From the IMG/VR virus record IMGVR_UViG_3300025098_005131: a stretch of DNA of 64,000 nucleotides. One strand, written 5' to 3'. This document shows positions 1 to 64,000 of this stretch, one piece after another (within the stretch, counting starts at the first letter, position 1; each line of letters starts with the position of its first letter). Made by a program: the position numbers and the translations under genes. The stretch is from a virus. Its lineage: Duplodnaviria > Caudoviricetes. Under the pieces are notes generated by a model that saw only the letters and a program-made list of their open reading frames with translations, made no database searches and had not been told where the DNA came from.

Positions 1-625
1 AATCTAACACTATTCTGTTTAATTCTTTTCTTTCATAATTTTTTTCTGGATCTACAAACAAACTGTCGTCTTGTACTTTGTTTGCTATTGAATACCCACT
101 ATCATTTATATTAGCATCAATCGAAGAAATATTTTTATTAGCGTTAATTGTATATTTAATTTTCTTAACGTTTTCACCTACTTCTTCTGAGAGTTCTTTG
201 AGTGTAGGTGACAAGCCTTTTTCTTTTGAAAGTTTTTCAGAGGCAGCTTTGATTTTTGCGTTAAGCAATCTTGAATGCGTAGGAACTTTAATGTTTGAAG
301 TATTTTCATTTATGTATTGTAAAGCTGCTTGTTTTATCCACCAACAAGCATAAGTGCTAAATTTATGACCTAATTCAGGGTCAAATTTATCTGCTGCCTT
401 AATTAATCCTACGCTGCTTTCTTGAACTAGATCTTCAAAGTCAATATAACTTCTGTGATACTTTTTAGCAATACTTAACACAAGTCTATAGTTTGATTCA
501 ATTAACTTTTTTCTTGCAAAAGAATCTCCTTTTTGCATTTTTCTTGCAAGCTCAATTTCTTGTTTTTTTGTAAGAAGTGGATTGTTTTTAATTGTATCTT
601 TAAAGTATTTATTATTTAGTTGCAT
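1..625 (-). CDS. RNA polymerase sigma70-family factor (3'-truncated by window edge)
   Basis: Not in ORF track (no stop in window). Manual translation from ATG at 625: MQLNNKYFKDTIKNNPLLTKKQEIELARKMQKGDSFARKKLIESNYRLVLSIAKKY...FEDLVQESSVGLIKAADKFDPELGHKFSTYACWWIKQA, i.e. sigma70 regions 1.2-2.4, then a region-3-like segment; SD AGAGGT upstream. Confidence 0.93.
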   Translation of the reverse strand, partial: MQLNNKYFKDTIKNNPLLTKKQEIELARKMQKGDSFARKKLIESNYRLVLSIAKKYHRSYIDFEDLVQESSVGLIKAADKFDPELGHKFSTYACWWIKQAALQYINENTSNIKVPTHSRLLNAKIKAASEKLSKEKGLSPTLKELSEEVGENVKKIKYTINANKNISSIDANINDSGYSIANKVQDDSLFVDPEKNYERKELNRIVLD

Positions 626-643
626 TTTACCTCTTTTTATAAG

Positions 644-673
644 ATTATATCTATAATTCAATAATTATTACAC
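644..673 (-). promoter_or_regulatory. Putative early/middle promoter GTGTAA-N18-TATAAT upstream of sigma gene
   Basis: Same motif pair recurs at seven other gene starts in the window. Confidence 0.65.
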
Positions 674-815
674 GCTTAGGTTCTTCTTTATAGTCTTCCT
701 TCTCTTTTTTATAGTATAAATCTTCTATAGGTAATTCTAACTGCAGTCTTCTGTTTTCTTCATTATTTCTAATTCTAGATATTTCATCTAAGATAACAAC
801 GTCAATATCTTCCAT
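651..815 (-). CDS. Small hypothetical protein (54 aa, MEDIDVVILDEISRIRNNEENRRLQLELPIEDLYYKKEKEDYKEEPKRVIIIEL)
   Basis: Below ORF-track cutoff; ATG 815, TAG 651-653, SD AAGGAG; fills the gap between groEL and sigma. Confidence 0.75.
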   Translation of the reverse strand: MEDIDVVILDEISRIRNNEENRRLQLELPIEDLYYKKEKEDYKEEPKRVIIIEL

Positions 816-836
816 TCTAGAACTCCTTGATGTATA

Positions 837-2468
837 TTAATACATATCATCAGAAAGCTGAACTAGTTGTATTCCTTGATCTTGCGCTGCATTTCCTAAC
901 ACAACACACCCAATTGAAATAAGTGAATTGCACACGCTCGTAGCATTTTTTAGTGCTGTTGCTGTTACCTTTTGAGGATCGATAATTCCTGCCTCTATCA
1001 TGTCACAATACTTTTCTTCTCTTACATTAAAGCCATAAGTAAAGTCACTGTTTTGCTTAAGATTTTCAACAATAAAATCAACTGAGAGATCTGCGTTTTT
1101 AAGAATCTGTCTTAAAGGTGATAAGCAGGCGTCAGAAACTATTTTAGCAACTGTACTCTCTAACAAAGATTCTGACGCCTTATACTTATTGTATAAATCG
1201 ATACTAACTTTTGCTAAAGCTATACCACCGCCTGGTAGAAAACCACTTTCTATTGCAGCTTTTGTTGCATGTAAAGCGTCATCAACTCTATCAACTAATT
1301 CTAAAAGTTCAGATTCAGTATATGCACCGATAGAAAGTACAGCGACAACGCCTTTATTGATAATGAGTCTTTGTCTATAAAAGGCTTCTTCTTCTTTGGT
1401 TAGGCTTTTGTCTTCTAGTTTAGATTCTATTTCTCTAGAAATATCTTTTGCATTTGTGCCTTCACATTCGACAAAAAGAGTTTCATCATGAATAGTCTCA
1501 GTCTTCTTACATGTGCCTAAGTCTGATAGTAAAATGCTGCTAATAGACTTTTCATCTAAGTCATAAAAGACTTTTGTACTTAATGCTTTAGCTAAGTCAT
1601 TTAAAATTGTATTTCTTTTTTCTCCGTAAAAAGGAGATCTGACAGCACAAACATTTAGTAAACCTTTCGAAACATTTGTGAGTAATGACTGGATTACTTC
1701 TTGATCATAGTCGTTTGCAATTAAAAACAAAGGCTTAGAGGTTTGATGAACTTTTTCTAAAACCGGAAGAATTTGTGACAAAGAATTTAACTTACAAGAA
1801 AGTATTAAAATAAGTGGGTCGTCTAAAATGCATTTAGACTTTTCAGTATCATTGATAAAATAAGGAGAAATATATCCTCTATCAATTTTTACGCCTCTTA
1901 CAAGACTCAAGTCTGTACTTGTTGTCTTTGACTTTTCTACTGTGACAAGTCCCGAGGTTCCAACTTCCAGCATCGCATTTGCGATTAAATCACCAATATA
2001 ACTGTCGCCATTAGCACTAATAGTTGCAACCTGATTGATTTCCTCATTGGAAGAAACTTTTCTAGCCTTTTCTGTAAGCATTTGTATTACTTCGTCAACC
2101 TTTTCGTTTAAGACAGAAGTAATTTCTGAAGGTGAACCTATCCCGGTTTGTAAAGCTTGTGATGCTCTAAAGTAGAGTTCTTTTGCTAAGACTGCAGACG
2201 TTGTGCTTCCGTCACCCGCCACAGTTGCAGTATTTTCGCTTGCTTGTTTTAATAGCTGCGCGCCTAAATCTTGCACTCTATTTTCTAGAAATATTGACTT
2301 TGCAACTGTAGCGCCATCTTTTGTAAGATGAGGAGGCTCGTTATTTTTTTCAATAAGCACTAACTTTCCTCGAGGTCCCATGGTAATGCTAACAGCATTT
2401 GATATTTTTTCGACTCCAGCTTTTAATAATCTTTGAGCTTCTGCATCAAAAACAATTGAATTTGTCAT
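837..2468 (-). CDS. groEL: Chaperonin GroEL (phage-encoded)
   Basis: GPRGKLV, TKDGATVAKSI, AGDGSTTS, DDALHATKAAIESGFLPGGG, GIIDP motifs; 543 aa; no C-terminal GGM tail. Confidence 0.97.
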   Translation of the reverse strand: MTNSIVFDAEAQRLLKAGVEKISNAVSITMGPRGKLVLIEKNNEPPHLTKDGATVAKSIFLENRVQDLGAQLLKQASENTATVAGDGSTTSAVLAKELYFRASQALQTGIGSPSEITSVLNEKVDEVIQMLTEKARKVSSNEEINQVATISANGDSYIGDLIANAMLEVGTSGLVTVEKSKTTSTDLSLVRGVKIDRGYISPYFINDTEKSKCILDDPLILILSCKLNSLSQILPVLEKVHQTSKPLFLIANDYDQEVIQSLLTNVSKGLLNVCAVRSPFYGEKRNTILNDLAKALSTKVFYDLDEKSISSILLSDLGTCKKTETIHDETLFVECEGTNAKDISREIESKLEDKSLTKEEEAFYRQRLIINKGVVAVLSIGAYTESELLELVDRVDDALHATKAAIESGFLPGGGIALAKVSIDLYNKYKASESLLESTVAKIVSDACLSPLRQILKNADLSVDFIVENLKQNSDFTYGFNVREEKYCDMIEAGIIDPQKVTATALKNATSVCNSLISIGCVVLGNAAQDQGIQLVQLSDDMY

Positions 2469-2473
2469 TAATT

Positions 2474-2686
2474 TTAACCCTTTAATAAAGTTTTTGTTGT
2501 GGTTTCTTGTAGGTTTTCGTTTCTACTTTGATTAATAATATTTGTTTTAATAATTCTTTTCTCGTTTGTTAACACATTTTTAGCATAAAAAAGATCACCA
2601 ACACTTATAGCAACCTCGTTCTCTGAGATTACATTTTGTGATCTTAAACTCTGTAACATTTCAGGCTGTAGCACTACCTCTGACAT
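2474..2686 (-). CDS. Hypothetical protein (70 aa)
   Basis: ORF packed between exonuclease and groEL. Confidence 0.7.
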   Translation of the reverse strand: MSEVVLQPEMLQSLRSQNVISENEVAISVGDLFYAKNVLTNEKRIIKTNIINQSRNENLQETTTKTLLKG

Positions 2687-3536
2687 ATCTTTCTCCTTTT
2701 AATAATTTTTCAAACGTCTCTTTAAATTTATTCCATGACTTTTCTTTTTCAACTATAGACTTAAATCCCATAAAAGAAAATTCAGACTTAATTTGTTCCC
2801 AGTTAATTTGACCTTCACTGAGTATTTTATTATAATATTTTATTTCGTTAATATCGTCATTAAGATCATGAAACTTTATCATTGTATTGTTTCTTAAAAA
2901 CTTTTGATTGTTTTCTTCAATCGACAAAAAGTCTTCTAACTTTTCTTTATTCTCTAGCAGCTTAATTGCTTTCTTATTACCAATCCCAGAAAAGCCAATT
3001 ATATTGTCTGACTTATCACCAACTAAAGACTTCCACATTATATAGTTATAATTTGGACTTTGGAAATAATCTTTCTTTACAGGATTAAAGACTCTTGTCT
3101 TTTCGTTTATACTTTGAATAAAATCAGTGTCTGTAGATATTATTATTGCATTGTCGTCTGCATGTTTTTCGTTGGCAAGGAAATTTGCAATATCATCACA
3201 TTCATAGTCATCATGCTTAACAACAACAATAGGTAAAAGATTCTTAGTTATCTCAATAATCTTTCTTCTTTGCTCTTGAAAGTTGTCCTTGTTGTGATAA
3301 GTTCTTTGGCCTTTATAGTTTGAATCAATAGCTAATCGCTTTACAGGTCGACCTTCTAAAACAAAATAGCATAAGTCTGGATTAAACTTTTCTATAATAG
3401 ATCTAAGACTTCTAAAAAAATTAAATACAGTAGTAAACTCTCCTGTGTTTCTTCCACTATACCTTGCTCTATAAATTAAATTATATCCATCTAAAACAAG
3501 AATATTATTATTGCTTTTCTGATTCATTGTTGTCAT
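2661..3536 (-). CDS. 5'-3' exonuclease / flap endonuclease (PolA N-terminal / T4 RNase H family), copy 1
   Basis: LVLDGYNLIYRA, YKGQR, YECDDIA, ISTDTDFIQ, LVGDKSDNIIGFSGIGNKKA (H3TH); true start may be ATG 3527. Confidence 0.93.
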   Translation of the reverse strand: MTTMNQKSNNNILVLDGYNLIYRARYSGRNTGEFTTVFNFFRSLRSIIEKFNPDLCYFVLEGRPVKRLAIDSNYKGQRTYHNKDNFQEQRRKIIEITKNLLPIVVVKHDDYECDDIANFLANEKHADDNAIIISTDTDFIQSINEKTRVFNPVKKDYFQSPNYNYIMWKSLVGDKSDNIIGFSGIGNKKAIKLLENKEKLEDFLSIEENNQKFLRNNTMIKFHDLNDDINEIKYYNKILSEGQINWEQIKSEFSFMGFKSIVEKEKSWNKFKETFEKLLKGERYVRGSATA

Positions 3537-3969
3537 TACTTTTAATTTCTTCCATTGAGTCTATATTAAAACTAGCAACTTTACCATCGCCTAAATCAAT
3601 TTTAACATTATTATTTTCATTATTACACGCACTATTATCTTCAATGGCTTCTTTTTCAATAACTACATCTTTGCTTTTATTTTCCTTAAAGTAGTCTTCT
3701 TCTAAATAAATTGCGTCCTCAACCATTTTATCAATTGCTTTTTTTGCATTTTCAATCATATAGTTTGAGACTTCATCTAAGTCTACAAAAAGCTCTTTAA
3801 ACATACTCGTCTTTACTTTTTGCTTTTTGGTATTTGGCAACATAACTTTATAATTTGTCTGCTCGCCCTGTTCATTTTTAATTGTTATTTCTTCAACTAC
3901 TTTAAGAGGAATAATAATTTGTTTTTCTTGCAGAATTGAATATATAACCTGTCCAACAGAATATTTCAT
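3508..3969 (-). CDS. Hypothetical protein with N-terminal SH3/KOW-like segment
   Basis: MKYSVGQVIY start; SD AAGGAG; own promoter motif. Confidence 0.75.
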   Translation of the reverse strand: MKYSVGQVIYSILQEKQIIIPLKVVEEITIKNEQGEQTNYKVMLPNTKKQKVKTSMFKELFVDLDEVSNYMIENAKKAIDKMVEDAIYLEEDYFKENKSKDVVIEKEAIEDNSACNNENNNVKIDLGDGKVASFNIDSMEEIKSNDNNESEKQ

Positions 3970-3990
3970 TACATTTCTCCTTTAAGAGAC

Positions 3991-4019
3991 ATTATAATAA
4001 AATAAAAACTATTTTACAT
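3991..4019 (-). promoter_or_regulatory. Putative promoter ATGTAA-N17-TATAAT
   Basis: Variant of recurring GTGTAA/TATAAT pair directly upstream of ORF 3969. Confidence 0.55.
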
Positions 4020-4332
4020 CAATATTTTTATTTATTTCACCATTTATTTCTTGACCTTTCTTGGCAGCTTCCTTAAGCGGCAAAAGACCTAATGCTTGTC
4101 TTACAACATCATAATGACTTTCTGATAGCTTTTCTTTTAAAAGTGTCATATTGGCATAAGAGTGAACAGCTATTTCTTTCTCGACTTCATCATTACTAAC
4201 ATCTCTTACTTCACACATAAATAAACACCCGGGCATCGAATAATCTTCGGGCACTTTTATAAAAGGCAGACCTGACGTTGGTCCTTCATGTGTTTCTTCG
4301 TAGTAAATTTCTGGCATCCATTTGTTATTCAT
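4009..4332 (-). CDS. Hypothetical protein (107 aa)
   Basis: ORF with SD AAGGA, collinear with neighbours. Confidence 0.75.
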   Translation of the reverse strand: MNNKWMPEIYYEETHEGPTSGLPFIKVPEDYSMPGCLFMCEVRDVSNDEVEKEIAVHSYANMTLLKEKLSESHYDVVRQALGLLPLKEAAKKGQEINGEINKNIDVK

Positions 4333-4358
4333 TTTTTTCCTTTTTATGGTTTAAATTG

Positions 4359-5927
4359 TTATGATTTACTTTCATCATCTTTAGAATCACTATCAGCTTC
4401 TTCTCCAGATTTTTCTTCAGCTTCTTCTCCAGATTTTTCTTCAGCTTCTTCTCCAGGTTTTTCTTCTGCTTCTGCTTCTGTTTCAAGTTCTTTTATCAAA
4501 GCTTGTATTGCATTTATATTATCATCGATTTTAACGTTTTTGACTTCTTTTTTTAAAAAACTAAACAAATAAACAAGATCACTTTTTGATTTATTTACTT
4601 GTGTGCTTTTATCCTCACCCATAGACATGGCATCTTCAACAACAAACTTTTGTATTTTTTCATAATAATTGTTTAATAGCGATGGATAAACTTTAAAATC
4701 TTCTTCCAGAAGCTTTATTATAGATTTGCAAGTTCCAATAAACAAAGCTTTATTACTATTGCCGTCTTCACTTTTAACAGGCTCTATTTTCAAGCCTTTT
4801 AATCTTTCCAAAGCAGACTTATCAGCGTGATTTTCAAAGCCAGAAGGAATCGATTTTTTCAAGCTATTAGCGTAAGATTCAATGCTAAAATTATCTGGAT
4901 TAGGTTTATTTACTTCAATTAAATTTAAATACGACTTGTAAGCAATAATTAATAGACAAATAGTCGAAAAATCTTTTTTAATTTTATCATTTCCTTTTGC
5001 AGCAATAGTGTTTAAGTTTGAAAAGAAAACTTCTATAATTTCTTTTTCAAACATAATACAAGCAGCTATAGCATCTAAAACTTCACCTACGTCTCTAGCG
5101 ATTGTAGAAAGTTCCTGATCAGAAAATTCTCTTAATAAACCTAAGTTTGTATTATTTTTAGTTATTCTTAATATATAAAAACTTTCAACAAGACTGTCTA
5201 TAATACTTCTTATGTCTGCTCTAAGCCTTTCTGATAAAGGTTTTTTTATATCTTTAGCATCACTTTTTAAAAAGCTTAATTTTTTAATTCTAGCAACTAT
5301 CTTTTTATCTTTTTCACTAAAGTCTGTTAAGCCGTTAATCCATTCAACAACTTGTGGTGACATTTTTTGTGTAATTACATTTTTTATAGTATTTGTAACG
5401 TCTGATGAATAAGAAATCTCGCTTGTTTCAGCGCCGGCTAAATAATAATTATACAAGCTTTCTGTAATTGTTACATAAGGATCTGATCCTGCCTTATAAT
5501 CTTTTGGTTTATCTTTAGGTGGGCTATAAGCTTTGTTTTGCAATCTTTCAGCAATTGCACCTGCAGGTATTCCTGCAGCAAAAATCATATCTATTTCTGA
5601 TTCTTTTAAGCCAGCAGATAAAATCATGTTTCTTGTTGTGTTATCTAGACTTTGAATTGCTGCATTTGTATCTGTAATGTATTCTTTGTCTAGATTTTGC
5701 ATTCTTTTTGCAAATTTAGTCATATCTCCATCTTCGTGTAAGATATTATAAAGAAAAGAACCGAAAGACTTATAAATAAGAGTTACACTGGCTTTTACAA
5801 AAGAAGCTATATCTTTACCTGCTTTAAAAGTTGATTCTAGTCCAGACATTTTAAAAAGATTACTCATGTCTTCGTCATCACTATACTCTTTGAGAACAAC
5901 CTTGTCCTTAGTTATTTTTAGTTTCAT
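4359..5927 (-). CDS. Hypothetical protein, probable internal virion protein (leader ending VVLKE; acidic repeat tail)
   Basis: 522-aa ORF; N-terminal MKLKITKDKVVLKE; C-terminal EEK(P/S)GEEA repeats. Confidence 0.7.
   Translation of the reverse strand: MKLKITKDKVVLKEYSDDEDMSNLFKMSGLESTFKAGKDIASFVKASVTLIYKSFGSFLYNILHEDGDMTKFAKRMQNLDKEYITDTNAAIQSLDNTTRNMILSAGLKESEIDMIFAAGIPAGAIAERLQNKAYSPPKDKPKDYKAGSDPYVTITESLYNYYLAGAETSEISYSSDVTNTIKNVITQKMSPQVVEWINGLTDFSEKDKKIVARIKKLSFLKSDAKDIKKPLSERLRADIRSIIDSLVESFYILRITKNNTNLGLLREFSDQELSTIARDVGEVLDAIAACIMFEKEIIEVFFSNLNTIAAKGNDKIKKDFSTICLLIIAYKSYLNLIEVNKPNPDNFSIESYANSLKKSIPSGFENHADKSALERLKGLKIEPVKSEDGNSNKALFIGTCKSIIKLLEEDFKVYPSLLNNYYEKIQKFVVEDAMSMGEDKSTQVNKSKSDLVYLFSFLKKEVKNVKIDDNINAIQALIKELETEAEAEEKPGEEAEEKSGEEAEEKSGEEADSDSKDDESKS
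4394..4465. repeat. 3 x 24-bp in-frame tandem repeat (cagcttcttctccagatttttctt)
   Basis: Units at 4394-4417, 4418-4441, 4442-4465 (one substitution); encodes EEKSGEEA. Confidence 0.95.
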
Positions 5928-5933
5928 AAAATA

Positions 5934-6203
5934 TTACTCACAATCGTGTTTATCTTTTTTGTAAAGGATTAACTTTTTTTTATAAATATCTTCGATTGTT
6001 AACAACAAAGACTTTTCAAAATTATTTAAAGTATGCTTTTTTGTTTTTGCATGTCTTGTCGAAAACAATTTTCTCGTATTAGACTTTGAGTATCTAACAA
6101 CGTACTTTTTAACTTTAATCCAATCGTCTCCGTCATAAAGCGGCAAAATTTCACTTAGCAACTCTAGTATTTCTGACTTTTGTTCTTTTGTGCATTCATT
6201 CAT
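5934..6203 (-). CDS. Hypothetical protein (89 aa)
   Basis: Tightly packed ORF. Confidence 0.75.
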   Translation of the reverse strand: MNECTKEQKSEILELLSEILPLYDGDDWIKVKKYVVRYSKSNTRKLFSTRHAKTKKHTLNNFEKSLLLTIEDIYKKKLILYKKDKHDCE

Positions 6204-6205
6204 TA

Positions 6206-7171
6206 CTAAAATATTTTAGGTAAAAGACTGTCAAAATAAACCATATTTTCTTCTTTTTTTTCTAAATTATCTTGTAATTCTTGACTACTCTCTTCTAAAA
6301 GATTAAAAATAAAATTATCTAAAGAAACATAAGACATTAATGATTTGTCATAAAACATTATATTTTTATGATCAATGCTTTGCAAAAATAAAGTTAGACA
6401 TGTCTGCAAAGCAAAGATAAATTGGTTTTTTTCTTCTATTGTTATTTTAACACTATCGTCCAGAATATTTAATTTTTTTTTGTAAATATTGTATTTTTTG
6501 TTTAATCTATCTCTGTCAAACATACCATTATCTTCTAACAATAATTTAACACCAATTTCAGTTTGAAGTTTATTGTTAAAAACAGAAGTATTATTTAAAT
6601 AATCTAAAAAATTTTTAAACATATTTTTAGAATCTTTAATTTTTACAAAGTTTTGAGAAGTAAATATTTTTAAGTTATTTTCAATTTCTGACAAAAATTC
6701 TATATCTTTTGTAATAACTTTACACTTACAGTCGCAATATGCACCTTCTCTGTATTTGTTTTGACAAAACTGGTATAGACCTCTTATAAAAAAACTTTCT
6801 TCTGTAACGTAGATTAAAAGAAATTTGGTGTGGTTTTTGCAAAGATTGTATTTTTTTAAAAAAGTTCTTGATGATTCTTTATTTAGATATGTAATGATTT
6901 TTAAATAGTTACTGTAAGTTTCACAGCCTTTTTCATAGTATAAACTTAAGTTTTTCTTATTGATTCCAGATATGTCCCTGTTTTTGTTTGTTCCGTTATC
7001 CAATACAAAACTATTTGTTAGTTTACAAAACCTTACTGCAGTGTAATATCCTTTTTCTATTTTATAGTATCCTTCTTTCTGGAGAATGCGGAATACGTTT
7101 TTTGTAAAAACTAAGAAGTCACTAGGTTTTTTAATAGCACTTATCTGGTAGGGTTTGACTACCTTAATCAT
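6206..7171 (-). CDS. Hypothetical protein (321 aa)
   Basis: Long ORF overlapping upstream gene end; no confident catalytic motif. Confidence 0.7.
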   Translation of the reverse strand: MIKVVKPYQISAIKKPSDFLVFTKNVFRILQKEGYYKIEKGYYTAVRFCKLTNSFVLDNGTNKNRDISGINKKNLSLYYEKGCETYSNYLKIITYLNKESSRTFLKKYNLCKNHTKFLLIYVTEESFFIRGLYQFCQNKYREGAYCDCKCKVITKDIEFLSEIENNLKIFTSQNFVKIKDSKNMFKNFLDYLNNTSVFNNKLQTEIGVKLLLEDNGMFDRDRLNKKYNIYKKKLNILDDSVKITIEEKNQFIFALQTCLTLFLQSIDHKNIMFYDKSLMSYVSLDNFIFNLLEESSQELQDNLEKKEENMVYFDSLLPKIF

Positions 7172-7811
7172 TATTTTCTAATATGATTCTTTTTTCTCTA
7201 GACTTATCTTGTTTAGACTCACCTATTTTAATTGGTGACATGCTATCTTCTTTAGCTTGTTCTTTTGATTTTTGTTTTCTTTCGATAGACTTTTTCTTTT
7301 CGCTAGTTGCAGAGCCTTTTTTGAATGTATAATAAAACATAGAAGGTATATATGCTGCGCTGCCATCAACATCAAGTCCTGGCGAAGTTACTTGTATAAG
7401 CCCCTTAACAAAGATATGCAAAACTCTTTTTTCTTCTATTGTTAGACGATTAAAGTATTTTTCTACTTCAACGTATACATCTTTATCTTTAAGCGAACTT
7501 GAAGCTCTAACTTGATTAACCAATCTAATAAACTTGTTTAAATCATCAGCATCAGAAAGATTTATTGCTGTAGGTGATTCATCTTCGCTTTTTACTTTTT
7601 TGTCAAAGTAAGTTAGATCATCATCGTCTTGAGTTTCTTCTTCATCTTCTTCGTCAAACTCAACTTCTTCTTCTTTTTCTGATATTTCATCTTTATTATC
7701 TTCGCTGTGATTTCCTTCTCTACGCATTTCTGCTACAAACTCATCAGCTCTTTCCTGATAATCAGACTCGTTTAAGATTTGATATAAACTCAGTAAAACA
7801 TCGTGATTCAT
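7164..7811 (-). CDS. Hypothetical acidic protein, probable internal virion protein
   Basis: Leader ending YQILNE; acidic tract EEEEVEFDEEDEEE. Confidence 0.7.
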   Translation of the reverse strand: MNHDVLLSLYQILNESDYQERADEFVAEMRREGNHSEDNKDEISEKEEEVEFDEEDEEETQDDDDLTYFDKKVKSEDESPTAINLSDADDLNKFIRLVNQVRASSSLKDKDVYVEVEKYFNRLTIEEKRVLHIFVKGLIQVTSPGLDVDGSAAYIPSMFYYTFKKGSATSEKKKSIERKQKSKEQAKEDSMSPIKIGESKQDKSREKRIILENND

Positions 7812-7982
7812 TTAACTATCTCTCCACACAATTCTATTTTGCCATCTCTCATGATATTGTTCAGCACGAAGTCTTCTTAACCTATCTTGCTCGACAACGT
7901 GGTTTTCTTCTCGCTTTTTTTCAACGATCTTTTCTTTTCTAGATTCAATGTCATCTATAAATTTGCTAAAATCAAACTCCAT
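7812..7982 (-). CDS. Small hypothetical protein (56 aa, MEFDFSKFIDDIESRKEKIVEKKREENHVVEQDRLRRLRAEQYHERWQNRIVWRDS)
   Basis: Not in ORF track; fills gap exactly, its TAA abuts the next ATG. Confidence 0.75.
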   Translation of the reverse strand: MEFDFSKFIDDIESRKEKIVEKKREENHVVEQDRLRRLRAEQYHERWQNRIVWRDS

Positions 7983-8346
7983 TTTCTTTGCCTCTTATCT
8001 TTATCTTAATATTATAACTATCTAATTTTTTCTTAAAACTATAACAATAGTTGTCTTCCAAAGAGTATTCCTTGTTTAAAACTTTAATTTTAACTACTTC
8101 TTTATTTATAAAGTCTTCTACTAAGCTTACATCGCAAGATATTCTAATTGTTATTTCGTTTACACTGTTTTTAAGTTTTGTGACCTCTGCATTTTTAACC
8201 ATAGAATTTGTTACAACATTTGCTGTAATTAGTCTAGAGGTTCTATAACCACTATTAATATCAATTACGTCTTCTAGGTCTTTGCTTATATAAACACTTT
8301 CTTTATTAGACTGACTCTGCAAGTATAAATCATTTTTAGTCTGCAT
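7972..8346 (-). CDS. Hypothetical protein (124 aa)
   Basis: Tightly packed ORF. Confidence 0.7.
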   Translation of the reverse strand: MQTKNDLYLQSQSNKESVYISKDLEDVIDINSGYRTSRLITANVVTNSMVKNAEVTKLKNSVNEITIRISCDVSLVEDFINKEVVKIKVLNKEYSLEDNYCYSFKKKLDSYNIKIKIRGKENGV

Positions 8347-8680
8347 AGTAATACATTACATCTTTTTTGATTTTATCTATATCTTTAGACGCTTCTAGCT
8401 CAATTTCAGAAATATTATAGGAAGTTGAATGTATAAGAACAGCCACAGTATTTTTCTTAAATCTTGTTTCAATTAAAGCGCTAGATTCTCTATTATACTT
8501 AATGATTTCTACGACAAATTGTTCTAGAAACTTTGTTTTTTCAAAACTAAATTTTTTTACAAGCCTTTTTTCTCTTGCTTCCCATGTACTTTTCTTTACT
8601 TCTAAAGGTCTAAAACTATTTTCAACTTCAAACCTCTTGTCTTCATAAAGATAATTTGTCATAATACTTTGTAAATTCAT
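8336..8680 (-). CDS. Pterin-4a-carbinolamine dehydratase-fold protein, degenerate
   Basis: W..RLVKKFSF...FVVEI...V.V.IH....ISEIELEASKDID pattern fits PCD fold, but the HHP catalytic motif is absent; leader ends YLYED. Confidence 0.5.
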   Translation of the reverse strand: MNLQSIMTNYLYEDKRFEVENSFRPLEVKKSTWEAREKRLVKKFSFEKTKFLEQFVVEIIKYNRESSALIETRFKKNTVAVLIHSTSYNISEIELEASKDIDKIKKDVMYYYAD

Positions 8681-8687
8681 TTTTTAC

Positions 8688-11600
8688 TCACTGGAAATTT
8701 TTACCGCCTGGGTTTTTTGAACCTTTAGCGCTGACATCGACAGGCTCAATGCCTAAATAATCATCTAAGAACTCAACAAAGTCCTTACTTAAGAGTTGTG
8801 ACTTATACTTCTTTTTATAATCTTTCAGCGCTTTGCTCGTATCTTTACCAATACCTTCAACAGGCAAGGTAAGCATCTCACTTGTTCCTGTTCTTCTATA
8901 GAAATCTGAGAGTCCCATACCTAATACAATTGCTTGATCAAGCTTTGCTTCAGGATAGTCACCTACCCAAGAAATAATTTCTCCTGCTGATGTCTGATTA
9001 AGTCTTTTCATTTGACTGCCTACTTTTCCAATAATTCCACTCGGGCTAAACATGTCGTCAATTAAATCTTCTAGATCGTCTTGGTTAAAAGGCCCACTAC
9101 CGTATTTACTTAGTAAAGGACGTTTTCCTTGCTGATAATTTCTGTTGTAGGTATCAACTGCTTTAACAAAATCACCTCTAGAATCAGACTTTCCTCGCAT
9201 GTAATCTTTTTGTTCTTCTCTACTTTGACCAACATTAGGTACACCTTTGCCAGAAGTTTTAATGCCTGTTCTTTCCATCACAATGTAAATAATTTTATTA
9301 AACAAATCTTTACCTTCATCAGGTCTAACTTCAGCAGCACCTTCGTTCGGTGATAAAGACTTAGCAATACCGGCAGACGGATATTTCTTTTTAAAGTATT
9401 CTTTAACAGATTGTGCCAGACCAACCTCAGTCCCTGGCCAAATTATATTGTTATAGTATTCTTTCATCAGGCCGGTTGCAAAAATTCTAAATCCTGACTT
9501 GTCATTAAACATAGACTCCATAATTGCGAAAGCCATAGTGTCCGGATCTTCTGCCTCAAGACGCTTCATGAGAGTGTCATATTCTTCTTCAGAATCAGCA
9601 AATGCTTGAATCTGCCTAATTTTTTCGCCTACTGCTTGTGGCAAATTGTCATCACGTTTCTCGTCAAAATATCGCTTAACAAACCTAGGAGAAGTATATT
9701 TGTTTATTAATTCTAGCATGTTTGATACATCAACTAGCTTTTGACTTCTAGAGTATTTTCCTGCAGCTTGTGCTTTGTCCAATACAGATCTTGGTATTGC
9801 TTTATCTAAAGTTGAATCACTTGGATTGACTTTGTCTCTTTTAACAACAAACGACTGATCATCAATTAGATCTAGTTGCTTAAGTCTTTCATACCATCTT
9901 TCTGCAATATAAGAATATATTTCTGCTTTGTCGCTAGGAGAAAAGTTTAGGAATACACTTTTTATCCAAGACTTAACGCCGTACTGTCTAGCACCTTGTG
10001 ACCCTGTAAATGAACCTGCTGATGCTCTCTTGATGTCTTCCCAAGACATAGGCTTATCAGCATCTTCTAGTCTAAACTTCTTATTATATTCTATAAATTC
10101 ATCGACAGTTACAGCTTTGTCTACAAGTTCCTGATAGATTTGTTCTCTTTCAGAGTCATTAATCATCTTAACAACATCTTTAGTGGCAAATCTCTCAATT
10201 ATCTCTTCAAACTCTTTTTTCTCTTCGACAGTAAGTTCTTCTGCTGGGATAATATCTGGAACATCGATTAAATTTCCATTTGTATCGTACTTGAACTCAC
10301 TAAATATCTCTGGATTAATTCTATCTTTAGTTTTTAATTCTAGATACTTAAGTCTTTCTAAGTCTCTACTTATTTGCTGCAAGTATTCTTTTGCCTCTAA
10401 AGAAGTAAAATTAAAATAGTTAGATGTCTTAATATCAGAAATTATATCGCCAGTCTCTATTTTATCTTCTGATTTTTGTTTATTAATTTTTGATATTTCT
10501 TCTTCGTCTGCATATAAAGGCTCACCAGTTTCAGGATCAATTTCTTCAGCGTATGATTGTTTGGTCTGTTGATCCTTACTTTTAAAGTAGTCTTCAACTT
10601 CTTTTTGCGTATCACTACGTTCTTCGTCACTTTGCATTGGTGCTTTTTCAAAATCTGCTCTATTGTCACTAAGTGGATACATCATTTCAAGTGCAGATTC
10701 AAACTCTGACTGCTTTGAAGGATTATCAGAAGAAGATCTTTTTAATAACATCATCAGTCTAGATTCAGAAATTGCAGAGTTGTTTAAATCATAATTTCCT
10801 TTTAGAAGTTCAGCGTGTGTTTCTTTTATGATCGCGTCTCTACCTGCTTTGTTTAGATTACCTCTAGACTTAAGAAAGCTAGCAGCAGCATCTCTTTCTG
10901 TATTGTTAACATCTAGTCTAGACTTTTCTTCGTCAGATATTCCGAGAAAAAATCTTGCTTGTGAGCTAAGCATTAAGCAGCACTCGATTGACTTTAAAAT
11001 CCACCATTTTCTTTTTGCAACAATTGACATGCTAGACTTGCCGTAAGCAGACATTTTACTAGTTACATCTCTTTCTAAAACATCCCAACCTGAAAGGACT
11101 GGATTTTTTTGACCAGGGACATACTTGCCTGTCCCAGTATATCCTAAATTTGTTGCAATCTTTTGTTTAGACATCTTGGCAGGATCTCCGCCAACAATTG
11201 GTTTAAATATGTCTATAATCTTATCAATTGTTTTTCCTGCGCTAGCCCCTAATTCAGAAGAATCATCTCCAGACATACTAAAATCATCAATATCCTCTTC
11301 AGACTCTATATTTGCAAGCTCCTCAGGTCTAGGCCCGACGTCATCAAACATACTTGTCAAGTCAATTGTTTTTCCTTCATTTAGTATACTAATATTCCTC
11401 TTCATTCCTTCGAGCATTATACTGTAAAGTTTTTTATCTACTTGATTACTATAAATAGAAGAAGCGCTCATTTCTTCGTTAATTATATCATTTACTGTTG
11501 TAAAGCCTAGATTACTATACTGAAGGTCTACAGTTTCTTTTAAGTTTTTAATAGCAGCAGTGCTTTTAGACTTCACGCTATATCTACTTTCGTAAAAGTC

Positions 11601-11804
11601 TAAAAGCGACTTTTCACTCGGATATTTTCCGTTTGACTCAACAAGTGATTTTAAATAACACTTAAATTCTGATTTAGCATCTTTATTGATGTATATGTTT
11701 GTAGAAGATATTTCACTTAAAATGTAATATTTTCTTTTAAAACTCTTGTTTTTTTCGTTTAGTATTTTTTGCGCTCTTAGACGCAGTTTACGTTTATTCA
11801 TCAA
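8688..11804 (-). CDS. Large hypothetical protein (1038 aa), probable internal virion protein
   Basis: Several L/I-x-E motifs in first 145 aa (KILNE, YILSE, DIINEE, SILNE). Confidence 0.7.
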   Translation of the reverse strand: MMNKRKLRLRAQKILNEKNKSFKRKYYILSEISSTNIYINKDAKSEFKCYLKSLVESNGKYPSEKSLLDFYESRYSVKSKSTAAIKNLKETVDLQYSNLGFTTVNDIINEEMSASSIYSNQVDKKLYSIMLEGMKRNISILNEGKTIDLTSMFDDVGPRPEELANIESEEDIDDFSMSGDDSSELGASAGKTIDKIIDIFKPIVGGDPAKMSKQKIATNLGYTGTGKYVPGQKNPVLSGWDVLERDVTSKMSAYGKSSMSIVAKRKWWILKSIECCLMLSSQARFFLGISDEEKSRLDVNNTERDAAASFLKSRGNLNKAGRDAIIKETHAELLKGNYDLNNSAISESRLMMLLKRSSSDNPSKQSEFESALEMMYPLSDNRADFEKAPMQSDEERSDTQKEVEDYFKSKDQQTKQSYAEEIDPETGEPLYADEEEISKINKQKSEDKIETGDIISDIKTSNYFNFTSLEAKEYLQQISRDLERLKYLELKTKDRINPEIFSEFKYDTNGNLIDVPDIIPAEELTVEEKKEFEEIIERFATKDVVKMINDSEREQIYQELVDKAVTVDEFIEYNKKFRLEDADKPMSWEDIKRASAGSFTGSQGARQYGVKSWIKSVFLNFSPSDKAEIYSYIAERWYERLKQLDLIDDQSFVVKRDKVNPSDSTLDKAIPRSVLDKAQAAGKYSRSQKLVDVSNMLELINKYTSPRFVKRYFDEKRDDNLPQAVGEKIRQIQAFADSEEEYDTLMKRLEAEDPDTMAFAIMESMFNDKSGFRIFATGLMKEYYNNIIWPGTEVGLAQSVKEYFKKKYPSAGIAKSLSPNEGAAEVRPDEGKDLFNKIIYIVMERTGIKTSGKGVPNVGQSREEQKDYMRGKSDSRGDFVKAVDTYNRNYQQGKRPLLSKYGSGPFNQDDLEDLIDDMFSPSGIIGKVGSQMKRLNQTSAGEIISWVGDYPEAKLDQAIVLGMGLSDFYRRTGTSEMLTLPVEGIGKDTSKALKDYKKKYKSQLLSKDFVEFLDDYLGIEPVDVSAKGSKNPGGKNFQ

Positions 11805-11808
11805 TCTT

Positions 11809-12210
11809 TTATACCTTTTCTAAAATTTTATTCACTGACTTAAATATTTTTTCAATAACCTTGTTATCTATTTCGCTACTATCGTAGTCGTCTAGTTTAC
11901 TTGCTAGATATGTAGACAACTCTTTTTTGTTTGCAGGCGTATAAACTTCAGGATCCATTCTGGCGCCCATATTTCGCTCAGAATAACCAATATAACCGCC
12001 AGAAACAAAGTCATCAGCCACTAAAGGTAAAATATATTCTTCTTCGTCTGGGATGTCTGTATTTCCTTCTTTATCTATAGGTGCAGGCCTATGGTGAACC
12101 ATGTGTCTTAAGTTAGTAAAACCATCTGGTCGCCCGCTTGCAGATACTTGATTTTCAAATAGAATATCTTTTGCTACTAATCTTAACTCGTTTAATGTTA
12201 TTTTTTTCAT
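11809..12210 (-). CDS. Hypothetical protein, probable internal virion protein
   Basis: Leader MKKITLNELRLVAKDILFE. Confidence 0.75.
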   Translation of the reverse strand: MKKITLNELRLVAKDILFENQVSASGRPDGFTNLRHMVHHRPAPIDKEGNTDIPDEEEYILPLVADDFVSGGYIGYSERNMGARMDPEVYTPANKKELSTYLASKLDDYDSSEIDNKVIEKIFKSVNKILEKV

Positions 12211-12262
12211 ACATAAATACTTTCGTAAAACAAATTAATTATTTGGAACATGCAATTATTAA

Positions 12263-12592
12263 TTAATGATATTCTTCTTTTTTTTCTTTTTTTAAAATAT
12301 CAAAATCAAAGTTGTCATGCAAAATACTTTGTTCAATTAAACTGTGTATGTTGTTTATATAGCTCGTTATAGTATAAAAGTCACTTAAGATTACCTTGTT
12401 TTCGTTTTGAACTTTTAAAATAGCATTTTCTAAAACTTTTATTCTATTATCTTTTTCTTTATTTTCTTTTTTTAAATTTTCAATATCTAATTTAATTAAT
12501 TTAATTTTACTAGCTGTCTCATATAAACCTGCTATTTTTTTATTTAAAAGGAGAATTTTTTTCAATTGCATCGTATAAGTCTTTTTCGTCAA
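12263..12592 (-). CDS. Hypothetical coiled-coil protein (start uncertain)
   Basis: Heptad-like segment LIKLDIENLKKENKEKDNRIKVLENAI; overlaps upstream gene. Confidence 0.6.
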   Translation of the reverse strand: MTKKTYTMQLKKILLLNKKIAGLYETASKIKLIKLDIENLKKENKEKDNRIKVLENAILKVQNENKVILSDFYTITSYINNIHSLIEQSILHDNFDFDILKKEKKEEYH

Positions 12593-12836
12593 TATCTCTT
12601 AGCTTATTAAGCTTCTTCTCTTTTATTTCATCAACTCTTTCGTCAACTAGCCGATGAATGTATTGATCTTCATTAACAAACTTTTCTGCAATCATTCGAA
12701 AAAAAGCTTGCATTGACAATTCTTTTAAAAATAAAGAAGCTCTAAGCTTTCTATGAACTTGCCCAGCAAGTTCAAAGTGTATGGTTTTATTATTGACAAC
12801 TTTTTCTATTTGTTTATTTAAATCTTTTTTACTCAT
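12540..12836 (-). CDS. Putative ribbon-helix-helix DNA-binding protein
   Basis: KTIHFEL strand then VHRKLRASL and SMQAFFRMIAEKFV helices. Confidence 0.55.
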   Translation of the reverse strand: MSKKDLNKQIEKVVNNKTIHFELAGQVHRKLRASLFLKELSMQAFFRMIAEKFVNEDQYIHRLVDERVDEIKEKKLNKLRDIDEKDLYDAIEKNSPFK

Positions 12837-13633
12837 TATCCTTGCTTTAAAGCGCCAGAGCTTGTATCATAGTTTGAATTAAAAATGCTGTATTTTTCGT
12901 TAGGATCACGTGAAGATGATATGCGTGTGTAGAAAGCATCTTCAAAGTCCACAACATATTTTTCAGCATAAAAGCCTGCGTCATTTGCAATTATGTTTTG
13001 CATAGTTATGCAGACAATTTTTTCTTTATCATATTTGTCAAACTTTTCCAAAGTGTCTATTGCAACTTCAACGTATCTTTCAATATCTAAGTTTGGATCT
13101 TTCTTTTTCTTGTTTAACTTTTCATATCCGGAATCAAGAGTATCTTCTAGACCTTCCAGCTCTTTTTCAAGTTTCTTAACATCACTCTTTTCTAGTAGAA
13201 ATTCTGATATGCCTTTTCTAGTATACATTACGTTCTTAGACGCTGCAAGCTTTTGTCTCATATCAAGTGCTAAATCAACATGAGGATCTTTAATTACTTT
13301 TGCTCTTAAGTCTTTAAGGCCTTCAATTCCGTCAATTAAAGCAGCAACTTGTTCTTCAGACACGCCTGTTGTTTGATCTTCAGGATCTGCTGCTTCTTCT
13401 TCTTTTTTGTTTTCTTCTTCATCACTGCTACTAGGGTCGTCGCCTGAACTATCTGAATCTGTGTCTAACAAGCTATCATCAAAACCATCACCTGAATCTT
13501 TTTTGCTTTCTTCTTCGTCACTGCTGCTAGAGTCGTCTGAGTCTTTACTTTCATCGTCTTCGTAAAGCACTCTTAAGCTTACTAGTTTGCTTTCATTCAT
13601 ATGATCATAGATTTTTTTACCAAACTTACTCAT
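12836..13633 (-). CDS. Hypothetical acidic low-complexity protein, probable virion protein
   Basis: Leader ending SLRVLYED; Ser/Asp/Glu-rich tract. Confidence 0.7.
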   Translation of the reverse strand: MSKFGKKIYDHMNESKLVSLRVLYEDDESKDSDDSSSSDEEESKKDSGDGFDDSLLDTDSDSSGDDPSSSDEEENKKEEEAADPEDQTTGVSEEQVAALIDGIEGLKDLRAKVIKDPHVDLALDMRQKLAASKNVMYTRKGISEFLLEKSDVKKLEKELEGLEDTLDSGYEKLNKKKKDPNLDIERYVEVAIDTLEKFDKYDKEKIVCITMQNIIANDAGFYAEKYVVDFEDAFYTRISSSRDPNEKYSIFNSNYDTSSGALKQG

Positions 13634-13642
13634 CTTACTCTC

Positions 13643-14371
13643 CTATAGGATTTTCGAAATCTTTTCAGCTTTTTGAATTCTCTCTTCTATGATATCCCAA
13701 TTAAGTTCTTTCATCATAGCGAAAACATATGCTTTACGATCTTTTAAATAATCCCTGTAATAACTATGCTCCCAACAGTCCATTACCACTATAGGAATGC
13801 AATTAATTAAAACAGAGTCACTATGTAAATCAACTACAGTATTAATATATTTCTTCAAGTTCATGTTGTAAACTGTCATAGCCCAGCCGTTTCTAGCAGA
13901 AAGGCAGCATGCGACAAAGTCTTCTTGCCAAGCATCAAATGTCCCGAAATCTTTTGATAACTTCATGTAAGATAAAGAGTCCATAGAAATATTACTGTTT
14001 AAGTCGCTAATATTTTGAAAATATAATCCATGCAAAAAAGCTGCATTGTGATTGTAAGTTTCGTCTATTTTAAGACTTCTAAATTGAGAATTATTTAAGT
14101 TTGCTTTTGACTTATCTACGCCATCAAGTCTTGCTGATATGTCGTTTAACTCTTTTACATAACCATCTAGCAACTCTTGATGTGCTTTTTTAGTCTTTTG
14201 GGACAACAGTTCAGTTCGCAAATCAAACTTTCCACTTTGCGTCACATATGCTTCAGATATCATTTGACTTTTTTCGTTGCTTCTCTTATTAGTAACAGGC
14301 TCGGTTTTAAGATTGTTTTCTCTTAAAGTTTTTTCAACTGCTTCTTTTACTAATTCATTTAAATCTTTCAT
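13643..14371 (-). CDS. sod: Fe/Mn superoxide dismutase with ~40-aa N-terminal leader
   Basis: KKAHQELL, HNAAFLHGLYF, FGTFDAW, NGWA, MDCWEHSYY (DxWEHxYY) ligand motifs. Confidence 0.92.
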   Translation of the reverse strand: MKDLNELVKEAVEKTLRENNLKTEPVTNKRSNEKSQMISEAYVTQSGKFDLRTELLSQKTKKAHQELLDGYVKELNDISARLDGVDKSKANLNNSQFRSLKIDETYNHNAAFLHGLYFQNISDLNSNISMDSLSYMKLSKDFGTFDAWQEDFVACCLSARNGWAMTVYNMNLKKYINTVVDLHSDSVLINCIPIVVMDCWEHSYYRDYLKDRKAYVFAMMKELNWDIIEERIQKAEKISKIL

Positions 14372-14898
14372 AGTGTAAATTCTCTCTCAAATTCTTTTAT
14401 TTCAACATCAAAAAAAACTTTATCATCACTCTTTATTAAATCATAATCGTTAAATGCAGGAGAGTCTGATGCATTTGTCTCAAATGATCTTTTTGTCTTT
14501 GCATCCGGATTTCTTTTAATAATAGTATTATCTTCAGGCTTTGATTTTTTACTTTTGTCTTTTAACTGTTCACTAGATTTCTTTCTAGCTTTTTCTTTCT
14601 TAACAAACTTTTCTTCTTCGTCACTTTCGTAAATAGGACTTTTTGACTGACTCATAGTTAAATCTTCTAAAGGCTCACCTGAAGAAAGTAGTCTGACATA
14701 TATAATGCCTTCTTTTTCTACTACACCTGCAATTGTATACATAAAGCCGGCTTTGTCTTTTACTTTTAACCCTTTTGCGTTTGCAATTAAATCGTTGTCA
14801 TTGTTATCTTTTACTTCAATTTCTCTTAAGTAGTGATTTATACGAGTATCATATTCCTCACGTAAAAGCCTAATCATTTTTTTCTCGTTAAGACTCAT
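14368..14898 (-). CDS. Hypothetical protein, probable virion protein
   Basis: Leader MSLNEKKMIRLLREE. Confidence 0.7.
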   Translation of the reverse strand: MSLNEKKMIRLLREEYDTRINHYLREIEVKDNNDNDLIANAKGLKVKDKAGFMYTIAGVVEKEGIIYVRLLSSGEPLEDLTMSQSKSPIYESDEEEKFVKKEKARKKSSEQLKDKSKKSKPEDNTIIKRNPDAKTKRSFETNASDSPAFNDYDLIKSDDKVFFDVEIKEFEREFTL

Positions 14899-14912
14899 TT
14901 TGATTCCTTACT

Positions 14913-17900
14913 TTATTTATATATATTCCAAAGTCTACGCCACTCTTTCTCCAGACTCGAAGAATTAACGCTGTCTTTCTTATTATATACTCTTTTAACC
15001 ACGCTTAAATCTTCTTTGTTACTACTCTCAAACAATAAATTAGTTAAACTACCTAGTATGTAGTCACTACTACTTTTATTTGATTTGTTTTCTAACTTTA
15101 GATTTTCTTCATTGTCCATCAAATCTTTAAACAACGCTTTCTTTACAGAATTACTATCTTCATCTAAAAATTTTCGTAAAAAATTTTTAACTTCTTTTTT
15201 GTAATCTTTTATTTTATTAGATTTAGGATAATAAATGTAATAATCGACGTTTTCCTCACTGCCAGTTTGAATTTTTTGCTTAAATTTGAATAAATTCAAG
15301 GTTCCATCAGATATTTGAGTTTTGCTGAACGACTCAAAATTCACCGGGGCGCCAAATGGTCCCGAGCTGATTGAAGCACATGTGAATTTATTTTCATGAA
15401 CAAATCCTACTATAAACGCAGTGTTTTCTTTTTTATACACGACTGGTAATAACAAATTTTTATCAAGTTTATTACCGTCTAAAAATTTTACCAAATTCTT
15501 CCGGAAGTCAATATTGCTACTGATTTCCTTTCTGGACACGCAAGTATTATCTGTATAAAAGTCCTGAAGCACAGATACTTCAACTTTTAAACTAGACAAC
15601 TTGCTGTTTGAAGATGATGATTTTGATTTATCTTTAGAAGGCTGTAATATATTGCCATCATCATCTTCTGTTCCATCTTGTGGTTCTTGTCCTGATTTAT
15701 CTTTATAAGCCTGTGATTCTGGCTCATCTGCGTCTATAAAACTAGCATTTAAGTTTGAAAAATCAAAACTGATGTTTTCAACGTCTAAATTACTAAACGA
15801 ATTTCCTATATCTTCAGGTGTAAGAGGAATATCATGTTGCACGGTAGTTTGATTAAACTCTTCCACGAGTTGTTGACCAGCATTATCTCCGAGTGAATCT
15901 TTTGCAGCTTCTAATCTATTAGAAACTGCAGTTTGTAAAGTAACTGCTTTTACTTCAGCTTTACTTGTAGCTTGCTTTACATTTTCAATTGTTGCGTTGT
16001 AGTAATATGAAAGTAATAAATTTAGACTTTCGATAAACTCGTTTTTAACTGCTGATATGTCTGCTGGAGAACTGGCGTATTTAGAATCATACATTAAGAC
16101 TTTATTTCTTGTTAGTATATCTTCAAAGTCTTTTCTTTTAATCTCTTTTTTCTTTATTTCTTTCTTTCTGCTCTTTTTGCCGATTACATCAAAATCTTTA
16201 AGCTCAAATAAAAGCTCTGTCAAAGATCTTTCGTGAACATAGATACCTTCAACAATTTTCGCATCTTTTAGAGCTTCGATTATTGAAGAGTCTAATCCTT
16301 TTAGATGCTTCTTAGCTTCCGCATCAATTTTTTTTGTTAAATCAGATTTATTTACTTCATCTTTCTGCACAGGACCAAGTCCTACAGTGCTATGACCAAT
16401 TAAAGCGCCAACAGGCATACCAAGAATACCTGCAGTAGCAAGTGCTACAGCACCTAAACCACCAGTTGCAATAGCGCCTAGAACACCAACAGTTAAAGGA
16501 ATGGCAGCACCAACCCCAAACCTAAAGCCTTCCTTTCGAACTTGTTCTTTCTTGGCATCAAGCATTTCTTTTTCGTACTTCTCTTGAGCTTCACGACGCT
16601 TCTCGTTATATGCTTTTTCATCTTCTGCTTCGAGAAGCTTTCTACTTATGCTCTTACATAATTCTTCTAACTGCGAATCTTTTGCTTCTTCTTCACTAGG
16701 TTCTACTCCGTAAAATAACTCACACTGGTCTTTATATTCTTGACAACCATTAATTATTTCTTGAACTTTTTCTTCATCACCTTGAAAGAGATCATTTAAA
16801 ACTTCTTTCATAATTTCTTCAATTGGAGTTGGTTCTTGATTAAGATTAGATCTTAAAACATAGAAAATCAAGCTTTTAAATTCTCTTTCTTTTACATGCC
16901 TCTGAAAGTTTTCAAACAAGCTGTCAATAAGCTTACCATCAAAGTCAAACATAGGAGAAAAAGAAAAATACTTTAAAATCGTAGCCAACTCATCAACGTC
17001 TTTTCCTTGTAGTAATTTTGCAAAGAAATCTTCGTAACTTTTTTCTTCTTCTCTTATCTTTCTTGCAACAAAATTTAAAATAGGCTTATTCTTTAAAACA
17101 AGATTTCTCTGCGTGCTTGAACTTCCTATATTCACTGTTTTTAATACTTTATTAAATCTTTGACAAGTTTCGTTTACTCTTTTCTTAAACTCATCCAGAC
17201 TCTCAATATAAGTACTTTGGTCTTCATCACTACCAGCAGATTCTGTTGCAGCGGCTGTAATTGCTGCTTCTAGCGACTTAGGCACTTTGTTGTTAAATAT
17301 GTCTGTATATAATTGATCAGGCTCAAGATCTTTTTCTAACTTAATCTTTAGTTCTTGAAGATCTGAAGTAATAATAGAGTTAAACGACTTAAGCAAAGCA
17401 TCGTCTACAGGCTTAGCATCGTTATCACCATACAACAGTTTTTTTATAGTTTCACTCGAATTAGTGTCATCTTTTTGTAGTGCTTCTTTTTGTTTATCAC
17501 TACCGCTAGCGTACAAGTTTCTAGCAAGGACTATATTTGGTTCTTCAGATTGTTCTTGTCTATTTACGATTAAAGATAGACTTCTTTCAAGTTCTCTAGC
17601 TGCGTTTTCTAATCTACCTTTAAAGTCTGTCGGGCTTGGTGGTTTAGTTGGCGGTTTAGACTCAGGTTGTACTACCTGTTCTTCTTCTGGCTGCACTTGG
17701 TCATCTTGAGAAGCACTTTCATCTGATGGCTCGTTATCTTCGAGATTCTCGCCGCTTAAGTTTTCAATAGCAGCTTCCGAAGCTTTATGTGAAGCTTTTA
17801 TTACCTGCGCAAATTCATACGCTAGTTGCTCATTATAGATACCCCAGAACTTTTGAGTTTCAATATGTTTACATATTCTAGCAAGTCTTTGTTCGCTTTT

Positions 17901-19526
17901 AGCCACGTTATTTGTAAGCCCAGAAGTACCGAAATAAGCCATTGTGCTGGCAAGTAAAGTGAGTGGCACTGCATAATTATTTACATAATTTAATACAACC
18001 TGTAGGTCTTCTTTTAATAACACTTTATTAAAATCGTTATATGTTTTACTTTCAAGTTTTAATGTTTGTTTTTTAGCAAGACAGTAAACAACTAGATTTG
18101 CAAAGCCGGCTTCGAAATTGTTGTCAACCTCATCAAGTTTATCAGGATTACTTCCCCTAGTGATAAATCTTTTTACATCATATGATTGAAAATCTACTTT
18201 TTTCACTTTATTGTAAAGAAATCGCCATTTGGAAAGTAAATCTTTTATCGTACTACTATCAAAAACTTTTTTAATGTCTTCTTTATTTTTTTTAATAAAT
18301 TCTTCGCCTTCAAAAGATTCAGCAATACTTTGAATTCTTAGGATAGTTTTATTTTTTTTGTTATCCTTATCCAGCCTATCAGCCTCGAAGCTATAATTTT
18401 TTATAATAGCAAATATCGTCTCATCATTTGAAGGCATTTCCATTTGATCAAGAGTGCTTTTATAAAACAAAGATTTTAATTGCTTGTCATTTCTTATTTT
18501 TTCTACTACAGTTGACCAATATAACTTATTGCTAGAATCTCCACCCTTCTTACTTAAATGCTCAATAACTTCCTGTAGACTCATTAAATCTTCATAATGG
18601 CTTTTAAACGCAATATAGTCGTTACCACTACTTTCAGCAAGAAGGGATTTTATTCCTTGTTTATACACCAAAGAATTGTTTTCAAAGAGTCCTGCATTTA
18701 ATTCTTCTTGTGATTGGCGTTCTGCAGGAGAATCGCCTTTTTCTTCTTCGTCTCTAACTATATTTTGCATTGTACTCCTATACGTGGTTTGAAGTTTTTG
18801 AACTAAGGCGGGCAAAGTTTTCTGGTTTTTAAATGCTTGTTGCACAAACTTTAAGATTTCGCTATCTATTGGCACAACAGGCAACTCTAAGTTTTCTACA
18901 TTCGCAGCAAACTTACTCTCTTCTCCGTTAATTATATGATTTTCTAGCAAACCCGGAAATAGTTCTTCATATACTGGAACGTTTTTTTCTTCTATTTTTG
19001 CATAATAAGCAGGTGCAAGAAACGCATAACCAAAAGAACCTTTTCTATTATTTTCTCCTGATAACACTTCACCTTCTTTTGTCATTACAAGAAAAGGAAT
19101 AATTTGCGTGCTTTTTATAAGCTCTAAATCTATTCCTGTAAATCCTTTTACTTGTTCCTTACCAGTTTTCATTTGCGCAACATCAAACACCACTGGGCCT
19201 AACCTTGAGACATTTGTTGTTGATATTGCTATTCGCATCAAATCTTGTTTAGAAAAAGCACCAAGAGGATCGCTTATTATAGGCTCGACTTGCTTTTGAA
19301 TCTTGTCTTTTTCTTCTTGCGAGTCAACGCTTTTTATTTCGTCAATTACTTTTTTGACTAATTTAGCATCAGGTAGTTTACTAAAAATTTTACCAGACAC
19401 AGTTTTTTTTAGCGAATTTAAAAACGCTTGATTGACTGTGAAATCTTCTGATGCAGTCTCTGGTAGCGGTTGATTGTTTTTAAGGGTAGCATCCTCAAAC
19501 AATAATTCAGCAATACTTAGAGTCAT
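14913..19526 (-). CDS. Large (1537 aa) probable internal head/ejection protein with repeated SxxxLLFE motifs and a Gly/Ala-rich hydrophobic segment
   Basis: SIAELLFE, SLTELLFE, SLTNLLFE plus SLLAE, VLLKE, KLLE; hydrophobic GVGAAIPLTVGVLGAIATGGLGAVALATAGILGMPVGALIG. Confidence 0.7.
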   Translation of the reverse strand: MTLSIAELLFEDATLKNNQPLPETASEDFTVNQAFLNSLKKTVSGKIFSKLPDAKLVKKVIDEIKSVDSQEEKDKIQKQVEPIISDPLGAFSKQDLMRIAISTTNVSRLGPVVFDVAQMKTGKEQVKGFTGIDLELIKSTQIIPFLVMTKEGEVLSGENNRKGSFGYAFLAPAYYAKIEEKNVPVYEELFPGLLENHIINGEESKFAANVENLELPVVPIDSEILKFVQQAFKNQKTLPALVQKLQTTYRSTMQNIVRDEEEKGDSPAERQSQEELNAGLFENNSLVYKQGIKSLLAESSGNDYIAFKSHYEDLMSLQEVIEHLSKKGGDSSNKLYWSTVVEKIRNDKQLKSLFYKSTLDQMEMPSNDETIFAIIKNYSFEADRLDKDNKKNKTILRIQSIAESFEGEEFIKKNKEDIKKVFDSSTIKDLLSKWRFLYNKVKKVDFQSYDVKRFITRGSNPDKLDEVDNNFEAGFANLVVYCLAKKQTLKLESKTYNDFNKVLLKEDLQVVLNYVNNYAVPLTLLASTMAYFGTSGLTNNVAKSEQRLARICKHIETQKFWGIYNEQLAYEFAQVIKASHKASEAAIENLSGENLEDNEPSDESASQDDQVQPEEEQVVQPESKPPTKPPSPTDFKGRLENAARELERSLSLIVNRQEQSEEPNIVLARNLYASGSDKQKEALQKDDTNSSETIKKLLYGDNDAKPVDDALLKSFNSIITSDLQELKIKLEKDLEPDQLYTDIFNNKVPKSLEAAITAAATESAGSDEDQSTYIESLDEFKKRVNETCQRFNKVLKTVNIGSSSTQRNLVLKNKPILNFVARKIREEEKSYEDFFAKLLQGKDVDELATILKYFSFSPMFDFDGKLIDSLFENFQRHVKEREFKSLIFYVLRSNLNQEPTPIEEIMKEVLNDLFQGDEEKVQEIINGCQEYKDQCELFYGVEPSEEEAKDSQLEELCKSISRKLLEAEDEKAYNEKRREAQEKYEKEMLDAKKEQVRKEGFRFGVGAAIPLTVGVLGAIATGGLGAVALATAGILGMPVGALIGHSTVGLGPVQKDEVNKSDLTKKIDAEAKKHLKGLDSSIIEALKDAKIVEGIYVHERSLTELLFELKDFDVIGKKSRKKEIKKKEIKRKDFEDILTRNKVLMYDSKYASSPADISAVKNEFIESLNLLLSYYYNATIENVKQATSKAEVKAVTLQTAVSNRLEAAKDSLGDNAGQQLVEEFNQTTVQHDIPLTPEDIGNSFSNLDVENISFDFSNLNASFIDADEPESQAYKDKSGQEPQDGTEDDDGNILQPSKDKSKSSSSNSKLSSLKVEVSVLQDFYTDNTCVSRKEISSNIDFRKNLVKFLDGNKLDKNLLLPVVYKKENTAFIVGFVHENKFTCASISSGPFGAPVNFESFSKTQISDGTLNLFKFKQKIQTGSEENVDYYIYYPKSNKIKDYKKEVKNFLRKFLDEDSNSVKKALFKDLMDNEENLKLENKSNKSSSDYILGSLTNLLFESSNKEDLSVVKRVYNKKDSVNSSSLEKEWRRLWNIYK

Positions 19527-19551
19527 TATACACCTTACATTATTAGTTTTA

Positions 19552-19971
19552 TTAGTCTAAATATGACCTTACTTTTAAATTTGCTTCTTTAAGAATATTT
19601 ACTCCACCTAGATCTCTATAAGGTTTTAAGTAAATGACTTCTTCTATTTTGCTATTTACTATAGCTTTCGCACAATATTCACACGGGCTAAGAGTTAAAT
19701 ACATTTTTTTTGTCTTCGGGTTGTTGTAGTCCAATTTTAACAGTGCGTTAATTTCAGCATGCAGCAAACCACTACAACCAGGTTCTTCAGATTGAGGTGC
19801 GTTTGACATACCAGCAGCATTACCATTATACCCTAAAGAAAGCACTTGTGTATTATCTGACGTCACTATAAGTGCCCCTACCTTAAATGTGGAATGATGG
19901 CTTCGTTGTGCTATTGTTTCTGCCATTTGCATCCAAATTTTATCCCAAGATGGCCTATTTATATTTACCAT
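19552..19971 (-). CDS. dCMP deaminase
   Basis: KVGALIV, LGYNG, HAEINAL, SPCEYCAKAI. Confidence 0.93.
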   Translation of the reverse strand: MVNINRPSWDKIWMQMAETIAQRSHHSTFKVGALIVTSDNTQVLSLGYNGNAAGMSNAPQSEEPGCSGLLHAEINALLKLDYNNPKTKKMYLTLSPCEYCAKAIVNSKIEEVIYLKPYRDLGGVNILKEANLKVRSYLD

Positions 19972-19990
19972 TAAATTGCTCCGAGGTAAA

Positions 19991-20566
19991 ATGTCTATTT
20001 TATTATTAGAAGATTATATAAAAAATATTTTAAAAGAAAACAAAGAATTTATTAAAACTATAAATGTTTTTGACTTTGATATGACTTTGTTTAAATCGCT
20101 AACAGCACCTAATCGTTGGAATACAAAAGAGTCAGGATTTTGGTGGAATTCAGAGGAATCTTTAAATCAAGCATATCATAAGGACAACTTAAACAGTTTG
20201 TGGATAGAAAACACAGTTAATTCTGTAAAGCTGTCTATGAGTGATCCAGCATCACTAACAGTATTATGCACAGCAAGAAGCAAGACACCAGAAATTATGT
20301 ATGTTACAAATAATTTACTTCGATTAAAAGTTTTGCTTTTTGACGACAATTGTCTTTTCTATAAACCTTTAGGCATAAAAATGTCAACTGCACAGTATAA
20401 AACTGACGTCATAGTCAGACTTCTCAACGCTTATAGTTATGCAAACGAAGTTAATTTCTGGGAAGACAATATAGAAAACCTACAGCATGCTAAAAGTTTT
20501 ATTGATCAAAACAATAAACATAATAGCAGAAAAATTCAATTTAATTCACATGTTGTAATTGCTTAG
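19991..20566 (+). CDS. HAD-superfamily phosphatase (Swiss-army-knife RNA-repair-like HAD) with virion-type leader
   Basis: VFDFDMTLF (DxD), CTAR, YKTDVI, FWEDNIENL; ATG 19991 has SD GAGGT (ORF track starts at 19976). Confidence 0.8.
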   Translation: MSILLLEDYIKNILKENKEFIKTINVFDFDMTLFKSLTAPNRWNTKESGFWWNSEESLNQAYHKDNLNSLWIENTVNSVKLSMSDPASLTVLCTARSKTPEIMYVTNNLLRLKVLLFDDNCLFYKPLGIKMSTAQYKTDVIVRLLNAYSYANEVNFWEDNIENLQHAKSFIDQNNKHNSRKIQFNSHVVIA

Positions 20567-21427
20567 TTCTTTCTTCCAAGATGCTATTTTCTTTTCTAGT
20601 TTAAGACTTTTGTTTTCTTTTGATGCTTCCTTTAAAGTTATTCTATTCCAAGGAAATATTTTTCCTGTATTTGATCCAGAAGAAATTGTATCAATACCTT
20701 TTACAGAATATAAGTAGACTTTACTGTCCTTAATTTCTGTGCCTCTTTTAAAATAAAGACACTTTGGCGGTCGACCTAAACTAGACATTTCTTCGTCTTT
20801 TATTAATAACTCACTGCTACTCCACGGTATTGCAAACTTAATTGCGTCTTCTTTGTACGGTGTAACATAAGAATATTTATTTAAGCTATCAAATCTTTTA
20901 CTACTGCCATGATAAAATATTCTTTTTCTAGTCTCAGGTATGTAACAGTCTGGTTTTACTTTAAAAGGAACAAAGACCTGTATGTCTTTTTTAGATCTGC
21001 CTTCTATATTAAGATCTTTAATTTCTGTATGCCAAAGCTTATAGACATCAGCGAAACCTTGTATTCCTTTAGAAAATACTTGCTCGCCGTTTACATTAAT
21101 TAAAAACAAGCACTTTTCTATTTCGCTAGGCAGCATTTTAAAATAGTAAGTGTATTCATCTCGCTGAAGTATCTGGTCTGGTCTTGATGTGTTAGTTGCA
21201 TTAAACAACGAAGCCCTTAAAAAAGAAGTATCTCTCCCGTGATCAGGAAAATATTTTCTTAATTCATTCTCTGCCTCTTTTAGTCTTTCTCCTCCAGGTA
21301 TTTTTGAATACCTTTGCGGTCGTAAGACTCTCTTGTATTTTTTATCATGCAAAGTAAACCAAATATCAGAAGTTAAAAACTTTGTGCCTAAATCTTTTAT
21401 TTCAAAAGGAACATTTATCTTTTTCAA
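20546..21427 (-). CDS. Putative ADP-ribosyltransferase-fold protein (C-terminal HG-S/T type domain)
   Basis: IFYHGS, YSYVTPYKEDAIKFA, VYLYSV pattern of H-Y-type ART folds. Confidence 0.45.
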   Translation of the reverse strand: MKKINVPFEIKDLGTKFLTSDIWFTLHDKKYKRVLRPQRYSKIPGGERLKEAENELRKYFPDHGRDTSFLRASLFNATNTSRPDQILQRDEYTYYFKMLPSEIEKCLFLINVNGEQVFSKGIQGFADVYKLWHTEIKDLNIEGRSKKDIQVFVPFKVKPDCYIPETRKRIFYHGSSKRFDSLNKYSYVTPYKEDAIKFAIPWSSSELLIKDEEMSSLGRPPKCLYFKRGTEIKDSKVYLYSVKGIDTISSGSNTGKIFPWNRITLKEASKENKSLKLEKKIASWKKELSNYNM

Positions 21428-21429
21428 TT

Positions 21430-21996
21430 TTATTTCTCTTTAAATGTAGTGTAATGTTTTGAACATCTTGGCTCATACATTCCAAACGAACCAACACGCT
21501 CTTCAGCAGTTGCATTATTTATATCGAACATTGCCTCAGTAAAGTAAGCATCTTGATCGCACATGGTGCAAACAGCCGGACAAATTTCAATTTTTGTTGC
21601 CCAAGGCATCATGTTTTTTATATTTTGAAAAGGTATTTCGTTTGCGTCTAATTGAATTGATGACACAATTATATTAACACCTTTACGATACAAAGAAATC
21701 AAAACAGAGTCAATATCCTGAATCATAAAAGCTTCATCAACCGCTACTATTGTATTTGAATTATGCATATCTTCATTTACATAACGCAATATTTCTTCTG
21801 CATGATTTATACAGAATGCTGGGTAAGTTGCACCGGTATGGGTGCTAATCGTTTCTTTTGTATAACGCTTATCTTTATTTGCTTTAAAAGCTACAACTTG
21901 ACGACCTTTATATAAGGCTCTATCAATATCAGACATTAGTCTTGTTGTTTTTGATCCAAACATTGGGCCAGTATAAATTATAAATTGTGGGTTCAT
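21430..21996 (-). CDS. tdk: Thymidine kinase (type II)
   Basis: YTGPMFGSKTT P-loop, VAVDEAF, CTMC...RCSKH zinc site. Confidence 0.95.
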   Translation of the reverse strand: MNPQFIIYTGPMFGSKTTRLMSDIDRALYKGRQVVAFKANKDKRYTKETISTHTGATYPAFCINHAEEILRYVNEDMHNSNTIVAVDEAFMIQDIDSVLISLYRKGVNIIVSSIQLDANEIPFQNIKNMMPWATKIEICPAVCTMCDQDAYFTEAMFDINNATAEERVGSFGMYEPRCSKHYTTFKEK

Positions 21997-22005
21997 GAAA
22001 TTTCT

Positions 22006-22896
22006 CTAAGGTATTATGTGTGCCGATCGAATACTAACTGTAAGATTTATAGCACAATCTTCAGGTAAAGACATTTCTTTGGCGGTTTTAACGCTAAGTA
22101 TCTTAAGAAATTCATAGTCAGCCCATAAAGTTTTTGATACGTTTGAAGACCTTAGAGTAGCCGATACATTTAATTTATTTTGACGCCACAAAACATGAAT
22201 TATTGAAATGCAACTATCATCAGTGTATACAAATCTCCTACTATCATGTTTTTGGGCTTGATTATACTCGTTTAGACCTGTAAACTCTCTAAATATTTTA
22301 TTGAAAAACTCAAACTCAATTTTTTCATAGTACTCTTTTTCTTGAGGAAAGTCTAGCACAGTTAAATCCAATTGGTTTTTATCAACTACTTCTTTACATT
22401 GAACATCAACAAGCTCGTTTCTTCCGCTGTTAAGCACTAAAGACTTTATTAATTCTTGCCCTGGCATTTCGTTTAAAGAATTAATGAACTGTAGTAATTT
22501 GTTAATGTTTCTATCTAAGTCATCTTCTTCAAGAACTAAAACATTAGGATAAGAACCAAAACCCATTTTAGCAATATTTCTAAAATAGCTTCTTACTTTT
22601 AAAATACTGTCCTTATCTTGAAACTCGTCACCTCTTTTTTCCAGTCTGTCAAGAATAGTTGATTCAGAAGGTAGAAGTAATATGTAAAGTGTGTCTAGTC
22701 GTTTAAGATCGTCTAAAATTTTATCAAACCAAAGTGATGCATCTTCTCTTTCATACATCTTTGCATAAACAAACATAGACATACAACTTCTGTCTTGAAT
22801 ATTATACTTAAAGTTAGTTTTTTTATGAAGTTGATTGTATAGTGTAGTTTTACCACTACAATCAGGACCTTCAATATTAATATTAAAAAATCGCAT
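22006..22896 (-). CDS. Fusion: dNMP (thymidylate-like) kinase + truncated thymidylate synthase/dCMP hydroxymethylase-fold domain
   Basis: N-term NIEGPDCSGKTT and IQDRS; C-term SRR, catalytic Cys exactly 20 residues before RS, RSSNVSKTLWAD, SAH. Confidence 0.85.
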   Translation of the reverse strand: MRFFNINIEGPDCSGKTTLYNQLHKKTNFKYNIQDRSCMSMFVYAKMYEREDASLWFDKILDDLKRLDTLYILLLPSESTILDRLEKRGDEFQDKDSILKVRSYFRNIAKMGFGSYPNVLVLEEDDLDRNINKLLQFINSLNEMPGQELIKSLVLNSGRNELVDVQCKEVVDKNQLDLTVLDFPQEKEYYEKIEFEFFNKIFREFTGLNEYNQAQKHDSRRFVYTDDSCISIIHVLWRQNKLNVSATLRSSNVSKTLWADYEFLKILSVKTAKEMSLPEDCAINLTVSIRSAHIIP

Positions 22897-22944
22897 TTAA
22901 AACCTTTTTTATTTTATATTATAATTACAAACAATAAATTTTAT

Positions 22945-22987
22945 CATATTTAAAAATATATTTAAAAACATATTTAAAAACATATTT
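22945..22987 (+). repeat. 3.5 x 12-bp tandem repeat (c/t)atatttaaaaa upstream of ORF 23003
   Basis: Units 22945-22956, 22957-22968, 22969-22980, partial 22981-22987. Confidence 0.9.
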
Positions 22988-23002
22988 CAGGAGAAAATAA
23001 AT

Positions 23003-23419
23003 ATGAAAATTACAGAAAGACGTTTACGTTCAATTATTAGAAGTGTTATTAGAGAGTCACGTGCTGACAAGATGTTAGATTATCACGTAGGTCATGGTGA
23101 TCATCCAGACTATGATCCTGCAGTAGGTCAAGATCGTTCTGAGACGTTGTTTGATATAAGCGGCGATCGCCCTACTGAGCCTTATTCTCCTCCTATGAAA
23201 GTATCAAAACAACTTATGGATTCTGCAAGAGCAAACTCATATCTTCAAAAGTATAGTCCATTAAAATCAAGAATACAAGGAAGTGTAAGTTGTAAACGTT
23301 CTAGCGAGCGTTTTCCTGATGGCTGGAGCTGTAGTGTTAAACTGTCTGAAGACGGGCGCATTGTGCCTGTAATTATTCACATGAGCTACGACGGTGACAT
23401 AGAAGTACAATACATGTAA
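23003..23419 (+). CDS. Hypothetical protein with virion-type leader (MKITERRLRSIIRSVIRE)
   Basis: Strong SD CAGGAG; lone plus-strand gene filling the gap between kinase-TS fusion and dnaE. Confidence 0.8.
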   Translation: MKITERRLRSIIRSVIRESRADKMLDYHVGHGDHPDYDPAVGQDRSETLFDISGDRPTEPYSPPMKVSKQLMDSARANSYLQKYSPLKSRIQGSVSCKRSSERFPDGWSCSVKLSEDGRIVPVIIHMSYDGDIEVQYM

Positions 23420-26400
23420 TTAATCAAAAGCATTAATCTTTTTAAGTTTAGCAAGTGTAGATGACATACCCCAACCTGCATCGTTCTTTACATCAGCAAG
23501 CCATGTACTAAACTCAACACCATCTTCAACACTACCCCAAACCCTTAACCAGCCACTACGATTGTCTGAGTCAACGCATTTCCAACGCATAAACGCTTTA
23601 CCGTTTTTTGTTGTTTTATGAATAACTTCTGTAACAGTAAACCAGCCAATTCCTCTTTCACCTTGAGGTATATCAAATACACTCTTGATTTGCTTGTCGT
23701 TTAACTTTTTAATTAGACTAGGTGGAAACAGGAGGTCGTCACTTGCATCGTTGCTGAGATCAAAATAATTCCTAATTTTTTCTGATCTATTCCAGTCAGA
23801 CACAACACGATACTTTGTCAATAAATCTTCAACAATTGGAACAATTTCTTCTTCGTTCTTTTTTGCTCTTTTTACTGCAGTTTTTGTCATTCCCCAATAA
23901 CCTTTCTTGAGTGTAGTATAGTTATCAAGTATTAAATCATGGAGTTGCTTGTGATTATCCAGTTCATCGTTTTTAAACTCGTCAAGAGACTTAAATGCTT
24001 CCATCTTCGCTAGCGATGAAAAAGCTGTTTTGTTTAACTTGGAATGTTTCCATACTCCTTCTGCATCGTAAAATAGAGTATTTAAATTTTTGTATGGTCT
24101 ATTCGCAAATACTTCTTCAACAGCTTTATCTCCTACTCCTTTAAGCGATGTTAGCGGAGGAACAAAAGCTTTTAATACGTCTGAATATTCCCATTCTGCT
24201 TCAGAGTGGTTTATATCTATTGCTGCAATTTCGTATCCAAATGATTTAATCTCTGATATGGCTTTTGACATGCCTTTGGGGTTACCATTTTCAGACTGTA
24301 ATATTGCAGCCAACCACTCAGTCTCGTGATGTGTATGCAGCCAAGCCGCGTAATATGAACCAATAGCATAAGCAACTGCGTGAGACTTGTTAAAGCCATA
24401 AACAGCAAAATTTTCTATATCTGCCCATAACTTAGAAGATACCGACTCCGGGACATCGTTTAATTCTTTAGCACCTTTAATAAACTTTTCTCTAGCAATT
24501 GCTTTTTCTGAGCCTTTAGAATGCAGTGTATCTAGTGACTTCTTAACCAGCGTCTTTCTAAGCTTATCAGCCTCACCTGGATCAAATCCACTTAACTCTT
24601 GTGCAAGTAACATAAACTGCTCTTGAAAAACTACGTAGTTAAACGTAGGCCCTAATATCTTTTCAATAATAGGGTGATCATACTTAATGTCAGATGCATT
24701 TCTTTTTGCTTTAACATACTTCTTATGAACATTTGCTTTAAGCGGACCAGGTCTGTATATAGCTGTTAAGGCTGCAAGTTCTTCAATAGAATCAGGTTCT
24801 GCCTCTTTGGCAAAGTTTCTAGCACCAGGAGCTGTAAATTGGAATATGCCACAAAACTTTCCGTCTTTATATACATGTTCCCAAACTTTAGGGTCATCTT
24901 GTTTGACAAACCTACAGTTTAAATGTTTATCAAAGAATGCTCTTGCATCTGTAAATGTAGGATTATTATTTCCTTGCTTCTTGAGAATTCTATAAATGCA
25001 GTTTTCTACGTCTTTAAGCAATGTCAATCCTAAGAAGTCAAACTTAAGAAAGCCGTTATCTTCAAGATTTCTAAAGTTCATACCTTCTGTCCAAGGAGTT
25101 TGTAGTTCGCCGCGAACACCAACAATCGGCATTGACTCAGCAAGAGAATCAGCATCAGCTATTATTACACCACCTGCGTGTCTACCAATAGCTCTATTTT
25201 GCATAAACAACGTTTCAACATGCTCGGCAACTTCCGGATAGGTTGTCATAAATTCATTATACTCAGGAGAGTATTTCATACAGTCTTCATGCTTAAGGAC
25301 GAATACAGATTTTTCTTGATTTTTATCCATCGCTTTTTGCATAACTTGATCTTGAAGAGGACCAGTTACTTTGTTTACTTCATCAAAAGGAATATCATAA
25401 AACTTTGCAATATCTTTAATAAGCGATTTAAGCTTAAGTGTATTAAAGTTTGATACTGGAATAACTGCATCGTCGCCGTATAATTCTTTTGCTGCATTAA
25501 TAAGTTCATCTCTGTCGCCAGCGTCTGTATCAATGTCAGGCCACGAAACTCTGTGTCTTCCTAAAAATCTACTCCAAAGTAAGTTATAAGGAATAGGATC
25601 AAGTTGAGTAATACCTAGCAAGTAATTAACTAAAGAACCTCCGCCTGAGCCACGGGCCGGTCCAAATAGAGTCTTTGTTTCAGCTTTTTTAAAGATCTCA
25701 TACATTGTAATGAAGTAAGCTTCGTGCCCAAGATACTTAATGTCAGACAGCTCATATTTAGCTCTATCTACATATTCTTTGTTTGTATGCAAACCTTCAC
25801 TAATCAAAGCATTCTTGACTAAGTCTGATAGATGTTTAAACGGCGTCTTATCAGGTACTGATATTGTTGGAAGCTTTGCGCTTACATCTATCCATGTATC
25901 TTCGAAATCATTCCAAACAATGTCATGTGTTCTTTCTATCGACTCTTTAACTAGCTGCTCGTTTCCTTTATAGAAATCGTGTTCTTTATATCCTTCTAAG
26001 AATTCATCCCACATTTGTTGCGCATTCTTAGGATATAGCTCACATTTAAGATCTTCAAAAGCAGGCAGTGTCATGCCATCCTTCTTACCTAACCATCCAA
26101 GCTTCTTATATAATTCTCTCGCTTGCCACTTATCATTACTTGGGTAGTGAGAATCTGCTGTTGAGATAAGAGGAATACCCGTCAACTTATGATGTTCTAT
26201 GAGGTAATCATTAACAACATGTTGTTTATTAAGCTTGTTGAATTGTAGTTCTAATTTAAAGTTTTCAATACCAACAGCATCTGTAAACCTGTCTGATAGA
26301 CTTAAAAGATCTTTTTGGATTTCGTCGCGTGACTTATCATGAGCTACGCCTCGAAGTATTCTATTGCTAAAAATGCCGCCTAAACATGCAGTATTAACAT

Positions 26401-26995
26401 GCAAACCTTCACCGTGTTCTTTAAGCATTTTAAAGTCAATACGTGGGTATCGATAGAAACCATCCTTATACGACTTCTTTACAAGGGTAAACAGATTATT
26501 AAGACCTTTTCTATTTCTTGCTGTAACAACTAAGTGATATCGACGTTTCCATTCATCCTTAAGAATATCAATCTTCTTGGACTCATCTTCATCCTCGATT
26601 ACAAGACCACCACTTTCATCATCAGCGTCAATAACAATTTTTTCTTTGCTTTTTCTTTCAGCAGCAGCAGCAGTTTTTGCATCTTTAATTGCTTGCCTGT
26701 GTGATGCATAGTCATCTGTCCATTGATCTAACGAAGGAACAAAATAAAATTCTACACCATAAATCTGTCTAAACTTTCGACCTGCTTTTTGCATTTTAAC
26801 TGCATATGAATGTGCATGTGCAAGACCGTTACCGTTACCGTGGTCTGTTAGCGCCCAAGCATCCATGCCTTGTGATTCAGAAAGAACAAAGTCTATATGA
26901 TCTGATGGGTATCCTAGTCCATCGAAAGTGCTGAACGTTGAGTGTGAATGAAGAGAAACAAATCTGTCTGGTGGTGTTATTAAATCAATAGACAA
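23420..26995 (-). CDS. dnaE: DNA polymerase III alpha subunit (family C)
   Basis: PHP FVSLHSHSTFS...ALTDHG, PARGSGGGSL, PDIDTD, KFDFLGL, GFNKSHAVAY, C-terminal OB; TTG start with SD AAAGGT; no intein. Confidence 0.97.
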   Translation of the reverse strand: MSIDLITPPDRFVSLHSHSTFSTFDGLGYPSDHIDFVLSESQGMDAWALTDHGNGNGLAHAHSYAVKMQKAGRKFRQIYGVEFYFVPSLDQWTDDYASHRQAIKDAKTAAAAERKSKEKIVIDADDESGGLVIEDEDESKKIDILKDEWKRRYHLVVTARNRKGLNNLFTLVKKSYKDGFYRYPRIDFKMLKEHGEGLHVNTACLGGIFSNRILRGVAHDKSRDEIQKDLLSLSDRFTDAVGIENFKLELQFNKLNKQHVVNDYLIEHHKLTGIPLISTADSHYPSNDKWQARELYKKLGWLGKKDGMTLPAFEDLKCELYPKNAQQMWDEFLEGYKEHDFYKGNEQLVKESIERTHDIVWNDFEDTWIDVSAKLPTISVPDKTPFKHLSDLVKNALISEGLHTNKEYVDRAKYELSDIKYLGHEAYFITMYEIFKKAETKTLFGPARGSGGGSLVNYLLGITQLDPIPYNLLWSRFLGRHRVSWPDIDTDAGDRDELINAAKELYGDDAVIPVSNFNTLKLKSLIKDIAKFYDIPFDEVNKVTGPLQDQVMQKAMDKNQEKSVFVLKHEDCMKYSPEYNEFMTTYPEVAEHVETLFMQNRAIGRHAGGVIIADADSLAESMPIVGVRGELQTPWTEGMNFRNLEDNGFLKFDFLGLTLLKDVENCIYRILKKQGNNNPTFTDARAFFDKHLNCRFVKQDDPKVWEHVYKDGKFCGIFQFTAPGARNFAKEAEPDSIEELAALTAIYRPGPLKANVHKKYVKAKRNASDIKYDHPIIEKILGPTFNYVVFQEQFMLLAQELSGFDPGEADKLRKTLVKKSLDTLHSKGSEKAIAREKFIKGAKELNDVPESVSSKLWADIENFAVYGFNKSHAVAYAIGSYYAAWLHTHHETEWLAAILQSENGNPKGMSKAISEIKSFGYEIAAIDINHSEAEWEYSDVLKAFVPPLTSLKGVGDKAVEEVFANRPYKNLNTLFYDAEGVWKHSKLNKTAFSSLAKMEAFKSLDEFKNDELDNHKQLHDLILDNYTTLKKGYWGMTKTAVKRAKKNEEEIVPIVEDLLTKYRVVSDWNRSEKIRNYFDLSNDASDDLLFPPSLIKKLNDKQIKSVFDIPQGERGIGWFTVTEVIHKTTKNGKAFMRWKCVDSDNRSGWLRVWGSVEDGVEFSTWLADVKNDAGWGMSSTLAKLKKINAFD

Positions 26996-27021
26996 ATCAT
27001 ATACCTTTCTTGTTTTTATTT

Positions 27022-27050
27022 ATTATATTTAATTAATAATTAATTTACAC
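27022..27050 (-). promoter_or_regulatory. Putative promoter GTGTAA-N17-TATAAT upstream of dnaE
   Basis: Recurring motif pair. Confidence 0.7.
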
Positions 27051-27059
27051 GAATTTAAA

Positions 27060-28253
27060 TTACTTGATTACTTCTTTACCATCGATTAGCCTAAAAGTTC
27101 TTTCTTTGTTATACTTCATGACTTTACCGTAAGACATGCGCATGCACCCAATACAACTCACTATATTATTTGGGCTTTGTCCATCTTCACTGTAACGATT
27201 AAAAAACTCAATTAGAGCTTCTAAAGATTTAAATCCTCCGCCGAGACCCCAGTAACACTCACCAGAAAGCCACATTCGAAGTCGATTAGGCATCCATCTA
27301 TTTTGAATACACAGTTTTATTTCTTTGTCAAGTAAATTAATTCCTGTGTTTCCATTCATAAACTGGTCTTTTGTAAAAACTGCGTCAAACTCGTTATCGC
27401 GGAGGTTATTGAAAGACTTTTCATCAAGTAGCTTTTTAGCTGTCACTTTTATGTCGTCAAAAAGACCAATGCTTTTTTCTCGACACTTTCTTATGCTAAT
27501 CTCTCTAAATGCTAACTGTCTAAGCAAAGGAACAGTTGGAAAGTCTTTTTCAATGTAATGAGGAGATACTGCAAGTGTAAGATACGTTATAACTCTTGCA
27601 TCTATTAATCCATGATGAAAAAACTTTGAAAGCTTAGTGCTACCTTCGCGCTCATTTCTTGTTATATGATACGTTATTAGCTTTTCTTTAAATCGTCTAT
27701 AGACGTTGACGACTTCTTGTCTTATTTCTTCAGCATTCGCTTTATTAACAATATGCACGCTGCCTATGTTTCCAAAGTCATTAACTTTTCTATAGGCACA
27801 GTAAATATCGTTATTTGAAAGTTTGTTTTTTGCCCAATAAATCCATCTGCTCTTTGCTGTCATTTTTGTGCATGAGTCTATAAAAGAGTCAGAGTCAACT
27901 TCTTCGACGTTTAAATTATTAAATACAAGTTGATTAGAAAACAAAGGTTTGTCGTAAAAGACTTTTTCAACATTTTCTTTTTTACAGAATTCTTCGATAA
28001 CACTTACAGCTGAAGGTGTCTTTATTATTTTAAGACTTAAGTCATACTTCTTTTTTATTTGGCATGCAAAGTCATCTAAGACTTTGTAGTAGTATTCATT
28101 GTTGCTCATTTCATAAAAACTTTTAAACTTTTCGCTTAAGTAATAATTTGAAACATGAACAACACACACATTACTATATGAATTTAGCGCCTTATAAAAT
28201 AAAAGGCTGTTTGTTCTAAAGCTATGATCTATAATAATTAGACACTTCGACAT
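27060..28253 (-). CDS. Photolyase/cryptochrome-family protein, divergent and C-terminally short
   Basis: STKLSKFFHHG, LLRQLAFRE, GNTG..LLD, WMPNRLRMW, EDGQSPNN. Confidence 0.8.
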   Translation of the reverse strand: MSKCLIIIDHSFRTNSLLFYKALNSYSNVCVVHVSNYYLSEKFKSFYEMSNNEYYYKVLDDFACQIKKKYDLSLKIIKTPSAVSVIEEFCKKENVEKVFYDKPLFSNQLVFNNLNVEEVDSDSFIDSCTKMTAKSRWIYWAKNKLSNNDIYCAYRKVNDFGNIGSVHIVNKANAEEIRQEVVNVYRRFKEKLITYHITRNEREGSTKLSKFFHHGLIDARVITYLTLAVSPHYIEKDFPTVPLLRQLAFREISIRKCREKSIGLFDDIKVTAKKLLDEKSFNNLRDNEFDAVFTKDQFMNGNTGINLLDKEIKLCIQNRWMPNRLRMWLSGECYWGLGGGFKSLEALIEFFNRYSEDGQSPNNIVSCIGCMRMSYGKVMKYNKERTFRLIDGKEVIK

Positions 28254-28276
28254 TTATAACCTTTCTATTTTTATTT

Positions 28277-28306
28277 ATTATATTAACATTATATTTATAT
28301 TTACAC
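28277..28306 (-). promoter_or_regulatory. Putative promoter GTGTAA-N18-TATAAT upstream of photolyase-like gene
   Basis: Recurring motif pair; the -10-to-SD stretch is nearly identical to that of dnaE. Confidence 0.7.
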
Positions 28307-28330
28307 ATAAAAGATATAATAAGGCTTATA

Positions 28331-31096
28331 ATGACAAAGTATAGTTTAAAAGAAAATTTTCTTATTAAAGAAAATAAAGGAATAGAGTTAAGAGGAAACA
28401 AGCTTTCAGTTTATCACTTAACAGGTGCAGAAAAGTTTAAAAATTACTCGTCTTATGTAAAAGATACAAAAAAGCCTTTTAAACCTAGTAAACCAAGAAA
28501 AGTCAAAGATCGTGCTAGAAACATTATTAATAGAGTTACTTATGACAAAGGCAGGAGTGGTGCAACCACGCAAAGCAAAAGTGACATAGAGTTTCAAGGA
28601 ATTACAGAACTACTATCAGACCCGTATACAGTAGGAACTGGGTTTACACCTGGCCACGGAGATATGTACGGCCCAGGATTATATACATGTTACGACTTTA
28701 ACCCTTCTATTGTTCATTTGTATGGGGATATATGTTTTAAATTTGAAGTTGACATTAGCAATTATATTATATTTTTTGAAGATCTGGCTAAACAAATTCA
28801 CGGTGATAAATGGAAGCTAGAAGACCAGATAGAAAAGTTGTTTGATGAAAAGTTTTCTTCTCTTGCAAAAGACGAATTATTTGCGAAAACAAAAGAAGAC
28901 TTAAAACAATATTGCACTCCATTAACACAACGAATAAATGGGACTAGTTATTTAGTGGACGATCCTAACAATAAAAATCTAACTTCATCTTCTGCTTTTT
29001 CTTTTACTAAATACGTCATGGGTAATTATACACCTAAGTATTTAACTTCTGTCATAGACGGTATTATATTTAGAGGTGACCATGACGGACCTGTTTGCGT
29101 TGTTTACAATCCGCAAAGAAAAGCAAAAGTTGTAGAATTAGGTAGAGTTGTAGGTAAAGAAGTAGAATGGCATTCAAACGTTGCGAGTTTTTTTCCAGAC
29201 CAAAAGCTAGCATTAGACATAGATTTTGAAACTCTAAATGATATTGCACAAGAAAACGATGTCGACGAAGAAGACTTTAAACAAGATCAGCTACAAAAAG
29301 TAGAAGGACTTTTGCCTACACTTTATTGGTGCAATGAAATCAATAAAGTTGCAGACTCTCCTGATCTAACATACGAAATGATACAGAAGGTTTATGACTT
29401 AGTTGTTAATGACAACTTAAAAATAGAAACAATGTTTATCAATCACGTTTTGTTTGCAAATACAAAAAGTAAAGTAAATAAAGCTGTTGGCACAGGTGGT
29501 AATCCATTACAAGCCTTTAAAGTTGACCAAAATAACATAGAAAATATTCACTTAGAATGTTTAAACTTAATAACTGAACTTTGTAAAAAAATAAACTATT
29601 TCACAGACAATGACGTTAATTATTATTTTCCAAGATTTTTAGATGTAATAACTTCTCCAATAAACAAGCAAAGTGTTACAAAAAAAGATTTCGAAAGGTT
29701 TATTGATATTTACATAGAAAATGCAGACAAAGTCAGCTATGGTATGTTAGTTTTTCGTAACATACAATATGGCGGCCACTTATCTGTAAATGATATGTTA
29801 TTTTCTAGAAAGTCTCTAAATAAGTTAAACAGTCTTGACAATAGTCGTTTAATGATGAACGTAGAATTGTATCAAGTTTCTCAATTAGCAAGATATCGAA
29901 GTCGCTTAGATAATCTTACTGGCCAAGATATACTTGATGTTTTAATAAAAATGCTTACTTTTTACTTTCCGACAAAAAACAAAGACTATAAAACAGCAAT
30001 TTGCAAGCTTCCTTGGGAAAGAAAATACTTTACAGAATTACCTGAAATTCAGCAGTTTCTGTTTGAAGAGCTTGATACAATTTCTTCAGCACAAATTGCA
30101 GGATCTATTGACACTATGACTCGTGGTGTTTTTACCTTATTCCAAAATGAAATAATAAGCTGTGTAAGAATTGATCTTTTAAATAAAATAATTGATATAA
30201 TTTTTGAAGACATCGATAGATTAGGCACAAAAGCTAGACAGAATGTTGAACAAAATTTATTAGACATTAGAGATGAAAACATTAAAAAACAGATTACAAA
30301 CCAGAAATACCACCAATTTGTTAATCAAAAGCTTGACACTGCAAACAATTGGAGTCCTTTAATTGATGAACTCAAGCAATCACAAACGCCTGCAGAAACC
30401 CGATTAATACTTAAAAATAATAGAAAAGTTGAAACAAAGAACAAAGAATACGCTGAAGCATTGGTTTCAGGCATAATTTCAGGTGATATTCCTCCAGATA
30501 TTAGCAATCTCCAAATGTATTTAAGATGGATTAGTTATGAAATAAAGCTACCATTTCAGACACTCATCTCTTTATGTGAAGCTTGTTTTAGTTATATTGA
30601 TATCAAACCAAACAGTAAAAAACATTTTAATGATCTTTTAATGCTTTTGTTAAGATCTTCGAAAGGTGTAGAACAATATCTTGAGACTATTGCTCTGTTA
30701 AAAACAATACCAGAAGCTCACATGAATAGTTTAGAACTAGGTAGAATACATTATACAGAAGGTGACAACGATTTATTTGAACAGGTTGCAAATAATTCTA
30801 GTCTGCTATCATTGTTTTTTAGTGGGATGAGTCAGCGGCAAGTTCTTAAAATTGCTAAGGGCATACATCGAAGCGTCAATTATGCAGTAACACTTGCACC
30901 TGGCGCCAATTTATATTTACCTGACGAAGGTATTGAAATCGTAATAGATTATATAGAAAAAATGTTTGGCAAAGGATCTATACTTAAATTAATTAGTGAG
31001 ACTAGACATCTACTTCTACAAAGACAAAACTCGCAAGATCCGCAAGAATCAAATGAGACACTAATTAAAAGATACATTTCTTTAATTCTGTCTTAA
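28331..31096 (+). CDS. Probable virion protein with N-terminal PARP-like ADP-ribosyltransferase domain
   Basis: Leader SLKE/LIKE; VYHLTG ... FTPGHGDMYGPGLYTC ... YG ... IDGIIF ... VCVVY; helical C-terminal region. Confidence 0.7.
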   Translation: MTKYSLKENFLIKENKGIELRGNKLSVYHLTGAEKFKNYSSYVKDTKKPFKPSKPRKVKDRARNIINRVTYDKGRSGATTQSKSDIEFQGITELLSDPYTVGTGFTPGHGDMYGPGLYTCYDFNPSIVHLYGDICFKFEVDISNYIIFFEDLAKQIHGDKWKLEDQIEKLFDEKFSSLAKDELFAKTKEDLKQYCTPLTQRINGTSYLVDDPNNKNLTSSSAFSFTKYVMGNYTPKYLTSVIDGIIFRGDHDGPVCVVYNPQRKAKVVELGRVVGKEVEWHSNVASFFPDQKLALDIDFETLNDIAQENDVDEEDFKQDQLQKVEGLLPTLYWCNEINKVADSPDLTYEMIQKVYDLVVNDNLKIETMFINHVLFANTKSKVNKAVGTGGNPLQAFKVDQNNIENIHLECLNLITELCKKINYFTDNDVNYYFPRFLDVITSPINKQSVTKKDFERFIDIYIENADKVSYGMLVFRNIQYGGHLSVNDMLFSRKSLNKLNSLDNSRLMMNVELYQVSQLARYRSRLDNLTGQDILDVLIKMLTFYFPTKNKDYKTAICKLPWERKYFTELPEIQQFLFEELDTISSAQIAGSIDTMTRGVFTLFQNEIISCVRIDLLNKIIDIIFEDIDRLGTKARQNVEQNLLDIRDENIKKQITNQKYHQFVNQKLDTANNWSPLIDELKQSQTPAETRLILKNNRKVETKNKEYAEALVSGIISGDIPPDISNLQMYLRWISYEIKLPFQTLISLCEACFSYIDIKPNSKKHFNDLLMLLLRSSKGVEQYLETIALLKTIPEAHMNSLELGRIHYTEGDNDLFEQVANNSSLLSLFFSGMSQRQVLKIAKGIHRSVNYAVTLAPGANLYLPDEGIEIVIDYIEKMFGKGSILKLISETRHLLLQRQNSQDPQESNETLIKRYISLILS

Positions 31097-31143
31097 AATC
31101 GAGATATGATTAAAATATTTATTAAAAACAAATAAGGTTTGAA

Positions 31144-33339
31144 ATGAAAATTAGACTACTTAAAAAATATATTAAAGAATCACTTGGAAGAGAAATTATG
31201 TCTTCTCCAAAAAGGTTGTCTTTACCAAATACAGCTGCAGACCAGCAAAGATTTTTAACAAAAATAGAAACAATAGACAAAACAAAGCTTTCTTTAGAAG
31301 AAATACTAGAAGAACTTATTGTTGCAGCTGGTCCGACTACTTATATACGATATCAAAATAAGTTTGGAGACGTAGAAGTCCCTCCGATGGAAGTTAGCCC
31401 GCAAGTTAGATTTCAAACGCCTCACGGAATATATGGTTATCCCTTAAACCAAAACAACTTACAGTCAATAATTACAAGAGGACAGCCAACTAGTGCAGGC
31501 TTTGCGACAAACTATGATTATTTCCATGTTTACAAAATTGATACGTCAAAAACAGCTAACGTAAAAAAAGATAAAGAAAGTCTAAGTGTAATACAAGGCA
31601 AATACACTAACAAGGAAAAAGTGATAGATGACATAGCTGAATGTATAAGGCTTTCTACAAGTTTAATTAAAGACAAAGAAAAAGAAGATGCTATTTTGCA
31701 AGATTATAAAGATCTAGAAAAAGACATTAAAAATCTTAAAAGTAACGTCTCATATGATAATTATTACTTCAACTCAATCTTTACAAAATATAGTCATCTA
31801 GTCGGTGAGGTTGACGAAGAAAAGATCGATGAAAAACAAAGTTTAATTAACATATATAAATTTGAAATTGCTGACGCAATATATGCGCATATGAGAAGTC
31901 ATTTTGAAAAATTTGGTTATTATAATAAAAACGTTAGCAAACAATATTCATTTTTTGTTATTTTAAAAGATGCTATAGGAAGTATATCTTCTGCTATTGC
32001 AGAGATAAATGAAACAAGCAGAGGACAGTATTATTCAATTTTATTAAAAGCAATAGGCATTACAGGCATCACAGACGATTCAACTAGCACTATTCACGGA
32101 AACGAGCCGAGTCAATCTGTTTCTTTCGACTTTTCAGGTAATACAATTACACCTATAGGAACATTTAGAAATGTTTTTAAGAAAAATATTAGCAATTTAA
32201 AAGAAACTTTCGATGTTATATTAAAAGATTTGATAGACAGTGGGTTAGTAAACTGGTCACCAAAAATAGATAGAAATATTGCAAATTATGACTATGAAAA
32301 CTTAAGTCTTAAATCGTTTAATACAGTAGTTAAAACATTAAGTAAAAATGAAGAATTATTTGATTTTATTACAGAAGTGGCAAGACAGAATGTAAACAAA
32401 AAAGTATTAAATTTTATATACAATAAATATAAAAACTTTGAATTATCATCAGGACAAAATGTTTTATATTACTTATTAGAAAATAAAAGTATTGATAAAA
32501 AAGTAATGTATGATTATTATAATCAATTTGTTAAAGGCTTGTTAAACTCTACTATGTCAAGTGGTGAAATGTATAATGAAGGCTTAGGTTGCATTTTACA
32601 ATTTGTATCTAGTCCGTCGTTACCAAAATCAATTCAGCTTGATATAGTGAGAAATTCAGAACTTGTAAATAAAGGAGAGAAAATGGTGTTTCCGGACATT
32701 TTAGGCCGACTAGAGTGGTCTCATGTTCTGGACAAAGAAACGTGCATACAAATTTTTAACAAATTTGGTTATGAAAAATCCAGTTTAACTAACAATCGTT
32801 ATGCACCAATTGCTAATTATTTAATTAATGATCTTGATGAATTTTTAGATAATGAAAATATATTAGATAAAACTACTGTTATACAGGCTCGAGCAATGAA
32901 AAGAATTAACACAATTTTTGTTAACCAAAAAATAACTAAAGATGAGTTGTTATATGTTTCTGAAAAGATAGATAAATTAATAGCTGGGAGGCATTTAAAA
33001 AATAGCACAAGTAATGAACATGGTATAGACACTTGGATAGTGTATTGCACAGTTAGTTTAATTAATAATAAAAACTTTAGCAGAGAAATTTTAGATGCAA
33101 TGAACATTACGCTAGAAGAAGAAATCAACATGCTGTCAACAGTTTTGGAATATGAGAGAGAGTCTGATGAGATGATTGAGGAAGAGGACTACGACGAAGA
33201 TGATGAACCTAAAAAGTTTGATTTAATTAAAGATGGCTTGCCTTACTTAGAGTATTATCCTGGCGGAGAAAATCTTAAGAAAAAATTACCAAGAGCATAC
33301 AATTATTTAAAGAATGCATCAAAGCATGGAATAGGCTAA
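31144..33339 (+). CDS. Probable virion protein, possible divergent ART-fold N-terminal domain
   Basis: Leader MKIRLLKKYIKES; TPHGIYGYPL ... FA ... GITGITDD ... IHGNEPSQSVSF. Confidence 0.5.
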   Translation: MKIRLLKKYIKESLGREIMSSPKRLSLPNTAADQQRFLTKIETIDKTKLSLEEILEELIVAAGPTTYIRYQNKFGDVEVPPMEVSPQVRFQTPHGIYGYPLNQNNLQSIITRGQPTSAGFATNYDYFHVYKIDTSKTANVKKDKESLSVIQGKYTNKEKVIDDIAECIRLSTSLIKDKEKEDAILQDYKDLEKDIKNLKSNVSYDNYYFNSIFTKYSHLVGEVDEEKIDEKQSLINIYKFEIADAIYAHMRSHFEKFGYYNKNVSKQYSFFVILKDAIGSISSAIAEINETSRGQYYSILLKAIGITGITDDSTSTIHGNEPSQSVSFDFSGNTITPIGTFRNVFKKNISNLKETFDVILKDLIDSGLVNWSPKIDRNIANYDYENLSLKSFNTVVKTLSKNEELFDFITEVARQNVNKKVLNFIYNKYKNFELSSGQNVLYYLLENKSIDKKVMYDYYNQFVKGLLNSTMSSGEMYNEGLGCILQFVSSPSLPKSIQLDIVRNSELVNKGEKMVFPDILGRLEWSHVLDKETCIQIFNKFGYEKSSLTNNRYAPIANYLINDLDEFLDNENILDKTTVIQARAMKRINTIFVNQKITKDELLYVSEKIDKLIAGRHLKNSTSNEHGIDTWIVYCTVSLINNKNFSREILDAMNITLEEEINMLSTVLEYERESDEMIEEEDYDEDDEPKKFDLIKDGLPYLEYYPGGENLKKKLPRAYNYLKNASKHGIG

Positions 33340-33566
33340 GCTCCAGCCTTAGCAACCCACAGCCCGTCTTGATTTTCCAAGTCAATCGTTTCTCTAGAAG
33401 TTCCATTTAGATAAACAAGCAAACCTTTTATAAAATAGTGGTCTTGAATAATCTCTACAATTAAGCAGTTATTCTTTATTTTTTTACCGTAATAAAATAT
33501 ATCAATCATATCTCCTTCTTTTAACTGTGATACAAATCGTATTTCTTCTTTATGTTTATCTGACAT
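33336..33566 (-). CDS. Small SH3/KOW-like hypothetical protein
   Basis: LKEGDMIDI ... CLIVEI pattern. Confidence 0.65.
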   Translation of the reverse strand: MSDKHKEEIRFVSQLKEGDMIDIFYYGKKIKNNCLIVEIIQDHYFIKGLLVYLNGTSRETIDLENQDGLWVAKAGA

Positions 33567-34767
33567 TTATTTTAGTCTTTCCCCATCGCAAAGTAATTTG
33601 TGCATTGCTACTCAACATTTCAGTGCATGCATAAAAAGGTGCTACATCGTAGAATTTAAATATTTTTTCTTCATCGTTGTATGTATAATCAATATTTTCT
33701 TCCAGAAGAGTCAAACCATTAAATATATTTGCTGGGTAATCTGCTAGTACTGGACCAATCTTACACATTATCTCTTCAATAATCGCGTTGAATGCACCAT
33801 TAACTTGTTGTGTATTAACAATATAGTTATAGTCAATTGAGTTTTGATTCAACACGTTACCACTGACACTTTGTAAAGCAGCAACGTTTGCATTGTCTAC
33901 ACCTAGCGTATACGTTGTTATACAAGGATTTTGAACAGTTGTTTGTCTGCAATTATCTGGATTAATACTGAAAATATTATTTTGCACAAAGTCTCGAGAA
34001 GGATCAATGCCTTCATTGGGCGATCCGTCACTAATTAGAATAATATAATAAGATTCATAATCAGTATTTCTAATTTTAGATAGAGCGCTATTTAAAGGGG
34101 AAAGAAAATTAGTTCCTCCTCCAGCGTTGTAAGTATTTAAAATAGACAATACGTTTAATTTGTGTTGCTGACCTTTTCCAATAGGAGTTTCTATTATAAC
34201 ATTGTCGTTGTAAAGAACTACTGAATAGTTTAAATTATAGTCAGCATTTACAAATTGCCTTGCAGTAGTTTTTAGCTGATTTATTCTATTTCCTTGCATA
34301 GAGCCGCTAAAGTCTAGCAAAAGTATAACAGCTGTGTCTATTAACTCAATGTCATGAACTTCTTCGTTTACCTCTAAGATGTTTTCTTTAGAGACATATC
34401 CTCTTCCTGGATCATATGTGGATGTAATTTTAAATCTTCTCTTACACAAATCTTCAGCATTACATTCGAGTCCTAAGTCTTCACAAGAAAAGTCTGGCTC
34501 TGGTGAATCAAGAATTATTGCACATTGGTTTAAAGTATTACTCGAACAAATTGTTTCAATGTCATTTGAATTTCTTATGCCTTCTCCTGCGTCAATACTA
34601 CACGTATCGAGCAGCTGTTTTTCGTAAGATATGTTTAAAGATATTCTTCCATATTGAATTACTATTAAAGAAATGCTAGCCAAGACAGCAGCTAGTAAAA
34701 CTGTTGTTAGTGCTGCAAATCCTTTACTTTGAAGACTTTTTGAGGTATATAAGATGTTTTGTTCCAT
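33556..34767 (-). CDS. TadG-like pilin-domain / von Willebrand factor A protein
   Basis: KG|FAALTTVLLAAVLASISLIVIQYGR...QLLDTCSIDAG (Tad N-terminus, prepilin-like site); DFSGS MIDAS, GGTNF, LISDGSPN; Cys-rich flanks. Confidence 0.85.
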   Translation of the reverse strand: MEQNILYTSKSLQSKGFAALTTVLLAAVLASISLIVIQYGRISLNISYEKQLLDTCSIDAGEGIRNSNDIETICSSNTLNQCAIILDSPEPDFSCEDLGLECNAEDLCKRRFKITSTYDPGRGYVSKENILEVNEEVHDIELIDTAVILLLDFSGSMQGNRINQLKTTARQFVNADYNLNYSVVLYNDNVIIETPIGKGQQHKLNVLSILNTYNAGGGTNFLSPLNSALSKIRNTDYESYYIILISDGSPNEGIDPSRDFVQNNIFSINPDNCRQTTVQNPCITTYTLGVDNANVAALQSVSGNVLNQNSIDYNYIVNTQQVNGAFNAIIEEIMCKIGPVLADYPANIFNGLTLLEENIDYTYNDEEKIFKFYDVAPFYACTEMLSSNAQITLRWGKTKINVR

Positions 34768-35494
34768 TGTAATTTTTATTTTCTATATTGTCTATATTCC
34801 AATAATGATTGCTCTGTTTAATCTGAGTATAAAACTCATGCATTAGCAAAACATCAATGTTTACACCCTGCTGTTTTAGAATGTCAGCAGCTAAGAGATT
34901 TGAATTAAACTTCCTGTCTCGACGTATTGCCTTCAACTCTACATATTTACCAGTGTCAGGATGATAAAAGTCCGGTGTGTATTGTTTGTCTCTTCCGTCA
35001 TATTGAACTGTAAATGTTTTGTGCTCATATATATATGGCTTATTTGTAGCTTCACACCACCTTGCATAGTCTGCTTCTAAAGATGATTTAAAGAAATAAT
35101 TTGAAGGTAAATCATACCTAAATCCTAGTCTGCCGTTAGAAGGTATTTCATGAAGACCACTGCTTTGTGCCTTGTTTTGACATTCCTTACCACAATACTT
35201 TGTTTCTCTGCCTTTAGGTCTTTGATATTCTATTGCACAATATTCACATTTAAGATTAACTCTTTCTTTTTTATTCTTTTTTAAATAACAAGCTCTAGAG
35301 CAATAAGTCTTTCCGCGTTTAGACTTAAATTCAATTCCACAAACTTCACATTGTTTTATTTCGTATTTGACGCTTGATTTGTTTTTGCACTCTTTAGAAC
35401 AATATTTAGATGTTTTTGCTCTTGAAGCGGGCTTCTTGTATTCTTTTTTACAACATTCACAAATTAATGTGACTTGGGTTGATGTTCTTGACAT
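34724..35494 (-). CDS. Zn-finger-repeat PD-(D/E)XK endonuclease, probable free-standing homing endonuclease
   Basis: Three CxxC...YC(S/G)xxC repeats, then SSLEADY ... YIYE ... YTPDFY ... VELK. Confidence 0.8.
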   Translation of the reverse strand: MSRTSTQVTLICECCKKEYKKPASRAKTSKYCSKECKNKSSVKYEIKQCEVCGIEFKSKRGKTYCSRACYLKKNKKERVNLKCEYCAIEYQRPKGRETKYCGKECQNKAQSSGLHEIPSNGRLGFRYDLPSNYFFKSSLEADYARWCEATNKPYIYEHKTFTVQYDGRDKQYTPDFYHPDTGKYVELKAIRRDRKFNSNLLAADILKQQGVNIDVLLMHEFYTQIKQSNHYWNIDNIENKNYNGTKHLIYLKKSSK

Positions 35495-35521
35495 ACTTAC
35501 TCCTTTTAAAATAAGTATGTC
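35490..35521 (-). promoter_or_regulatory. 10-bp perfect hairpin sequestering the endonuclease start codon, SD in loop
   Basis: mRNA sense GACATACTTA-ttttaaaaggag-TAAGTATGTC; the ATG (35494-35492) lies in the 3' arm. Confidence 0.8.
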
Positions 35522-35544
35522 TTAGGGTTAAAACCCTGAGTAAA

Positions 35545-36531
35545 CTACTTAGGAAAGAATTGTTTTAGATCGATATCTTGCTCTTTAGCTTGATCTAAAT
35601 ATTTTAAAGGATTATAAAAGTAGATATTTGAATCTTTAATTGATTGCCAAGATTGTCGAATGCCTTCCTTTAAATCTCTTGTCCTACTAAAGCCCAAGGT
35701 ATCTACAAGTTTTTTATTGCTTAACCTATGATTTCCAAGATAATCAGTTTGTGGGTGCCATTGTATTACAGGCTTTAAATTAAGACCAGTTACTTCTTCT
35801 ATTAATTCTACAATTTCCAAAGTATTATGTGGGTTTTCTGCTGTAATATTGAAATCGTCGTTTAATATATTGTTTGTAATTAAGTCCATTATACTACTAC
35901 AAAAGTCCTCAACATGCATATAGTCTTTTATTTTTTCTGGATTTAAAAACATATCTAAACTATTTATTTTGTTTTTTAAACAGAACAAAGACTTAGATAT
36001 AAGAGAGTTCATGTCACCTTCTCCGCCGTAAGCAAATAGCGGTCTCACGACGAGCCAGCTTTTAGCGTTATTTTTAACTGTCATTTCACCTGCATATTTT
36101 TGAATTGCATAGTTTGTCCTAGGTAATATTTTGCTATCTTCAAAAATATCAGATTCTTGATATTGATATGTATCATAAATAACTGTCGTTCCAATATATA
36201 CGATCGTTGTGTTTGTATTATTAGCAGCTTCAGTTAGAACATGTGTGCCTAATATGTTTGTATTAATTGCTCGCTCAGGGTTTAATGCAACTACATCTGT
36301 ACCTACTAGGGCTGCATTGTGAACAATAACGTCAAGCTCTAAGTCTGAAAGTAGTTGTGACCACTCTTCAATAGAATTTCTATATACACAAACTTCTCCT
36401 ACTCCTGTACGAATATAATCTTGTGAATAAATACTTTTATCTAACGATACAAAAGTATGATTATAATTTTCTATTTGATTAGCCAAGTTAGTTGCAATAA
36501 AACCTTTTTCACCAGTGATGCCTATTCTCAT
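35545..36531 (-). CDS. NAD-dependent NDP-sugar epimerase/dehydratase (extended SDR)
   Basis: ITGEKGFIA, VHNAA, YAIQK (YxxxK), RPLFAYG, HVEDF. Confidence 0.92.
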   Translation of the reverse strand: MRIGITGEKGFIATNLANQIENYNHTFVSLDKSIYSQDYIRTGVGEVCVYRNSIEEWSQLLSDLELDVIVHNAALVGTDVVALNPERAINTNILGTHVLTEAANNTNTTIVYIGTTVIYDTYQYQESDIFEDSKILPRTNYAIQKYAGEMTVKNNAKSWLVVRPLFAYGGEGDMNSLISKSLFCLKNKINSLDMFLNPEKIKDYMHVEDFCSSIMDLITNNILNDDFNITAENPHNTLEIVELIEEVTGLNLKPVIQWHPQTDYLGNHRLSNKKLVDTLGFSRTRDLKEGIRQSWQSIKDSNIYFYNPLKYLDQAKEQDIDLKQFFPK

Positions 36532-36779
36532 TAATTGTTTCCTTTAATAATTTTAACGACTTTAATGTCTTTTGTTTTAACGTTATACACTTTATTGCTT
36601 TGTGTATCTAGCATTTTATAGTCAAAAAACTTCTTAATACCATATTTTGTTTTATTCTCAAAAAGATATTCTCTACCTAAAACCAGTGCTGTTCGTGGTC
36701 CTAAAAATTGATTTTTAAAAACTTTATGCATAAATGTTACAAGATCAGAAGATTCCAGTCCTTCTGTGTAAGATGACAT
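36531..36779 (-). CDS. Small hypothetical protein (82 aa)
   Basis: Packed ORF with SD GGAG. Confidence 0.65.
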   Translation of the reverse strand: MSSYTEGLESSDLVTFMHKVFKNQFLGPRTALVLGREYLFENKTKYGIKKFFDYKMLDTQSNKVYNVKTKDIKVVKIIKGNN

Positions 36780-36787
36780 ATAACTCC

Positions 36788-37045
36788 CTAACTTAGATAT
36801 TTAACTTGTATATCAATTATTTTGTGTATTGTTATATTCTCTACTTTACCATCCCAGAAAATGGTCATTCCGGTGGGTCTAAGACCATCTTTAAGAGATA
36901 ATCCTACTAATAAGCAATTTTCATATTTCTTTGGTTTATTATAATATGAATAATCAATAATTACACTTATCATTTTGCCAATATCGTTTTTGTCTAAATA
37001 AAAGTCTTGATTTAACCTTATAAAATCGCTGTTTATTTTCGTCAT
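36788..37045 (-). CDS. Small hypothetical protein (85 aa)
   Basis: Packed ORF, ATGA overlap with upstream gene. Confidence 0.65.
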   Translation of the reverse strand: MTKINSDFIRLNQDFYLDKNDIGKMISVIIDYSYYNKPKKYENCLLVGLSLKDGLRPTGMTIFWDGKVENITIHKIIDIQVKYLS

Positions 37046-37296
37046 ACTGTCGTAACGCTAACAAATACATCCTCATCTTCTAAATCAACAGCCTGAAGTC
37101 TGCCTTTTTCTGTCATAAAAAGCAACAAGTCTTTATTTAAATTTCCTTTTTCAATGCATATCAAAAGGCAGTTTTGATAATTAGATATGAAGCTGTAACT
37201 CTTATACTGGATTGATATATTAACTATTTCTTTTATGTGTTGTTTAATTTTTTCTATCAAGAACTTTATACTCCATAATGCTATAAGGCACAACAT
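37042..37296 (-). CDS. Small hypothetical protein (start uncertain)
   Basis: Fills gap; listed start overlaps upstream gene by about 50 nt. Confidence 0.55.
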   Translation of the reverse strand: MLCLIALWSIKFLIEKIKQHIKEIVNISIQYKSYSFISNYQNCLLICIEKGNLNKDLLLFMTEKGRLQAVDLEDEDVFVSVTTV

Positions 37297-37450
37297 CAGT
37301 TATCTTATTGCCTATTACATAAATCATTGCAGAAAAATTTAGATCTTTTTTAATCTTATAGACTATCCCTAACTTTTCTTCTTCGTTCGAGTAAAGAAAA
37401 TTATATCTAATTAGGTCGCCTATTTTCAGGTCGTGTATATAATCTATCAT
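37244..37450 (-). CDS. Small SH3/KOW-like hypothetical protein
   Basis: LKIGDLIRY ... LGIVYKI pattern. Confidence 0.7.
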   Translation of the reverse strand: MIDYIHDLKIGDLIRYNFLYSNEEEKLGIVYKIKKDLNFSAMIYVIGNKITDVVPYSIMEYKVLDRKN

Positions 37451-38265
37451 TGAAAATCTCTTTTTTTAGCTCCGATCGTTTGTCTTTCTCTAACCCAGTG
37501 TGTTGTCCTTTTATCGAGCGTCGTTTCTTTAATTACATTATGACCATTACAGTCTTTGTTTCTTCCATAAACAACAAAACCTTGAACAGCATTCCCATTA
37601 TTACCATCAAAAGTATAGTAACTTTGAATTGTTGCTCCTTGTTCATTATATGACTTGTTAATTACAAATCTTATCGCTTTATAAAGAGTTATCAGGTTTT
37701 TGTCTGTTAAATCTTTTATTAAAGAATGTGGATTTATACGTGAATACCATAAAGATTCTGCCTTGATATAATTACCAACTCCAGAAATAACCTTTTGATT
37801 CATCAATACATCACATATATTTTTGTTGTTTTTTTGTCTTAAAAATTTAATAAAATCAGATGAAGAAGGGGGATTAGACAACATGTCAGGCCCAATAGAT
37901 TTAAGCTTTTTTGCCAAATCTTTTTGATTTTTAATCTGAACTGTTCCAAAATTTCTAATATCATTGAAATACAATGTATCGTCCTCATAAAAGTTAATCT
38001 CTATTCTAGAATGATCTGTTTTTTTTCTAGACCAGTTTCCTGTCATTCCTAAAGTATTGAAAATAATTATGTCTTCTAAATCAAGCCATATAAACTTGCC
38101 TTTACAATTAAAGCTTTTAATTTCTTTGTCTAATAATGTTTCTAGGTTTGGAATTGGTTTTTTAATATATCTTCCGCTCAATATATTAACTGACTTTATT
38201 TGATAATGTCTAAAATTTTGATTTAGTTTATCAACAAACAATTTAACTTCAGGTCCTTCTGGAAT
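37447..38265 (-). CDS. fpg: Fpg/Nei DNA glycosylase-AP lyase, zincless-finger type, ATT start
   Basis: Extending 8 codons upstream of the track start gives (ATT)-PEGPEVKLF; KGKF, LGMTG, NDIRNFG, LMNQKVISGVGNYIKAESL (H2TH). Confidence 0.93.
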   Translation of the reverse strand: MPEGPEVKLFVDKLNQNFRHYQIKSVNILSGRYIKKPIPNLETLLDKEIKSFNCKGKFIWLDLEDIIIFNTLGMTGNWSRKKTDHSRIEINFYEDDTLYFNDIRNFGTVQIKNQKDLAKKLKSIGPDMLSNPPSSSDFIKFLRQKNNKNICDVLMNQKVISGVGNYIKAESLWYSRINPHSLIKDLTDKNLITLYKAIRFVINKSYNEQGATIQSYYTFDGNNGNAVQGFVVYGRNKDCNGHNVIKETTLDKRTTHWVRERQTIGAKKRDFQ

Positions 38266-38305
38266 AATACACCTTCCTAACTATTTTTCTACAAAATTAA
38301 AGCCT

Positions 38306-38515
38306 TTAATTGTTTAAAATCCTATTGGCTTCTGGGTCATCTAAGTCTGTATTTGCTAAATCTTTTTCATTTTCTTCCAAGTCAGGCAAGGTATTGTCAT
38401 GCACATAATTTGCTAAATCATCTTTTCCGACCCATTTAAGGAATTGCATTAGAGGGTGACCAATTATATTGTGAAATGCATAGTTTTTAATAAATTTTTC
38501 GTATTTAAAATTCAT
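38306..38515 (-). CDS. Small His-motif hypothetical protein
   Basis: FHNIIGHPL ... VHDNTLP. Confidence 0.7.
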   Translation of the reverse strand: MNFKYEKFIKNYAFHNIIGHPLMQFLKWVGKDDLANYVHDNTLPDLEENEKDLANTDLDDPEANRILNN

Positions 38516-38518
38516 AGC

Positions 38519-38968
38519 TTATTCAATTGCATCTGCATAAGGTTCATTTGGTAAGATACCTGTTTCAATAATTCTATCAAGATAGTCTTCTAATTGTTCA
38601 AATGTTGTGCAGACCTTAATACCACTTCTCGCGAGCATTAAATTAAATTTTGCGCCTTTAGGAAGTCCGGCACAGAAATAGATTATAGGCTTATTAAATG
38701 CAAAAGCGTATCCTGCTTCCCAAATTGTACCAATATCTTTATCTCTAGTATTTACTAGTAAAAAGTCTGCTGTCTGTATATGATGAAGATTGCCACTAAA
38801 TGTTTCATCTTGCACGCTTTTTGGCGCATTAGGCGGGCAAACAAAAATTCTTCGAGGAGAAGCTAGTTCAAAGTGGTTAACTCGATCATCAAAAATCTTT
38901 TCCAGATGTGTAAGTTCTGCGTCTTGAATAGGATTAAACCAACCGCTTGCTAAATAAATCTTTTTCAT
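38519..38968 (-). CDS. Nucleoside 2-deoxyribosyltransferase / dNMP N-glycosidase family
   Basis: KIYLASGWF, ADFLL, DIGTIWEAGYAFAFNKPII. Confidence 0.9.
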   Translation of the reverse strand: MKKIYLASGWFNPIQDAELTHLEKIFDDRVNHFELASPRRIFVCPPNAPKSVQDETFSGNLHHIQTADFLLVNTRDKDIGTIWEAGYAFAFNKPIIYFCAGLPKGAKFNLMLARSGIKVCTTFEQLEDYLDRIIETGILPNEPYADAIE

Positions 38969-39021
38969 TAAATTGTTCCTTTTGTAAATAAATTAAATTT
39001 GTTGTTTATAATTGTTTTAGG

Positions 39022-39993
39022 TTAAAATTCATTATCTAGCTGCTGTCTAATTAAACTTACAGCTGCTACGTCATCGTTCCACATCCTTGTAAAGATTTTT
39101 TCTTCACCAGATTTGTTGCCATTAATCTCTTCACGACGACATGCATAAATTGAATCTTTTTCATTAAATTCAAATAAATCGTTCTTTGGTTCTGGCTGAT
39201 AAAGATTTGTGCCTCGTGAAGTAAAGGAACCATCGGGTAATTCAACTCTAAAAGTGCGAACATAATGCATGTCAGGTTTTTCAAAGTTTAAGCATGTAGA
39301 AACTTCTGGAATTGATTCGCAAACAATTTTTGCAATACGCGTTGCAATAATATTGTCTACTTCTGGTTGAATTTGCACATCTTGACGCTGTCTAATAAAA
39401 CCAATTAAATCTTTAAGATTAAATCGAGCAACGTAAAAAGTCTCAAGTGCCTTAGGCAAAATAACTCGTGCATCCATTAAAGACACAACTCGAGAATCAA
39501 CCATATCAGAATAAAGTTGTTTTGCTGCAGAAGCAACTTCAATAAATCGATGATGAAAGTCTGAATTTTCAACAGACTCAGGAACTAAAATGTTGTCATT
39601 CCTAAGATCACGATCACCGGTGCACTGCGCTGCAAATGAACCTGCTCTATGTCTAATTAAATGCGTCACTGTTTGTGTATCAATTCCGCTAATTTTAAAA
39701 GTAAAACCTAAACATTCCATAGGTGTAGGTAATGCTCTAAAATTAAGAACATCTTGTAAGTTAATTGAAGCTTCTTCTGGTAAAGCATTTTCAAATGAAG
39801 TCTCAGAAGGTGTGTCAGCCCAGGTTGCTTTGGTCATGTGCCAAGCAATTTTTTGAGCTTGTTCTCTAGTGGGCCCATCAATCAACTCAATGTTAAGTGA
39901 TTCTAAGTTATTAATGTAATTAGTATTAGGAACTTGATCAAATTTAAGCTCCATAGGAAGTGTGACTTGTTTAAGATCATTATTAATTGGCAA
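39022..39993 (-). CDS. Divergent ThyX-like flavoprotein (second copy, altered active site)
   Basis: FTFKISGI ... HLIRHRAGSFAAQCTGDR, DARVILP, NLKDLIGFIRQR; TTG start with SD AAGGAG. Confidence 0.85.
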   Translation of the reverse strand: MPINNDLKQVTLPMELKFDQVPNTNYINNLESLNIELIDGPTREQAQKIAWHMTKATWADTPSETSFENALPEEASINLQDVLNFRALPTPMECLGFTFKISGIDTQTVTHLIRHRAGSFAAQCTGDRDLRNDNILVPESVENSDFHHRFIEVASAAKQLYSDMVDSRVVSLMDARVILPKALETFYVARFNLKDLIGFIRQRQDVQIQPEVDNIIATRIAKIVCESIPEVSTCLNFEKPDMHYVRTFRVELPDGSFTSRGTNLYQPEPKNDLFEFNEKDSIYACRREEINGNKSGEEKIFTRMWNDDVAAVSLIRQQLDNEF

Positions 39994-40020
39994 ATTTATT
40001 CTCCTTTGTATTTACCATTT

Positions 40021-40049
40021 ATTTTAATATTAAAAATTAAAATTTACAC
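40021..40049 (-). promoter_or_regulatory. Putative promoter GTGTAA-N17-TAAAAT upstream of ThyX-like gene
   Basis: Recurring motif pair. Confidence 0.6.
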
Positions 40050-40051
40050 AT

Positions 40052-40702
40052 TTATGTTTTATTGATCTGGTTTCTTAACTGGATCAAAAGTTCTTTGTCT
40101 TTTCGTGAAGCACTTAAAGTTTTTAATACATCAGTAAAACTGACTTTTTTTAAAATGCAAGTAGTCATAATATATTCGTACAAAGAATCGATATCAGCTT
40201 GGACTGCATCTTTTTTTTCTATATCTAGATGTAAAACATTTTTATTAACGACAAATTGTAGTTCTTTAGCTAGAACGCAAAAAAGCGAGGTCTTGAATTT
40301 ATTTAAATCTTTAATTGTTAAATTCGAGGATATTATACATTCTATAAATCCTTCATCACTTTTATGTTTTTTATCATAATAAAAATTACAATTTAAAACT
40401 TCAAAATAAAAATTTTTAAAAGTATCAATTAAATTTAACGTAATGTCACACATAAAGTCGTAACATACGAGCAAAGAGTGGTTAAAGTTAATCTCATAGG
40501 TTTTATTAAAAATGTTTTTAAAGCTCGAGGTCGCTGTCATTTGTAAAATGTCAGACTCTATATTGATTGTAATGTTTCCGTTGTTTATCATTCCTGAAAT
40601 ATAAATTAAATCAAATTCAATAATTCGCCATATGTTGTCAAGATAATAATAAGACCTAAAGTTATTGTTTCTATATAGTTCTAGATCTTCGTGGAAAAAC
40701 AT
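40052..40702 (-). CDS. Hypothetical protein (216 aa)
   Basis: Packed ORF with SD AAAGGT. Confidence 0.65.
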   Translation of the reverse strand: MFFHEDLELYRNNNFRSYYYLDNIWRIIEFDLIYISGMINNGNITINIESDILQMTATSSFKNIFNKTYEINFNHSLLVCYDFMCDITLNLIDTFKNFYFEVLNCNFYYDKKHKSDEGFIECIISSNLTIKDLNKFKTSLFCVLAKELQFVVNKNVLHLDIEKKDAVQADIDSLYEYIMTTCILKKVSFTDVLKTLSASRKDKELLIQLRNQINKT

Positions 40703-40716
40703 ATTACACCTTTAGA

Positions 40717-41091
40717 TTAATACCCTTTTGTTAACCTTTCTTTAATTATCTCGTCTTTCTTTTTAAATGCATTGTAAAATTCGTCAACATCTACACCTAT
40801 TAAAATAATAAGAGAATAAAAGTAATTAAAAGCATCAACAATTTCTTCTAAAAACTCTTCTCTATTTATTTCTGGCACTTCTGTTTCTCTATGCGGCTTC
40901 CAGTTTTTTAAATGACCTAGTGCTTCAAACATTTCTTCTACACCTTTAAGAGCTGTTTCACGCAGTAAAGCTTGACTACTTTTACTTGAAATATTTACTG
41001 GCCAAGACGGATATGAATCTTTATATTTTTCTTTAATTAAGTGCATAAAGACTTCTCTTTTTTCAAAGATTTCGTCTAATCTATCTTGCAT
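40717..41091 (-). CDS. All-alpha dNTP pyrophosphatase (dimeric dUTPase/dCTPase/MazG superfamily)
   Basis: VEEMFEAL ... WKPHR ... EEFLEEIVDAFNY acidic motifs. Confidence 0.88.
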   Translation of the reverse strand: MQDRLDEIFEKREVFMHLIKEKYKDSYPSWPVNISSKSSQALLRETALKGVEEMFEALGHLKNWKPHRETEVPEINREEFLEEIVDAFNYFYSLIILIGVDVDEFYNAFKKKDEIIKERLTKGY

Positions 41092-41094
41092 GTT

Positions 41095-41313
41095 TTAACT
41101 TTCTGTCTCAAAACTAGATTCTTGCGATGCGTCTACCATTTTTTCAACTTGCTCGTTAAATATTTTTTCATATTCACTGTTTAAAACTACCTTATTCTTT
41201 TCATTTACTTCCATCTGCATCATTCTTAAATGATCAACAATGTCTGTTCCTGTTAATAGTGCCATTTGTATAAGTTTGACAATTTGTGCAATTGTTGTAT
41301 CGTCTAAATTCAT
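41095..41313 (-). CDS. Small hypothetical protein (72 aa)
   Basis: Packed ORF with SD AGGAG. Confidence 0.75.
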   Translation of the reverse strand: MNLDDTTIAQIVKLIQMALLTGTDIVDHLRMMQMEVNEKNKVVLNSEYEKIFNEQVEKMVDASQESSFETES

Positions 41314-41321
41314 TTTTTCTC

Positions 41322-41681
41322 CTAAATTATTATGGGTCTTTTCTTTAAATTTTTATCTATAGTTTGATCGTCATGCTCCATTACTTTAATCATGTCTACT
41401 CCTTCTATCTTCTTGAGGGACTTAATCATATCTAAAAAAGGTTTTCTTGTTTCAATAAACGTGGGTATATAAGAAACGTTAAGCTCAATTAGTCTGTGTC
41501 CGTATGAAGAAACGACGTCTGATATTGGTCGTGTTTGCCTGACAGTTACAACTCCCGGAAGAGCTCTCATATCTGTCATGATGTCTAAAACAGTTGGATC
41601 TTCTCTTTCTTCGATTTTTATTCTACATCTTACTAAGGTGTTAACTAAGTCAGTATGTCTTTCTAGTATTAAGTTTTTCAT
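41322..41681 (-). CDS. Hypothetical protein, possible virion protein
   Basis: MKNLILE leader; SD AAGGAG; ATAGTTA motif upstream. Confidence 0.7.
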   Translation of the reverse strand: MKNLILERHTDLVNTLVRCRIKIEEREDPTVLDIMTDMRALPGVVTVRQTRPISDVVSSYGHRLIELNVSYIPTFIETRKPFLDMIKSLKKIEGVDMIKVMEHDDQTIDKNLKKRPIII

Positions 41682-41705
41682 ATAATTCTCCTTCTATTAT
41701 AATAA

Positions 41706-42410
41706 CTATTTATTATTGAGAATATAACTTTCTACTGTGACTGGCCAAAGTTCCTGAATAATCTCAAGCATTTTACTAGCCAATGCTTGAATTTCTAGCT
41801 GTGATCCTTCATGAGTTCTAAGCTTAATAAATTTTAAAATATTATTTAGATTAGCAGTCGCATAATATTCTGTATATAGATTTTGAGGAAGAATCATTCT
41901 TGCTTGCTCACGAGCAATACCTTTTTTAATCATATCATAATATAATTTAACAGAATTTTGTACGTGATAATCTACAGCTTCATTACATAGCCTACTTTCA
42001 AGTAAAATCGGATAAGAATCCATTTGTGGATTAATTTGGTTATCTATGTTAGATGCTTGTCTATTAGACTTATGCTGCGTCCTATAAGATTTTGGAATAT
42101 AAAATTCCATGTTTACATCTGTATATCGACGTGATATTTCATTATAAGACCATGTCCTATGTCTATGGTGTTGTGATCTAACAAATAAAGGAACTTTTAT
42201 TCTAAATGTAGCAATGTTATGTTCTAAAGTAGAAGTATGTTGATGATCAATTAAATAATTGATCAGCTTTTTGTCTTTACTATCTAAAGTTTCTTTCTGG
42301 ACTCCAAAAGAAACACGAGCAGAATTAACAACAGTAATATCGTTACCCATATGTTGTACTAGCTCTATTTTTCCAATATTGTCTTTATAAAGATAATGTG
42401 TATTTGTCAT
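41706..42410 (-). CDS. thyX: FAD-dependent thymidylate synthase
   Basis: NSARVSF, HTSTLEH, RHRTWSYNEISRRY canonical motif, EQARMILP. Confidence 0.96.
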   Translation of the reverse strand: MTNTHYLYKDNIGKIELVQHMGNDITVVNSARVSFGVQKETLDSKDKKLINYLIDHQHTSTLEHNIATFRIKVPLFVRSQHHRHRTWSYNEISRRYTDVNMEFYIPKSYRTQHKSNRQASNIDNQINPQMDSYPILLESRLCNEAVDYHVQNSVKLYYDMIKKGIAREQARMILPQNLYTEYYATANLNNILKFIKLRTHEGSQLEIQALASKMLEIIQELWPVTVESYILNNK

Positions 42411-42436
42411 ATAAAACCTTTTATTTAATAATATTG

Positions 42437-42465
42437 ATTATATTAAATTAAAACATAATTTACAC
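42437..42465 (-). promoter_or_regulatory. Putative promoter GTGTAA-N17-TATAAT upstream of thyX
   Basis: Recurring motif pair. Confidence 0.7.
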
Positions 42466-42487
42466 AAATATTAAAAATAAATTAAAA

Positions 42488-43282
42488 CTAAACTATATCT
42501 TTATCAATACCGTAATAAAGTTTTTCTGCCCAAGGAATAACATCCCATTTTTTTGCTGAAATATTATGGTGGCCTACTACACTATATTTCGAAGCTTCGG
42601 CAACCGGCATTACATCTAAGCTTTCACATACAGGCTTGTCTTCTAGACCTGTTGCCTCTCTTAAAGATTGTAAAAACTGTCGACAAACATCTGCAAAGTC
42701 ATCACCAATCATTACGAGCTTTCGACCTTTAACTCTGCGATCAGGTATTTTACAAACTTGAAGTGATGCATCTGGGTACCAGTCTTTAGTTTTTTCCCAA
42801 TACTTGTCGTCTGGATGCATGCAAATATCAATACCGATAGAATGCTTATTAAACTTGCCGGCATGATATGCCACAAGCCCTGTGTCTAGACATTGTAGTA
42901 TTTCATATTCATTAGTTTTATGATTTCTGCCAATTAAAAAATGTGAAGATACGTGTCTTCCTCTCGCAAGATTAAATACATTATAACAATGTCTAGAGTT
43001 TAAGCCTCCCCAGTGAACGCATATTGTTGAAGGATCTGCTTTTCTTTTATACCAATTTTTTGTGCCGTCATCTAGCTCATAAAGTGATGCTGACCAGTCG
43101 ACCTCTAATGGCGAATCAATAGGAACAACTTTTCCCATGTGCATCATAATAGGCATTCCGTAATAATTCCTTACAGCTTTATGTGTATTTGGTCCATACA
43201 CTCCGTCTGCCTTGACTCCGACTTCTTGTTGAAGTGAAATTACGTAGTCCTTATTTTTATTTAAAGTTTTAAATTGTTCCAT
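42488..43282 (-). CDS. N-acetylmuramoyl-L-alanine amidase (Amidase_2) with N-terminal peptidoglycan-binding segment; probable endolysin
   Basis: LQQEVGVKADGVYGPNT; ICVHW, SSHFLIG, AYHAGKFNKHSIGIDI, VGHHNI ... KWD. Confidence 0.88.
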   Translation of the reverse strand: MEQFKTLNKNKDYVISLQQEVGVKADGVYGPNTHKAVRNYYGMPIMMHMGKVVPIDSPLEVDWSASLYELDDGTKNWYKRKADPSTICVHWGGLNSRHCYNVFNLARGRHVSSHFLIGRNHKTNEYEILQCLDTGLVAYHAGKFNKHSIGIDICMHPDDKYWEKTKDWYPDASLQVCKIPDRRVKGRKLVMIGDDFADVCRQFLQSLREATGLEDKPVCESLDVMPVAEASKYSVVGHHNISAKKWDVIPWAEKLYYGIDKDIV

Positions 43283-43293
43283 AATGTTGTTCC

Positions 43294-43899
43294 TTAGTCT
43301 AATTCAATAGCAACAGTGACCTTTCCTTTTAACGAAGGAACTCTTAACTGTTGCACTATATTATGTTCTTTTGCTTCTTCGGCTTCTAAAAACCAATCGG
43401 CATGACCTTTGTCATGTATAAGATCTAAAAAGTAATTATCAGCTTTGCCGCAATTTCTTGCCATCATTGTATATAACTTTTTATTAAGTCTTTCAGCTTC
43501 TCTTGCATCAGCTTTTAATTCTTCAACTTTACCAAATGCCATCGTAGAAACATCATGTATCATTAAGACAGCATCTTTGTCCATAAATCGTAGGCCTTCT
43601 TCTCCAAAAGAAGCAAATAAAGCGCCGCATGACATTGCCTTACCTTTAATTATCGTGGCAATTGGTATTTTTGATGATTTTAATGTTGCTATCATTGATA
43701 ATAACGAATAAGCTTCACCACCGTAAGAGTCAATAACTACAGGAACTACTCTTTGGCCAGTATTTTGAGCAGCACTTATTAGTGACGCAAATTCATTTGC
43801 AGACTCTTCGTCAAACTTATTAACGGTAATAACTACTGGATCACTTCTAAGCTCAATCTCTTTAATTAAGGGCGACACATCTGCAATAAAATTAATCAT
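43294..43899 (-). CDS. clpP: ClpP-family serine protease
   Basis: IDSYGG, GKAMSCGAL (Ser), LMIHD (His), DWFLEAEEAKEHNIV. Confidence 0.9.
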   Translation of the reverse strand: MINFIADVSPLIKEIELRSDPVVITVNKFDEESANEFASLISAAQNTGQRVVPVVIDSYGGEAYSLLSMIATLKSSKIPIATIIKGKAMSCGALFASFGEEGLRFMDKDAVLMIHDVSTMAFGKVEELKADAREAERLNKKLYTMMARNCGKADNYFLDLIHDKGHADWFLEAEEAKEHNIVQQLRVPSLKGKVTVAIELD

Positions 43900-43947
43900 A
43901 AATAACCTTTCTTTTGTTTTTTAATATAATATTAAAAATAATTTAAT

Positions 43948-44190
43948 TTACATCTTTTGAAGATTTTCAATTGTTGTTGAGCCAATTTTTCTTGATACTT
44001 CAACACCGTCTTTTAAAACTACAAATGTAGGAACTGACATAATCTGATGGCTTGTTGCTAAATCCATGTCTTTTGTTATATCAATTAATTTTATATTTAT
44101 TTCATCTCTAATTTTTTCGTTAAGAGATTCTTTTATTTGTTTACAAGGCTCACACCACGGTGCACTAAAAAATAATATTTCTTTACTCAT
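43948..44190 (-). CDS. trxA: Thioredoxin
   Basis: FSAPWCEPCK, IMSVPTF. Confidence 0.92.
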   Translation of the reverse strand: MSKEILFFSAPWCEPCKQIKESLNEKIRDEINIKLIDITKDMDLATSHQIMSVPTFVVLKDGVEVSRKIGSTTIENLQKM

Positions 44191-44202
44191 AATTTTCTTC
44201 CT

Positions 44203-45168
44203 TTAACTCACTAATTCCCAGCCCCAGCTATCTCCGCTCATACCGTCAGCATTATAATCAGTAACAGTTCCTTCAAAAAAGTTTTTAAAGCTATCACCAT
44301 TAATGATCCAGTCAAGCCAATCTAAGGGGTTGTTTTTTACCTTAAAATTAGGTTTTAAACCTAACTGTATTAGTCGTCTGTCTGCAAGGTATCTAATATA
44401 TAATTTTACTTCTTCTTTGTCTAATCCTACAATATGTCCCATTTCGTATGCCAAGTCTATGACTTTATCTTCAAGCTTAACAGCTTCTCTATACATTTTG
44501 TAAATTGACTTTTTAAAAGCATCGTTTACAATTCTTGGATGCTCTTTGACATATTCTCTAAACAATTGCGTCATACCTTGAACGTGCATTGTTTCATCTC
44601 GAATACTCCATTCGACGATTTCACACATCCCCTTCATTTTACCAAAACGTTGATAGTTTAGCAGCATAACAAATGCTGAAAATAGACTCATGCCTTCATT
44701 ACAAGCAGACTGTGCAATTGCAATACCTAATCCTTTTTTAGTGCTTACATCGTTTTGTTGCATAAATTCAATTTTAGCACTCATTTCTTCATATTCTAAA
44801 AAAGCACTGTATTCTTCTTCTGGTAAACCAAGAGTATCGTTAAGAAGAGCATAACTACGTTGATGCGTGCCTTCACGATTTGCAAAGCTTAATAGCATAC
44901 TCCTGATTTCATTATTTTTAAATTTAGGAATAAACAGATCACAATAGTTACCACCTACTTGTACGTCACTTTGTGTAAACAGACGAAGTATTTGTGTAAT
45001 GTGATTTTTTTCTTCTGCAGAAATCTTTCCACCTTTCCATTGATTCACGTCCTCGGCAAGCTTTGCTTCCCAACTACCCCAGTGAATTTTTTCGTGACTT
45101 TCTGCGATTTCCATTGCCCATGCATATTTAAAGGGCTTATATGTTGTATTATATTTAAGTAATGACAT
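44203..45168 (-). CDS. nrdB: Ribonucleotide reductase class I beta subunit
   Basis: FTQSDV, REGTHQRSY, NEGMSLF, SIRDETMHV iron ligands. Confidence 0.96.
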   Translation of the reverse strand: MSLLKYNTTYKPFKYAWAMEIAESHEKIHWGSWEAKLAEDVNQWKGGKISAEEKNHITQILRLFTQSDVQVGGNYCDLFIPKFKNNEIRSMLLSFANREGTHQRSYALLNDTLGLPEEEYSAFLEYEEMSAKIEFMQQNDVSTKKGLGIAIAQSACNEGMSLFSAFVMLLNYQRFGKMKGMCEIVEWSIRDETMHVQGMTQLFREYVKEHPRIVNDAFKKSIYKMYREAVKLEDKVIDLAYEMGHIVGLDKEEVKLYIRYLADRRLIQLGLKPNFKVKNNPLDWLDWIINGDSFKNFFEGTVTDYNADGMSGDSWGWELVS

Positions 45169-45202
45169 CGTTCAACCTTTGTTTAATCCTTGTATAATAT
45201 AA

Positions 45203-46990
45203 TTATCCTTGACAGCTTAAACATTCATCAGGATCTGCAAAGTCTTGTAGTTTATCTTGTTCTACTTTTTGACTTACTTTTTCTGCTGAAGCACCTGCAT
45301 TTGTTCTAAGATAATATAATCCTTTTAATTTCTTTTTCCATGCTCTAATATGTACAGCATTAACAACTGACTTATCTGTTCCTGCTGGAAAGAACAAGTT
45401 AACACTTTGACCTTGACAAATAAACTCTTGTCTATCACCTGCATGATCAACGATCCATCGTTGATCTAATTCAAATGCTGTTTTAAATACTTGTTTATGC
45501 CAATCTGACATGTATTCTAAATGTTGCACAGAGCCTTCTGAAAGTATTATAGACTTCCATTGCTGTTTTAACCATATTTCTGTGTCTTTAACCTCTAAAT
45601 CTTTAGAGTATTGATTTAAAACTTTTTCTAAATGAGGATTCTTAACAAGATAAGATCCTACTCTAGTACGATGAGTATATGCATTTGACTTCCACGGTTC
45701 TATTGAAGGAGATGTTCCTGCAATAATTGAAGAATTTGCATTAGGAGCAATTGCTAGCAAGTGAGCATTTCTAACTCCATGGCCAATTCCGTCAGGACAC
45801 TCACCTTTTAATCTAGCCAACTCTATTGTTTTCTGTTTTGCTTTTTCTTTAATATCCATAAATATCTTTTTATTTGCTACAATAGCAATACTGGATTCAA
45901 ACGGTATATTTTTTTTCTGGAGGTATGCGTGAAAACCCATTGCGCCTAAACCAAGGCTTCGTTCAGCGATTGCCGATCTAATTGCTCGCTCTAAAGACTT
46001 AGGCGCATTCTTAATAAAGTAAGTAATTACGTTGTCAAGATATTCAATTAAATCTTCTACTATTGTAGAGTCTTTCCACTCATCATACTTTTCAATATTA
46101 AGAGAGCTTAAACAGCAAACTGCACTGCGGTCTGGTGATGTTGCCAAGTGGATTTCATTGCAAAGATTACTACCATGAATTTTAAGACCTAAGTCTTTTT
46201 GAAACTTTGGCAAGTGTTTATTTGCTTCATCAATAAAGTTAATATAAGGTTCGCCAGTTCTAAATCTTACTTGTAATATTCTTTGCCAAAGCTGCCTAGC
46301 ATCAACTGTGTCTCTAACTGTATTTTCATTCGGGTCTTTTAGGTTCCACGTCTCACCATTAACCACAGATTCCATAAACTCATTTGTTACATTTACAGCA
46401 TTGTTTAAGTTAAAACATTTTCGATTAATGTCACCGCCAGTTGGAACTCTAATGTTAAGGAACTCTACAATATCAGGATGGGAAACATTCATGTAAGCTG
46501 CATATGAGCCTTTTCTAGTCTTACCTTGACGATAAGCTGTCATGTCGCTGTCAACAGTCTTTAAAAAAGGCATAGGTCCTGGAGAAATAGAGCTATTGGA
46601 TCTAACGTCACTCCAGTGACCGCCAACTCCACCGCCTTTAACAGACATCCACCTTAGCTCGTCTGAATGTGATATTAATCCTTCAAGTGAATCGTCAACG
46701 TAAGTTAAGAAACATGATATTGGCAATCCTCGAGTTGTCTCATTAGGTCTTGGCGCATTTGACAAGATTGGCGAGCTAAACATAAACCAACCTTTAGACG
46801 CGTAGTCGTATATTCGCTGGGATAAATCTAAACAATTACCAGAAAATGCTACAGCGGCTCTTGCAAAGCTTTCTTGAGGTGACTTCTCATATTCGTTCAT
46901 ATAGTAGTCACGTAACAAGTTTTTTGAAAATTCTGTGAGTGAGTCGTCTCTATCTAAATCTATAGTAATACCATAGCATTCTTTTTTCAT
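45203..46990 (-). CDS. nrdA: Ribonucleotide reductase class I alpha subunit (no ATP cone)
   Basis: PISCF, GSNLCNEI, VCCLSS, APNANSS, GLYYLR, C-terminal CLSC. Confidence 0.96.
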   Translation of the reverse strand: MKKECYGITIDLDRDDSLTEFSKNLLRDYYMNEYEKSPQESFARAAVAFSGNCLDLSQRIYDYASKGWFMFSSPILSNAPRPNETTRGLPISCFLTYVDDSLEGLISHSDELRWMSVKGGGVGGHWSDVRSNSSISPGPMPFLKTVDSDMTAYRQGKTRKGSYAAYMNVSHPDIVEFLNIRVPTGGDINRKCFNLNNAVNVTNEFMESVVNGETWNLKDPNENTVRDTVDARQLWQRILQVRFRTGEPYINFIDEANKHLPKFQKDLGLKIHGSNLCNEIHLATSPDRSAVCCLSSLNIEKYDEWKDSTIVEDLIEYLDNVITYFIKNAPKSLERAIRSAIAERSLGLGAMGFHAYLQKKNIPFESSIAIVANKKIFMDIKEKAKQKTIELARLKGECPDGIGHGVRNAHLLAIAPNANSSIIAGTSPSIEPWKSNAYTHRTRVGSYLVKNPHLEKVLNQYSKDLEVKDTEIWLKQQWKSIILSEGSVQHLEYMSDWHKQVFKTAFELDQRWIVDHAGDRQEFICQGQSVNLFFPAGTDKSVVNAVHIRAWKKKLKGLYYLRTNAGASAEKVSQKVEQDKLQDFADPDECLSCQG

Positions 46991-47004
46991 ATATATTCCT
47001 TTAT

Positions 47005-47472
47005 TTAATCTGAACTACCAATCTTCCCATGATTTCTCTGAGAAGATGTTGTAATGTTTAAATATTCTTCTTTGTCTACAATAGAGAATTGATTGTCACA
47101 TTTAACAACAACAATTTGAACGGGTAATTTTACGTTTGAGTCTAATATAAATTCTTCTGAACCTACGTTAACTAAATTAACAAAAACTTCACCTGTATAC
47201 CCATAGTCAATAACACCTGCTCTTACTTTAAGTGGTGTCTTTGTAATCGATCCTCTTTCTTGAATTAGCGCAACATAACCTTTAGGCACTTGCATTTTTA
47301 AACCGGTTGGAATTAATGTTTTATTGTTTTTAGGTAAGACTGATTGTGGGCAAATTGTTACTTTATTACCTGCATTGTATAGATCGAGACCAGCGCTTTC
47401 TCCATTATATGCAGGAGAGTAATCTTCTACAGCTATTTTATTTGTCCCTAAAGTAAACTTTAAACTTTCCAT
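47005..47472 (-). CDS. dut: Trimeric dUTPase
   Basis: SAGLDLY, ERGS, AGVIDYGYTGEV, VQIVV, RNHGKIGSS; start placed at ATG 47472 (track gives 47490, overlapping helicase stop). Confidence 0.93.
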   Translation of the reverse strand: MESLKFTLGTNKIAVEDYSPAYNGESAGLDLYNAGNKVTICPQSVLPKNNKTLIPTGLKMQVPKGYVALIQERGSITKTPLKVRAGVIDYGYTGEVFVNLVNVGSEEFILDSNVKLPVQIVVVKCDNQFSIVDKEEYLNITTSSQRNHGKIGSSD

Positions 47473-47482
47473 TAAAAAAATA

Positions 47483-48859
47483 TTAACCATCTTTTTGATT
47501 TACCTCTTTCCACTTTTCTCTTAATTTTTCTTTCATTGTGTTATTGTCTTGAGCGACTGCTTCATTCAATGACATTTCAGTATCATCAAGAATTTCAAAT
47601 TTTGATTTAGCTGTGTCTATGTTTATTGGAAATAACAATCCATCTCTTCCAGCACGATTCTTAGCTACAAATATTCGACCTCCGCCTGTAGACTTTTCCA
47701 TTGGCTTACGACTTATCGATAAAACTACGTCTGCAACTTGTGCCTTGCCATAAGACTCACCTAGATTTTCTAAGCCTACAACGTCAGACTTTGAAGAATC
47801 TTTGTTCGCTTGTGAAGCAGTCCAAATAGGTATTTGCAATTCCACAGCAAGATTTCTTAATTCTGTATAAATTAACTTTAACTCGTGCCTTAAAGAATCG
47901 TATGCTTTAGAAGACTTCATTACGTCAGCATAGTCAACAGTCACCAAACTAGGTTTAAAACCTTTCAGTGTAAGCTTTTCAATATGATTTCTTAATGTCA
48001 TAACTGAAGCTGAACCTGTTGGGTACTCTTTTATAATAAGCTTTCCTAGCTCCATTTTTTTGTATTTGTTAACTACTTCAAGTTTTCTTTCAATAATCTC
48101 GTTACTTGGTATATCACAAAGATTTGAATCATACCGCTTGCCTGTGTCATGTTCTGATAGTTCGAATGTATAGTGTATTACATTTTTGCCAGCTCTCATA
48201 GCTGCACAGCCCATTGCAACTAAGAAGTGTGATTTACCTACGCCTGTGTTTGCTGCAATGACGCCTAGTTCACCTCTGCCTAAACCGCCTCTTAATATGT
48301 CTTGCGAGTCAATCTTGTCTAAACCAGTCGGACAAACTTGCCTGTTTATTTGAACAAATCTTGCTTCAATGTCATCAAAGAAATTATGACCTGCTGTGTT
48401 AGGCATACCAACAGAAATAGCTTCTTTCATAATTTTTAAGACTGATTCATACTTTTCTGTTTGAATTAGTTCAACACTTTGTTCTAATGCATCTCTAAAT
48501 GCTTGACGTTTGCAGAATTCAAGAGACTTATCTTTAACATATTGCAAATCGCCAATATCTGGGTTAGTTTTCATTCTATGAAGATATTCTATAATCTGAT
48601 CTCTCAATACATGATCTTTTGATTTTGATAAATCTTCTTTAATGATTGTGATAAGAATTGTTAGCGTTGGAAATGTCTTGTATTTATTATAATAAGAATA
48701 GTATCTTTCGCAAAGAAAAGAAAGATACTTTAAATCAAAATAGTCGTGACTCATTACCTCAATCATTTGAGCTGACCAGTTTATATCTGTAAGCATGCTT
48801 TGGAAGACTTTTTCCTGAAATGGCTTGCCAAACTTAGAAAAGTTTTTGTTTTGACTCAT
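47483..48859 (-). CDS. dnaB: Replicative helicase (DnaB / T4 gp41 family)
   Basis: RGELGVIAANTGVGKS, FELSE, VDYADVM, WTASQAN, KNRAG. Confidence 0.93.
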   Translation of the reverse strand: MSQNKNFSKFGKPFQEKVFQSMLTDINWSAQMIEVMSHDYFDLKYLSFLCERYYSYYNKYKTFPTLTILITIIKEDLSKSKDHVLRDQIIEYLHRMKTNPDIGDLQYVKDKSLEFCKRQAFRDALEQSVELIQTEKYESVLKIMKEAISVGMPNTAGHNFFDDIEARFVQINRQVCPTGLDKIDSQDILRGGLGRGELGVIAANTGVGKSHFLVAMGCAAMRAGKNVIHYTFELSEHDTGKRYDSNLCDIPSNEIIERKLEVVNKYKKMELGKLIIKEYPTGSASVMTLRNHIEKLTLKGFKPSLVTVDYADVMKSSKAYDSLRHELKLIYTELRNLAVELQIPIWTASQANKDSSKSDVVGLENLGESYGKAQVADVVLSISRKPMEKSTGGGRIFVAKNRAGRDGLLFPINIDTAKSKFEILDDTEMSLNEAVAQDNNTMKEKLREKWKEVNQKDG

Positions 48860-49827
48860 TGAATTTTGTTCCTTAGAGATGATTTAAGTGCAATTAGAAA
48901 TGTGTGAATATTAAAAAAGTTTAAGCCTTCACGATTCATAATTTTAAGAAGATTCATTTTGTTAATGCTTGACTCTTTATTGTCATATTGATGATTGATT
49001 TTTTTAACTTGATCAGCGCTTAACATAGCAGAGTCTAAATACATTAATTTCCAGTTTTTATGTAATAGTAATTTGTTATTTATTATATTCTCATAAAGCT
49101 TTATTTTACACTTTAAGTTAACTTTTTTACTTGATTCATTAATTATATCACTTATTGACATTTCTTTTTGCTGTGTTAATTCTGGAAATCGTTTGACCAT
49201 GGTTTTTATACCAGCACCTTTTATACCTTTAATACCGTCGCTAGTGTCACCTGCAAAGCATCTTACTAAACAAAAATTATATGCTGGTACGCTCCACTTG
49301 TCTAATACATATTTTTTATCAATCAGTATTTTCTTGTTAGGCGACCAAATTTTTGTATTTTCATCTAAAAGTTGATAGTAGTCTTTGTCAGAGGTAACAA
49401 TTATTTTTTCATGATCAACATTTTTAGTCTTAGTTAGATATGAAATAACATCATCAGCTTCGCAATCACTAACATAGATTTGTGTTACTGGAGTTTCGTA
49501 TAATATTTCAATAAGTATTTTAAGTTGATTGTTTCTGTTCTCAGAAGTATCAGGTATATCGCTATAATAAGAACTTCTATTAAGTCTGACTGGTCGCCTG
49601 CCATTTTTATAGTCAGGATCAATACTTCTTCGTCTTAAAGAACCTCCACCTTCCCACGCAACTACGATTTTTTGAGGATTAAACTTGGCTGATAAATGCT
49701 CTATGTTACGCAAAAACCCAACAATGGCTCCACATAAATTACCGTTAAGAGACTTTGTTGGGTTTGCTGCAAAGTGTCGCATAAAAACATTCAAGCCGTC
49801 AATATAGATAACAGGCTTGTTGCTCAT
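48856..49827 (-). CDS. 5'-3' exonuclease / flap endonuclease (T4 RNase H-like), copy 2
   Basis: YIDGLNVFMR, YKNGR, CEADDVI, VTSDKDYYQL, GDTSDGIKGIKGAG. Confidence 0.93.
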   Translation of the reverse strand: MSNKPVIYIDGLNVFMRHFAANPTKSLNGNLCGAIVGFLRNIEHLSAKFNPQKIVVAWEGGGSLRRRSIDPDYKNGRRPVRLNRSSYYSDIPDTSENRNNQLKILIEILYETPVTQIYVSDCEADDVISYLTKTKNVDHEKIIVTSDKDYYQLLDENTKIWSPNKKILIDKKYVLDKWSVPAYNFCLVRCFAGDTSDGIKGIKGAGIKTMVKRFPELTQQKEMSISDIINESSKKVNLKCKIKLYENIINNKLLLHKNWKLMYLDSAMLSADQVKKINHQYDNKESSINKMNLLKIMNREGLNFFNIHTFLIALKSSLRNKIQ

Positions 49828-49834
49828 TATACTC

Positions 49835-51034
49835 CTATTTTAACATTTCAAAAGCTTCAGAGTGTTCTTCCATAATATGATCATGAACAGCTTTAATGTC
49901 TGTATAGCTTTCTGTGTCAATCTCAGGATCTTCAGTCTCATTTTTACGAATCATAGCTTTTTCAAGAATCATATCAACATATTGACCAAATTCAGGATGA
50001 GAAATAATTTGATCAAAGTCTGCCTTGTAGAATTTCTTATCTACAATAACTTCACCTGTATCTAAAGTAGAAACTATTAAGTTTTTCCATGCACCATTAC
50101 CAGATATTTCAATATGATAGTTATCGATTTCTTCTGGTCCATGCTTTCTTAACAAATCAAACATCTGTTCATGCTCTTTAATACCTTTGCCAAAATGTAT
50201 CTCAAAGTTACATGTTCTAAAAGGAGCTGATACTTTGTTTTTGATTATCTTTGCAGAGACATTAATACCAATCGGCTCTTTTTCTTTGTTTACGATTTGA
50301 GAACCAGCCCCAAGTTTAATCCTAACAGAGCTGTGAAAAGGTATTGCCATACCACCTGGCGTAGTTGTAGGGTCACCGTACATTACACCAACTTTTGTTC
50401 TGATTTGATTTAAACAAACCATTAGAACTTTTTCATTAGCAATAACGCCTGTAATCTTTCGCATACCTTTTGATATCGCGCGGGCTTGAAGCCCTATACT
50501 CTCCTTATCATAGTCACCTACTAGCTCTGCTTTAGGACTAGTTGCTGCAACGGAGTCCCATATAATAGTAACTGGGACATCCTTGTCCATTGCTTTAGCT
50601 TTGATAATAGTAGACTCTGCGATAGAAAGCACTTCTTCTGTGCAGTGTGTGTCTACGTAGACAAATCTTTTTGATATGTCAACCCCTAGTATTCTAAGAT
50701 TCTCTACAGAAGTAGCGTTTTCTGTGTCAATATAAACAACTATTCCACCCATTTTTTGTGTAGATCTAGCTATTTGAGTTGCAATGTGTGACTTACCAAT
50801 AGAAGGAGGACCAAATATTTCTACAATTCTACCTTCTGGCAAGCCCCCACTTTTTTGGTTTGAAATGATATAGTCTAATTGTTTAGAACCTGTACTTATC
50901 CATCTTTTAACATGAGTAGGGGACTCATCTGTGCTTAGATTGTAAGCTACTCTAGCGCCTCTTTCTTTATTTAAAGACTTAATTAAGTCAGAAGTAAAGT
51001 CGTCTAACTCTTCTTTTTTTTTAGATTTAGCCAT
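49835..51034 (-). CDS. recA: RecA/UvsX recombinase
   Basis: ISTGSKQLD, EIFGPPSIGKS, IDTEN, IWDSVAA, NQIRTKVGVMYGDPTTTPGG, KNKVSAPF. Confidence 0.96.
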   Translation of the reverse strand: MAKSKKKEELDDFTSDLIKSLNKERGARVAYNLSTDESPTHVKRWISTGSKQLDYIISNQKSGGLPEGRIVEIFGPPSIGKSHIATQIARSTQKMGGIVVYIDTENATSVENLRILGVDISKRFVYVDTHCTEEVLSIAESTIIKAKAMDKDVPVTIIWDSVAATSPKAELVGDYDKESIGLQARAISKGMRKITGVIANEKVLMVCLNQIRTKVGVMYGDPTTTPGGMAIPFHSSVRIKLGAGSQIVNKEKEPIGINVSAKIIKNKVSAPFRTCNFEIHFGKGIKEHEQMFDLLRKHGPEEIDNYHIEISGNGAWKNLIVSTLDTGEVIVDKKFYKADFDQIISHPEFGQYVDMILEKAMIRKNETEDPEIDTESYTDIKAVHDHIMEEHSEAFEMLK

Positions 51035-51055
51035 TATGATCGTTAACTTTCTTTG

Positions 51056-51844
51056 TTATAGTGAGTCCAAGTCAGCAAATGCGTCATCAAGGCTTTTATA
51101 TTTTCCGTTAATTGCATCAGGAGAATTGTCATCAGCTTGAGTTGTCTTCTGATTAAATCCTCCACGAGTTGTTTCTTTAACTTCTTCTTCGTCACCGTTT
51201 AGCCATTCGTTAATGATTCTTTCTAAGTCTTCATAGGTCTTAAGTTCAAATAAGTTGTTAACGTCTGGAATGTTATCTAGCCACTGCTTTGACTTTGATG
51301 AGTCTTCTGAAAGAGGGGAATCTTTTCCTCGAGGCCTCACATCAGTTGTTGCCCATTGCTGTCCTGGATTTTTTTGACAACTAATACGAACATCACGGCC
51401 TTCATGTGGGTCTGTAATGTCGCCGTAATCTTCATCAAGCATGTAGTTCAAAAGTGTTTGATAAACAGTCTTTCCAAATGCCCATAAACGCACGCCTTTT
51501 TCTTCTTCACCTCTTACAACAACTGGAGCATAACAACGCATCTTTGGGTATAACTTTTTTGCTAGCTCATATGATTCTTTTGAACCTTCATCACGAAGCT
51601 TTGTAATAAGCTCCTGGATAGGATCTGGCTTGTCAAATTGATAAGGTGCTAAAAGACCAGGATTATTGCCAATGTTGTAATAGAACATTAGCTCTTTAAA
51701 TGGTTGACCGTCATTATTTGGGTATGCCATAAGACGAACAGTAGTCTCTGCACCTTCTTCAGGACGCCACATAGTGTTTTTCTTTGAATTTTGTCCGCTT
51801 AGTTGTCCAAGTTTCTTGCGAATTGCTGCTAGGTCGATAGCCAT
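51056..51844 (-). CDS. Single-stranded DNA-binding protein, T4 gp32-like
   Basis: WRP...VRL, DPIQE, GVRLWAFGKTVY, YGDITDPHEGRD, acidic C-terminus LDDAFADLDSL. Confidence 0.88.
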   Translation of the reverse strand: MAIDLAAIRKKLGQLSGQNSKKNTMWRPEEGAETTVRLMAYPNNDGQPFKELMFYYNIGNNPGLLAPYQFDKPDPIQELITKLRDEGSKESYELAKKLYPKMRCYAPVVVRGEEEKGVRLWAFGKTVYQTLLNYMLDEDYGDITDPHEGRDVRISCQKNPGQQWATTDVRPRGKDSPLSEDSSKSKQWLDNIPDVNNLFELKTYEDLERIINEWLNGDEEEVKETTRGGFNQKTTQADDNSPDAINGKYKSLDDAFADLDSL

Positions 51845-51941
51845 ATTATTTAATACCTTTCATAGTATTTGTTTAAATTTTTAATTGGTTATTTGTTATT
51901 TGTTATTTTTTTAATTTGTTTTGATCACCAATTGTGATACC

Positions 51942-51970
51942 ATTATATTATAGATTTTTAATTTTTACAC
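51942..51970 (-). promoter_or_regulatory. Putative promoter GTGTAA-N17-TATAAT heading the SSB-recA-nuclease-helicase-dut-nrdAB-trx-clpP-amidase operon
   Basis: Recurring motif pair; about 90-nt AU-rich leader follows. Confidence 0.7.
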
Positions 51971-51999
51971 ATTAAATTAATTTATTTTTATAACTCTTC

Positions 52000-53649
52000 T
52001 CAGCTAAGCCTTTCAGCTTTTTCTTTAGCTTTCTTCTCAGCTTTTAGCCTTTTAATCTCTTCTATCTTAGAACATAAGTTGTCAAATGCTTGAGTTATAA
52101 TTGCAATATTTTCATTGTTATAGTTATCGCTTGGCTCAACAATCCGCCAAGCTCTTTTGTTTCTTACAACTCCTAACATTGTTTTCATTATCTTAGAAGC
52201 CAAGCTTTTATTTGGATTGTTTAACAAGTCAACAATATCACTTGTAAATTCATAAAAACTTTCAGGTGTAAAGAAGACCCTTAGTTTAGGCCTTAGGTTT
52301 ATGTTGCCAAGTGTCACTGCGTAGTTTAAAGTATTATATCCTGATGAGTTTTTTCTTATTTGATCACTTGAATCTAAGGTTACATCTTGTAGTTTTATTG
52401 CTTCAGCAACTTCAAACAAGCTTTGAGAAGCTGATCTTATGTTGATAGCTCCATACTCAAATGATGATGCAAATGGACTTTGGATTCGTTGTAAGTCTCC
52501 ATAGGCTGGATTAGGTATCTTAAATCCTATTTGATCTTTTATAGAAACAAAAAGACCTTCAAAAGGAGAGTTAGGTGCAATTAAAGATCCACTTAGAGAA
52601 GTCATAAGCAATTCAGTTAGCTGTGGTTTTATGTTTTCTAAAACAAACTGCTTAAAAGATCCTGTTGAATGACTTTGAATTTTCTGTTTTAAAGAAGAAA
52701 GTATATCAATATATTCCTGAGTTAACTCAGGAAATCTTTTTGCTTGATTTGGTCCCATAAAATAAATATTGTATTTTGGATTTGTCATTGCTTTTGCATC
52801 TTCTTCGGTAAATTCTCCTGAGTATACAACTGCATATTCTTTTCTACCAGGTATACTATAAGATATGTAGTCACCTTTTCTATCATCTGACTTAAGTGAT
52901 TCAACGCCAAAGTATTTATAAGTTCCTTCTGGCATTTTATGAGGATAAGAATATTTAAAAGCATTATAAATACTACTAGAAGCTCCGGATCTATTTAAAA
53001 ATAGATACCAATTATACCCAGCACGTCTACTATATTTTTCTTTTTTAAACTCATCATATGTATATAAGTCGCTATATTTTGTTTTCATAATATCAACATT
53101 AGATACTGGCAGACCTTTGTTTAACCTATCAGACTTTGCTTTATCAAAAGATTTTTTTGTCGCAATAAAAATCTGTGGTCCTGTGTTTATAGTTTTATTA
53201 GTCTTTTTGTCTTTTTTGTAACCATCTGGTCCAACCAAAACTGAAACGTGTTGACCACTAAACTTTTCTGTCATACTTATTTGATAGCCTTCAACAGCAT
53301 TACCTAACATATGCTCTATAAAAGCTAAGATCTGATCTTTAGAAAGATTTTCTAGCTGTGGTGTTTTTTTTGCTTCAAACAAAAAAGAATAATTTTCTTT
53401 TAGTGTCCTCTTTCTACCTTTTTCTCCGCCGTGTTTAAGATACCACTGTACAGATCTTGTATATGTCTTTTTCTTTTTACCTTTTGATCTATGCTTTTTA
53501 TCTGTTGCCGTAGACTTTTTATATATGTTTACACCACGAGATCCAGCTTTAGGGCCTGTGCCTAGAGGGGTTGATACGCCACCTACTGCGCCGGCGCCAC
53601 TAAATTCTCTAACTAAAGCTTCTAAAACTCTACTATAAATATCTTGCAT
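52000..53649 (-). CDS. Probable virion protein with degenerate ligase-like nucleotidyltransferase motifs
   Basis: Leader motifs LVRE, TLKE, FLFE; TEKFSG (motif I KxDG-like), FEGLFV (motif IV-like), FKIPN (motif V-like). Confidence 0.5.
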   Translation of the reverse strand: MQDIYSRVLEALVREFSGAGAVGGVSTPLGTGPKAGSRGVNIYKKSTATDKKHRSKGKKKKTYTRSVQWYLKHGGEKGRKRTLKENYSFLFEAKKTPQLENLSKDQILAFIEHMLGNAVEGYQISMTEKFSGQHVSVLVGPDGYKKDKKTNKTINTGPQIFIATKKSFDKAKSDRLNKGLPVSNVDIMKTKYSDLYTYDEFKKEKYSRRAGYNWYLFLNRSGASSSIYNAFKYSYPHKMPEGTYKYFGVESLKSDDRKGDYISYSIPGRKEYAVVYSGEFTEEDAKAMTNPKYNIYFMGPNQAKRFPELTQEYIDILSSLKQKIQSHSTGSFKQFVLENIKPQLTELLMTSLSGSLIAPNSPFEGLFVSIKDQIGFKIPNPAYGDLQRIQSPFASSFEYGAINIRSASQSLFEVAEAIKLQDVTLDSSDQIRKNSSGYNTLNYAVTLGNINLRPKLRVFFTPESFYEFTSDIVDLLNNPNKSLASKIMKTMLGVVRNKRAWRIVEPSDNYNNENIAIITQAFDNLCSKIEEIKRLKAEKKAKEKAERLS

Positions 53650-53679
53650 AATATACCTCTTTAATATATTATATATTTA

Positions 53680-54285
53680 TCAAAAAGGAATTTTATATAT
53701 ACCTAAAATTTTATCTCTTTCATCTTTTAGCACAGATTCATGTGCCATCTGTACAACTAAAGAAAGTCTAGACTTGTATGCATTGTAAAATTTATTGTCT
53801 TCAGAAGTCATATCTTTCATTAGTGACAAAGCTTCCCATTCTTCCCAGGTTAAATTAATTTTATACCTTTGAAGTAGAAAAAGTGTCATATCATTTACCT
53901 GATACTTTGGACATTTTTCATTCCAGTCATAATATTGACCAAGTTTTTCTTTATGCCAGTCTGATGTACATTCGACATATCTATCTTGTGTTTCGTTGCC
54001 TACTCTACCTAAGATAGACAGTAAAGAACATTTAATAATAGACATTGGGTTTGTATCGTAATTAAGAGCTTTTAAGATATTATTTGAAGCTTTTGCTAAT
54101 TCTAAAGAATATTCAACTAATCCTCCAATGCCACAAAAAGGCTCTTTTTCTCTTTGTGAGTAAGAAGACGTAATTATTCTTTGGTCCCACTTATTTATTA
54201 GATTGTCCACGTTTTCATCGTTTAGCTTATTTAATAAATTACTATACTTGTTCCATAAAGTTTCAACGTCACGTTCTTTGTACAT
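53680..54285 (-). CDS. HD-domain-fold protein with substituted metal ligands
   Basis: GGLVEYSL ... SLLSILGRVG ... QMAH occupy the GGLxxH / LLHDxGK / AD positions of YhaM-like HD proteins. Confidence 0.6.
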   Translation of the reverse strand: MYKERDVETLWNKYSNLLNKLNDENVDNLINKWDQRIITSSYSQREKEPFCGIGGLVEYSLELAKASNNILKALNYDTNPMSIIKCSLLSILGRVGNETQDRYVECTSDWHKEKLGQYYDWNEKCPKYQVNDMTLFLLQRYKINLTWEEWEALSLMKDMTSEDNKFYNAYKSRLSLVVQMAHESVLKDERDKILGIYKIPF

Positions 54286-54293
54286 TTATTTCC

Positions 54294-54542
54294 TTATAAT
54301 TTCCATTCAATTCCTGTAAGGTCTTGAAATTTTTTAGTGTAAATTTTTTTTTTGTTTGCAAGTTCTAAAACTTCATCTAAAGAGTTTTCTTTGCAAAGAG
54401 ATTCTCTAAGTTTTTTTGATGTATCTAAAAGATTTTGAAACACTTCTAATTGAATTTTTTCTCCTGATAATTCTGCCTCAATATTATTTCCAACTATATA
54501 GTTGGCAGCAACTTGATGTAAAAAACTACTTTTGTTTTTCAT
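54294..54542 (-). CDS. Small hypothetical protein (82 aa)
   Basis: Packed ORF with SD. Confidence 0.7.
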   Translation of the reverse strand: MKNKSSFLHQVAANYIVGNNIEAELSGEKIQLEVFQNLLDTSKKLRESLCKENSLDEVLELANKKKIYTKKFQDLTGIEWKL

Positions 54543-54551
54543 AATATTCCT

Positions 54552-55613
54552 TCAAATAAAGTCTTCTATGCTAAGAGGAAAATATCCTAGACCTTTTTCT
54601 AAATATCCTTTATCTACTATAACATTTAACTCTTTTATGTAATTACTACTTACGTCAAAAATAATTGCATCATGCAAAACATAAATTGGTCTACATAAGT
54701 TTTTGTCAATTGTGTTAGACAATTCTGAAAAACATTTTAAAGATATATCTACTGCAGTTGATTGTATGTAGTTATTTACTATTATGTTTTCTTTTATTTC
54801 TTTAATATTATGCAAAGGTCTTCCGAAATAGTTTCTTCTAAAAGAATTATTCTTTTTACTTTCAGCAATATTTAAAAGATTTGGAATATTAAAATAACTT
54901 TTTAACATATTAAATACTTCTTCAGACCTAGCATGCGTTAAGTCTGCTAAATTATTACTTTTTGCTCCGTAGAGAATAGAAATAACTGCTCTTTTAATAA
55001 CTGATCTGTCTACGTTAAACGATACCTTATCTCTAAAGTATTCGTATATATCTTCATTGTTGCTTTTATCAAGAAGGTGCAATGCAAGACGAGGCTCTAG
55101 ATTGCAAAAGTCGACTGATACTATTTTACCATTTAAAAATGAAGATTTTAATATGTTTCTACACCTTTTAGGTAAGGTTAATATTCTTGGGCCTTCTTTT
55201 ACAGTTAATCTTCCTGTTACTGTATTGTTTGCATACTCTATTTTACTTGCAAAACTATTTGTAGGCTTAAAAGATTTAATTGACGACTTTACTGTTTCAT
55301 TACTTTCTATCTCAAGAAAAGCTTTGTAAGCTAAAATATCGATTTTGGACTCTACGAAACTATTAAGAAAATCTTCATATAAATCATACCTTTTCAAGAA
55401 GCTAAAGTCTTTATCTAAATCGCTTAGTCTATTTTTAATTAAATCAATATCGTCGTAAAAATCTTCTAAAAAGTGATCAGGTAAAATAGACTGCCAATCT
55501 AAACTTTTTATTTCTTTCTTAAGAAATTTTAGATTTAAACTGTAGAGTCTTGGTAAGTCTAAATTATAAATCTTTGCAAAATTAATTGTTTTATTTATAT
55601 CTTTTATGTTCAT
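54552..55613 (-). CDS. Minimal family A DNA polymerase (palm/fingers only)
   Basis: TVTGRLT, motif A VDFCNLEPR, motif B RSVIKRAVISILYG, motif C VLHDAI; no exonuclease domains. Confidence 0.88.
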   Translation of the reverse strand: MNIKDINKTINFAKIYNLDLPRLYSLNLKFLKKEIKSLDWQSILPDHFLEDFYDDIDLIKNRLSDLDKDFSFLKRYDLYEDFLNSFVESKIDILAYKAFLEIESNETVKSSIKSFKPTNSFASKIEYANNTVTGRLTVKEGPRILTLPKRCRNILKSSFLNGKIVSVDFCNLEPRLALHLLDKSNNEDIYEYFRDKVSFNVDRSVIKRAVISILYGAKSNNLADLTHARSEEVFNMLKSYFNIPNLLNIAESKKNNSFRRNYFGRPLHNIKEIKENIIVNNYIQSTAVDISLKCFSELSNTIDKNLCRPIYVLHDAIIFDVSSNYIKELNVIVDKGYLEKGLGYFPLSIEDFI

Positions 55614-55619
55614 ATTTAA

Positions 55620-55648
55620 ATATTAAAAACAAATAATATAATTTACAC
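55620..55648 (-). promoter_or_regulatory. Putative promoter GTGTAA-N17-TAATAT giving a leaderless transcript
   Basis: -10 ends 7 nt before the ATG at 55613; no SD in between. Confidence 0.55.
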
Positions 55649-55663
55649 TATTTTATTTAAATT

Positions 55664-56761
55664 TTAACTATGACTATGCTCATCTTTAAGTGCCTTAAGC
55701 CAAGGCGCCAAGTTTTTACCTCTAGCACTTGATCCTCGCCCCCAAGCTTTGACGTTGTTTGTGTTTTTTATTTTTTTAGCAATTAATTGTGATAAATTAC
55801 TTACAAGCTTGTCTTTAGCAATATCTTGCAATATTTTTCTTTTTGTTATTACATCAAGCTGATCCATGGTAATTTTTTTATACGGACTATCTTCTCCTGT
55901 GACTTCTACGTTTCTTTTTGCTATATCGATATGAAAGCCTATTCCTTTGGAATATTCTGCGTGCGCGCCTATACCATGTGCTCCTAACATATAACAGTAT
56001 CTTGCAAATGTTTTTATTATTTTTGCATCTTTTTCTATTTTTAAAGACATGTTTTTGCCACTTTTATCTTTAAGTCTTACATCACATGCAAAGCCTTTAT
56101 CATGTCTAATAGTTCTAGATGCAAGTCTCGGTGGCACTTTTATCTCTTGTTTACCAATCTTTAAAGTTTTTCCAGCTTCGTACAAAGGAAATTGTCCACC
56201 GCTATAAATTACAATATGATCTAAGTCATTAAAAGCTTCATTCGTTAAAAGAAAAGCAAAATGAACAAGTTTAAACAATACTGGTTGAACCAAAAGTCTT
56301 CTAACTTGATTAGGTTTAGGAAAATCTATTTTGTTATTCTTTCCTACCCTATTATATATAACTTTTCCGCCTGTTTGTTTTTCCATTACAGTTAATTTAT
56401 TTTTATCTGTTAAAAACTCATAAGACATTTCGAGGCTTATTTTGTTTAGCTCTTCAATATAGCCATTTATCTTTGCATCACTTGTTTTTGATATTTTTGG
56501 AAGTAAGTCTTCACTTGAATAATAATATCTTTGACTTGATCGTGACGCTTTAATTGCAGACAATTTTTTTGATGGGCCTTTAACAACTCTTAAGTTTAAA
56601 CTAAGACCAGCCAAAGCTTTGTCGTCAATTTCTTTGACGTCAACAGGAGCGCTTGCTGCGCGAGGAAGAGGTAGACTTATTTGTGGCGTAGAATCAGTCA
56701 AGTATGTGCGTGCAAGTGTTTCTATTATTGATTTTATTTTGTTTTGATCTATATTTGCCAT
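55664..56761 (-). CDS. Probable virion-associated peptidase M15-family (LAS fold) protein
   Basis: YSGGQ, RHDKGFACDV (HxxxxxxD), GIG, FHIDI; last gene of baseplate operon. Confidence 0.7.
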   Translation of the reverse strand: MANIDQNKIKSIIETLARTYLTDSTPQISLPLPRAASAPVDVKEIDDKALAGLSLNLRVVKGPSKKLSAIKASRSSQRYYYSSEDLLPKISKTSDAKINGYIEELNKISLEMSYEFLTDKNKLTVMEKQTGGKVIYNRVGKNNKIDFPKPNQVRRLLVQPVLFKLVHFAFLLTNEAFNDLDHIVIYSGGQFPLYEAGKTLKIGKQEIKVPPRLASRTIRHDKGFACDVRLKDKSGKNMSLKIEKDAKIIKTFARYCYMLGAHGIGAHAEYSKGIGFHIDIAKRNVEVTGEDSPYKKITMDQLDVITKRKILQDIAKDKLVSNLSQLIAKKIKNTNNVKAWGRGSSARGKNLAPWLKALKDEHSHS

Positions 56762-56762
56762 G

Positions 56763-59700
56763 TTACTTGTAAAACTCCGAAGAATATTCTATTTCTTTAA
56801 ACTGATTTATAAATTCTCTTAACGACAAAGAATATGTATATTCTTTTTTATGCGCTATAATTTCTCCTTTGTCATTTACTACATTTTCTATTATATTTTC
56901 ATCTTTTTTGTTAAAGTCTAATTTGAAAAAATTCGTATATAATGTTAGCACTGGAACTTTACAAACAAAACCTTCATTCATTACTTCGTCCTTTACTTTA
57001 AATAACTTAGCTATATTGCGCTCATCACTAAAATAAGTATTTAAGATAATAATTATCTCTTCTTCGTCTGTATTTAAAGAAAGATTCATGTCAAAAAGTT
57101 GACCATCATTTATATTTTTTATATTTTTATCAAATTTAATTTCAACTTTATTGATCAATTCGCTTCCGATGTTTTTTACGATATTTCTGCTTTCAACCAT
57201 AAACTGGTTTTTTGTTTTATAAAATATTTTAAAATATGAACTTTCTTTTTTGTCAAACAGTTCTTTTGTAAAATTTTTTGTTTTAATCTTTGAATAATAA
57301 AAATTATCATTATCAGATGCAATTTCTTCAAATTCATCAGGTGCATCTTCTGCCTTAGATCTTGGTGAGTCATTAATAATTTTTGTTGTAGCTTCTACTT
57401 CAAGCCATACAGACTTTTTATCAATTGTGTTTATTAGAGAAACAATGTCTTCTCCGTTTAGTTGTTTTTGTATTACTGGTTTTATTTCTTTAAATTTATC
57501 AATATGAAAACTAGACTTTGAAATATCAATAAAAAAGTCTAAACCTGTATTTAAACTTTCTGAATCTTCTATGAAAAAGCTAGGTTTGTACTTAGGATTG
57601 ACTTTGCAATTTAATGATTTTGTTTGAACAAAAGGGTACTTACCAGCTTCAGTTATTATATTGTTTTGATCAGAAGCTAAAGTAAATTTAACAGGAGATT
57701 TCAAGTGTTTATCTTCAATTACTTTAAAAAAAATACTTCTCTCTCTAAAAGTATTTAAATAATAACTAATTACGCTTGAAAGATTTTTACCTTTATCAGG
57801 TTTAGATTTTGAAGCTTTTGTAAAACTAAAGTTGCGTTTATTGTTTTTTGTGTCAAAACTTTTCATTTCTTTTAAAATATCAGCAGATTTTACTAATTTT
57901 TCTAAAAAGCTATTGTTGTAAATCAAAAAACAGAAAATACTTCTAAACTGGGTGATAATGTCAGAATATATAGGTACTTCTATCGATTTTGCGTCTAGAG
58001 CTATAAGTGCTGTATTGATAAATCCTGTGCCGGCAAGATCAGACTTCCACGTTTTTCTTATAGGTATTGCATTAATTGGAACACCAAAATCACTTTCAGT
58101 CAAAGTTTCTTCTGCATTGCTACTAAATACCTCAAGACCTTCACCTCCTGTTTCTTTGAGTAGTTTATCTATTAAGTCTGCAGAAGATTCAAACTGTCCG
58201 TAATTGTCACCATAAGAAAGCTTTAGACTTGTAGTAAACTTACCAGGAGAAAGATTATGCGTAATTCCAGTTACTACATACTTGTTGTCAATTGTTGTGC
58301 CTGTTTCAAAATCAAGAAAAATACTTTGTCCAAAGTTAATCCATGGGCAGCCTACTATTTCAACGCTTGCTTGAGTAGGTAATATTCTTAACGGAAGATC
58401 AGCATTTACTCTATTGTTTATCTCGTTTTGATTATTTCTATCTGGTCTTGTAAGAAATATTGTTTGCAATTTGTTTTCGTTTATGGTTGAAACATTTGCG
58501 CTTATTAATGCCGTATTTTGTGTACCAAATGTTAAAGAAGGATATATCTGCTTGTAAAAATCTTTTGTATTACCTATAAAGCTAGACGACAGTTTGCTGT
58601 TTTTTGAAATATTTTCGTGATTAATAAAATATTTTTTGCCTTTTTTTAGGAGAATTCCTTCTTTTTCGAGCTTTTGTATTTCTTTTTTTGCATTTTCAAT
58701 GTAACTTTTTCTTGTTCCTTTTCCTGACTTTAAATCTTTTCTAGTTTTTGCAAGTAAATTAATAGGTTTTAACAAGTTTTCGCCATATATCTGCTCTAAA
58801 ATATTAGCTGAAGATGCAAAAGGTATTTCAGTTCTGTCATAAATAGATATTCTTAATACTGTTCTTTCAAAATTAGAATGTTTTTTCTCTGTAAGGCAAT
58901 CAAAATTCATACTAATTTGTGGTATAATAAACTTAACATCATTTTCTTTGTTATAAGGCTCATCTGGGTAATAAATTTCATGCAACTTTCTAGCTAGCTT
59001 AAGTTGATATCTTTGAGATTCATCTTGTGCGTCTTTCGGTTTAACAGGGTCAAAAACACTTTCTCTTTCTTCGTAAAGATCTTTTAATCCGTAAGAAGGA
59101 TTGTCTTTATGCTGAATGCACCTTAATATTATTTGTGTTATTAATGACTCTGGAGTGATTACTGTTCTCTTGCTAAATATACCTAAAAGCAATTCTTTGA
59201 GTTCAAACTTTGATACTAAAAGAGTCGCAATATTGTAACAAGACATTGCACCACAAAACTCATTTGTATTATAAAAAATAGTTTGAACTTCATCAAAGTT
59301 TCCAGAGTTTGCGACATATCCTTGCACTATTGTATTGATTATAGTGCCTAAAGAAACATAGTCACCTTCGCTTTCTACGTTTTCTGGTAAATCAATTGGA
59401 AAAAAAGGGTCGATTAGTCCATATCCGCCTACAACACTTTGTATTATTTCTTTTTCTCGCTCTTCTTCTTCAGCATCTTGATCTACTACTTTTTTTAATG
59501 TTTGTATTATATTCGAAAAAGACTCCTTTACTTCTTCAAAAGACCTAGTTAGAGCTGACACGTCGTAATCATCGTTTAATTGTAAAATACCCTTTGATCC
59601 GGTCAATCCTAACAAACCCATTATTTTAGGAAAATTATTATTACCAAATCCATTAAGATCGATTTTTTTTTGATCATCTATAATAAAAGTGCTGTCTTCT

Positions 59701-61358
59701 TGAAAAAAAGACCAGTTATCAATAAATACTCTTATGTTTTCAATACTAGACTCAGAAATTCTTTGTGTGCTACTAAATATATCTGTAAAGTTATTAAGAA
59801 TAGCATTAGATATTGTGTCTAATTTTTCTGAATTGTCTATTGATGACGACTTTACTAGTATTTTTCTATTATGTCTTATTAAATTAAAGTAGTTAGAAAT
59901 TTCTTTTATAGTTATTCTATTGGCAATTGATGTTTCTATTTGCTGAGCTTTAAACTCATAAGGACCTTTCATTGCTATAGAAAGATCAATGTTGACAAGA
60001 CCAGAGTTGTCTATACTCATAGAAGAATTAACAATCATATACTTTTCTGTAACTCTTGAATTGCCTAAAAAGTAACTAAGTGGATTGTTTTTATTATCGA
60101 CGTCAGAATTAATCCAGCCGTATTCCAAAACAAGTTCAGCGCCAAAAACACCGAACAAATCAGGCTTTACAAAAGGTGCGATGTCATTCATTCTTGTTCT
60201 ATCATGTAAAACTAGACTTAGCTTTCCAGTTTTATAGGACATTAATCCTTTTGTTGGCGCTGCATTTATGCTAAAGTTTTTAAGCGTCATAAAAGGCTTT
60301 GCAGGATCGTGTACTGTTGTTAGTCTATTTTTTACTTTATGATTTTGTGCATGCCCTATAGGCTCATTCATATTGACTATAGATTGAGGCGTGCTAAATA
60401 AAGATAGATTTGTTCTAATTCTATTTTTACCGAGGTGATCTCCTTCGAAGCTTGTGTAATTACTCGTAACTTCACCAGAATTTCTTGTCCCAAAAAGAAA
60501 TTGATTCATGGTTGATGTTCTTAGCTTTGCATGAGAATCTTGAGGAGACCCTTTGTCTGATATGTTTGGCAAGACAAAAGTGGCATCAAGAAAAGGATAA
60601 GCTTTACTCAACTCTATGCTATTCATAGAATTAAAAAAGGCAGAAAGCTCTAGCGCATTTTGGGTGCCAACTTTCATGTCTGGATTTGTCACTAAAATAC
60701 TTGAAACAGAAGTTTTGGTCTTGGATGGATTTTTTATGTTTTTATTAAAAGAACTTGCCTTAAAACTCTGAGCAATAGATTTTTCTATTGCTTTACCTGT
60801 TGTAGTAGTTGTATTTACAAGAGCAGCATTTGCTGCATTAAAATTTGCAAACGCTGAGAGAGTCTTGAGGTCTCTTTTATAAGCTGGTTTTTTTGAGAGC
60901 AGGCTTGCCCCAGTAGCAGATGTATAAGCACCTAAGTTAGACTTTACGTGGTTAAATAAAAAGTTTTTTGCGACACTATAATTTCGGCCGTCAAGCTTTC
61001 CTTCATAATTAGAGTGATAAATCATTATTGACTTTTTAAGATAATCAATTACTTCTGGTTTTACAGACTTAAGTTGAGTATTAATTGTTTGACTAATAAA
61101 TGTAACTATTTCGTAAGTAGTATATCCAGTGTTTGTTAAGGATTGAAAAAGATTTGAAATAAATGTATAAAACTGTTTTTGATCAAGCTTCTTGTTAATT
61201 TTTTTACTATTTGTTTCGAAAAGTATTTCTTCGTTTGTAACAAGCTGCAAATAGTTTATTAAGCCTGAGTCATCAATTACTTTATGCACTTTTCCGTAAT
61301 TAGTTGAATCACTTACATTACTGTAAATTGATTTTTTTGGAATTAACCCAGTTGACAT
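56763..61358 (-). CDS. Baseplate hub-like protein (gp27/late control D-like segment), 1531 aa
   Basis: ASVEIVGCPWINFGQSIFL...KYVVTGITHNLSPGKFTTSLKL hub motif; follows LysM/gp53-like gene. Confidence 0.7.
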   Translation of the reverse strand: MSTGLIPKKSIYSNVSDSTNYGKVHKVIDDSGLINYLQLVTNEEILFETNSKKINKKLDQKQFYTFISNLFQSLTNTGYTTYEIVTFISQTINTQLKSVKPEVIDYLKKSIMIYHSNYEGKLDGRNYSVAKNFLFNHVKSNLGAYTSATGASLLSKKPAYKRDLKTLSAFANFNAANAALVNTTTTTGKAIEKSIAQSFKASSFNKNIKNPSKTKTSVSSILVTNPDMKVGTQNALELSAFFNSMNSIELSKAYPFLDATFVLPNISDKGSPQDSHAKLRTSTMNQFLFGTRNSGEVTSNYTSFEGDHLGKNRIRTNLSLFSTPQSIVNMNEPIGHAQNHKVKNRLTTVHDPAKPFMTLKNFSINAAPTKGLMSYKTGKLSLVLHDRTRMNDIAPFVKPDLFGVFGAELVLEYGWINSDVDNKNNPLSYFLGNSRVTEKYMIVNSSMSIDNSGLVNIDLSIAMKGPYEFKAQQIETSIANRITIKEISNYFNLIRHNRKILVKSSSIDNSEKLDTISNAILNNFTDIFSSTQRISESSIENIRVFIDNWSFFQEDSTFIIDDQKKIDLNGFGNNNFPKIMGLLGLTGSKGILQLNDDYDVSALTRSFEEVKESFSNIIQTLKKVVDQDAEEEEREKEIIQSVVGGYGLIDPFFPIDLPENVESEGDYVSLGTIINTIVQGYVANSGNFDEVQTIFYNTNEFCGAMSCYNIATLLVSKFELKELLLGIFSKRTVITPESLITQIILRCIQHKDNPSYGLKDLYEERESVFDPVKPKDAQDESQRYQLKLARKLHEIYYPDEPYNKENDVKFIIPQISMNFDCLTEKKHSNFERTVLRISIYDRTEIPFASSANILEQIYGENLLKPINLLAKTRKDLKSGKGTRKSYIENAKKEIQKLEKEGILLKKGKKYFINHENISKNSKLSSSFIGNTKDFYKQIYPSLTFGTQNTALISANVSTINENKLQTIFLTRPDRNNQNEINNRVNADLPLRILPTQASVEIVGCPWINFGQSIFLDFETGTTIDNKYVVTGITHNLSPGKFTTSLKLSYGDNYGQFESSADLIDKLLKETGGEGLEVFSSNAEETLTESDFGVPINAIPIRKTWKSDLAGTGFINTALIALDAKSIEVPIYSDIITQFRSIFCFLIYNNSFLEKLVKSADILKEMKSFDTKNNKRNFSFTKASKSKPDKGKNLSSVISYYLNTFRERSIFFKVIEDKHLKSPVKFTLASDQNNIITEAGKYPFVQTKSLNCKVNPKYKPSFFIEDSESLNTGLDFFIDISKSSFHIDKFKEIKPVIQKQLNGEDIVSLINTIDKKSVWLEVEATTKIINDSPRSKAEDAPDEFEEIASDNDNFYYSKIKTKNFTKELFDKKESSYFKIFYKTKNQFMVESRNIVKNIGSELINKVEIKFDKNIKNINDGQLFDMNLSLNTDEEEIIIILNTYFSDERNIAKLFKVKDEVMNEGFVCKVPVLTLYTNFFKLDFNKKDENIIENVVNDKGEIIAHKKEYTYSLSLREFINQFKEIEYSSEFYK

Positions 61359-61359
61359 T

Positions 61360-61635
61360 TTAAATACTATCCTTTATTTGTTCTATATCACTTAAGTTTA
61401 AAGGTATCTTTAAAACAACACCTTCAGGCACTTGTAACCACCAACCTACACCACTAGCTGCAGCAATTATCCACCACAAAGATCCATCTTCATAGTAATC
61501 ATATGCATAGTGATCTAGTCGTTTACCACTTTGCGTAATAACTAAATCATAATCTATCTCTTCGTTGTTAACAGATTTGTATATATAAGGTGAAATATTG
61601 ACTTCAGTGTCATTAACTAATTTATACTTTTCCAT
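61360..61635 (-). CDS. Baseplate LysM-like protein (T4 gp53 / P2 gpX-like)
   Basis: GKRLDHYAYDYYEDGSLWWIIAAA...PEGVVLKIP. Confidence 0.85.
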   Translation of the reverse strand: MEKYKLVNDTEVNISPYIYKSVNNEEIDYDLVITQSGKRLDHYAYDYYEDGSLWWIIAAASGVGWWLQVPEGVVLKIPLNLSDIEQIKDSI

Positions 61636-61638
61636 GAA

Positions 61639-64000
61639 CTAGCTTCTTTCTTTCATGTCAGTGATAACATCTCTATATATTTCTGCACGATTAACACCTG
61701 TTGCATCAATCCCCGGTGGTATATCGTGAATAGGTGCAAATTGTACTGTTATTTTGGCACCCATTGGCAATGAAACATCTCCCTCAAATCGTCCTTCAAC
61801 ATTTGTTGTTTCCCAAAGTTGGTTGTTTGTATCTATGCTTAAAGAAGTTATAAATCCAGCAAGACCCAAGCCTTGAGTCGACTCAAATGCTTTTTGATAA
61901 GGATTGTTAATTCTTTTGTCACTATTTAAATGTGCAGGAAAAACGCTTTCTAGTTTTCTCTCGTCAGAGTCTTCTGCTAAATCATAGACATTTTTATATA
62001 CTGCCTGTCTAACACTAGTTATTTCATTTTCGTGTATTAAAAAAGCATTTCCGTTATTAATTTCTTTAATTTTAAATATATAATACTTTTGTCTAAAGCT
62101 TTTATTACCCTGGGAAATAAAGGTTTTTACCTTAAATTTGTCTTTGAATGTATACATTTTTTTTGGATTAGTAACTTCCAAAGAATTTTCTTGGTTACTT
62201 CCCGAAAGATAAAAATCACTCACGCCTCTGGAACTTAAACCCTTATTCAAAAACATACTTAAGTCACCTGAAATTGTTGACATGTCAGAATTATATATAT
62301 TCTCACTATCATCATTGAAAACATAAAAAAACTTTGACTTATCAAAATCTTTAGTAATGTTAAAGCTTACTTCGCCTTCTCTAACAAGTAATTCTTTTTT
62401 AAATACTTTGTTAAATTTGTTTTTAATTCCTTTTGAATAGAGTTTTTTCATGTCATACTCAGTATAGTTTGAGCGTATAAGATCGCCGACTTTAAGTCTT
62501 ATTAAAGGTGAAGCTGTTGGAACTTGCGTAAAAGGAAATCTAAAACTTCTATTTTCTTTAAAATCTCCTGTATTTGCTGGCAGACCGTCTGACCATTGTG
62601 GATAAACTAAAGTCACTAGTTTGTTAATTTGCTGCCACATTAAAGCAAAGTCTTCTTCGTTCATTGTAACAAGAGAGAAAGATACGCTAATACTTCGTGT
62701 TGTTTTTGTATAATGCTGTGCATCATCAATTCTACCAAAACCAGTAATTGGACTATACTGAGGTTGGAAGCTATCTGAGATATTGTCTATAAAAGCATGA
62801 AAAGAAAGCATTTCATTTGTTCTAAGATCATGAAAATAAAAAGGTGCCATTTCTCTATTAAAAGCTTTTTCTATTTGATCTTTTAACTTTTTACTAAATC
62901 TTTTGTTTTGAGATGCAGCACCTTTGTATTTATATTTTTTAAAGTCTTCTCTATTAGTTGTTAATAACTCGAAATCGTATTTTATAAGTTGTTGTAACGT
63001 TGACGAAGATATGTCAGAAACGATTTTAGTCTCAGCGTCACTTGACCGGGCTTTGTCAACATATAACTCTTTTTCTCCACCTTTACCGTAACCATCTTTA
63101 AATTTTAAATCACCATAGTCATAAAAGCCTTGTGGGTCTTTTAAAGTTGAAAGACCATTTGTATAAAAAACTGATCTTTTATTTGCTGAATATCTGTTGG
63201 TATTACTAAGCAAGCCAAAATTAGCAGAATTCTGATCTGCAAAAATGGTAAATACGTTTTCTCCTTGCAAACTTTTAAAAGATCTATATCCGGCACTTAT
63301 CTTTCCAATTTGTACTCTTTCTATAATAAACTTAAAATAATATCTACTAAACTCAACAAAAAATTTATCAATAGGATTCTCTTGAGATATAGAGTTTCTT
63401 CCAATGTAATCACTTTCTGTAGTTTTAGCCTTATAAAGTATATTTGTGTGCCAATAAGACTGCATTTGAAATTTTCTTATAAGCATATTAAGTCTATTAT
63501 AACCTTGTTTAGAAAAGCTTAAGACTGTTCGAACAAATTGTTGCACAGCTGAGTCAAATGGACTCTCCTTAGTTGCCATTGGATTTTTTTTAAGCCAGTT
63601 AACGTTTTTTGGATCTGTGTTTAAAAATAAATCAAACCCGTGTATAAAACTAACAATAACTTGTGTCAAAGTCATTTCATCAAATCCAAAAAATCTTAAT
63701 CCTAAGTGGTCTGAAAAAAATCTTTCAAAGTTTGTAAATTTATCACTATTTACACCACTAATATTGTCTGTTATGAAAAAATTGTAAATTTCATTTGCAA
63801 CAATTATATAAACAATTGTGTTAATTAGATATTGAGTAACAAAGAAAAGAGCAGTTAAGTCTGCGCCTTTAGCTGAAATAAAGCCTAATGAATTAAAATC
63901 ATATCCAGCAAGTATTTCTAATTCGTCTGCAAAAACTGAAGAGGTTTGAAAATCACCATTAAAGCTATCAAACGAAGTATAATTTTTTAGTGGGCTGTCG
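61639..64000 (-). CDS. Tail tube initiator / baseplate protein (gp48/gp54-like), 5'-truncated by window edge
   Basis: FYFHDLR...FHAFIDNISDSF...GRID...TRSISVSF...INKLVTLVYP...PLIRLKVGD; the frame is open for 108 more codons upstream of the track ATG at 63675 (DSPLKNYTSF...GFDEM). Confidence 0.7.
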   Translation of the reverse strand, partial: DSPLKNYTSFDSFNGDFQTSSVFADELEILAGYDFNSLGFISAKGADLTALFFVTQYLINTIVYIIVANEIYNFFITDNISGVNSDKFTNFERFFSDHLGLRFFGFDEMTLTQVIVSFIHGFDLFLNTDPKNVNWLKKNPMATKESPFDSAVQQFVRTVLSFSKQGYNRLNMLIRKFQMQSYWHTNILYKAKTTESDYIGRNSISQENPIDKFFVEFSRYYFKFIIERVQIGKISAGYRSFKSLQGENVFTIFADQNSANFGLLSNTNRYSANKRSVFYTNGLSTLKDPQGFYDYGDLKFKDGYGKGGEKELYVDKARSSDAETKIVSDISSSTLQQLIKYDFELLTTNREDFKKYKYKGAASQNKRFSKKLKDQIEKAFNREMAPFYFHDLRTNEMLSFHAFIDNISDSFQPQYSPITGFGRIDDAQHYTKTTRSISVSFSLVTMNEEDFALMWQQINKLVTLVYPQWSDGLPANTGDFKENRSFRFPFTQVPTASPLIRLKVGDLIRSNYTEYDMKKLYSKGIKNKFNKVFKKELLVREGEVSFNITKDFDKSKFFYVFNDDSENIYNSDMSTISGDLSMFLNKGLSSRGVSDFYLSGSNQENSLEVTNPKKMYTFKDKFKVKTFISQGNKSFRQKYYIFKIKEINNGNAFLIHENEITSVRQAVYKNVYDLAEDSDERKLESVFPAHLNSDKRINNPYQKAFESTQGLGLAGFITSLSIDTNNQLWETTNVEGRFEGDVSLPMGAKITVQFAPIHDIPPGIDATGVNRAEIYRDVITDMKERS

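Follow-up and report, generated by a model that had tools for sequence, protein, structure and literature searches.

Proteins encoded in the 64-kb stretch of viral DNA analysed here (the window), which comes from an uncultured marine giant T4-like phage, share N-terminal leaders that are probably T4-type capsid-targeting propeptides, cut off by a gp21-like protease and greatly expanded in this phage. About 11-12 proteins of the window, including a Fe/Mn-type superoxide dismutase (SOD) and a HAD-family phosphatase, are most likely capsid cargo. Each leader begins with an amphipathic helix, has hydrophobic residues at P8/P7 and P4/P3, and ends in L/I/V-x-Glu either directly or after a disordered linker. 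[quoted passage not shown] We infer docking, cleavage, presence in the virion and ejection into the host from the analyses below.

An earlier note on this DNA had listed 15 proteins with such leaders. All 15 quoted strings are indeed present at the N-termini of the named ORFs (Table 1), and in 14 of the listed proteins the leader spans 11-40 residues and ends in [LIV]-x-E, with L, I or V at P3. The motif [ILVMFYW]2-x-E occurs within the first 30 residues of 26 of the 64 window ORFs, compared with 21-22% of 570 internal 30-aa control windows (p=3e-4 to 5e-4), and the strict form [ILV][ILFY]xE in 18/64 versus 11.6% internally (p=2.5e-4). A pattern set in advance from the T4 capsid-targeting sequence (CTS), with hydrophobic residues at P7 or P8, P4 and P3 and Glu at P1 (h-x2/3-h-h-x-E), gave 19/64 N-termini versus 13% internally (p=3.5e-4). 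Enrichment of hh-x-E was confined to motif starts at residues 1-20, and hh-x-D and hh-x-K, tested likewise in the window ORFs, showed no N-terminal enrichment. Rather than being as frequent in replication genes as elsewhere, the motif was found in 2/23 Pfam-recognised replication and metabolic enzymes, 0/4 baseplate/tail proteins and 24/37 remaining ORFs (Fisher p=1.5e-5), bearing out the proposal that these enzymes lack it beyond chance level.

Table 1. Leaders and candidate cleavage sites in the window (arrows mark candidate sites)
Protein	Gene	Leader or site	Strand	Sequence	Residues	Remark
522-aa protein	4359-5927	5886..5927	-	MKLKITKDKVVLKE↓Y	1-14	
215-aa protein	7164-7811	7767..7811	-	MNHDVLLSLYQILNE↓S	1-15	
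114-aa protein	8336-8680	8642..8680	-	MNLQSIMTNYLYE↓D	1-13	
1037-aa protein	8688-11801	11712..11801	-	MNKRKLRLRAQKILNE↓KNKSFKRKYYILSE↓I		leader region; weaker case
133-aa protein	11809-12210	12154..12210	-	MKKITLNELRLVAKDILFE↓N	1-19	
265-aa acidic protein	12836-13633	13559..13633	-	...KLVSLRVLYE↓DDESKD	1-25	
Fe/Mn-type SOD, 242 aa	13643-14371	14252..14371	-	MISE40↓AYVTQ		propeptide
176-aa protein	14368-14898	14821..14898	-	MSLNEKKMIRLLRE14↓EYDTRINHYLRE26↓I		
1537-aa protein	14913-19526	19494..19526	-	MTLSIAELLFE↓D	1-11	
1537-aa protein		16203..16226	-	SLTELLFE↓L	1101-1108	internal leader/site copy
1537-aa protein		15027..15050	-	SLTNLLFE↓S	1493-1500	second internal copy
HAD-family phosphatase-like protein, 191 aa	19991-20566	19991..20038	+	MSILLLE↓DYIKNILKE↓N		
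138-aa protein	23003-23419	23003..23056	+	MKITERRLRSIIRSVIRE↓S		leader family B
921-aa protein	28331-31096	28331..28372	+	MTKYSLKENFLIKE↓N		weaker case
731-aa protein	31144-33339	31144..31179	+	MKIRLLKKYIKE↓S		family A-like; weaker case
119-aa protein	41322-41681	41661..41681	-	MKNLILE↓R		candidate leader; doubtful
549-aa protein	52000-53649	53374..53649	-	MQDIYSRVLEALVRE15↓FS to FLFE92↓A		N-terminal module

Taken alone, the motif is loose: chance matches are expected in about 14 of the 64 ORFs, leaving an excess of about 12, so not every listed protein is secure, and the list holds collectively rather than for each protein singly. Eleven of its members have strong independent support, and the 1037-, 921- and 731-aa proteins are less secure cases. 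At the unlisted ORF 3508-3969, the motif Glu is replaced by Asp in G001, a complete 239.5-kb relative. The start codons at 19991 (HAD protein) and 11801 (1037-aa protein) are better placed than those of the longest ORFs, in agreement with gene callers on identical contigs.

In G001 the CTS-like pattern marks 69/302 ORFs versus 11.8% (p=6e-8), an excess of about 33, with 6/14 in the head module and 1/25 in the tail module; in T4 itself the N-terminal signal is much weaker. The leaders behave as modules. Those of family A occur on at least 10 unrelated G001 proteins, and leader B heads the 138-aa protein of the window as well as three unrelated proteins of G001, 17/19 residues being identical to g1671 and 14/19 to g45811 with unrelated mature parts. 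Differences between copies of leader B include synonymous codon changes, the upstream DNA is unconserved, and at the same locus the window and G001 carry different mature domains behind it. Among proteins with non-homologous remainders, 36 pairs of N-terminal 14-mers score at least 35, compared with 2 pairs for residues 41-66. A PSSM trained on this relative also flags about five window ORFs that are probably false positives.

The SOD carries a two-part propeptide, in which a helix and a disordered linker lead to the site where the SOD core begins. In the AF2 model (pLDDT 90) the helix spans residues 4-18, residues 23-34 score below 50, and the folded core starts at residue 41. Of the two sites proposed earlier, MISE↓A at residue 40 is the conserved one and TLRE is not: E40 is one of four invariant SOD columns. 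Across 49 cluster representatives, with propeptides of 12-120 aa, Glu occupies P1, P3 is L in 23, I in 16, V in 5 and F in 2, and P1' is A or S in 39; L/I/V-x-E↓A/S falls exactly where cellular SOD homologues begin. Conservation of the propeptide extends to at least 231 viral contigs. The enzyme itself matches Pfam Sod_Fe_C with 71.6 bits (cut-off 20.9), its N-terminal domain staying under the Pfam cut-off (17 vs 27 bits), and aligns with PDB 1COJ (E=8e-30; DCWEHSYY with DTYEHAYY); the metal-binding D-x-x-x-H and the SOD fold are present. Another virus-encoded SOD, the Cu/Zn enzyme of the chlorovirus PBCV-1, is a virion component thought to reduce superoxide early in infection (PMC7019647). 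PBCV-1, however, is a eukaryotic virus whose SOD belongs to the Cu/Zn class and lacks a propeptide mechanism, whereas the phage enzyme is of the Fe/Mn type and is a putative virion component.

Among the smaller candidates, the HAD protein (Pfam HAD_SAK_1, 70 bits) has the top PSSM score of the window (16.5); its family A leader directly precedes the DxD strand (VFDFDMT), and each orthologue retains at least one of its two sites. In the 133-aa family, LFEN is the sole invariant block within the first 70 residues (eight orthologues, 29-35% identity; PSSM p=0.002 for the window leader). All seven orthologues of the 265-aa protein keep h-h-x-E followed by an acidic stretch, with sites such as RILLEE, DILLEQ, SILFEE, RLLLEE, KLILEK and SLLVEE. 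G001 retains NNLLLKE↓D in the 522-aa protein (28% identity) and ILNE in the 215-aa protein (46% identity), homologues of the latter at 24-27% identity preserving the helix and NLHE, LLRE or LLKE. The 114-aa protein, whose mature part resembles Pterin_4a weakly, retains YLNE in G001 with an indel immediately past the site; one distant homologue is without the leader. Within the 176-aa family (20 orthologues, 23-53% identity) E26 never varies, conservation of L24 and E14 is at least 90%, and the AF2 model places a helix at residues 5-25 ahead of a disordered stretch. Conservation in the 176-aa and 1037-aa families continues past the first site, so in these two families the helix might belong to the mature protein. 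For the 119-aa protein, one of the 15 listed, we found no independent support: the site lies 7 residues from the start, family searches returned none, and the gene sits downstream of ThyX in an operon headed by a GTGTAA-type promoter. Because this protein is conserved along its whole length (69% identity), the comparison with G001 is uninformative about its leader.

Several large proteins carry more than one candidate site. The 1537-aa protein contains S-L-x-x-L-L-F-E three times, and S[IL]xxL[LI]FE has no occurrence outside these copies in 95,874 residues. The mid-protein SLTELLFE site is retained in 5/5 homologues (SLAQLIFE in the most distant; 29% overall identity), and SLTNLLFE, 37 residues from the C-terminus, is identical in 5/5. 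T4 Alt is an ADP-ribosyltransferase carried in the head and injected, and its N-terminus, MELITELFDE↓D, resembles the leader of the 1537-aa protein, a putative cargo that is likewise of large, enzyme-sized build and begins with a very short leader. Processing of Alt takes place at both of its ends (PMC9026906), which recalls the conserved site near the C-terminus here. The mature part of the 1537-aa protein showed no detectable similarity to Alt (no match in Pfam, PHROG, PDB or Atlas), and, unlike Alt, the protein has a mid-protein site copy, which suggests that it may be a polyprotein. In the 549-aa family E15 is invariant among 19 homologues while the remainder is 25-35% identical, and h-x-E is retained at a second boundary. 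Between the two lie a conserved GGxGGVxTPLGxGP and a basic stretch ending at FLFE92↓A, and the N-terminal module is a stand-alone ORF of 75-106 aa in several relatives. Of the two strings assigned earlier to the leader of this protein, LVRE does belong to it; FLFE, at residues 89-92, lies outside.

The three less secure cases are also large proteins. In the 1037-aa family (candidate sites E16 and E30), 11/13 orthologues have L-x-E at the first site, while two, including G001, are without both Glu residues and carry RLSE three residues further on. A search for a diverged orthologue of the 921-aa protein found none; its first 10 residues are 8/10 identical to those of a 1122-aa protein adjoining gp23 in the head module, MTKYSLK being common to both and the similarity limited to the N-terminus. 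The 731-aa protein has an N-terminal score of 32 against G001 family A, and one homologue (31% identity) carries MKEKTIRLYIKNLLE↓S.

The gp21-like protease that the earlier note proposed to look for was found in the head module, reached from the window along a chain of contigs that share identical proteins; these contigs come from other samples and represent the same phage population, not provably the same molecule, and the protease gene lies outside the window. The chained contigs encode Peptidase_S77 (PF03420, T4 gp21-type; 102 bits, cut-off 27) between portal and scaffold/gp23, and they also carry Gp23 (269 bits) and Portal_T4 (267 bits). The protease aligns with T4 gp21 (5JBL, E=3e-17), and its His, Ser and Asp match up with the catalytic positions; it is present in 4/5 large relatives, and G001 encodes it. 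Within the module, small head proteins have leaders or sites of the same kind: LIMETWRRFLKE↓G (128 aa), LIKQLVLEE (95 aa) and LKSIVKECLVE↓LLAE↓G (143 aa). The scaffold carries an L/I-x-E leader, and in the gp23 homologue TLLE50↓N and ALRE59↓S lie just ahead of the region aligning to mature T4 gp23*. The window itself encodes a second protease, of the ClpP family (43294-43899, 76 bits).

These features parallel the T4 system, in which gp21 cuts after L/I-x-E (PMC9026906, PMC3012670) and residues 4 and 7 of the 10-residue CTS (numbered as in IPIII) serve targeting and residues 8 and 10 processing, corresponding to P7/P4 and P3/P1 (PMC9026906). T4-type head propeptides measure about 7-65 residues and end in L/I-x-Glu. 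Like the window leaders, the T4 CTS MKTYQEFIAE↓A (AF158101) has hydrophobic P7, P4 and P3 and Glu at P1, although sequence homology between them is not demonstrable at such length. In T4, likewise, one leader is found on unrelated mature proteins at variable loci and the S77 protease gene lies between those for portal and scaffold. The systems differ in scale: the 64-kb window has about 12 such proteins and G001 exceeds chance by about 33, compared with about 10 processed head proteins in T4. They also differ in the number of leader families (at least four versus one). Unlike in T4, many propeptides are two-part, with a helix, then a disordered linker that can reach about 100 residues, then a junction site, and the putative cargo extends to recognisable enzymes and to proteins of 500-1500 aa. 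In phiKZ-like giants (phiKZ gp175, 201phi2-1, SPN3US gp245), about 8-19 head proteins are cut after Glu by a gp21-related protease; there are several sites per propeptide and paralogues with identical N-termini, and the propeptides are thought to be CTS-like (PMC5694885, PMC9026906). Their motif, however, is S/A/G-x-E and their propeptides mostly exceed 100 residues, whereas here P3 is L/I/V, most leaders measure 11-40 residues and the head genes belong to the T4 type (Gp23, Portal_T4). Processing of the phiKZ type, with S, A or G at P3, was rejected, since P3 is L/I/V/F in 46/49 SOD representatives.

Could such leaders be noise from an AT-rich genome whose N-termini are rich in K, I, L, N and E? 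The bare motif does occur in 21% of internal 30-aa windows, 11 ORFs absent from the list match it too, ClpP and dUTPase among them, and the PSSM yields its own probable false positives. Chance and composition would nevertheless have to produce an enrichment limited to residues 1-20 and to Glu rather than Asp or Lys, a Glu invariant in four families at 23-50% identity (SOD, 176-aa, 133-aa, 549-aa), near-identical leaders on unrelated proteins at 36 pairs against 2 control pairs, and depletion in tail proteins and enzymes; T4, of similar composition, lacks hh-x-E enrichment (21.7% vs 18.5%). We regard this reading as very improbable and, where the complete set is concerned, as largely refuted, although chance probably accounts for 41322-41681 and perhaps for one or two further listed proteins.

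Two other readings accept the shared N-termini as real but give them no role in the capsid. The leader might be a conserved helix acting as an uncleaved docking or oligomerisation element, an amphipathic helix that associates with membranes or a tag recognised by the ClpP-family protease of the phage, in keeping with the ClpP gene of the window, with the conservation past the first site in two families and with no sign of late transcription, the late-promoter consensus TATAAATA, which is that of T4, being unenriched. We consider this unlikely: conservation falls precisely on P3 and P1 of the gp21 motif, joined in the SOD family by A/S at P1'; the site lies where cellular SODs begin and at helix-linker or linker-core boundaries; the same leaders occur on proteins within the head-gene module and adjoining gp23; and ClpP sits among nucleotide-metabolism genes, whereas the S77 protease lies between portal and scaffold as in T4. 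Alternatively, promoter or ribosome-site modules reaching a few codons into genes could recombine as cassettes, the leader being hitch-hiking DNA, which would suit leader-bearing genes in variable regions and the exchange of mature domains behind leader B. Yet the 45 nt upstream of leader B are only 31-53% identical (near random), while 10-17 of the residues encoded by its 19 codons are identical between copies, with synonymous codons used for 2-6 of these; 0/7 GTGTAA-type promoters fall within 4359-26995, and leaders are conserved in vertically inherited orthologues as well, making cassette recombination a highly improbable source.

Capsid targeting followed by gp21-like cleavage thus remains our preferred explanation. 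We tentatively raise the further possibility, which we think less likely than its opposite, that roughly 30 capsid-borne proteins form an exchangeable arsenal of marine giant T4-like phages, with several leader classes and an active SOD delivered together with the DNA. If so, copy number, position or ejection order could depend on the leader class, and the SOD would be the first antioxidant enzyme packaged by a phage.

All 15 leaders that the earlier note had quoted as marks of capsid cargo exist as given. Scored over the first 30 residues, hydrophobic-hydrophobic-x-Glu occurs in 26 of the 64 N-termini of the window versus 21-22% of internal 30-residue segments (p = 3e-4 to 5e-4), the stricter pattern of the earlier note in 18 of 64 versus 11.6% (p = 2.5e-4), and a T4-derived pattern set from T4 biology before counting (hydrophobic P7/P8, P4 and P3; Glu at P1, before the cut) in 19 of 64 versus 13% (p = 3.5e-4). 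Because the motif is loose, about 14 matches are expected by chance, leaving a real excess of about 12. This excess is confined to starts within residues 1-20, and none was seen with Asp or Lys in place of Glu. The replication and metabolic enzymes, which had been said to lack the motif, nearly do: it is present in 2 of 23 recognisable enzymes and 0 of 4 baseplate/tail proteins versus 24 of 37 others (Fisher p = 1.5e-5). The four plus-strand genes all carry it.

The complete 239,550-bp relative G001, which has terminal repeats, shows a pattern like the T4 capsid-targeting sequence (CTS) in 69 of 302 N-termini versus 11.8% internally (p = 6e-8), about 33 proteins more than expected; by region, the pattern occurs in 6 of 14 head-module proteins, 1 of 25 in the baseplate-tail-neck block and 2 of 56 in the next structural block. 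A PSSM built from G001 leaders only flagged 15 of 64 window N-termini at p ≤ 0.05 (3.2 expected), 10 of them among those listed earlier; being over-fitted to leader families A and B, it served only as a set-level test, and it misses several conserved leaders (4359, 7164, 12836 and 14368). In T4 itself (AF158101, 150 kb, same gene caller), hydrophobic-hydrophobic-x-Glu is not enriched (21.7% vs 18.5%) and the CTS-like pattern is modestly so (15.7% vs 9.8%, p = 0.003), as expected from about ten processed proteins. The leader signal found here thus exceeds that of T4 several-fold. The T4 late-promoter consensus TATAAATA gave no signal (13 matches vs 11.4 expected) and a sigma-70 scan stayed at background level. 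None of seven GTGTAA-type promoters lies inside 4359-26995, which fits weakly with the cargo cluster being a separate expression class.

Among window and G001 proteins with non-homologous remainders, N-terminal 14-mers formed 36 pairs at a BLOSUM score ≥35, against 2 for a control segment (residues 41-66). Family A (ILLENYIKExLLxE) is found on the window HAD protein, with a similar leader on the 731-aa protein; family B (MKITERRLRxIIRxVIxE) on the window 138-aa protein, with similar leaders on the 133-aa and 1037-aa proteins; and family C (TKLIMExWRxFLKE) on a head-module protein. A fourth, MTKYSLK, is common to the 921-aa protein and a 1122-aa neighbour of gp23. Such leaders could be an artefact of a promoter cassette, but among copies of leader B synonymous codon changes preserve the residues, whereas the 45 nt before them are unrelated, and at the locus beside DNA polymerase III alpha the same leader precedes different mature domains in the window and G001. 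These observations speak against the cassette and for selection acting on the leader peptide. The divergent intergenic region upstream of the window leader-B gene contains three to four tandem copies of CATATTTAAAAA. This repeat, possibly a regulatory site, also precedes the gene at the matching position in G001. The polymerase is a single 1191-aa ORF in the window; on L002, a contig whose neighbouring proteins are identical, an intein-type insertion breaks it up into ORFs of 305 aa (PHP + Intein_splicing), 316 aa and 1031 aa (Intein_splicing + DNA_pol3_alpha).

In T4, gp21 cleaves after L/I-x-E; the first 10 residues of IPIII are enough for packaging, with positions 4 and 7 for targeting and 8 and 10 for processing; Alt is cut at both ends; and the CTS has been proposed as a general route by which T4-like phages load diverse proteins (PMC9026906, PMC3012670, PMC5694885). 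The T4 leaders read from GenBank (IPII/IPIII MKTYQEFIAE↓A, gp24 MAKINELLRE↓S, Alt MELITELFDE↓D; ↓, cut) look like those found here, for example MTLSIAELLFE↓D and ...KKMIRLLRE↓E. Many head proteins are likewise processed in phages of the phiKZ type, but there the motif is S/A/G-x-E and the propeptides are long.

The gp21-like protease that the earlier note called for was found by walking outward from the window via proteins identical between overlapping contigs. The walk passes from the window end through a T4-type baseplate, two sheath-like genes and gp15/gp13 to a head module, ordered terminase, Portal_T4 (267 bits), a 274-aa protein, Peptidase_S77 (102 bits, cut-off 27), five small/acidic proteins, a 514-aa scaffold-like protein and Gp23 (269 bits). 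The 200-aa S77 protease matches T4 gp21 (5JBL) with E = 3e-17, with His, Ser and Asp at aligned positions. Three head-module proteins, of 128, 95 and 143 aa, bear the same kind of leader (...LIMETWRRFLKE↓G, ...LIKQLVLEE and ...LKSIVKECLVE↓LLAE↓G), and in the gp23 homologue TLLE50 and ALRE59 lie immediately ahead of the part aligned to mature T4 gp23*. The sheath-like genes are a tandem pair (1033 and 1668 aa, Phage_sheath_1C) beyond the right end of the window, between neck genes and baseplate. A second protease, of the ClpP family (Pfam 76 bits; 84.5% identity with the G001 copy), lies among nucleotide-metabolism genes of the window, apart from the T4-type head protease.

For the superoxide dismutase (SOD), a conserved leader site was upheld at the second of the two sites quoted earlier, MISE40↓A, and not at TLRE18, because Glu is conserved at P1 there and the core starts at residue 41. 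In 49 of 150 cluster representatives the P1 Glu falls exactly at the start of cellular homologues, with P3 being L/I/V/F in 46 of these and P1' A/S in 39; propeptides are 12-120 residues long. An alignment of 25 sequences has just four invariant columns, E40 among them, and in G001 the first site no longer has its Glu. An AF2 model (pLDDT 90) has a helix at residues 4-18 and, after a disordered linker, a core that is folded from residue 41 on. SOD is packaged in the virion of chlorovirus PBCV-1 (PMC7019647); the literature searched yielded no description of a virion-packaged phage SOD. Of 80 related viral contigs, 63 keep a leaderless 98-aa ORF of the cargo cluster next to SOD; it has no Pfam match, and by eye resembles a small DNA-binding protein.

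Conservation extends to other families. In the 176-aa family (20 sequences) E26 never varies and conservation of both L24 and E14 is 90% or more; for this family a low-confidence AF2 model (pLDDT 68, pTM 0.37), used for helix/linker layout only, gives a helix at 5-25 followed by disorder. LFEN is invariant in the 133-aa family, and the 265-, 215-, 522- and 114-aa families keep the site at 24-46% identity. The 1537-aa protein has S-[IL]-x-x-L-[LI]-F-E at residues 4-11, 1101-1108 and 1493-1500, all kept in five homologues only 29% identical overall, and the motif has no other occurrence in 95,874 residues. The 549-aa family has an invariant E15 and retains h-x-E at a second boundary (E92); in several relatives the inter-site segment is a separate small gene. 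The module after the leader of the 549-aa protein combines GGxGGVxTPLGxGP with a basic KKHRSKGKKK, stands alone as a 75-106 aa gene in several relatives, and may be an internal-protein-like basic peptide. Pfam and PHROGs returned nothing for most cargo proteins, PDB sequence and Atlas searches no match for the large ones, and Atlas nothing reliable for the 119-aa protein.

Of the 15 leaders on the proposed cargo list, 11 are well supported, three weaker and one doubtful (table). Two orthologues of the 1037-aa protein have lost the Glu, and one or no diverged relative was found for the 921-aa and 731-aa proteins. The 119-aa leader is doubtful because only 7 residues separate the start from its site, comparison with G001 is uninformative, and the gene, co-oriented with ThyX, sits behind a GTGTAA-type promoter. 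Three further candidates were rejected: 3508-3969, in which Glu becomes Asp in G001, and ClpP and dUTPase, both of them conserved enzymes, a class in which the motif is no commoner than expected by chance.

Leader-bearing proteins (lowest coordinate of the gene and grade of the leader) and other features of the window and related contigs
Location	Feature	Leader
4359	522 aa	well supported
7164	215 aa	well supported
8336	114 aa	well supported
8688	1037 aa	weaker
11809	133 aa	well supported
12836	265 aa	well supported
13643	SOD, 242 aa	well supported
14368	176 aa	well supported
14913	1537 aa	well supported
19991	HAD, 191 aa	well supported
23003-23419	138 aa, leader B	well supported
28331	921 aa	weaker
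31144	731 aa	weaker
41322	119 aa	doubtful
52000	549 aa	well supported
12540-12836	98-aa ORF	
22897-23002	tandem repeat	
23420-26995	DNA polymerase III alpha	
L002:1075-6107	interrupted polymerase	
39022-39993	Thy1/ThyX-type ORF, 323 aa	
41706-42410	Thy1/ThyX-type ORF, 234 aa	
43294-43899	ClpP-family protease	
53374-53604; L051:4744-4968	module of 549-aa family	
54294-55613	PolA-family gene, split	
L005:15746-17065	PolA-family gene, one ORF	
L008:1-6156; L011:2626-10773	tandem sheath-like pair	

Judged by its sequence, the source of the window is an uncultured, distant T4-like giant phage, because the major capsid protein, of the T4 Gp23 family, is <50% identical to those of the nearest cultured relatives (Flavobacterium phage immuto, Microcystis phage Mel-JY01 and Rhodothermus phage RM378). 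The window has a G+C content of 31%, with nearly all genes on the minus strand; its recognisable genes include a chaperonin-like ORF (543 aa), two 5'-3' exonucleases, dCMP deaminase, thymidine kinase, DNA polymerase III alpha, a PolA fragment, two Thy1-type ORFs, ribonucleotide reductase, dUTPase, DnaB, RecA/UvsX, gp32, Fpg, an amidase and the ClpP-family protease. In the window the PolA-family gene consists of two ORFs (353 and 82 aa), whereas a near-identical contig has it as one of 439 aa. The Thy1/ThyX-type ORFs lie about 2 kb apart; the longer scores 69 bits against Pfam Thy1 and the shorter was named solely from its N-terminal sequence. GenBank phages gave no match by megablast with 24 kb of the window or by tblastn with the 1537-aa and 549-aa proteins; IMG/VR gave none to an exact 32-mer, and a search for related loci with the 1537-aa protein found none. 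Metagenomic contigs of up to 277 kb encode proteins identical to those of the window, and relatives in IMG/VR number in the hundreds (588 contigs with a UvsX homologue, at least 231 with SOD).

We infer that the leader proteins would dock to the core, be cleaved, be present in virions and be ejected. The sharpest case is SOD, where a conserved propeptide precedes an enzyme and the cellular relatives of that enzyme begin right at the expected cut; its mature N-terminus is predicted to be AYVTQSGK..., which is directly searchable in marine viral metaproteomes. For four more proteins the predicted N-termini after cleavage are NQVSASGR... (133 aa), IEVKDNND... (176 aa), DATLK..., LKDFDVIGK... and SSNKEDLS... 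(1537 aa), and FSGAGAVGG... and AKKTPQLE... (549 aa). In phage engineering, where the T4 CTS is already in use as a packaging tag, these leaders could find the same application. If the reading is true, the capsid contents of an uncultured giant phage would be readable from sequence alone, yielding a concrete list of candidate injected proteins for studies of host take-over and counter-defence, and the T4 CTS principle would reach beyond a few small internal proteins to dozens of proteins, some as long as 1500 residues.

Follow-up and report, generated by a model that had tools for sequence, protein, structure and literature searches.

The 5-hydroxy-dCMP synthases AfhB of HY126 (PDB entries 9iqu and 9iqc), gp48 of RB69, and gp80 of DLP3 are folate-free, flavin-dependent enzymes of 217 to 238 residues that have the thymidylate synthase (TS) fold and are encoded near a nucleotide kinase resembling YorR or thymidylate kinase (TMPK) (PMC13326640). 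Specifically, such a "nucleotide kinase" gene lies two to three genes from the proven synthase in DLP3, RB69, and RL38JI (PMC13326640, Table 1). In the numbering of E. coli ThyA, Asp at position 177 marks the use of dCMP (PMC8670742, PMC13326640), while replacement of Asp169 by Asn is the published signature of 5-hydroxy-dCMP synthases, this Asn being strictly conserved in true hydroxylases (PMC13326640). The co-occurrence of a TS gene with PF01503 and dCMP deaminase was reported to be specific to cytosine-modified contigs (PMC8670742). The dCMP hydroxymethylase gp42 of phage T4 (1b5d, 1b49, and 6a9a) is an unfused enzyme of 246 residues which binds CH2-THF, has Asp at position 169, and passes its product to a separate dNMP kinase, gp1, whereas the CMP 5-hydroxymethylase MilA of mildiomycin biosynthesis (5b6e and 5jnh; 316 to 319 residues) is a folate-dependent enzyme of a Streptomyces antibiotic pathway and acts on a ribonucleotide. 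Kinase and TS-fold domains occur in one protein in an ESM Atlas cluster from tailed phages (about 437 residues, PF00303 plus PF02223), which was compared by its cluster description only. The discovery of flavin-using dCMP hydroxylation, dated to 2025-26, showed that the chemistry of the TS fold is not exhausted. Here, we compare with these systems a fusion protein from an uncultured marine jumbo phage, encoded in the window, i.e., the whole stretch of 64,000 nucleotides that was analysed.

RESULTS

The fusion gene and its family

The gene occupies positions 22006..22896 on the minus strand, to which all feature coordinates of the fusion refer; according to the list of open reading frames and its translation, it starts with ATG and encodes a kinase/TS-like fusion of 296 residues (P0001), with the stop codon at 22006-22008. 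The phage was detected in runs from 17 studies; evidence for it in RNA was weak, with no more than 10% of its words present, and this in libraries primed with oligo-dT. Homologues of the protein numbered 465 at an E value of ≤1e-3, the best 120 of which are 70 to 93% identical and nearly all 295 to 297 residues long, and the N terminus is common to the homologues in the aligned subset. The dN/dS ratio, determined against a relative with unsaturated dS, was about 0.06 to 0.1 in both halves, and judging by these sequences the kinase half and the TS-like half, here termed mini-TS, are both under purifying selection. The mini-TS family comprises 166 clusters at 50% identity, with hundreds of marine sequences, nearly all of them uncultured; when three members were used as queries against 50,697 cultured or deposited phage records, zero homologues were obtained. 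A match in Tsamsa was rejected as a family member, being a standalone kinase of 177 residues.

The kinase half

Residues 1 to 140 (22477..22896) form a P-loop nucleotide kinase domain of the YorR or thymidylate kinase type, which matched phrog_761 ("thymidylate kinase") with an E value of 4.6e-18. The curated cut-offs of the Pfam kinase families were missed (29.1 versus 29.4 bits for AAA_18, 24 versus 27 for dNK, and 20.6 versus 27 for Thymidylate_kin), as was that of NCBIfam TIGR00041 (27.3 versus 83). The sole sequence match of the fusion protein in the PDB was YorR of the Bacillus phage SPbeta (2axp and 3kb2; E value of 0.002), with which the kinase half shared a TM score of 0.60 by target in Foldseek. 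All three elements that define membership in the P-loop (d)NMP kinases, i.e., a Walker A motif, a DR(Y/S/F) motif, and an Arg-rich LID, are present and were checked at the codon level. The P-loop GPDCSGKTT (residues 10 to 18; 22843..22869) was invariant in 23 relatives; the DRS motif (residues 35 to 37; 22786..22794), of the acceptor-binding type found in TMPK and dNK, aligns with IIDRF of YorR; and the LID-like segment RLEKRGDE (residues 84 to 91; 22624..22647) aligns with RLRVRGDE. Residues D35, R36, and S37, like R84, R88, G89, and D90 of the LID, were invariant among the aligned relatives. The patterns common to YorR and the kinase half can be written as (E)GPDxxGK(T/S)T, DR(S/F), and RLxxRGDE.

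The nucleotide kinases of the 5-hydroxycytosine (5hoC) clusters are DLP3 gp78, RB69 gp45, and RL38JI gp214. YorR is also the best PDB match of DLP3 gp78, while hhalign matched RB69 gp45 to P0001 at the P-loop only. YorR and the 5hoC-cluster kinases are standalone proteins of about 170 to 180 residues, whereas the kinase described here is fused. To our knowledge, a substrate has yet to be assigned to any kinase of the YorR group.

A minimal TS fold

Residues 145 to 296 (22009..22464) form a minimal TS-fold domain, as indicated by AlphaFold2 (AF2), Foldseek, VIA-align, and hhalign. The domain-only AF2 model, for which 103 diverse domains were aligned, reached a pLDDT of 97.2; a full-length model based on a shallow alignment reached 76 and was excluded from consideration of domain-domain geometry. 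Foldseek returned 265 PDB matches at an E value of ≤1e-3, the listed top 50 of which were all TS-fold enzymes, with AfhB as the best match (1.8e-6). VIA-align superimposed 136 to 142 of the 156 residues with Z scores of 10.8 to 12.3; the highest score, 12.3, was shared by AfhB (rmsd 2.7 Å, 136 residues) and MilA (rmsd 3.0 Å, 141 residues), both of which likewise combine the fold with cytosine specificity, whereas ThyA scored about 11. In hhalign, the 103 family domains matched an alignment of seven TS sequences with 97.3% probability (E value of 2e-11, 139 columns), domain positions 5 to 156 being paired with residues 13 to 210 of E. coli ThyA. Among single enzymes, T4 gp42 was the best profile match (95.7%, 1e-8), followed by RB69 gp48 (93.9%, 1.6e-7) and E. 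coli ThyA (86.6%, 4.5e-6). The likeness to the TS fold is far above chance. When the single protein or a profile of close relatives was used to search PDB sequences, the sole match besides YorR was a non-significant one to gp42; consequently, the link to TS becomes visible only with a deep alignment. Pfam PF00303 gave no match to P0001 even at an E value of ≤1, and distant family members reached up to 13.9 bits (cut-off, 24.3); against the PHROG TS family, E values were 0.034 for P0001, 5e-8 for the relative P0270, and 5e-8 to 1e-6 for distant members.

Compared with ThyA, two segments are missing, namely an internal block of about 55 to 70 residues between strand i and the DSRR loop (the Trp80/Trp83 region) and the C-terminal 54 or so residues (211 to 264), the domain stopping at the equivalent of ThyA residue 210. 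These segments carry most of the folate site, and elements for CH2-THF binding were not found. The claim that parts of the folate site are lost thus holds for most of the scaffold and for the C-terminal part; the N-terminal part, which had also been thought missing, is present, TS helix A and strand i being retained at residues ~145 to 170, and the loss is internal instead. Likewise, the gapless alignment with ThyA that had been described extends from Cys229 to Asp260. Elsewhere the spacing differs: 8 residues instead of the 19 of E. coli separate SRR from Cys, an 11-residue deletion, and 33 instead of 30 residues lie between Asp260 and His293. Domain positions 4 to 156 nevertheless span ThyA residues 1 to 210.

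Active-site residues

All residue identities in P0001 were checked by codon translation, and conservation was counted in 103 diverged mini-TS relatives with 20 to 60% identity. The counterpart of the catalytic nucleophile, Cys146 of ThyA and Cys148 of T4 gp42, is Cys229 (22210..22212), which hhalign paired with the catalytic Cys of ThyA, gp42, and gp48 and which is retained in 99 of the 103 relatives. Exactly 20 residues downstream, as described in the first-pass annotation, lies the segment Arg249-Ser250-Ser251-Asn252 (22141..22152), which corresponds to Arg166-Ser167-Cys168-Asp169 of ThyA; Arg249 is conserved in 100 and Ser250 in 101 relatives. The phosphate clamp that each ThyA subunit gives to its partner, Ser125-Arg126-Arg127, is represented by Ser219-Arg220-Arg221 (22234..22242), which hhalign aligned with DSRR of ThyA, T4 gp42, and RB69 gp48 (Arg220, 100/103; Arg221, 86/103). 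The His of the final strand, also noted before, is His293 (98/103) in the terminal sequence His293-Ile-Ile-Pro296 (22009..22020), the counterpart of ThyA His207-x-Tyr209; as had been read, Ile295 occupies the position of Tyr209 and the protein ends at Pro296. The SAH motif of this strand recurs as SAHV in RB69 gp48. A family-specific motif of acidic and Tyr residues, E186-K-E-Y189-Y190 (22327..22341), marks the start of a long helix, with Glu186 conserved in 98, Tyr189 in 82, and Tyr190 in 95 relatives. From its sequence, this motif is a possible general acid/base and a candidate counterpart of ThyA Tyr94 and/or Glu58. hhalign pairs Tyr189 with Tyr94 in a half of the alignment that is of low confidence; in the alternative assignments, Glu58 would correspond to Glu204 or Glu186 and Tyr94 to Tyr189 or Tyr190.

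The position that determines pyrimidine specificity (Asn177 in ThyA, Asp179 in T4 gp42; Asp denotes cytosine) is occupied by Asp260 (22117..22119), 11 residues after Arg249 as in both enzymes, and Asp is present in 102 of the 103 relatives, which bears out the earlier assignment of a cytosine-type domain. ThyA differs further in that its His147 is replaced by Ile in P0001. A divergent thymidylate synthase that converts dUMP to dTMP and is fused to a thymidylate kinase is therefore extremely improbable: besides the near-invariant Asp in place of Asn, the folate site is absent, PF00303 is not matched, and a canonical ThyX is encoded by the phage in any case, as had been stated before (41706-42410 in the window, 169 bits). 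Such a reading would account for the designation of relatives as "thymidylate kinase" by PHROG and JGI, and it has a precedent in the Atlas fusions (437 residues), whose PF00303 domain, in contrast to the mini-TS, is complete.

The register of Cys, Arg-Ser, and the specificity Asp (C+20, R+11) is shared with T4 gp42, as is an Arg after the Cys strand (Arg238 in P0001); Asn instead of Asp at position 169 and the absence of the folate scaffold distinguish the domain from a T4-type dCMP hydroxymethylase. Taken at face value, Asp260 and Asn252 are the two signature residues of 5-hydroxy-dCMP synthases, with which the mini-TS also has in common the Cys, Arg-Ser, and SRR residues and the motif SAH(I/V). 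The protein could accordingly be read as a 5-hydroxy-dCMP synthase of compact build that is joined to its own kinase. In that case, Cys229 would activate dCMP, C5 would attack a flavin C4a-hydroperoxide, the flavin being loosely bound or supplied in trans, the kinase would phosphorylate 5ho-dCMP, and the 5-OH would later serve as a handle for a sugar. The leading position of AfhB in Foldseek, its tied first place in VIA-align, and the presence of a YorR-like kinase in all three characterised 5hoC clusters speak for this reading. Asn252 recurs in the close relatives of P0001. Across the family, however, position 252 is occupied by Asn in 50, Asp in 40, Glu in 7, and His in 3 of the 103 relatives, and well-supported branches of the family tree force at least 13 to 15 changes among these residues, whereas true hydroxylases strictly have Asn. 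Since this position flips repeatedly, Asn252 is not diagnostic of the product in the mini-TS family. In addition, with about 150 residues the mini-TS is ~70 to 90 residues smaller than AfhB and gp48, lacking their cofactor-pocket segment and C-terminal part; the 136 residues superimposed on AfhB are spread over residues 17 to 227 of the 9iqu chain, i.e., a near-full-size flavin-pocket fold was not found. Finally, hhalign showed no preference for RB69 gp48 over T4 gp42. We therefore regard a 5-hydroxy-dCMP synthase as possible but unlikely, and we would be equally reserved about naming 5-hydroxy-dCMP as the product.

Predicted homodimer

Prediction of a mini-TS homodimer gave an ipSAE of 0.74, compared with 0.00 for the best control; among proteins of solved structure, 20 of 30 one-chain pairs and 1 of 23 single chains attained this ipSAE. 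Three runs agreed in 100% of the contacts, with a partner pLDDT of at least 89. In the model, residues 220 and 221 of one copy contact residues 249, 250, 291, and 293 of the other, so that the Arg pair is predicted to cross into the Arg-Ser-His site of the partner as in TS, and the dimer architecture predicted resembles that of E. coli and L. casei ThyA. Note that the prediction may partly be a memory of solved TS dimers.

The conserved residues Glu161 and Arg238 are predicted to lie at the dimer interface. Together with the loss of the cofactor site and the very small size of the kinase (~140 residues), this would suit a TS-like half that is non-enzymatic and serves as a dimerising, nucleotide-binding module for the quaternary structure, selectivity, or allosteric control of the kinase by dCMP or modified dCMP. 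Pseudo-enzymes usually lose their nucleophile, whereas here the nucleophilic Cys is retained, along with its activating Arg, in nearly all relatives despite identities as low as 20%. Moreover, a 5'-phosphate held by the phosphate clamp would be buried at a distance from the kinase site. A non-enzymatic role is quite unlikely. Rather, fold, profile, and conservation together show that the mini-TS keeps a clamp for a pyrimidine 5'-monophosphate (Arg249/Ser250, His293, and Arg220/Arg221 of the partner), reads the base as cytosine through Asp260, and has in Cys229 the residue that would attack C6, while the walls of the folate pocket are gone; the C-terminal half is, as had been proposed, a real, selected, and catalytically equipped TS-fold domain.

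Genomic context

Fusion to the kinase was found in about 75 of 150 cluster representatives; in others, the kinase gene adjoins or overlaps that of the mini-TS. Specifically, the two are separate genes with a 20-nt overlap at locus L026, and at L003 only an HAD gene lies between them. Because about half of the family has the two domains in one protein, and others have adjacent or overlapping genes for them, the link to the kinase, which the first-pass annotation had recognised in the fusion, is judged from gene order to be functional rather than accidental. In the P0270 context, the mini-TS stands alone with no adjacent recognisable kinase, and such copies argue further against a module that only serves the kinase.

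Genes for dCMP deaminase, an HAD phosphatase, a PRA-PH/MazG-like pyrophosphatase, and dUTPase neighbour the fusion in the window. The set of deaminase, PRA-PH/MazG-like, and dUTPase genes is typical of cytosine-modifying phages; the gene for gp42 of T4 is similarly located in a replication module, alongside those for dCMP deaminase and a dCTPase-like protein, and there, too, the product of a TS homologue goes to a dNMP kinase, although that of P0001 is YorR-like rather than gp1-like. An SDR of the NDP-sugar type is encoded in the window (35545-36531) and directly adjoins the fusion at L027 and L028, in line with a 5-OH group that would later carry a sugar. No glycosyl- or carbamoyltransferase was recognised in the window, in contrast to the arabinose/hexose transferase clusters of the 5-hydroxy-dCMP synthases, and this, like the variable position 169, sets the locus apart from them. 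A neighbouring protein of 293 residues (20546-21427) had no Pfam, PHROG, or NCBIfam match, the sole lead being Arr-type ADP-ribosyltransferases (Atlas, sub-threshold).

In three unrelated phages (L003, L007, and L026), the gene block of the mini-TS also encodes a full-length cytosine-type TS homologue, the two being part of one collinear block at L007 and L026. The full-length enzyme at L007 itself carries the Asn169/Asp177 signature, which is a further point against a second 5-hydroxy-dCMP synthase beside it. Consequently, the mini-TS is not necessarily the first modifier of dCMP and may be a second-step or accessory component. The earlier proposal that the domain itself modifies dCMP is weakened by these arrangements; in the source phage, we consider de novo C5 modification by the mini-TS plausible, if somewhat less likely than not. 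The blocks also encode a GGGxxG protein (298 to 331 residues), for which a PDB sequence match is absent, and an NT5C-type HAD; BLAST and phmmer searches of the window revealed no counterpart of these two or of the short TS.

A long ThyX paralogue accompanies the mini-TS in six of six contexts. That of the source phage (39022-39993) keeps the flavin motif RHR, its nucleotide pocket being rewired; when it served as the query of a reverse search, the best 120 matches were all close relatives from its own lineage. Given these companions, another enzyme, i.e., the full-length cytosine-type TS in some phages and perhaps the long ThyX in the source phage, could first produce 5-hydroxymethyl- or 5-hydroxy-dCMP, whereupon the mini-TS would add its Cys again at C6, restore in this way an intermediate with an electrophilic or nucleophilic C5, and exchange, reduce, or remove the substituent before the kinase acts. 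Such chemistry needs no cofactor pocket, and C5-cytosine methyltransferases exchange groups on 5hmC via the same C6 adduct. Neither the window nor five partial genomes from its lineage (29 to 46% complete) yielded a full-length ThyA-type TS (PF00303), which makes the first-step enzyme hypothetical in the source phage, and a second substrate or nucleophile donor could not be identified. We regard a second-step role as possible but unlikely. Less probable still is a two-component enzyme in which the mini-TS would supply the clamped, Cys-activated cytosine nucleotide and the long ThyX, its constant companion, a flavin-borne N5-methylene or C4a-hydroperoxide.

DISCUSSION

From these data, a catalytic, Cys-dependent enzyme that acts on a cytosine mononucleotide and is coupled to a kinase appears likely. 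On balance, we favour the more specific view that P0001 contributes two activities to the pyrimidine deoxynucleotide metabolism of the phage, the making or processing of C5-modified dCMP by means of Cys229 and a subsequent kinase step. In such an enzyme, Cys229 would add to C6 of dCMP or of dCMP already substituted at C5, Asp260 would handle N3 and N4, and Glu186, Tyr189, and Tyr190 may act as acid/base; the activated C5 would then be substituted, or its substituent remodelled. As the part of the fold that accommodates folate in ThyA and gp42 or flavin in AfhB is missing from the mini-TS, there is no obvious seat for a C5 donor, and since no cofactor pocket is built into the domain, the reacting group would have to come from outside it. 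The likeliest donor would be a flavin-borne species, provided either by the long ThyX paralogue or, in the manner of the 5-hydroxy-dCMP synthases, by free reduced flavin together with O2. After elimination of the Cys, the product dNMP would be phosphorylated by the fused YorR-like kinase and thereby enter the dNTP pool and the DNA of the phage, while the pools of canonical nucleotides would be shaped by the enzymes encoded nearby, namely dCMP deaminase, the HAD phosphatase, the MazG-like pyrophosphatase, and dUTPase.

In the mini-TS family, the core for covalent catalysis has thus been kept, the cofactor pocket discarded, and a kinase fused. Phages with the fusion probably rely on as yet undescribed chemistry to make a modified cytosine nucleotide. 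Position 169 also gives a practical warning: for proteins other than full-length TS homologues, the published D169N predictor of 5-hydroxy-dCMP synthases should be used with caution. If the two-component reading were true, the system would combine the mechanisms of ThyA and ThyX and yield C5-modified dCMP although its TS fold has no folate pocket, and the fused kinase would commit the product to DNA. If active, the mini-TS would define a novel minimal pathway to modified cytosine or, alternatively, a novel type of enzyme that remodels nucleotides in a second step. Its activity would further imply that the jumbo phages of an abundant ocean lineage have non-canonical DNA, which would be relevant to the evasion of host defence, to sequencing bias in metagenomics, and to the supply of enzymes for making modified DNA.

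Fold of the C-terminal half of P0001

Single-sequence evidence for a thymidylate synthase (TS) fold in P0001, the 296-residue fusion protein, is weak, since Pfam gave no TS match and the PHROG TS family matched only at E 0.034. A profile search with the C-terminal 156 residues against 1.84 billion representatives retrieved 166 clusters at E <= 1e-3; for 100 clusters E was 1e-10 or lower. Distant family members matched the PHROG TS family with E values between 5e-8 and 1e-6. From an alignment of 103 diverged family domains, whose identity to the query is 20-63%, AlphaFold2 produced a model of this minimal TS-fold domain (mini-TS) with a pLDDT of 97.2 and a pTM of 0.91. Foldseek comparison of the model with the PDB yielded 265 matches with E no higher than 1e-3; the 50 listed are TS-fold enzymes without exception, headed by the dCMP hydroxylase AfhB of phage HY126 (9iqu, 1.8e-6; 9iqc, 3.7e-6). 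VIA-align superimposed the model on MilA (5b6e; Z 12.3, rmsd 3.0 Å, 141 residues), AfhB (9iqu; Z 12.3, rmsd 2.7 Å, 136 residues), and ThyA enzymes (Z 10.8-11.7), with model residues 4-156 covering residues 1-210 of E. coli ThyA. Profile-profile alignment by hhalign matched the mini-TS to T4 gp42 (95.7%, E 1e-8), RB69 gp48 (93.9%, 1.6e-7), E. coli ThyA (86.6%, 4.5e-6), and a seven-sequence TS alignment (97.3%, 2e-11, 139 columns). We regard the TS-fold assignment as secure. A full-length match to the model was also found in BFVD, i.e., A0A3G1L3Q7, an uncharacterised 151-aa protein of the cultured cyanophage Synechococcus phage S-CBWM1 (TM 0.59/0.61, rmsd 4.0 Å), which was not detected by tblastn with P0001; judged from the models, the protein may be a mini-TS fold that stands alone, in a phage that can be cultured.

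Active-site residues and predicted dimer

In the model, helix A, strand i, a short helix, and a 20-residue helix are followed by the TS-core strands with helix J, and the last core strand ends the protein. The first-pass annotation had described a gapless alignment with ThyA and the loss of both terminal parts. Relative to E. coli ThyA, the deletions comprise some 55-70 residues that link strand i to the DSRR loop, Trp80 and Trp83 among them, and the 11-residue loop ahead of the catalytic Cys; consequently, the alignment lacks gaps only in the stretch Cys229-Asp260, and helix A and strand i, the TS elements at the N terminus, are present. The C-terminal part is indeed missing, as ThyA residues 211-264 have no counterpart according to both VIA-align and hhalign. 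Codon-by-codon inspection bore out the named residues (Ser219-Arg220-Arg221, Cys229, Asn252, His293, Ile295, and the terminal Pro296) and their spacing, Arg249-Ser250 lying 20 residues past Cys229 (ThyA Cys146) and Asp260 (ThyA position 177) 11 residues past Arg249.

Among the 103 mini-TS sequences, Asp260 is kept in 102, Ser250 in 101, Arg220 and Arg249 in 100 each, Cys229 in 99, His293 and Glu186 in 98 each, Arg238 in 97, Tyr190 in 95, Arg221 in 86, and Glu204 in 81. Tyr189 was set opposite ThyA Tyr94 by hhalign with low confidence, and by eye the E204-x-x-G-x-N motif resembles the ThyA helix B stretch around Glu58. That P0001 is an ordinary dTMP synthase is very improbable; the window also encodes a canonical ThyX, as had been noted earlier.

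A homodimer of the mini-TS was predicted with an ipSAE of 0.74 (best control, 0.00), a mark reached by 20 of 30 solved one-chain pairs and by 1 of 23 single chains. Contacts were 100% alike in three runs, with pLDDT values of at least 89. In the model, Arg220 and Arg221 of one copy contact Arg249, Ser250, Ser291, and His293 of the other, and Glu161 contacts Arg238 across the interface. The predicted dimer would thus have the TS architecture with its shared phosphate clamp, though the prediction may partly reflect solved TS dimers. A dimer of this kind would also suit a non-catalytic binding or dimerisation module, which we consider improbable for a family that keeps its Cys nucleophile; a catalytic, kinase-coupled role is the reading we favor.

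The kinase half

The assignment of the N-terminal half to a kinase held up. Residues 1-140 contain the motifs GPDCSGKTT, DRS, and RLEKRGDE (codon check), which are invariant among relatives and align with their counterparts in SPbeta YorR, the only PDB sequence match and also a fold match. The phrog_761 family "thymidylate kinase" matched at 4.6e-18, and the Pfam and NCBIfam kinase models scored just under their cut-offs. Against a relative with unsaturated dS, omega was 0.058 and 0.096 for the two halves; both are under purifying selection. These data show a TS-fold domain, dimeric by prediction, whose nucleotide clamp is intact and which has a specificity residue of the cytosine type and a Cys nucleophile; it is maintained by selection and coupled to a P-loop nucleotide kinase.

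Genomic context in the window

The fusion gene (22006..22896, minus strand; ATG start) lies in a region of low GC content (~31%) with phage replication and nucleotide-metabolism genes. Along the minus strand, DNA polymerase III alpha (23420-26995) is followed by a small plus-strand gene, the fusion, and, directly after it, thymidine kinase (21430-21996). Next come a 293-aa protein (20546-21427, minus) in an operon-like run with the fusion, a HAD-family phosphatase (19976-20566, plus; PF10307 HAD_SAK_1, E 3e-19), and dCMP deaminase (19552-19971, minus). The 293-aa protein had no match in Pfam, PHROG, or NCBIfam, its sole lead being a sub-threshold Atlas feature match (0.89) to Arr-type NAD+ ADP-ribosyltransferases.

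Farther along are an extended SDR of the NDP-sugar epimerase/dehydratase type (35545-36531, minus), an Fpg/Nei-like glycosylase (37447-38241, minus), a PF05014 protein (38519-38968, minus) of the nucleoside 2-deoxyribosyltransferase/dNMP N-hydrolase family to which MilB belongs, a divergent 323-aa ThyX (39022-39993, minus), the canonical ThyX, ribonucleotide reductase, and dUTPase. A 124-aa MazG/PRA-PH-like protein (40717-41091, minus; PF01503, E 0.0055) is by its sequence a candidate dCTP/dNTP pyrophosphatase; it also shows weak similarity to the dUTPase_2 protein of locus L003 (E 4e-5). The window further encodes a Cpn60/GroEL-type chaperonin (837-2468), an Fe/Mn superoxide-dismutase-like protein (13643-14371), and two 5'-3' exonuclease paralogues (2661-3536 and 48856-49827), all on the minus strand.

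Family distribution and neighbourhood types

About 75 of 150 cluster representatives are ~300-aa fusions, 66 with a canonical P-loop and several more with GKDT; the others are either fragments or domains standing alone, of 165-230 aa. In the ESM Atlas, the clusters consist of viral "hypothetical proteins" only (100%), and with three members as queries the family was absent from 50,697 cultured or deposited phage records.

Two neighbourhood types were found. In type 1, which includes the window, the fusion comes after Pol III alpha for the homologues P0128, P0213, and P0146 (loci L008, L027, and L028). In the distant relatives L027 and L028, thymidine kinase lies downstream and the extended SDR (L027:2959-3978; L028:10967-11971), which is 13 kb off in the window, directly adjoins the fusion; dCMP deaminase also follows in L027. 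The three SDR proteins score far under all NCBIfam equivalog cut-offs, and in L028 an FMN-type (IMPDH/NMO-like) oxidoreductase adjoins the SDR. L028, an 18.8-kb contig (CACOOO010000003.1) of NCBI assembly GCA_902628895.1 that carries Pol III alpha, the fusion, and a long ThyX, may be viral sequence that was binned with a cell, or it may point to the host.

Type 2 is a block recurring in three unrelated phages with differing DNA polymerase types (L003:6471-10074; L007:6173-11448; L026:6077-10609). It comprises a full-length cytosine-type TS homologue, a long ThyX, a GGGxxG Rossmann protein (298-331 aa) without an assigned family, an NT5C-type HAD, a small YorR-like kinase, and the mini-TS. Its gene order is collinear between L007 and L026; L003 has a rearranged version, with the long ThyX ~5 kb downstream. 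Sequence similarity between the window HAD and the NT5C-type HADs adjoining the kinase was not detectable. Kinase and mini-TS are fused in L007, separate but overlapping genes in L026, and kept apart by the HAD gene in L003. Such fusion and fission of the two genes argues strongly that both act on the same metabolite stream. Since full-length TS and mini-TS occur together, the mini-domain is not merely a substitute for the former; the L007 full-length TS itself has the Asn169/Asp177 signature. Taken together, the genes of the block suggest an undescribed pathway of several steps for pyrimidine nucleotides. Within a catalytic role, second-step remodelling by the mini-TS is a minor option, and de novo modification of dCMP, while short of an even chance, is a considerably stronger one.

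The long ThyX paralogue

A long ThyX (322-343 aa) occurs in all six mini-TS contexts having enough flank. The five with DNA (the window copy; L003:13773-14741; L007:7478-8506; L026:6951-7982; L028:3324-4295) are mutually homologous (E 1e-8 to 1e-107) and closer to each other than to canonical ThyX. The window and L028 copies share the altered motif RHRAGS(F/W)AAQCTGDR, in place of RHRTWSYNEISRRY in the canonical copy. Both ThyX types are present in four of five partial genomes of the window's lineage, and when the long ThyX itself served as query, the matches listed were all close relatives of the same lineage. In the window, the PF05014 gene and the Fpg/Nei-like glycosylase neighbour the long ThyX; as the trio recurs in L028 (PF05014, L028:4654-5103; glycosylase, L028:898-1701), the grouping is conserved. 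That the mini-TS and the long ThyX form a two-component enzyme, the ThyX donating a flavin-borne group, is conceivable but a long shot.

Relation to known cytosine-modifying enzymes

Lee et al. (NAR 2026, PMC13326640) established flavin-dependent 5-hydroxy-dCMP synthase activity for RB69 gp48, DLP3 gp80, and other proteins, and suggested Asn at ThyA position 169 as a diagnostic residue; according to their Table 1, DLP3, RB69 (gp45), and RL38JI encode a YorR/TMPK-like "nucleotide kinase" two or three genes away from the synthase. P0001 likewise has Asn at position 169 (Asn252) and Asp at 177, and by analogy the fusion looks like a one-protein version of the synthase and kinase pair. However, a maximum-likelihood tree of the 103 domains shows at least 13-15 Asn/Asp changes at residue 252, which at times is Glu or His, so this residue is no fixed functional signature here. 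Moreover, the mini-TS is 70-90 residues shorter than dCMP hydroxylases and lacks the cofactor pocket, and hhalign shows no preference for RB69 gp48 over T4 gp42. These points temper the reading as a 5-hydroxy-dCMP synthase, a class to which the protein cannot safely be assigned; 5-hydroxylation, as one form of de novo dCMP modification, is unlikely overall. In MetaGPA, the best discriminators between TS homologues from cytosine-modified contigs and those from unmodified contigs were positions 177 and 147, with Asp177 in the modified ones, where TS, PF01503 (PRA-PH/MazG), and dCMP deaminase co-occur (PMC8670742). The window has TS-fold, PF01503-like, and dCMP deaminase genes, and position 147 of the mini-TS is Ile.

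In the mechanism we propose, a cytosine 5'-mononucleotide would be attacked at C6 by Cys229 and then altered at C5 with a reagent brought from outside the mini-TS domain, after which the fused kinase would phosphorylate the product. As a TS-superfamily variant joined to a kinase, the protein is genuine, widespread, and unstudied, and abundant marine phages probably employ it in a pathway of cytosine modification.

Follow-up and report, generated by a model that had tools for sequence, protein, structure and literature searches.

A conserved ThyX2 and NDT gene cassette in an uncultured giant marine phage and its possible role in building a modified deoxypyrimidine

It is in Z-genome phages that a dNTPase and an NDT-family enzyme (DutZ/DmtZ) have been found to remove a canonical nucleotide (PMC12884076), and this is an experimental precedent for the combination of dNTP pyrophosphatase and NDT-family enzyme pointed out in the preliminary description of the present locus. 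On the cytosine side, an Asn at the Asp169 position together with an Asp at the Asn177 position forms a signature diagnostic of flavin-dependent 5-hydroxy-dCMP (5hodCMP) synthases, beside which YorR-like kinases are found (PMC13326640). The locus had been put forward as a candidate for an undescribed base-modification pathway, which holds only in part: the 5hoC route, its nearest known counterpart, appeared in print in 2025-2026.

The minus-strand block and the other nucleotide genes

The 64-kb window (the whole stretch of DNA that was analysed) belongs to an uncultured giant marine phage with 30% G+C, whose relatives measure ~240-280 kb. Searches of Pfam, PHROGs and NCBIfam recovered every domain that had been named for its minus-strand block, each in its expected place. 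The features of the block are as follows:

42437..42465, minus strand: promoter-like site GTGTAA-N17-TATAAT, 27 nt upstream of ThyX1
41706..42410, minus strand: canonical flavin-dependent thymidylate synthase ThyX1, 234 aa (Pfam Thy1, 1e-49)
41322..41681, minus strand: 119-aa conserved protein, marine lineage only, 48 loci
41095..41313, minus strand: 72-aa conserved protein (s72), 65 loci
40717..41091, minus strand: all-alpha (MazG / dimeric-dUTPase-type) dNTP pyrophosphatase, 124 aa (phrog_12184, 4e-16; PRA-PH, 0.006)
40052..40702, minus strand: 216-aa variable protein, between the all-alpha enzyme and ThyX2
39022..39993, minus strand: ThyX2, a ThyX-fold flavoprotein of a distinct clade, 323 aa (weak Thy1 match, 5e-19)
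38519..38968, minus strand: NDT-family enzyme, 149 aa (Pfam Nuc_deoxyrib_tr, 4e-12)
38306..38515, minus strand: 69-aa ORF, marine lineage only, 32 loci
37447..38256, minus strand: Fpg/Nei DNA glycosylase of the zincless-finger type, starting at an ATT (H2TH, 1e-15; Fapy_DNA_glyco, 3e-12)
36938..36966, minus strand: second promoter-like site, heading an 82-aa ORF and the epimerase
35545..36531, minus strand: extended SDR "Epimerase" of the NDP-sugar epimerase/dehydratase/reductase type (Pfam Epimerase, 8e-24)

The motif GTGTAA-N17-TATAAT is found seven times without mismatch in the window, where 0.08 copies would be expected, and every copy is on the minus strand; the first site listed probably heads a unit running from ThyX1 to Fpg. 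The block had been read as a single one, and all of its genes do lie on the minus strand, but the epimerase stands behind its own promoter-like site; as a whole, the stretch is best explained as a single operon in an A+T-rich marine phage. Family searches gave no match for s72, for the 69-aa ORF or, in Pfam, PHROGs and NCBIfam, for the 119-aa protein. The 216-aa protein (33 loci, 23-69% identity) likewise matched nothing in Pfam, PHROG, NCBIfam or PDB, and a language model gave a weak lead to FtsJ/VP39 methyltransferases.

In the all-alpha enzyme, the family alignment shows intact metal-binding motifs (E-x-x-E, E-E-x-x-D and the C-terminal K...R...GY). It had been proposed as a dCTP remover and may instead be specific for dUTP, since its nearest solved relatives are dimeric dUTPases (profile against PDB: 5mil, 7e-5; 1w2y, 3e-3; DCTPP1, 0.04). 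ThyX1 keeps RHR...S-x-R-Y intact and matches a PDB ThyX over its full length (2e-40). ThyX2 belongs to a clade of 42 cluster representatives below E 1e-30 and retains R78, R80, R147 and R174 (T. maritima numbering), with His53 changed to Leu, Gln75 to His and the S-x-R-Y loop to C-T-G-D-R; its AF2 model (pLDDT 94.6) has ThyX and PolB as top folds. The invariant residues of the NDT family alignment are Tyr5, Asn60, Lys77-Asp78, Glu84 (the nucleophile), Asn109 and a C-terminal Glu, and its best PDB match is B. psychrosaccharolyticus NDT (6evs, 1e-8).

The Fpg/Nei domains were called in an ORF at 37447-38241, whose true start is an ATT at 38254-38256, directly before the catalytic Pro (PEGPEV), where relatives have ATG, TTG or GTG; read from this ATT it matches TIGR00577 at 2e-47. 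In the case of the epimerase, every NCBIfam equivalog score falls far under its cut-off.

The genes said to lie elsewhere in the window were also found, together with a phosphatase:

47005..47490, minus strand: trimeric dUTPase-family protein (Pfam dUTPase, 5e-13; TIGR00576, 3e-19, below cut-off)
22006..22896, minus strand: Kin296, in which a truncated ThyA-fold domain (residues ~150-296) follows a YorR-like dNMP kinase (1-145) as a fusion
21430..21996, minus strand: thymidine kinase (Pfam TK, 3e-32)
19976..20566, plus strand: HAD-family phosphatase (Pfam HAD_SAK_1, 3e-19)
19552..19971, minus strand: dCMP deaminase (Pfam dCMP_cyt_deam_1, 3e-22)

With ThyX1, thymidine kinase, dCMP deaminase and trimeric dUTPase present in the phage, an ordinary dTTP reading is possible. 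As had been remarked before, no glycosyltransferase family matched any scanned ORF of the window, and a search for Glycos_transf_1 (PF00534) in the closest complete relative, G001, found none.

Conservation and portability of the cassette

The conservation of the block is far above chance. The order s72, MazG-like enzyme, ThyX2 and NDT is preserved in 80/80 IMG/VR loci with enough flank, s72 immediately precedes the all-alpha enzyme in each of the 65 marine-lineage loci that have it, and ThyX2, NDT, the all-alpha enzyme and the YorR-like kinase occur together in every informative marine relative, with NDT adjoining ThyX2 or at most 5 kb away in every informative context. In distant marine relatives, Fpg, s72, MazG, ThyX2, NDT, the epimerase, PolIII, Kin296, thymidine kinase and dCMP deaminase are even contiguous. 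ThyX1, ThyX2 and the fusion are all retained in 4/4 marine genomes searched, which argues against simple redundancy.

ThyX2, NDT and a small kinase also appear together in at least four unrelated backbones, namely GR1 (PolIII), a cultured Geobacillus phage, L083 (PolB), L084 (PolIII, siphophage-like) and L086 (PolA), three of which have the all-alpha enzyme as well; homologues of the latter are found in L082, L084 and L086, and GR1 is linked to them more weakly. Both halves of Kin296 have homologues in the cassettes: for the kinase half it is the cassette kinase, and for the C-terminal half the gene that immediately follows ThyX2 in GR1, L082 and L089. No such mini-ThyA gene was detected in the cassette contexts of L083, L084 and L086. 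A YfbR/DatZ-family HD hydrolase is present in several of the four unrelated backbones and was not found when searched for in the marine genomes, where the HAD phosphatase could, by inference, stand in for it.

The extra copies in the block had been taken as meaningful, and they are indeed members of a conserved, horizontally mobile gene set instead of casual duplicates. Only part of the proposed five-gene unit travels, however, since the all-alpha enzyme, ThyX2 and NDT recur, whereas Fpg/Nei and the epimerase are marine-only and missing in many members. The Fpg gene is absent from many relatives with full flanks and is probably a repair enzyme outside the portable core; the epimerase, present in 65 loci and not next to NDT in L013 and L026, is a frequent marine-lineage neighbour, also outside it. 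We consider a portable pyrimidine-nucleotide cassette, made up of this three-gene core and Kin296, the best explanation of these patterns.

Possible functions of the cassette

The fusion had been described as a cytosine-type ThyA domain joined to a kinase; such a ThyA-fold domain, fused to a dNMP kinase, does exist, and it carries the 5hodCMP synthase signature (PMC13326640). Its ThyA-like domain has Cys229, Arg249-Ser250, Asn252, Asp260, Arg220-Arg221 and His293, with the catalytic Cys and Arg-Ser kept, Asn252 at the Asp169 position and Asp260 at the Asn177 position, and this signature is invariant in 119/119 close homologues, among which the Leu143 position is mostly Asp; relatives at 36% identity have Asp or Glu, not Asn, at the Asp169 position. 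The AF2 model (pLDDT 92.7) gave 9iqu (AfhB dCMP hydroxylase, 1e-6) and 9iqc as top Foldseek matches, followed by ThyA and T4 dCMP hydroxymethylase, and its kinase half matches YorR with a Z of 13.8. A profile of the ThyA-like domain reaches T4 dCMP hydroxymethylase at 2e-4 with Cys, Arg-Ser, Asp179 and His216 aligned, and the Cys, Arg-Ser, Asp and His are invariant across 17-36% identity, which points to catalysis on a cytosine nucleotide and not to a passive appendage. The 5hodCMP signature makes synthesis of a modified dC at the nucleotide level a reasonable reading.

On the basis of gene content, synteny, co-occurrence, conserved residues and predicted folds, we tentatively suggest, at slightly under an even chance, that the cassette makes a deoxypyrimidine modified at C5 and polices it before replication, a modified dC being favoured. 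First, the all-alpha enzyme would turn dCTP and/or dUTP into the monophosphate, as its intact metal motifs and family relatives suggest. Second, the ThyA-fold Cys would attack C6 of dCMP and C5 would then be functionalised, most likely by a flavin- and O2-dependent hydroxylation of the kind carried out by AfhB and the 5hodCMP synthases, judging from fold and signature residues. Third, the fused YorR-like kinase would phosphorylate the product. Fourth, by analogy with DmtZ and DNPH1, the NDT enzyme may clear an unwanted deoxynucleoside or deoxynucleotide through base cleavage or swap, its target being perhaps the canonical nucleotide or a deaminated 5-substituted dU. Fifth, ThyX2, without the folate-stacking His and the S-x-R-Y loop, would bind a uracil-type nucleotide, and may be a second thymidylate synthase, a dU-series C5 enzyme or a flavin-handling partner. 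ThyX2 had been assigned to dC modification, which is unlikely because the Arg with which ThyX reads uracil O4/N3 is still present in it, and nothing supports sugar addition by the folate-less ThyA domain. The interpretation given earlier is supported in part.

A less probable, though serious, explanation is ordinary thymidylate supply and salvage, by a dTTP module that tilts the nucleotide pools towards A+T to suit a genome of 30% G+C. Here the all-alpha enzyme would serve as a dUTPase and the small kinase as a dTMP kinase, ThyX2 would be a thymidylate synthase that has diverged, and the ThyA-like domain a nucleotide-binding or regulatory appendage, with NDT and an HD or HAD nucleotidase turning host deoxynucleosides into dT or dU. 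Every cassette-bearing locus is A+T-rich (29-42% G+C), including GR1 at 32%, whose host genus has ~50%; dTTP is classically reached through dUTPase, ThyX and Tmk, ThyX2 is the sole thymidylate-synthase-type gene of GR1 and keeps the four Arg residues listed above, and the proximity of the all-alpha enzyme to dimeric dUTPases fits as well. NDT has a proven type II transferase as its nearest match and shares its Asp and Asn sugar-pocket residues, ordinary phages (PBC1, PB1-like) place a ThyX of ~290-305 aa beside MazG or PolIII, and a GMPR-PurA-PurB set with a canonical PurA in a relative fits a general G/C-to-A/T funnel. Against this, the marine phages hold a complete canonical set (ThyX1, trimeric dUTPase, thymidine kinase) plus the second one, both kept across deep divergence in the same operon, and L082 has both dUTPase types. 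Moreover, ordinary phage ThyX retains the His53 and S-x-R-Y loop that ThyX2 lacks, the invariant ThyA-like residues point to cytosine-nucleotide catalysis, and a DatZ-family HD nucleotidase would oppose simple dTMP accumulation.

Compared with the modified-dC reading, a modification of the thymidine series is improbable. ThyX2 would here be a new flavin enzyme giving dUMP a substituent at C5 (hydroxy, hydroxymethyl or similar), the kinase would phosphorylate the product, the all-alpha enzyme, HD hydrolase and NDT would drain dTTP, dTMP and dT, and the ThyA-like domain would be an optional extra. This agrees with an invariant core of ThyX2, NDT, kinase and all-alpha enzyme, the ThyA-like gene being found in some lineages only, and with a ThyX2 that has exchanged the folate-stacking His but invariably keeps the counterpart of Arg174, the residue that reads uracil. 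The HD (DatZ family), all-alpha NTPase and NDT trio also parallels the set with which Z-genome phages remove a canonical base, the GR1 cluster has a glycosyltransferase, the L084 cluster a SAM methyltransferase, and the ThyX2 of P0014 a fused extra domain. However, the window phage makes dTMP through ThyX1 and can salvage thymidine through its kinase, no HD hydrolase was found in the marine genomes, we know of no ThyX homologue with such chemistry, and the Fpg/Nei family has Nei-type glycosylases, expected to attack oxidised pyrimidines, so that one in the same operon speaks against it. Replacement of a purine by 2-aminoadenine (Z), with the PurA homologue as PurZ, the all-alpha enzyme as MazZ and NDT as DmtZ, is close to refuted. 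All-alpha NTPases and NDT-family enzymes do belong to Z-genome toolkits, but the G001 PurA has a canonical GDEGKG loop (bacterial PurA 1e-61 versus PurZ 5e-11), neither GR1 nor G004 has a PurA homologue, and the cassette is tied to the pyrimidine enzyme ThyX2.

Comparison with known enzymes

ThyX2 differs from ordinary phage ThyX in the two features already named, His53 and the S-x-R-Y loop. The NDT enzyme had been likened to DNPH1, but its sugar-pocket residues are of the transferase type, closer to nucleoside transferases than to dNMP hydrolases. The ThyA-like domain of Kin296 is without the folate-holding parts of ThyA and measures ~150 aa against 217 aa in AfhB; it may be incomplete as an enzyme. 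Its best structural matches are the dCMP hydroxylase AfhB itself and a flavin monooxygenase with bound dCMP.

Gene order around ThyX2 in the marine lineage

Every domain named in the preliminary description, which had proposed an undescribed base-modification pathway yielding a modified dC at nucleotide level in the block at 35545-42410, was found again on domain search of the window. The genes of this block, together with the fusion encoded outside it, are as follows.

41706-42410, minus strand, ThyX1
41095-41313, minus strand, s72, a 72-aa protein
40717-41091, minus strand, all-alpha dNTP pyrophosphatase (MazG-like)
40052-40702, minus strand, 216-aa protein
39022-39993, minus strand, ThyX2
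38519-38968, minus strand, NDT
37447-38256, minus strand, Fpg/Nei
35545-36531, minus strand, epimerase/SDR
22006-22896, minus strand, fusion of a YorR-like kinase with a truncated ThyA-fold domain (mini-ThyA where unfused)

We compared 29 window proteins by tblastn with 80 marine loci plus GR1, a Geobacillus phage. NDT comes after ThyX2 in all marine loci extending past ThyX2, and s72 and the all-alpha enzyme precede it in all of those with enough upstream DNA. ThyX1 is present in 50 loci, the epimerase in 65, Fpg in 42 and the 216-aa protein in 33, and these four are frequent yet dispensable neighbours of ThyX2. The five-gene set first proposed as one pathway therefore stands in part, given that ThyX2, NDT and the all-alpha enzyme are conserved in order in these loci, whereas Fpg and the epimerase are dispensable. 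ThyX1, ThyX2 and the fusion occur together in all four marine genomes searched. The 216-aa protein has only a weak language-model lead to methyltransferases; it lacks a SAM motif, and a profile search of the PDB gave no match for it.

The marine relatives farthest from the window (L068 and L071-L073, with a ThyX2 58-60% identical to the window's) have Fpg, s72, the all-alpha enzyme, ThyX2, NDT, the epimerase, PolIII, the kinase fusion, TK and dCMP deaminase in one contiguous series, and this gene order indicates that the window's nucleotide blocks at 19.5-27 kb and at 35.5-42.4 kb form a single block split by about 8 kb. The interruption (27060-35494) codes for a VWA protein and an HNH-like protein of 256 aa, and it also contains a photolyase-like ORF and, on the plus strand, two large ORFs (921 and 731 aa).

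The carrier of the window DNA is an uncultured marine giant phage. None of 50,697 phage records searched was nearly identical to the block, and no cultured close relative is among them. In IMG/VR there are 112 related stretches, the longest of their contigs reaching 284 kb; one is a complete, terminally repeated genome of 239.5 kb, and the window's kinase fusion protein is located on a 277.8-kb contig. Near-identical or partial DNA matches came from marine, seawater and viral metagenomes of 16 studies. The window has a G+C content of 30% and nearly all of its genes on the minus strand. Other proteins encoded in it are DNA polymerase III alpha, DnaB, RecA, two flap nucleases and a gp32-like protein, besides ribonucleotide reductase, thioredoxin, GroEL, ClpP, an amidase and a SOD-like protein. 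The same phage carries, in addition to a full PolIII alpha (23420-26995, minus strand), a short family A polymerase-like ORF (54552-55613, minus strand; 353 aa; Pfam DNA_pol_A, 6e-13).

The motif GTGTAA-N17/18-TATAAT occurs in the window in seven exact copies, all on the minus strand, against 0.08 expected by chance, and it looks like a candidate promoter type specific to the phage, in which the -35 element is non-canonical.

644-673, minus strand, promoter-like copy
27022-27050, minus strand, promoter-like copy
28277-28306, minus strand, promoter-like copy
36938-36966, minus strand, promoter-like copy upstream of the epimerase
42437-42465, minus strand, promoter-like copy just upstream of ThyX1
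49082-49111, minus strand, promoter-like copy
51942-51970, minus strand, promoter-like copy

Because the next copy after that of ThyX1 stands before the epimerase, the latter probably belongs to a transcription unit apart from the ThyX1 block. Scans of the block for sigma-70-type promoters and for terminators gave nothing above shuffled expectation.

The Fpg/Nei gene starts at an ATT codon (38254-38256, minus strand) directly before the catalytic Pro, the ATT being followed at once by PEGPEV; at this position, codons found among 41 relatives are ATG (18), TTG (12), GTG (3), CTG (2), ATT (1), ATC (1) and TCG (1). A single Cys at its C-terminus indicates a zincless finger, and with an H2TH match of 1e-15 and a TIGR00577 match of 2e-47 (162 bits vs. 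a 203-bit cut-off), the protein is, as judged from these features, a catalytically intact enzyme, although lineage-specific. Adjoining PolIII, the 397-aa ORF 27060-28253 (minus strand) matched no Pfam or PHROG family, but a language model links it (0.92-0.96) to photolyase/cryptochrome families, and the SOD-like protein and thioredoxin are encoded at 13643-14371 and 43948-44190. Fpg and these three suggest a damage-repair and redox gene set; with the other three in the genome, repair of damage by sunlight and oxidation is the simpler reading of Fpg.

The ThyX2 cassette in other phages

Among 1.84 billion cluster representatives searched, 42 lie below E 1e-30 and place ThyX2 in a clade of its own, made up of proteins of about 300 aa. 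For six members the gene contexts were compared, including that of GR1, the only cultured carrier, whose ThyX2 is 43% identical to the window's.

Gene contexts of the six ThyX2-clade members compared
GR1: NDT, thioredoxin, HD, glycosyltransferase, P-loop kinase, RNase H, nitroreductase, ThyX2, 151-aa protein, PolIII, all-alpha 'dUTPase'
L082 (GR1-like): dUTPases of both types, all-alpha and trimeric
L083 (PolB phage): NDT, kinase, ThyX2 fused to a 265-aa domain
L084: all-alpha enzyme, NDT, YfbR-like HD, ThyX2, kinase, SAM methyltransferase, PolIII
L086 (PolA phage): NDT, YfbR-like HD, kinase, ThyX2, all-alpha enzyme
L089 (PolB phage): ThyX2, then a 174-aa protein

All-against-all BLAST showed the NDTs of these contexts to be mutually homologous (29-42% identity) and the cassette kinases (141-147 aa) to be homologous to residues 1-140 of the window's fusion, and it matched the all-alpha enzymes of L082 and L084 directly to the window's, those of GR1 and L086 being linked via L082. 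By BLAST, residues 178-294 of the fusion are homologous to the protein whose gene immediately follows ThyX2 in GR1 and in L082, and a profile search carried this C-terminal homology to the protein after ThyX2 in L089. From the homologies of the kinase and of the post-ThyX2 protein, it follows that the window's fusion joins two cassette genes, the second of which was not detected by profile search in L083, L084 and L086. In summary, ThyX2, kinase and NDT, with the all-alpha enzyme, HD and mini-ThyA variably, co-occur in the marine lineage, GR1, L083, L084 and L086, a combination that would correspond to the synthase, kinase and canonical-nucleotide removers of base-replacement pathways of the T4, SPO1 or Z-genome type. 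No thymidylate-synthase-type gene besides ThyX2 was found in GR1.

The nitroreductase gene of GR1, directly upstream of ThyX2 and mini-ThyA, is of the NAD(P)H nitroreductase/flavin-reductase type (L001 8286-8885), and its product could be a source of reduced flavin for a hydroxylase that depends on it. Some individual clade members carry selfish or additional modules: the P0033 gene has an HNH homing endonuclease, the P0150 gene has an intein close to the Arg174-equivalent motif (inserted after residue 204 or so), and P0014 has 265 N-terminal residues with a weak GT2 match below cut-off and no PDB match. The Carin-5 phage, with T-hypermodified DNA, has an NDT homologue, whose neighbourhood gave no useful link.

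Predicted active sites of the cassette enzymes

The AF2 model of ThyX2 (pLDDT 94.6) has the ThyX fold, and its top Foldseek matches are the ThyX of M. tuberculosis and T. maritima and PolB (E 2e-11 to 1e-9; TM about 0.7 relative to the target at E 2e-11). Among 36-48 clade members, the equivalents of the nucleotide- and uracil-binding residues R78, R80, R147 and R174, the last being the uracil-polarising Arg, are invariant or nearly so. The ThyX motif RHRxxSxxxxSxR(Y) is kept only in part, with RHR present and the second half reading C-T-G-D-R in ThyX2; across the clade, S-x-R-Y is replaced by C-(T/S)-G-D-(R/K), the folate-stacking His53 is Leu in 85% of members, and Gln75 is His. ThyX2 scores 52 bits with NCBIfam thyX vs. 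an equivalog cut-off of 87.9, and it is extended relative to ThyX by about 60 residues N-terminally and 90 C-terminally; S/T-x-R is retained in ordinary ThyX proteins of comparable length from phages (PBC1, MMB025, PB1-like). We conclude from these residues that ThyX2 would still bind FAD and a uracil-type nucleotide, and that its one-carbon or redox half-reaction may differ from that of ThyX.

In the case of the fusion (AF2 pLDDT 92.7), the kinase half (residues 1-150) aligns structurally with YorR and with thymidylate kinases (Z 13.8 to 12), and Foldseek with the whole model ranks 9iqu (the HY126 AfhB dCMP hydroxylase) first and 9iqc, a flavin monooxygenase bound to dCMP, second, followed by ThyA and T4 dCMP hydroxymethylase, with a TM of 0.49 relative to AfhB. 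The profile of its C-terminal domain, of about 150 aa, finds T4 dCMP hydroxymethylase (gp42) at E 2e-4 with the catalytic Cys, Arg-Ser, Asp179 and His216 aligned; at sequence level the alignment covers gp42 residues 132-217 only, and no counterpart is present of the roughly 65 N-terminal and 29 C-terminal gp42 residues that form its folate-holding parts. Numbered as in E. coli, the residues present in the domain are Cys146, Arg126-Arg127, Arg166-Ser167 and His207, with the catalytic Cys, Arg-Ser and His invariant in the alignments, and Asp, Asn and Asp at positions 177, 169 and 143. Close homologues have Asp177 and Asn169 in 119 of 119 cases each and Asp143 in 99 of 119, and relatives at 36% identity have Asp, Glu or Asn at position 169.

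ThyA homologues with both Asn177-to-Asp and Asp169-to-Asn are flavin- and O2-dependent 5-hydroxy-dCMP synthases (Lee et al., PMC13326640), and these synthases are accompanied by YorR-like kinases and all-alpha dCTPases (PMC13326640). Judged by its sequence and model, the fusion appears to share with them the ThyA fold, the catalytic Cys146 and Arg166-Ser167, the Asp at 177 associated with dCMP specificity and the diagnostic Asn at 169 (Asp260 and Asn252 in its own numbering). Complex prediction for ThyX2 with the ThyA-like domain returned a score of 0.00, which counts neither for nor against binding.

The preliminary description had likened NDT to hydrolases of the DNPH1 type; the protein looks more like a transferase. 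Invariant in the family alignment are Tyr5, Asn60, Lys77-Asp78, Glu84, Asn109 and a Glu at the C-terminus. The N-terminal sequence is Y-L-A-S-G-W-F, and the best solved relative is the B. psychrosaccharolyticus NDT 6evs (E 1e-8), a proven type II transferase. The protein has, as far as sequence can tell, the catalytic Glu, the Tyr and the Asp/Asn of the 5'-OH/3'-OH pocket that define nucleoside 2-deoxyribosyltransferases, and it lacks the GSIRGG phosphate loop of DNPH1 and MilB, with Asp78 and Asn109 kept where those enzymes have Ser instead of the NDT residues Asp92 and Asn123.

The all-alpha enzyme has the metal-binding pattern of the MazG / dimeric dUTPase-dCTPase superfamily, E-x-x-E ... 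E-x-x-D on a helical core, with E53, E56, E82, E83 and D86 invariant in 11 diverse homologues. Its closest PDB profiles are dimeric dUTPases (E 7e-5), followed by DCTPP1; this kinship to dUTPases would be compatible with dCTP, dUTP or dTTP as substrate. The T4 dCTPase gp56 belongs to the same superfamily.

Readings of the cassette and known modification systems

The reading we tentatively prefer, at a little under an even chance, is that the cassette serves to make a modified pyrimidine at the nucleotide level, with the dC branch favoured. In its favour are the mobility of the cassette, the retention of two ThyX genes and two dUTPase types across deep divergence, the published diagnostic signature that the ThyA-like domain carries in its invariant catalytic residues, the Z-genome precedent for a set of HD, all-alpha NTPase and NDT, and the glycosyltransferase or methyltransferase genes in two cassette contexts. 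The strongest rival, an ordinary role in dTTP supply or salvage, we consider less likely yet live; it draws on the facts that all carriers are A+T-rich, that dUTPase, ThyX and Tmk make up the textbook dTTP route, that GR1 depends on ThyX2 alone, and that ThyX2 and NDT retain canonical substrate-binding residues. Modification in the dU/dT series by ThyX2 is clearly less probable still. A Z-genome (2-aminoadenine) is essentially excluded, given that the PurA (L092:1324-2529, minus strand) of G001, the closest complete relative, is canonical, with a GDEGKG loop and matches to bacterial PurA at 1e-61 vs. 5e-11 to PurZ.

As for a sugar on the modified dC, families of glycosyltransferases gave no match in the window, which agrees with the earlier statement that none is visible there, and the window does not combine a DNA glycosyltransferase with an NDP-sugar supply; its SDR/epimerase is generic, far below every NCBIfam equivalog cut-off. 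Two adjacent GT1-family genes, which may act on DNA or on a polysaccharide, occur elsewhere in two relatives (L090, G002 51.0-52.6 kb; L091, G003 125.5-127.2 kb), with SDR and other genes beside the pair in G003. This pair has no counterpart in the window, and G001 has no Glycos_transf_1 (PF00534) gene. In the marine genomes we found neither a homologue of the GR1 glycosyltransferase nor a YfbR/DatZ-type HD hydrolase.

A bolder and doubtful reading would make ThyX2 a flavin enzyme with a chemistry new for the ThyX fold, at the heart of an undescribed mobile pyrimidine-replacement pathway. ThyX2 could then introduce a hydroxy or hydroxymethyl group at C5, or pass a group carried on its flavin to the folate-less ThyA-like partner, with the NDT-family base-remover, the all-alpha dNTPase and the small dNMP kinase as fixed companions; if so, the carriers would be abundant marine giant phages and phages of thermophilic Firmicutes.

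Base replacement at the nucleotide level is already known, and 5-hydroxy-dC synthesis was described in 2025-2026. To our knowledge, the replacement of a pyrimidine in phage DNA begins in almost every known case from a classical ThyA homologue, and in the literature searched we found no description of the ThyX2 clade, of its obligatory NDT pairing or of a minimal ThyA-like domain fused or adjacent to a kinase. If the preferred reading holds, a ThyX paralogue, NDT and a kinase/minimal ThyA-like fusion would form a new enzymatic route, and flavin-dependent 5-hydroxy-dC chemistry would extend to a stripped-down domain architecture. The carriers include widespread marine giant phages (112 IMG/VR stretches; matches in runs of 16 studies), and non-canonical DNA in them would bear on marine virome sequencing and quantification as well as on restriction and CRISPR evasion in the ocean.

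The closest known system is the 5hoC pathway of RB69, DLP3, HY126 and RL38JI, with a 5hodCMP synthase (AfhB), a nucleotide kinase and a dCTPase (PMC13326640), which also includes NDP-sugar genes and DNA glycosyltransferases (PMC13326640; structures 9iqu, 9iqc). Likenesses are the ThyA-fold domain, in which the catalytic Cys, Asp177 and Asn169 are present and position Leu143 is acidic, the YorR-like kinase partner, the all-alpha dNTP pyrophosphatase in the genome, and AfhB as best structural match. In contrast, the window's ThyA-like domain has about 150 aa (vs. 217-250 aa) and is fused to the kinase, the Asp169-to-Asn exchange is not maintained in deeper relatives, the window is without arabinose or other sugar-activation genes and without a glycosyltransferase, and its set is tightly linked to a ThyX paralogue and NDT, neither of which is known from the 5hoC clusters.

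The T4 hydroxymethyl-dC set consists of the gp56 dCTPase/dUTPase, the gp42 dCMP hydroxymethylase, the gp1 dNMP kinase and glucosyltransferases. By analogy, the logic may be the same, with a pyrophosphatase yielding the monophosphate, a ThyA-fold enzyme modifying it and a phage kinase phosphorylating the product; unlike in T4, the folate-holding regions of gp42 have no counterpart and T4-type glucosyltransferases are absent. ThyX2 resembles ThyX and PolB (a UMP/dUMP methylase) in its fold, RHR motif and Arg147/Arg174 equivalents, and NDT resembles DNPH1/Rcl and MilB in its fold and catalytic Glu, differing from them in the missing GSIRGG loop and two Ser and in having the Asp and Asn of nucleoside transferases.

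The Z-genome toolkit comprises PurZ, DatZ (YfbR-like HD), MazZ (all-alpha) and DutZ/DmtZ (NDT family), of which DmtZ hydrolyses dAMP and removes the canonical base together with a dNTPase (PMC12884076). As in that toolkit, an HD protein (PF12917), an all-alpha NTPase and an NDT are gathered around a nucleotide-synthesising enzyme, the cassette HD protein being of the same YfbR-like family as DatZ and the cassette NDT sharing with DmtZ an Asn at the triad position; unlike there, the synthase is a ThyX paralogue acting in the pyrimidine series, not PurZ, and the marine phages are without the HD member. DmtZ shows the NDT family acting on dNMPs, a working analogy that may extend to the cassette NDT, for which the removal of 5-substituted dUMP arising from deaminated modified dCMP would be a plausible role.
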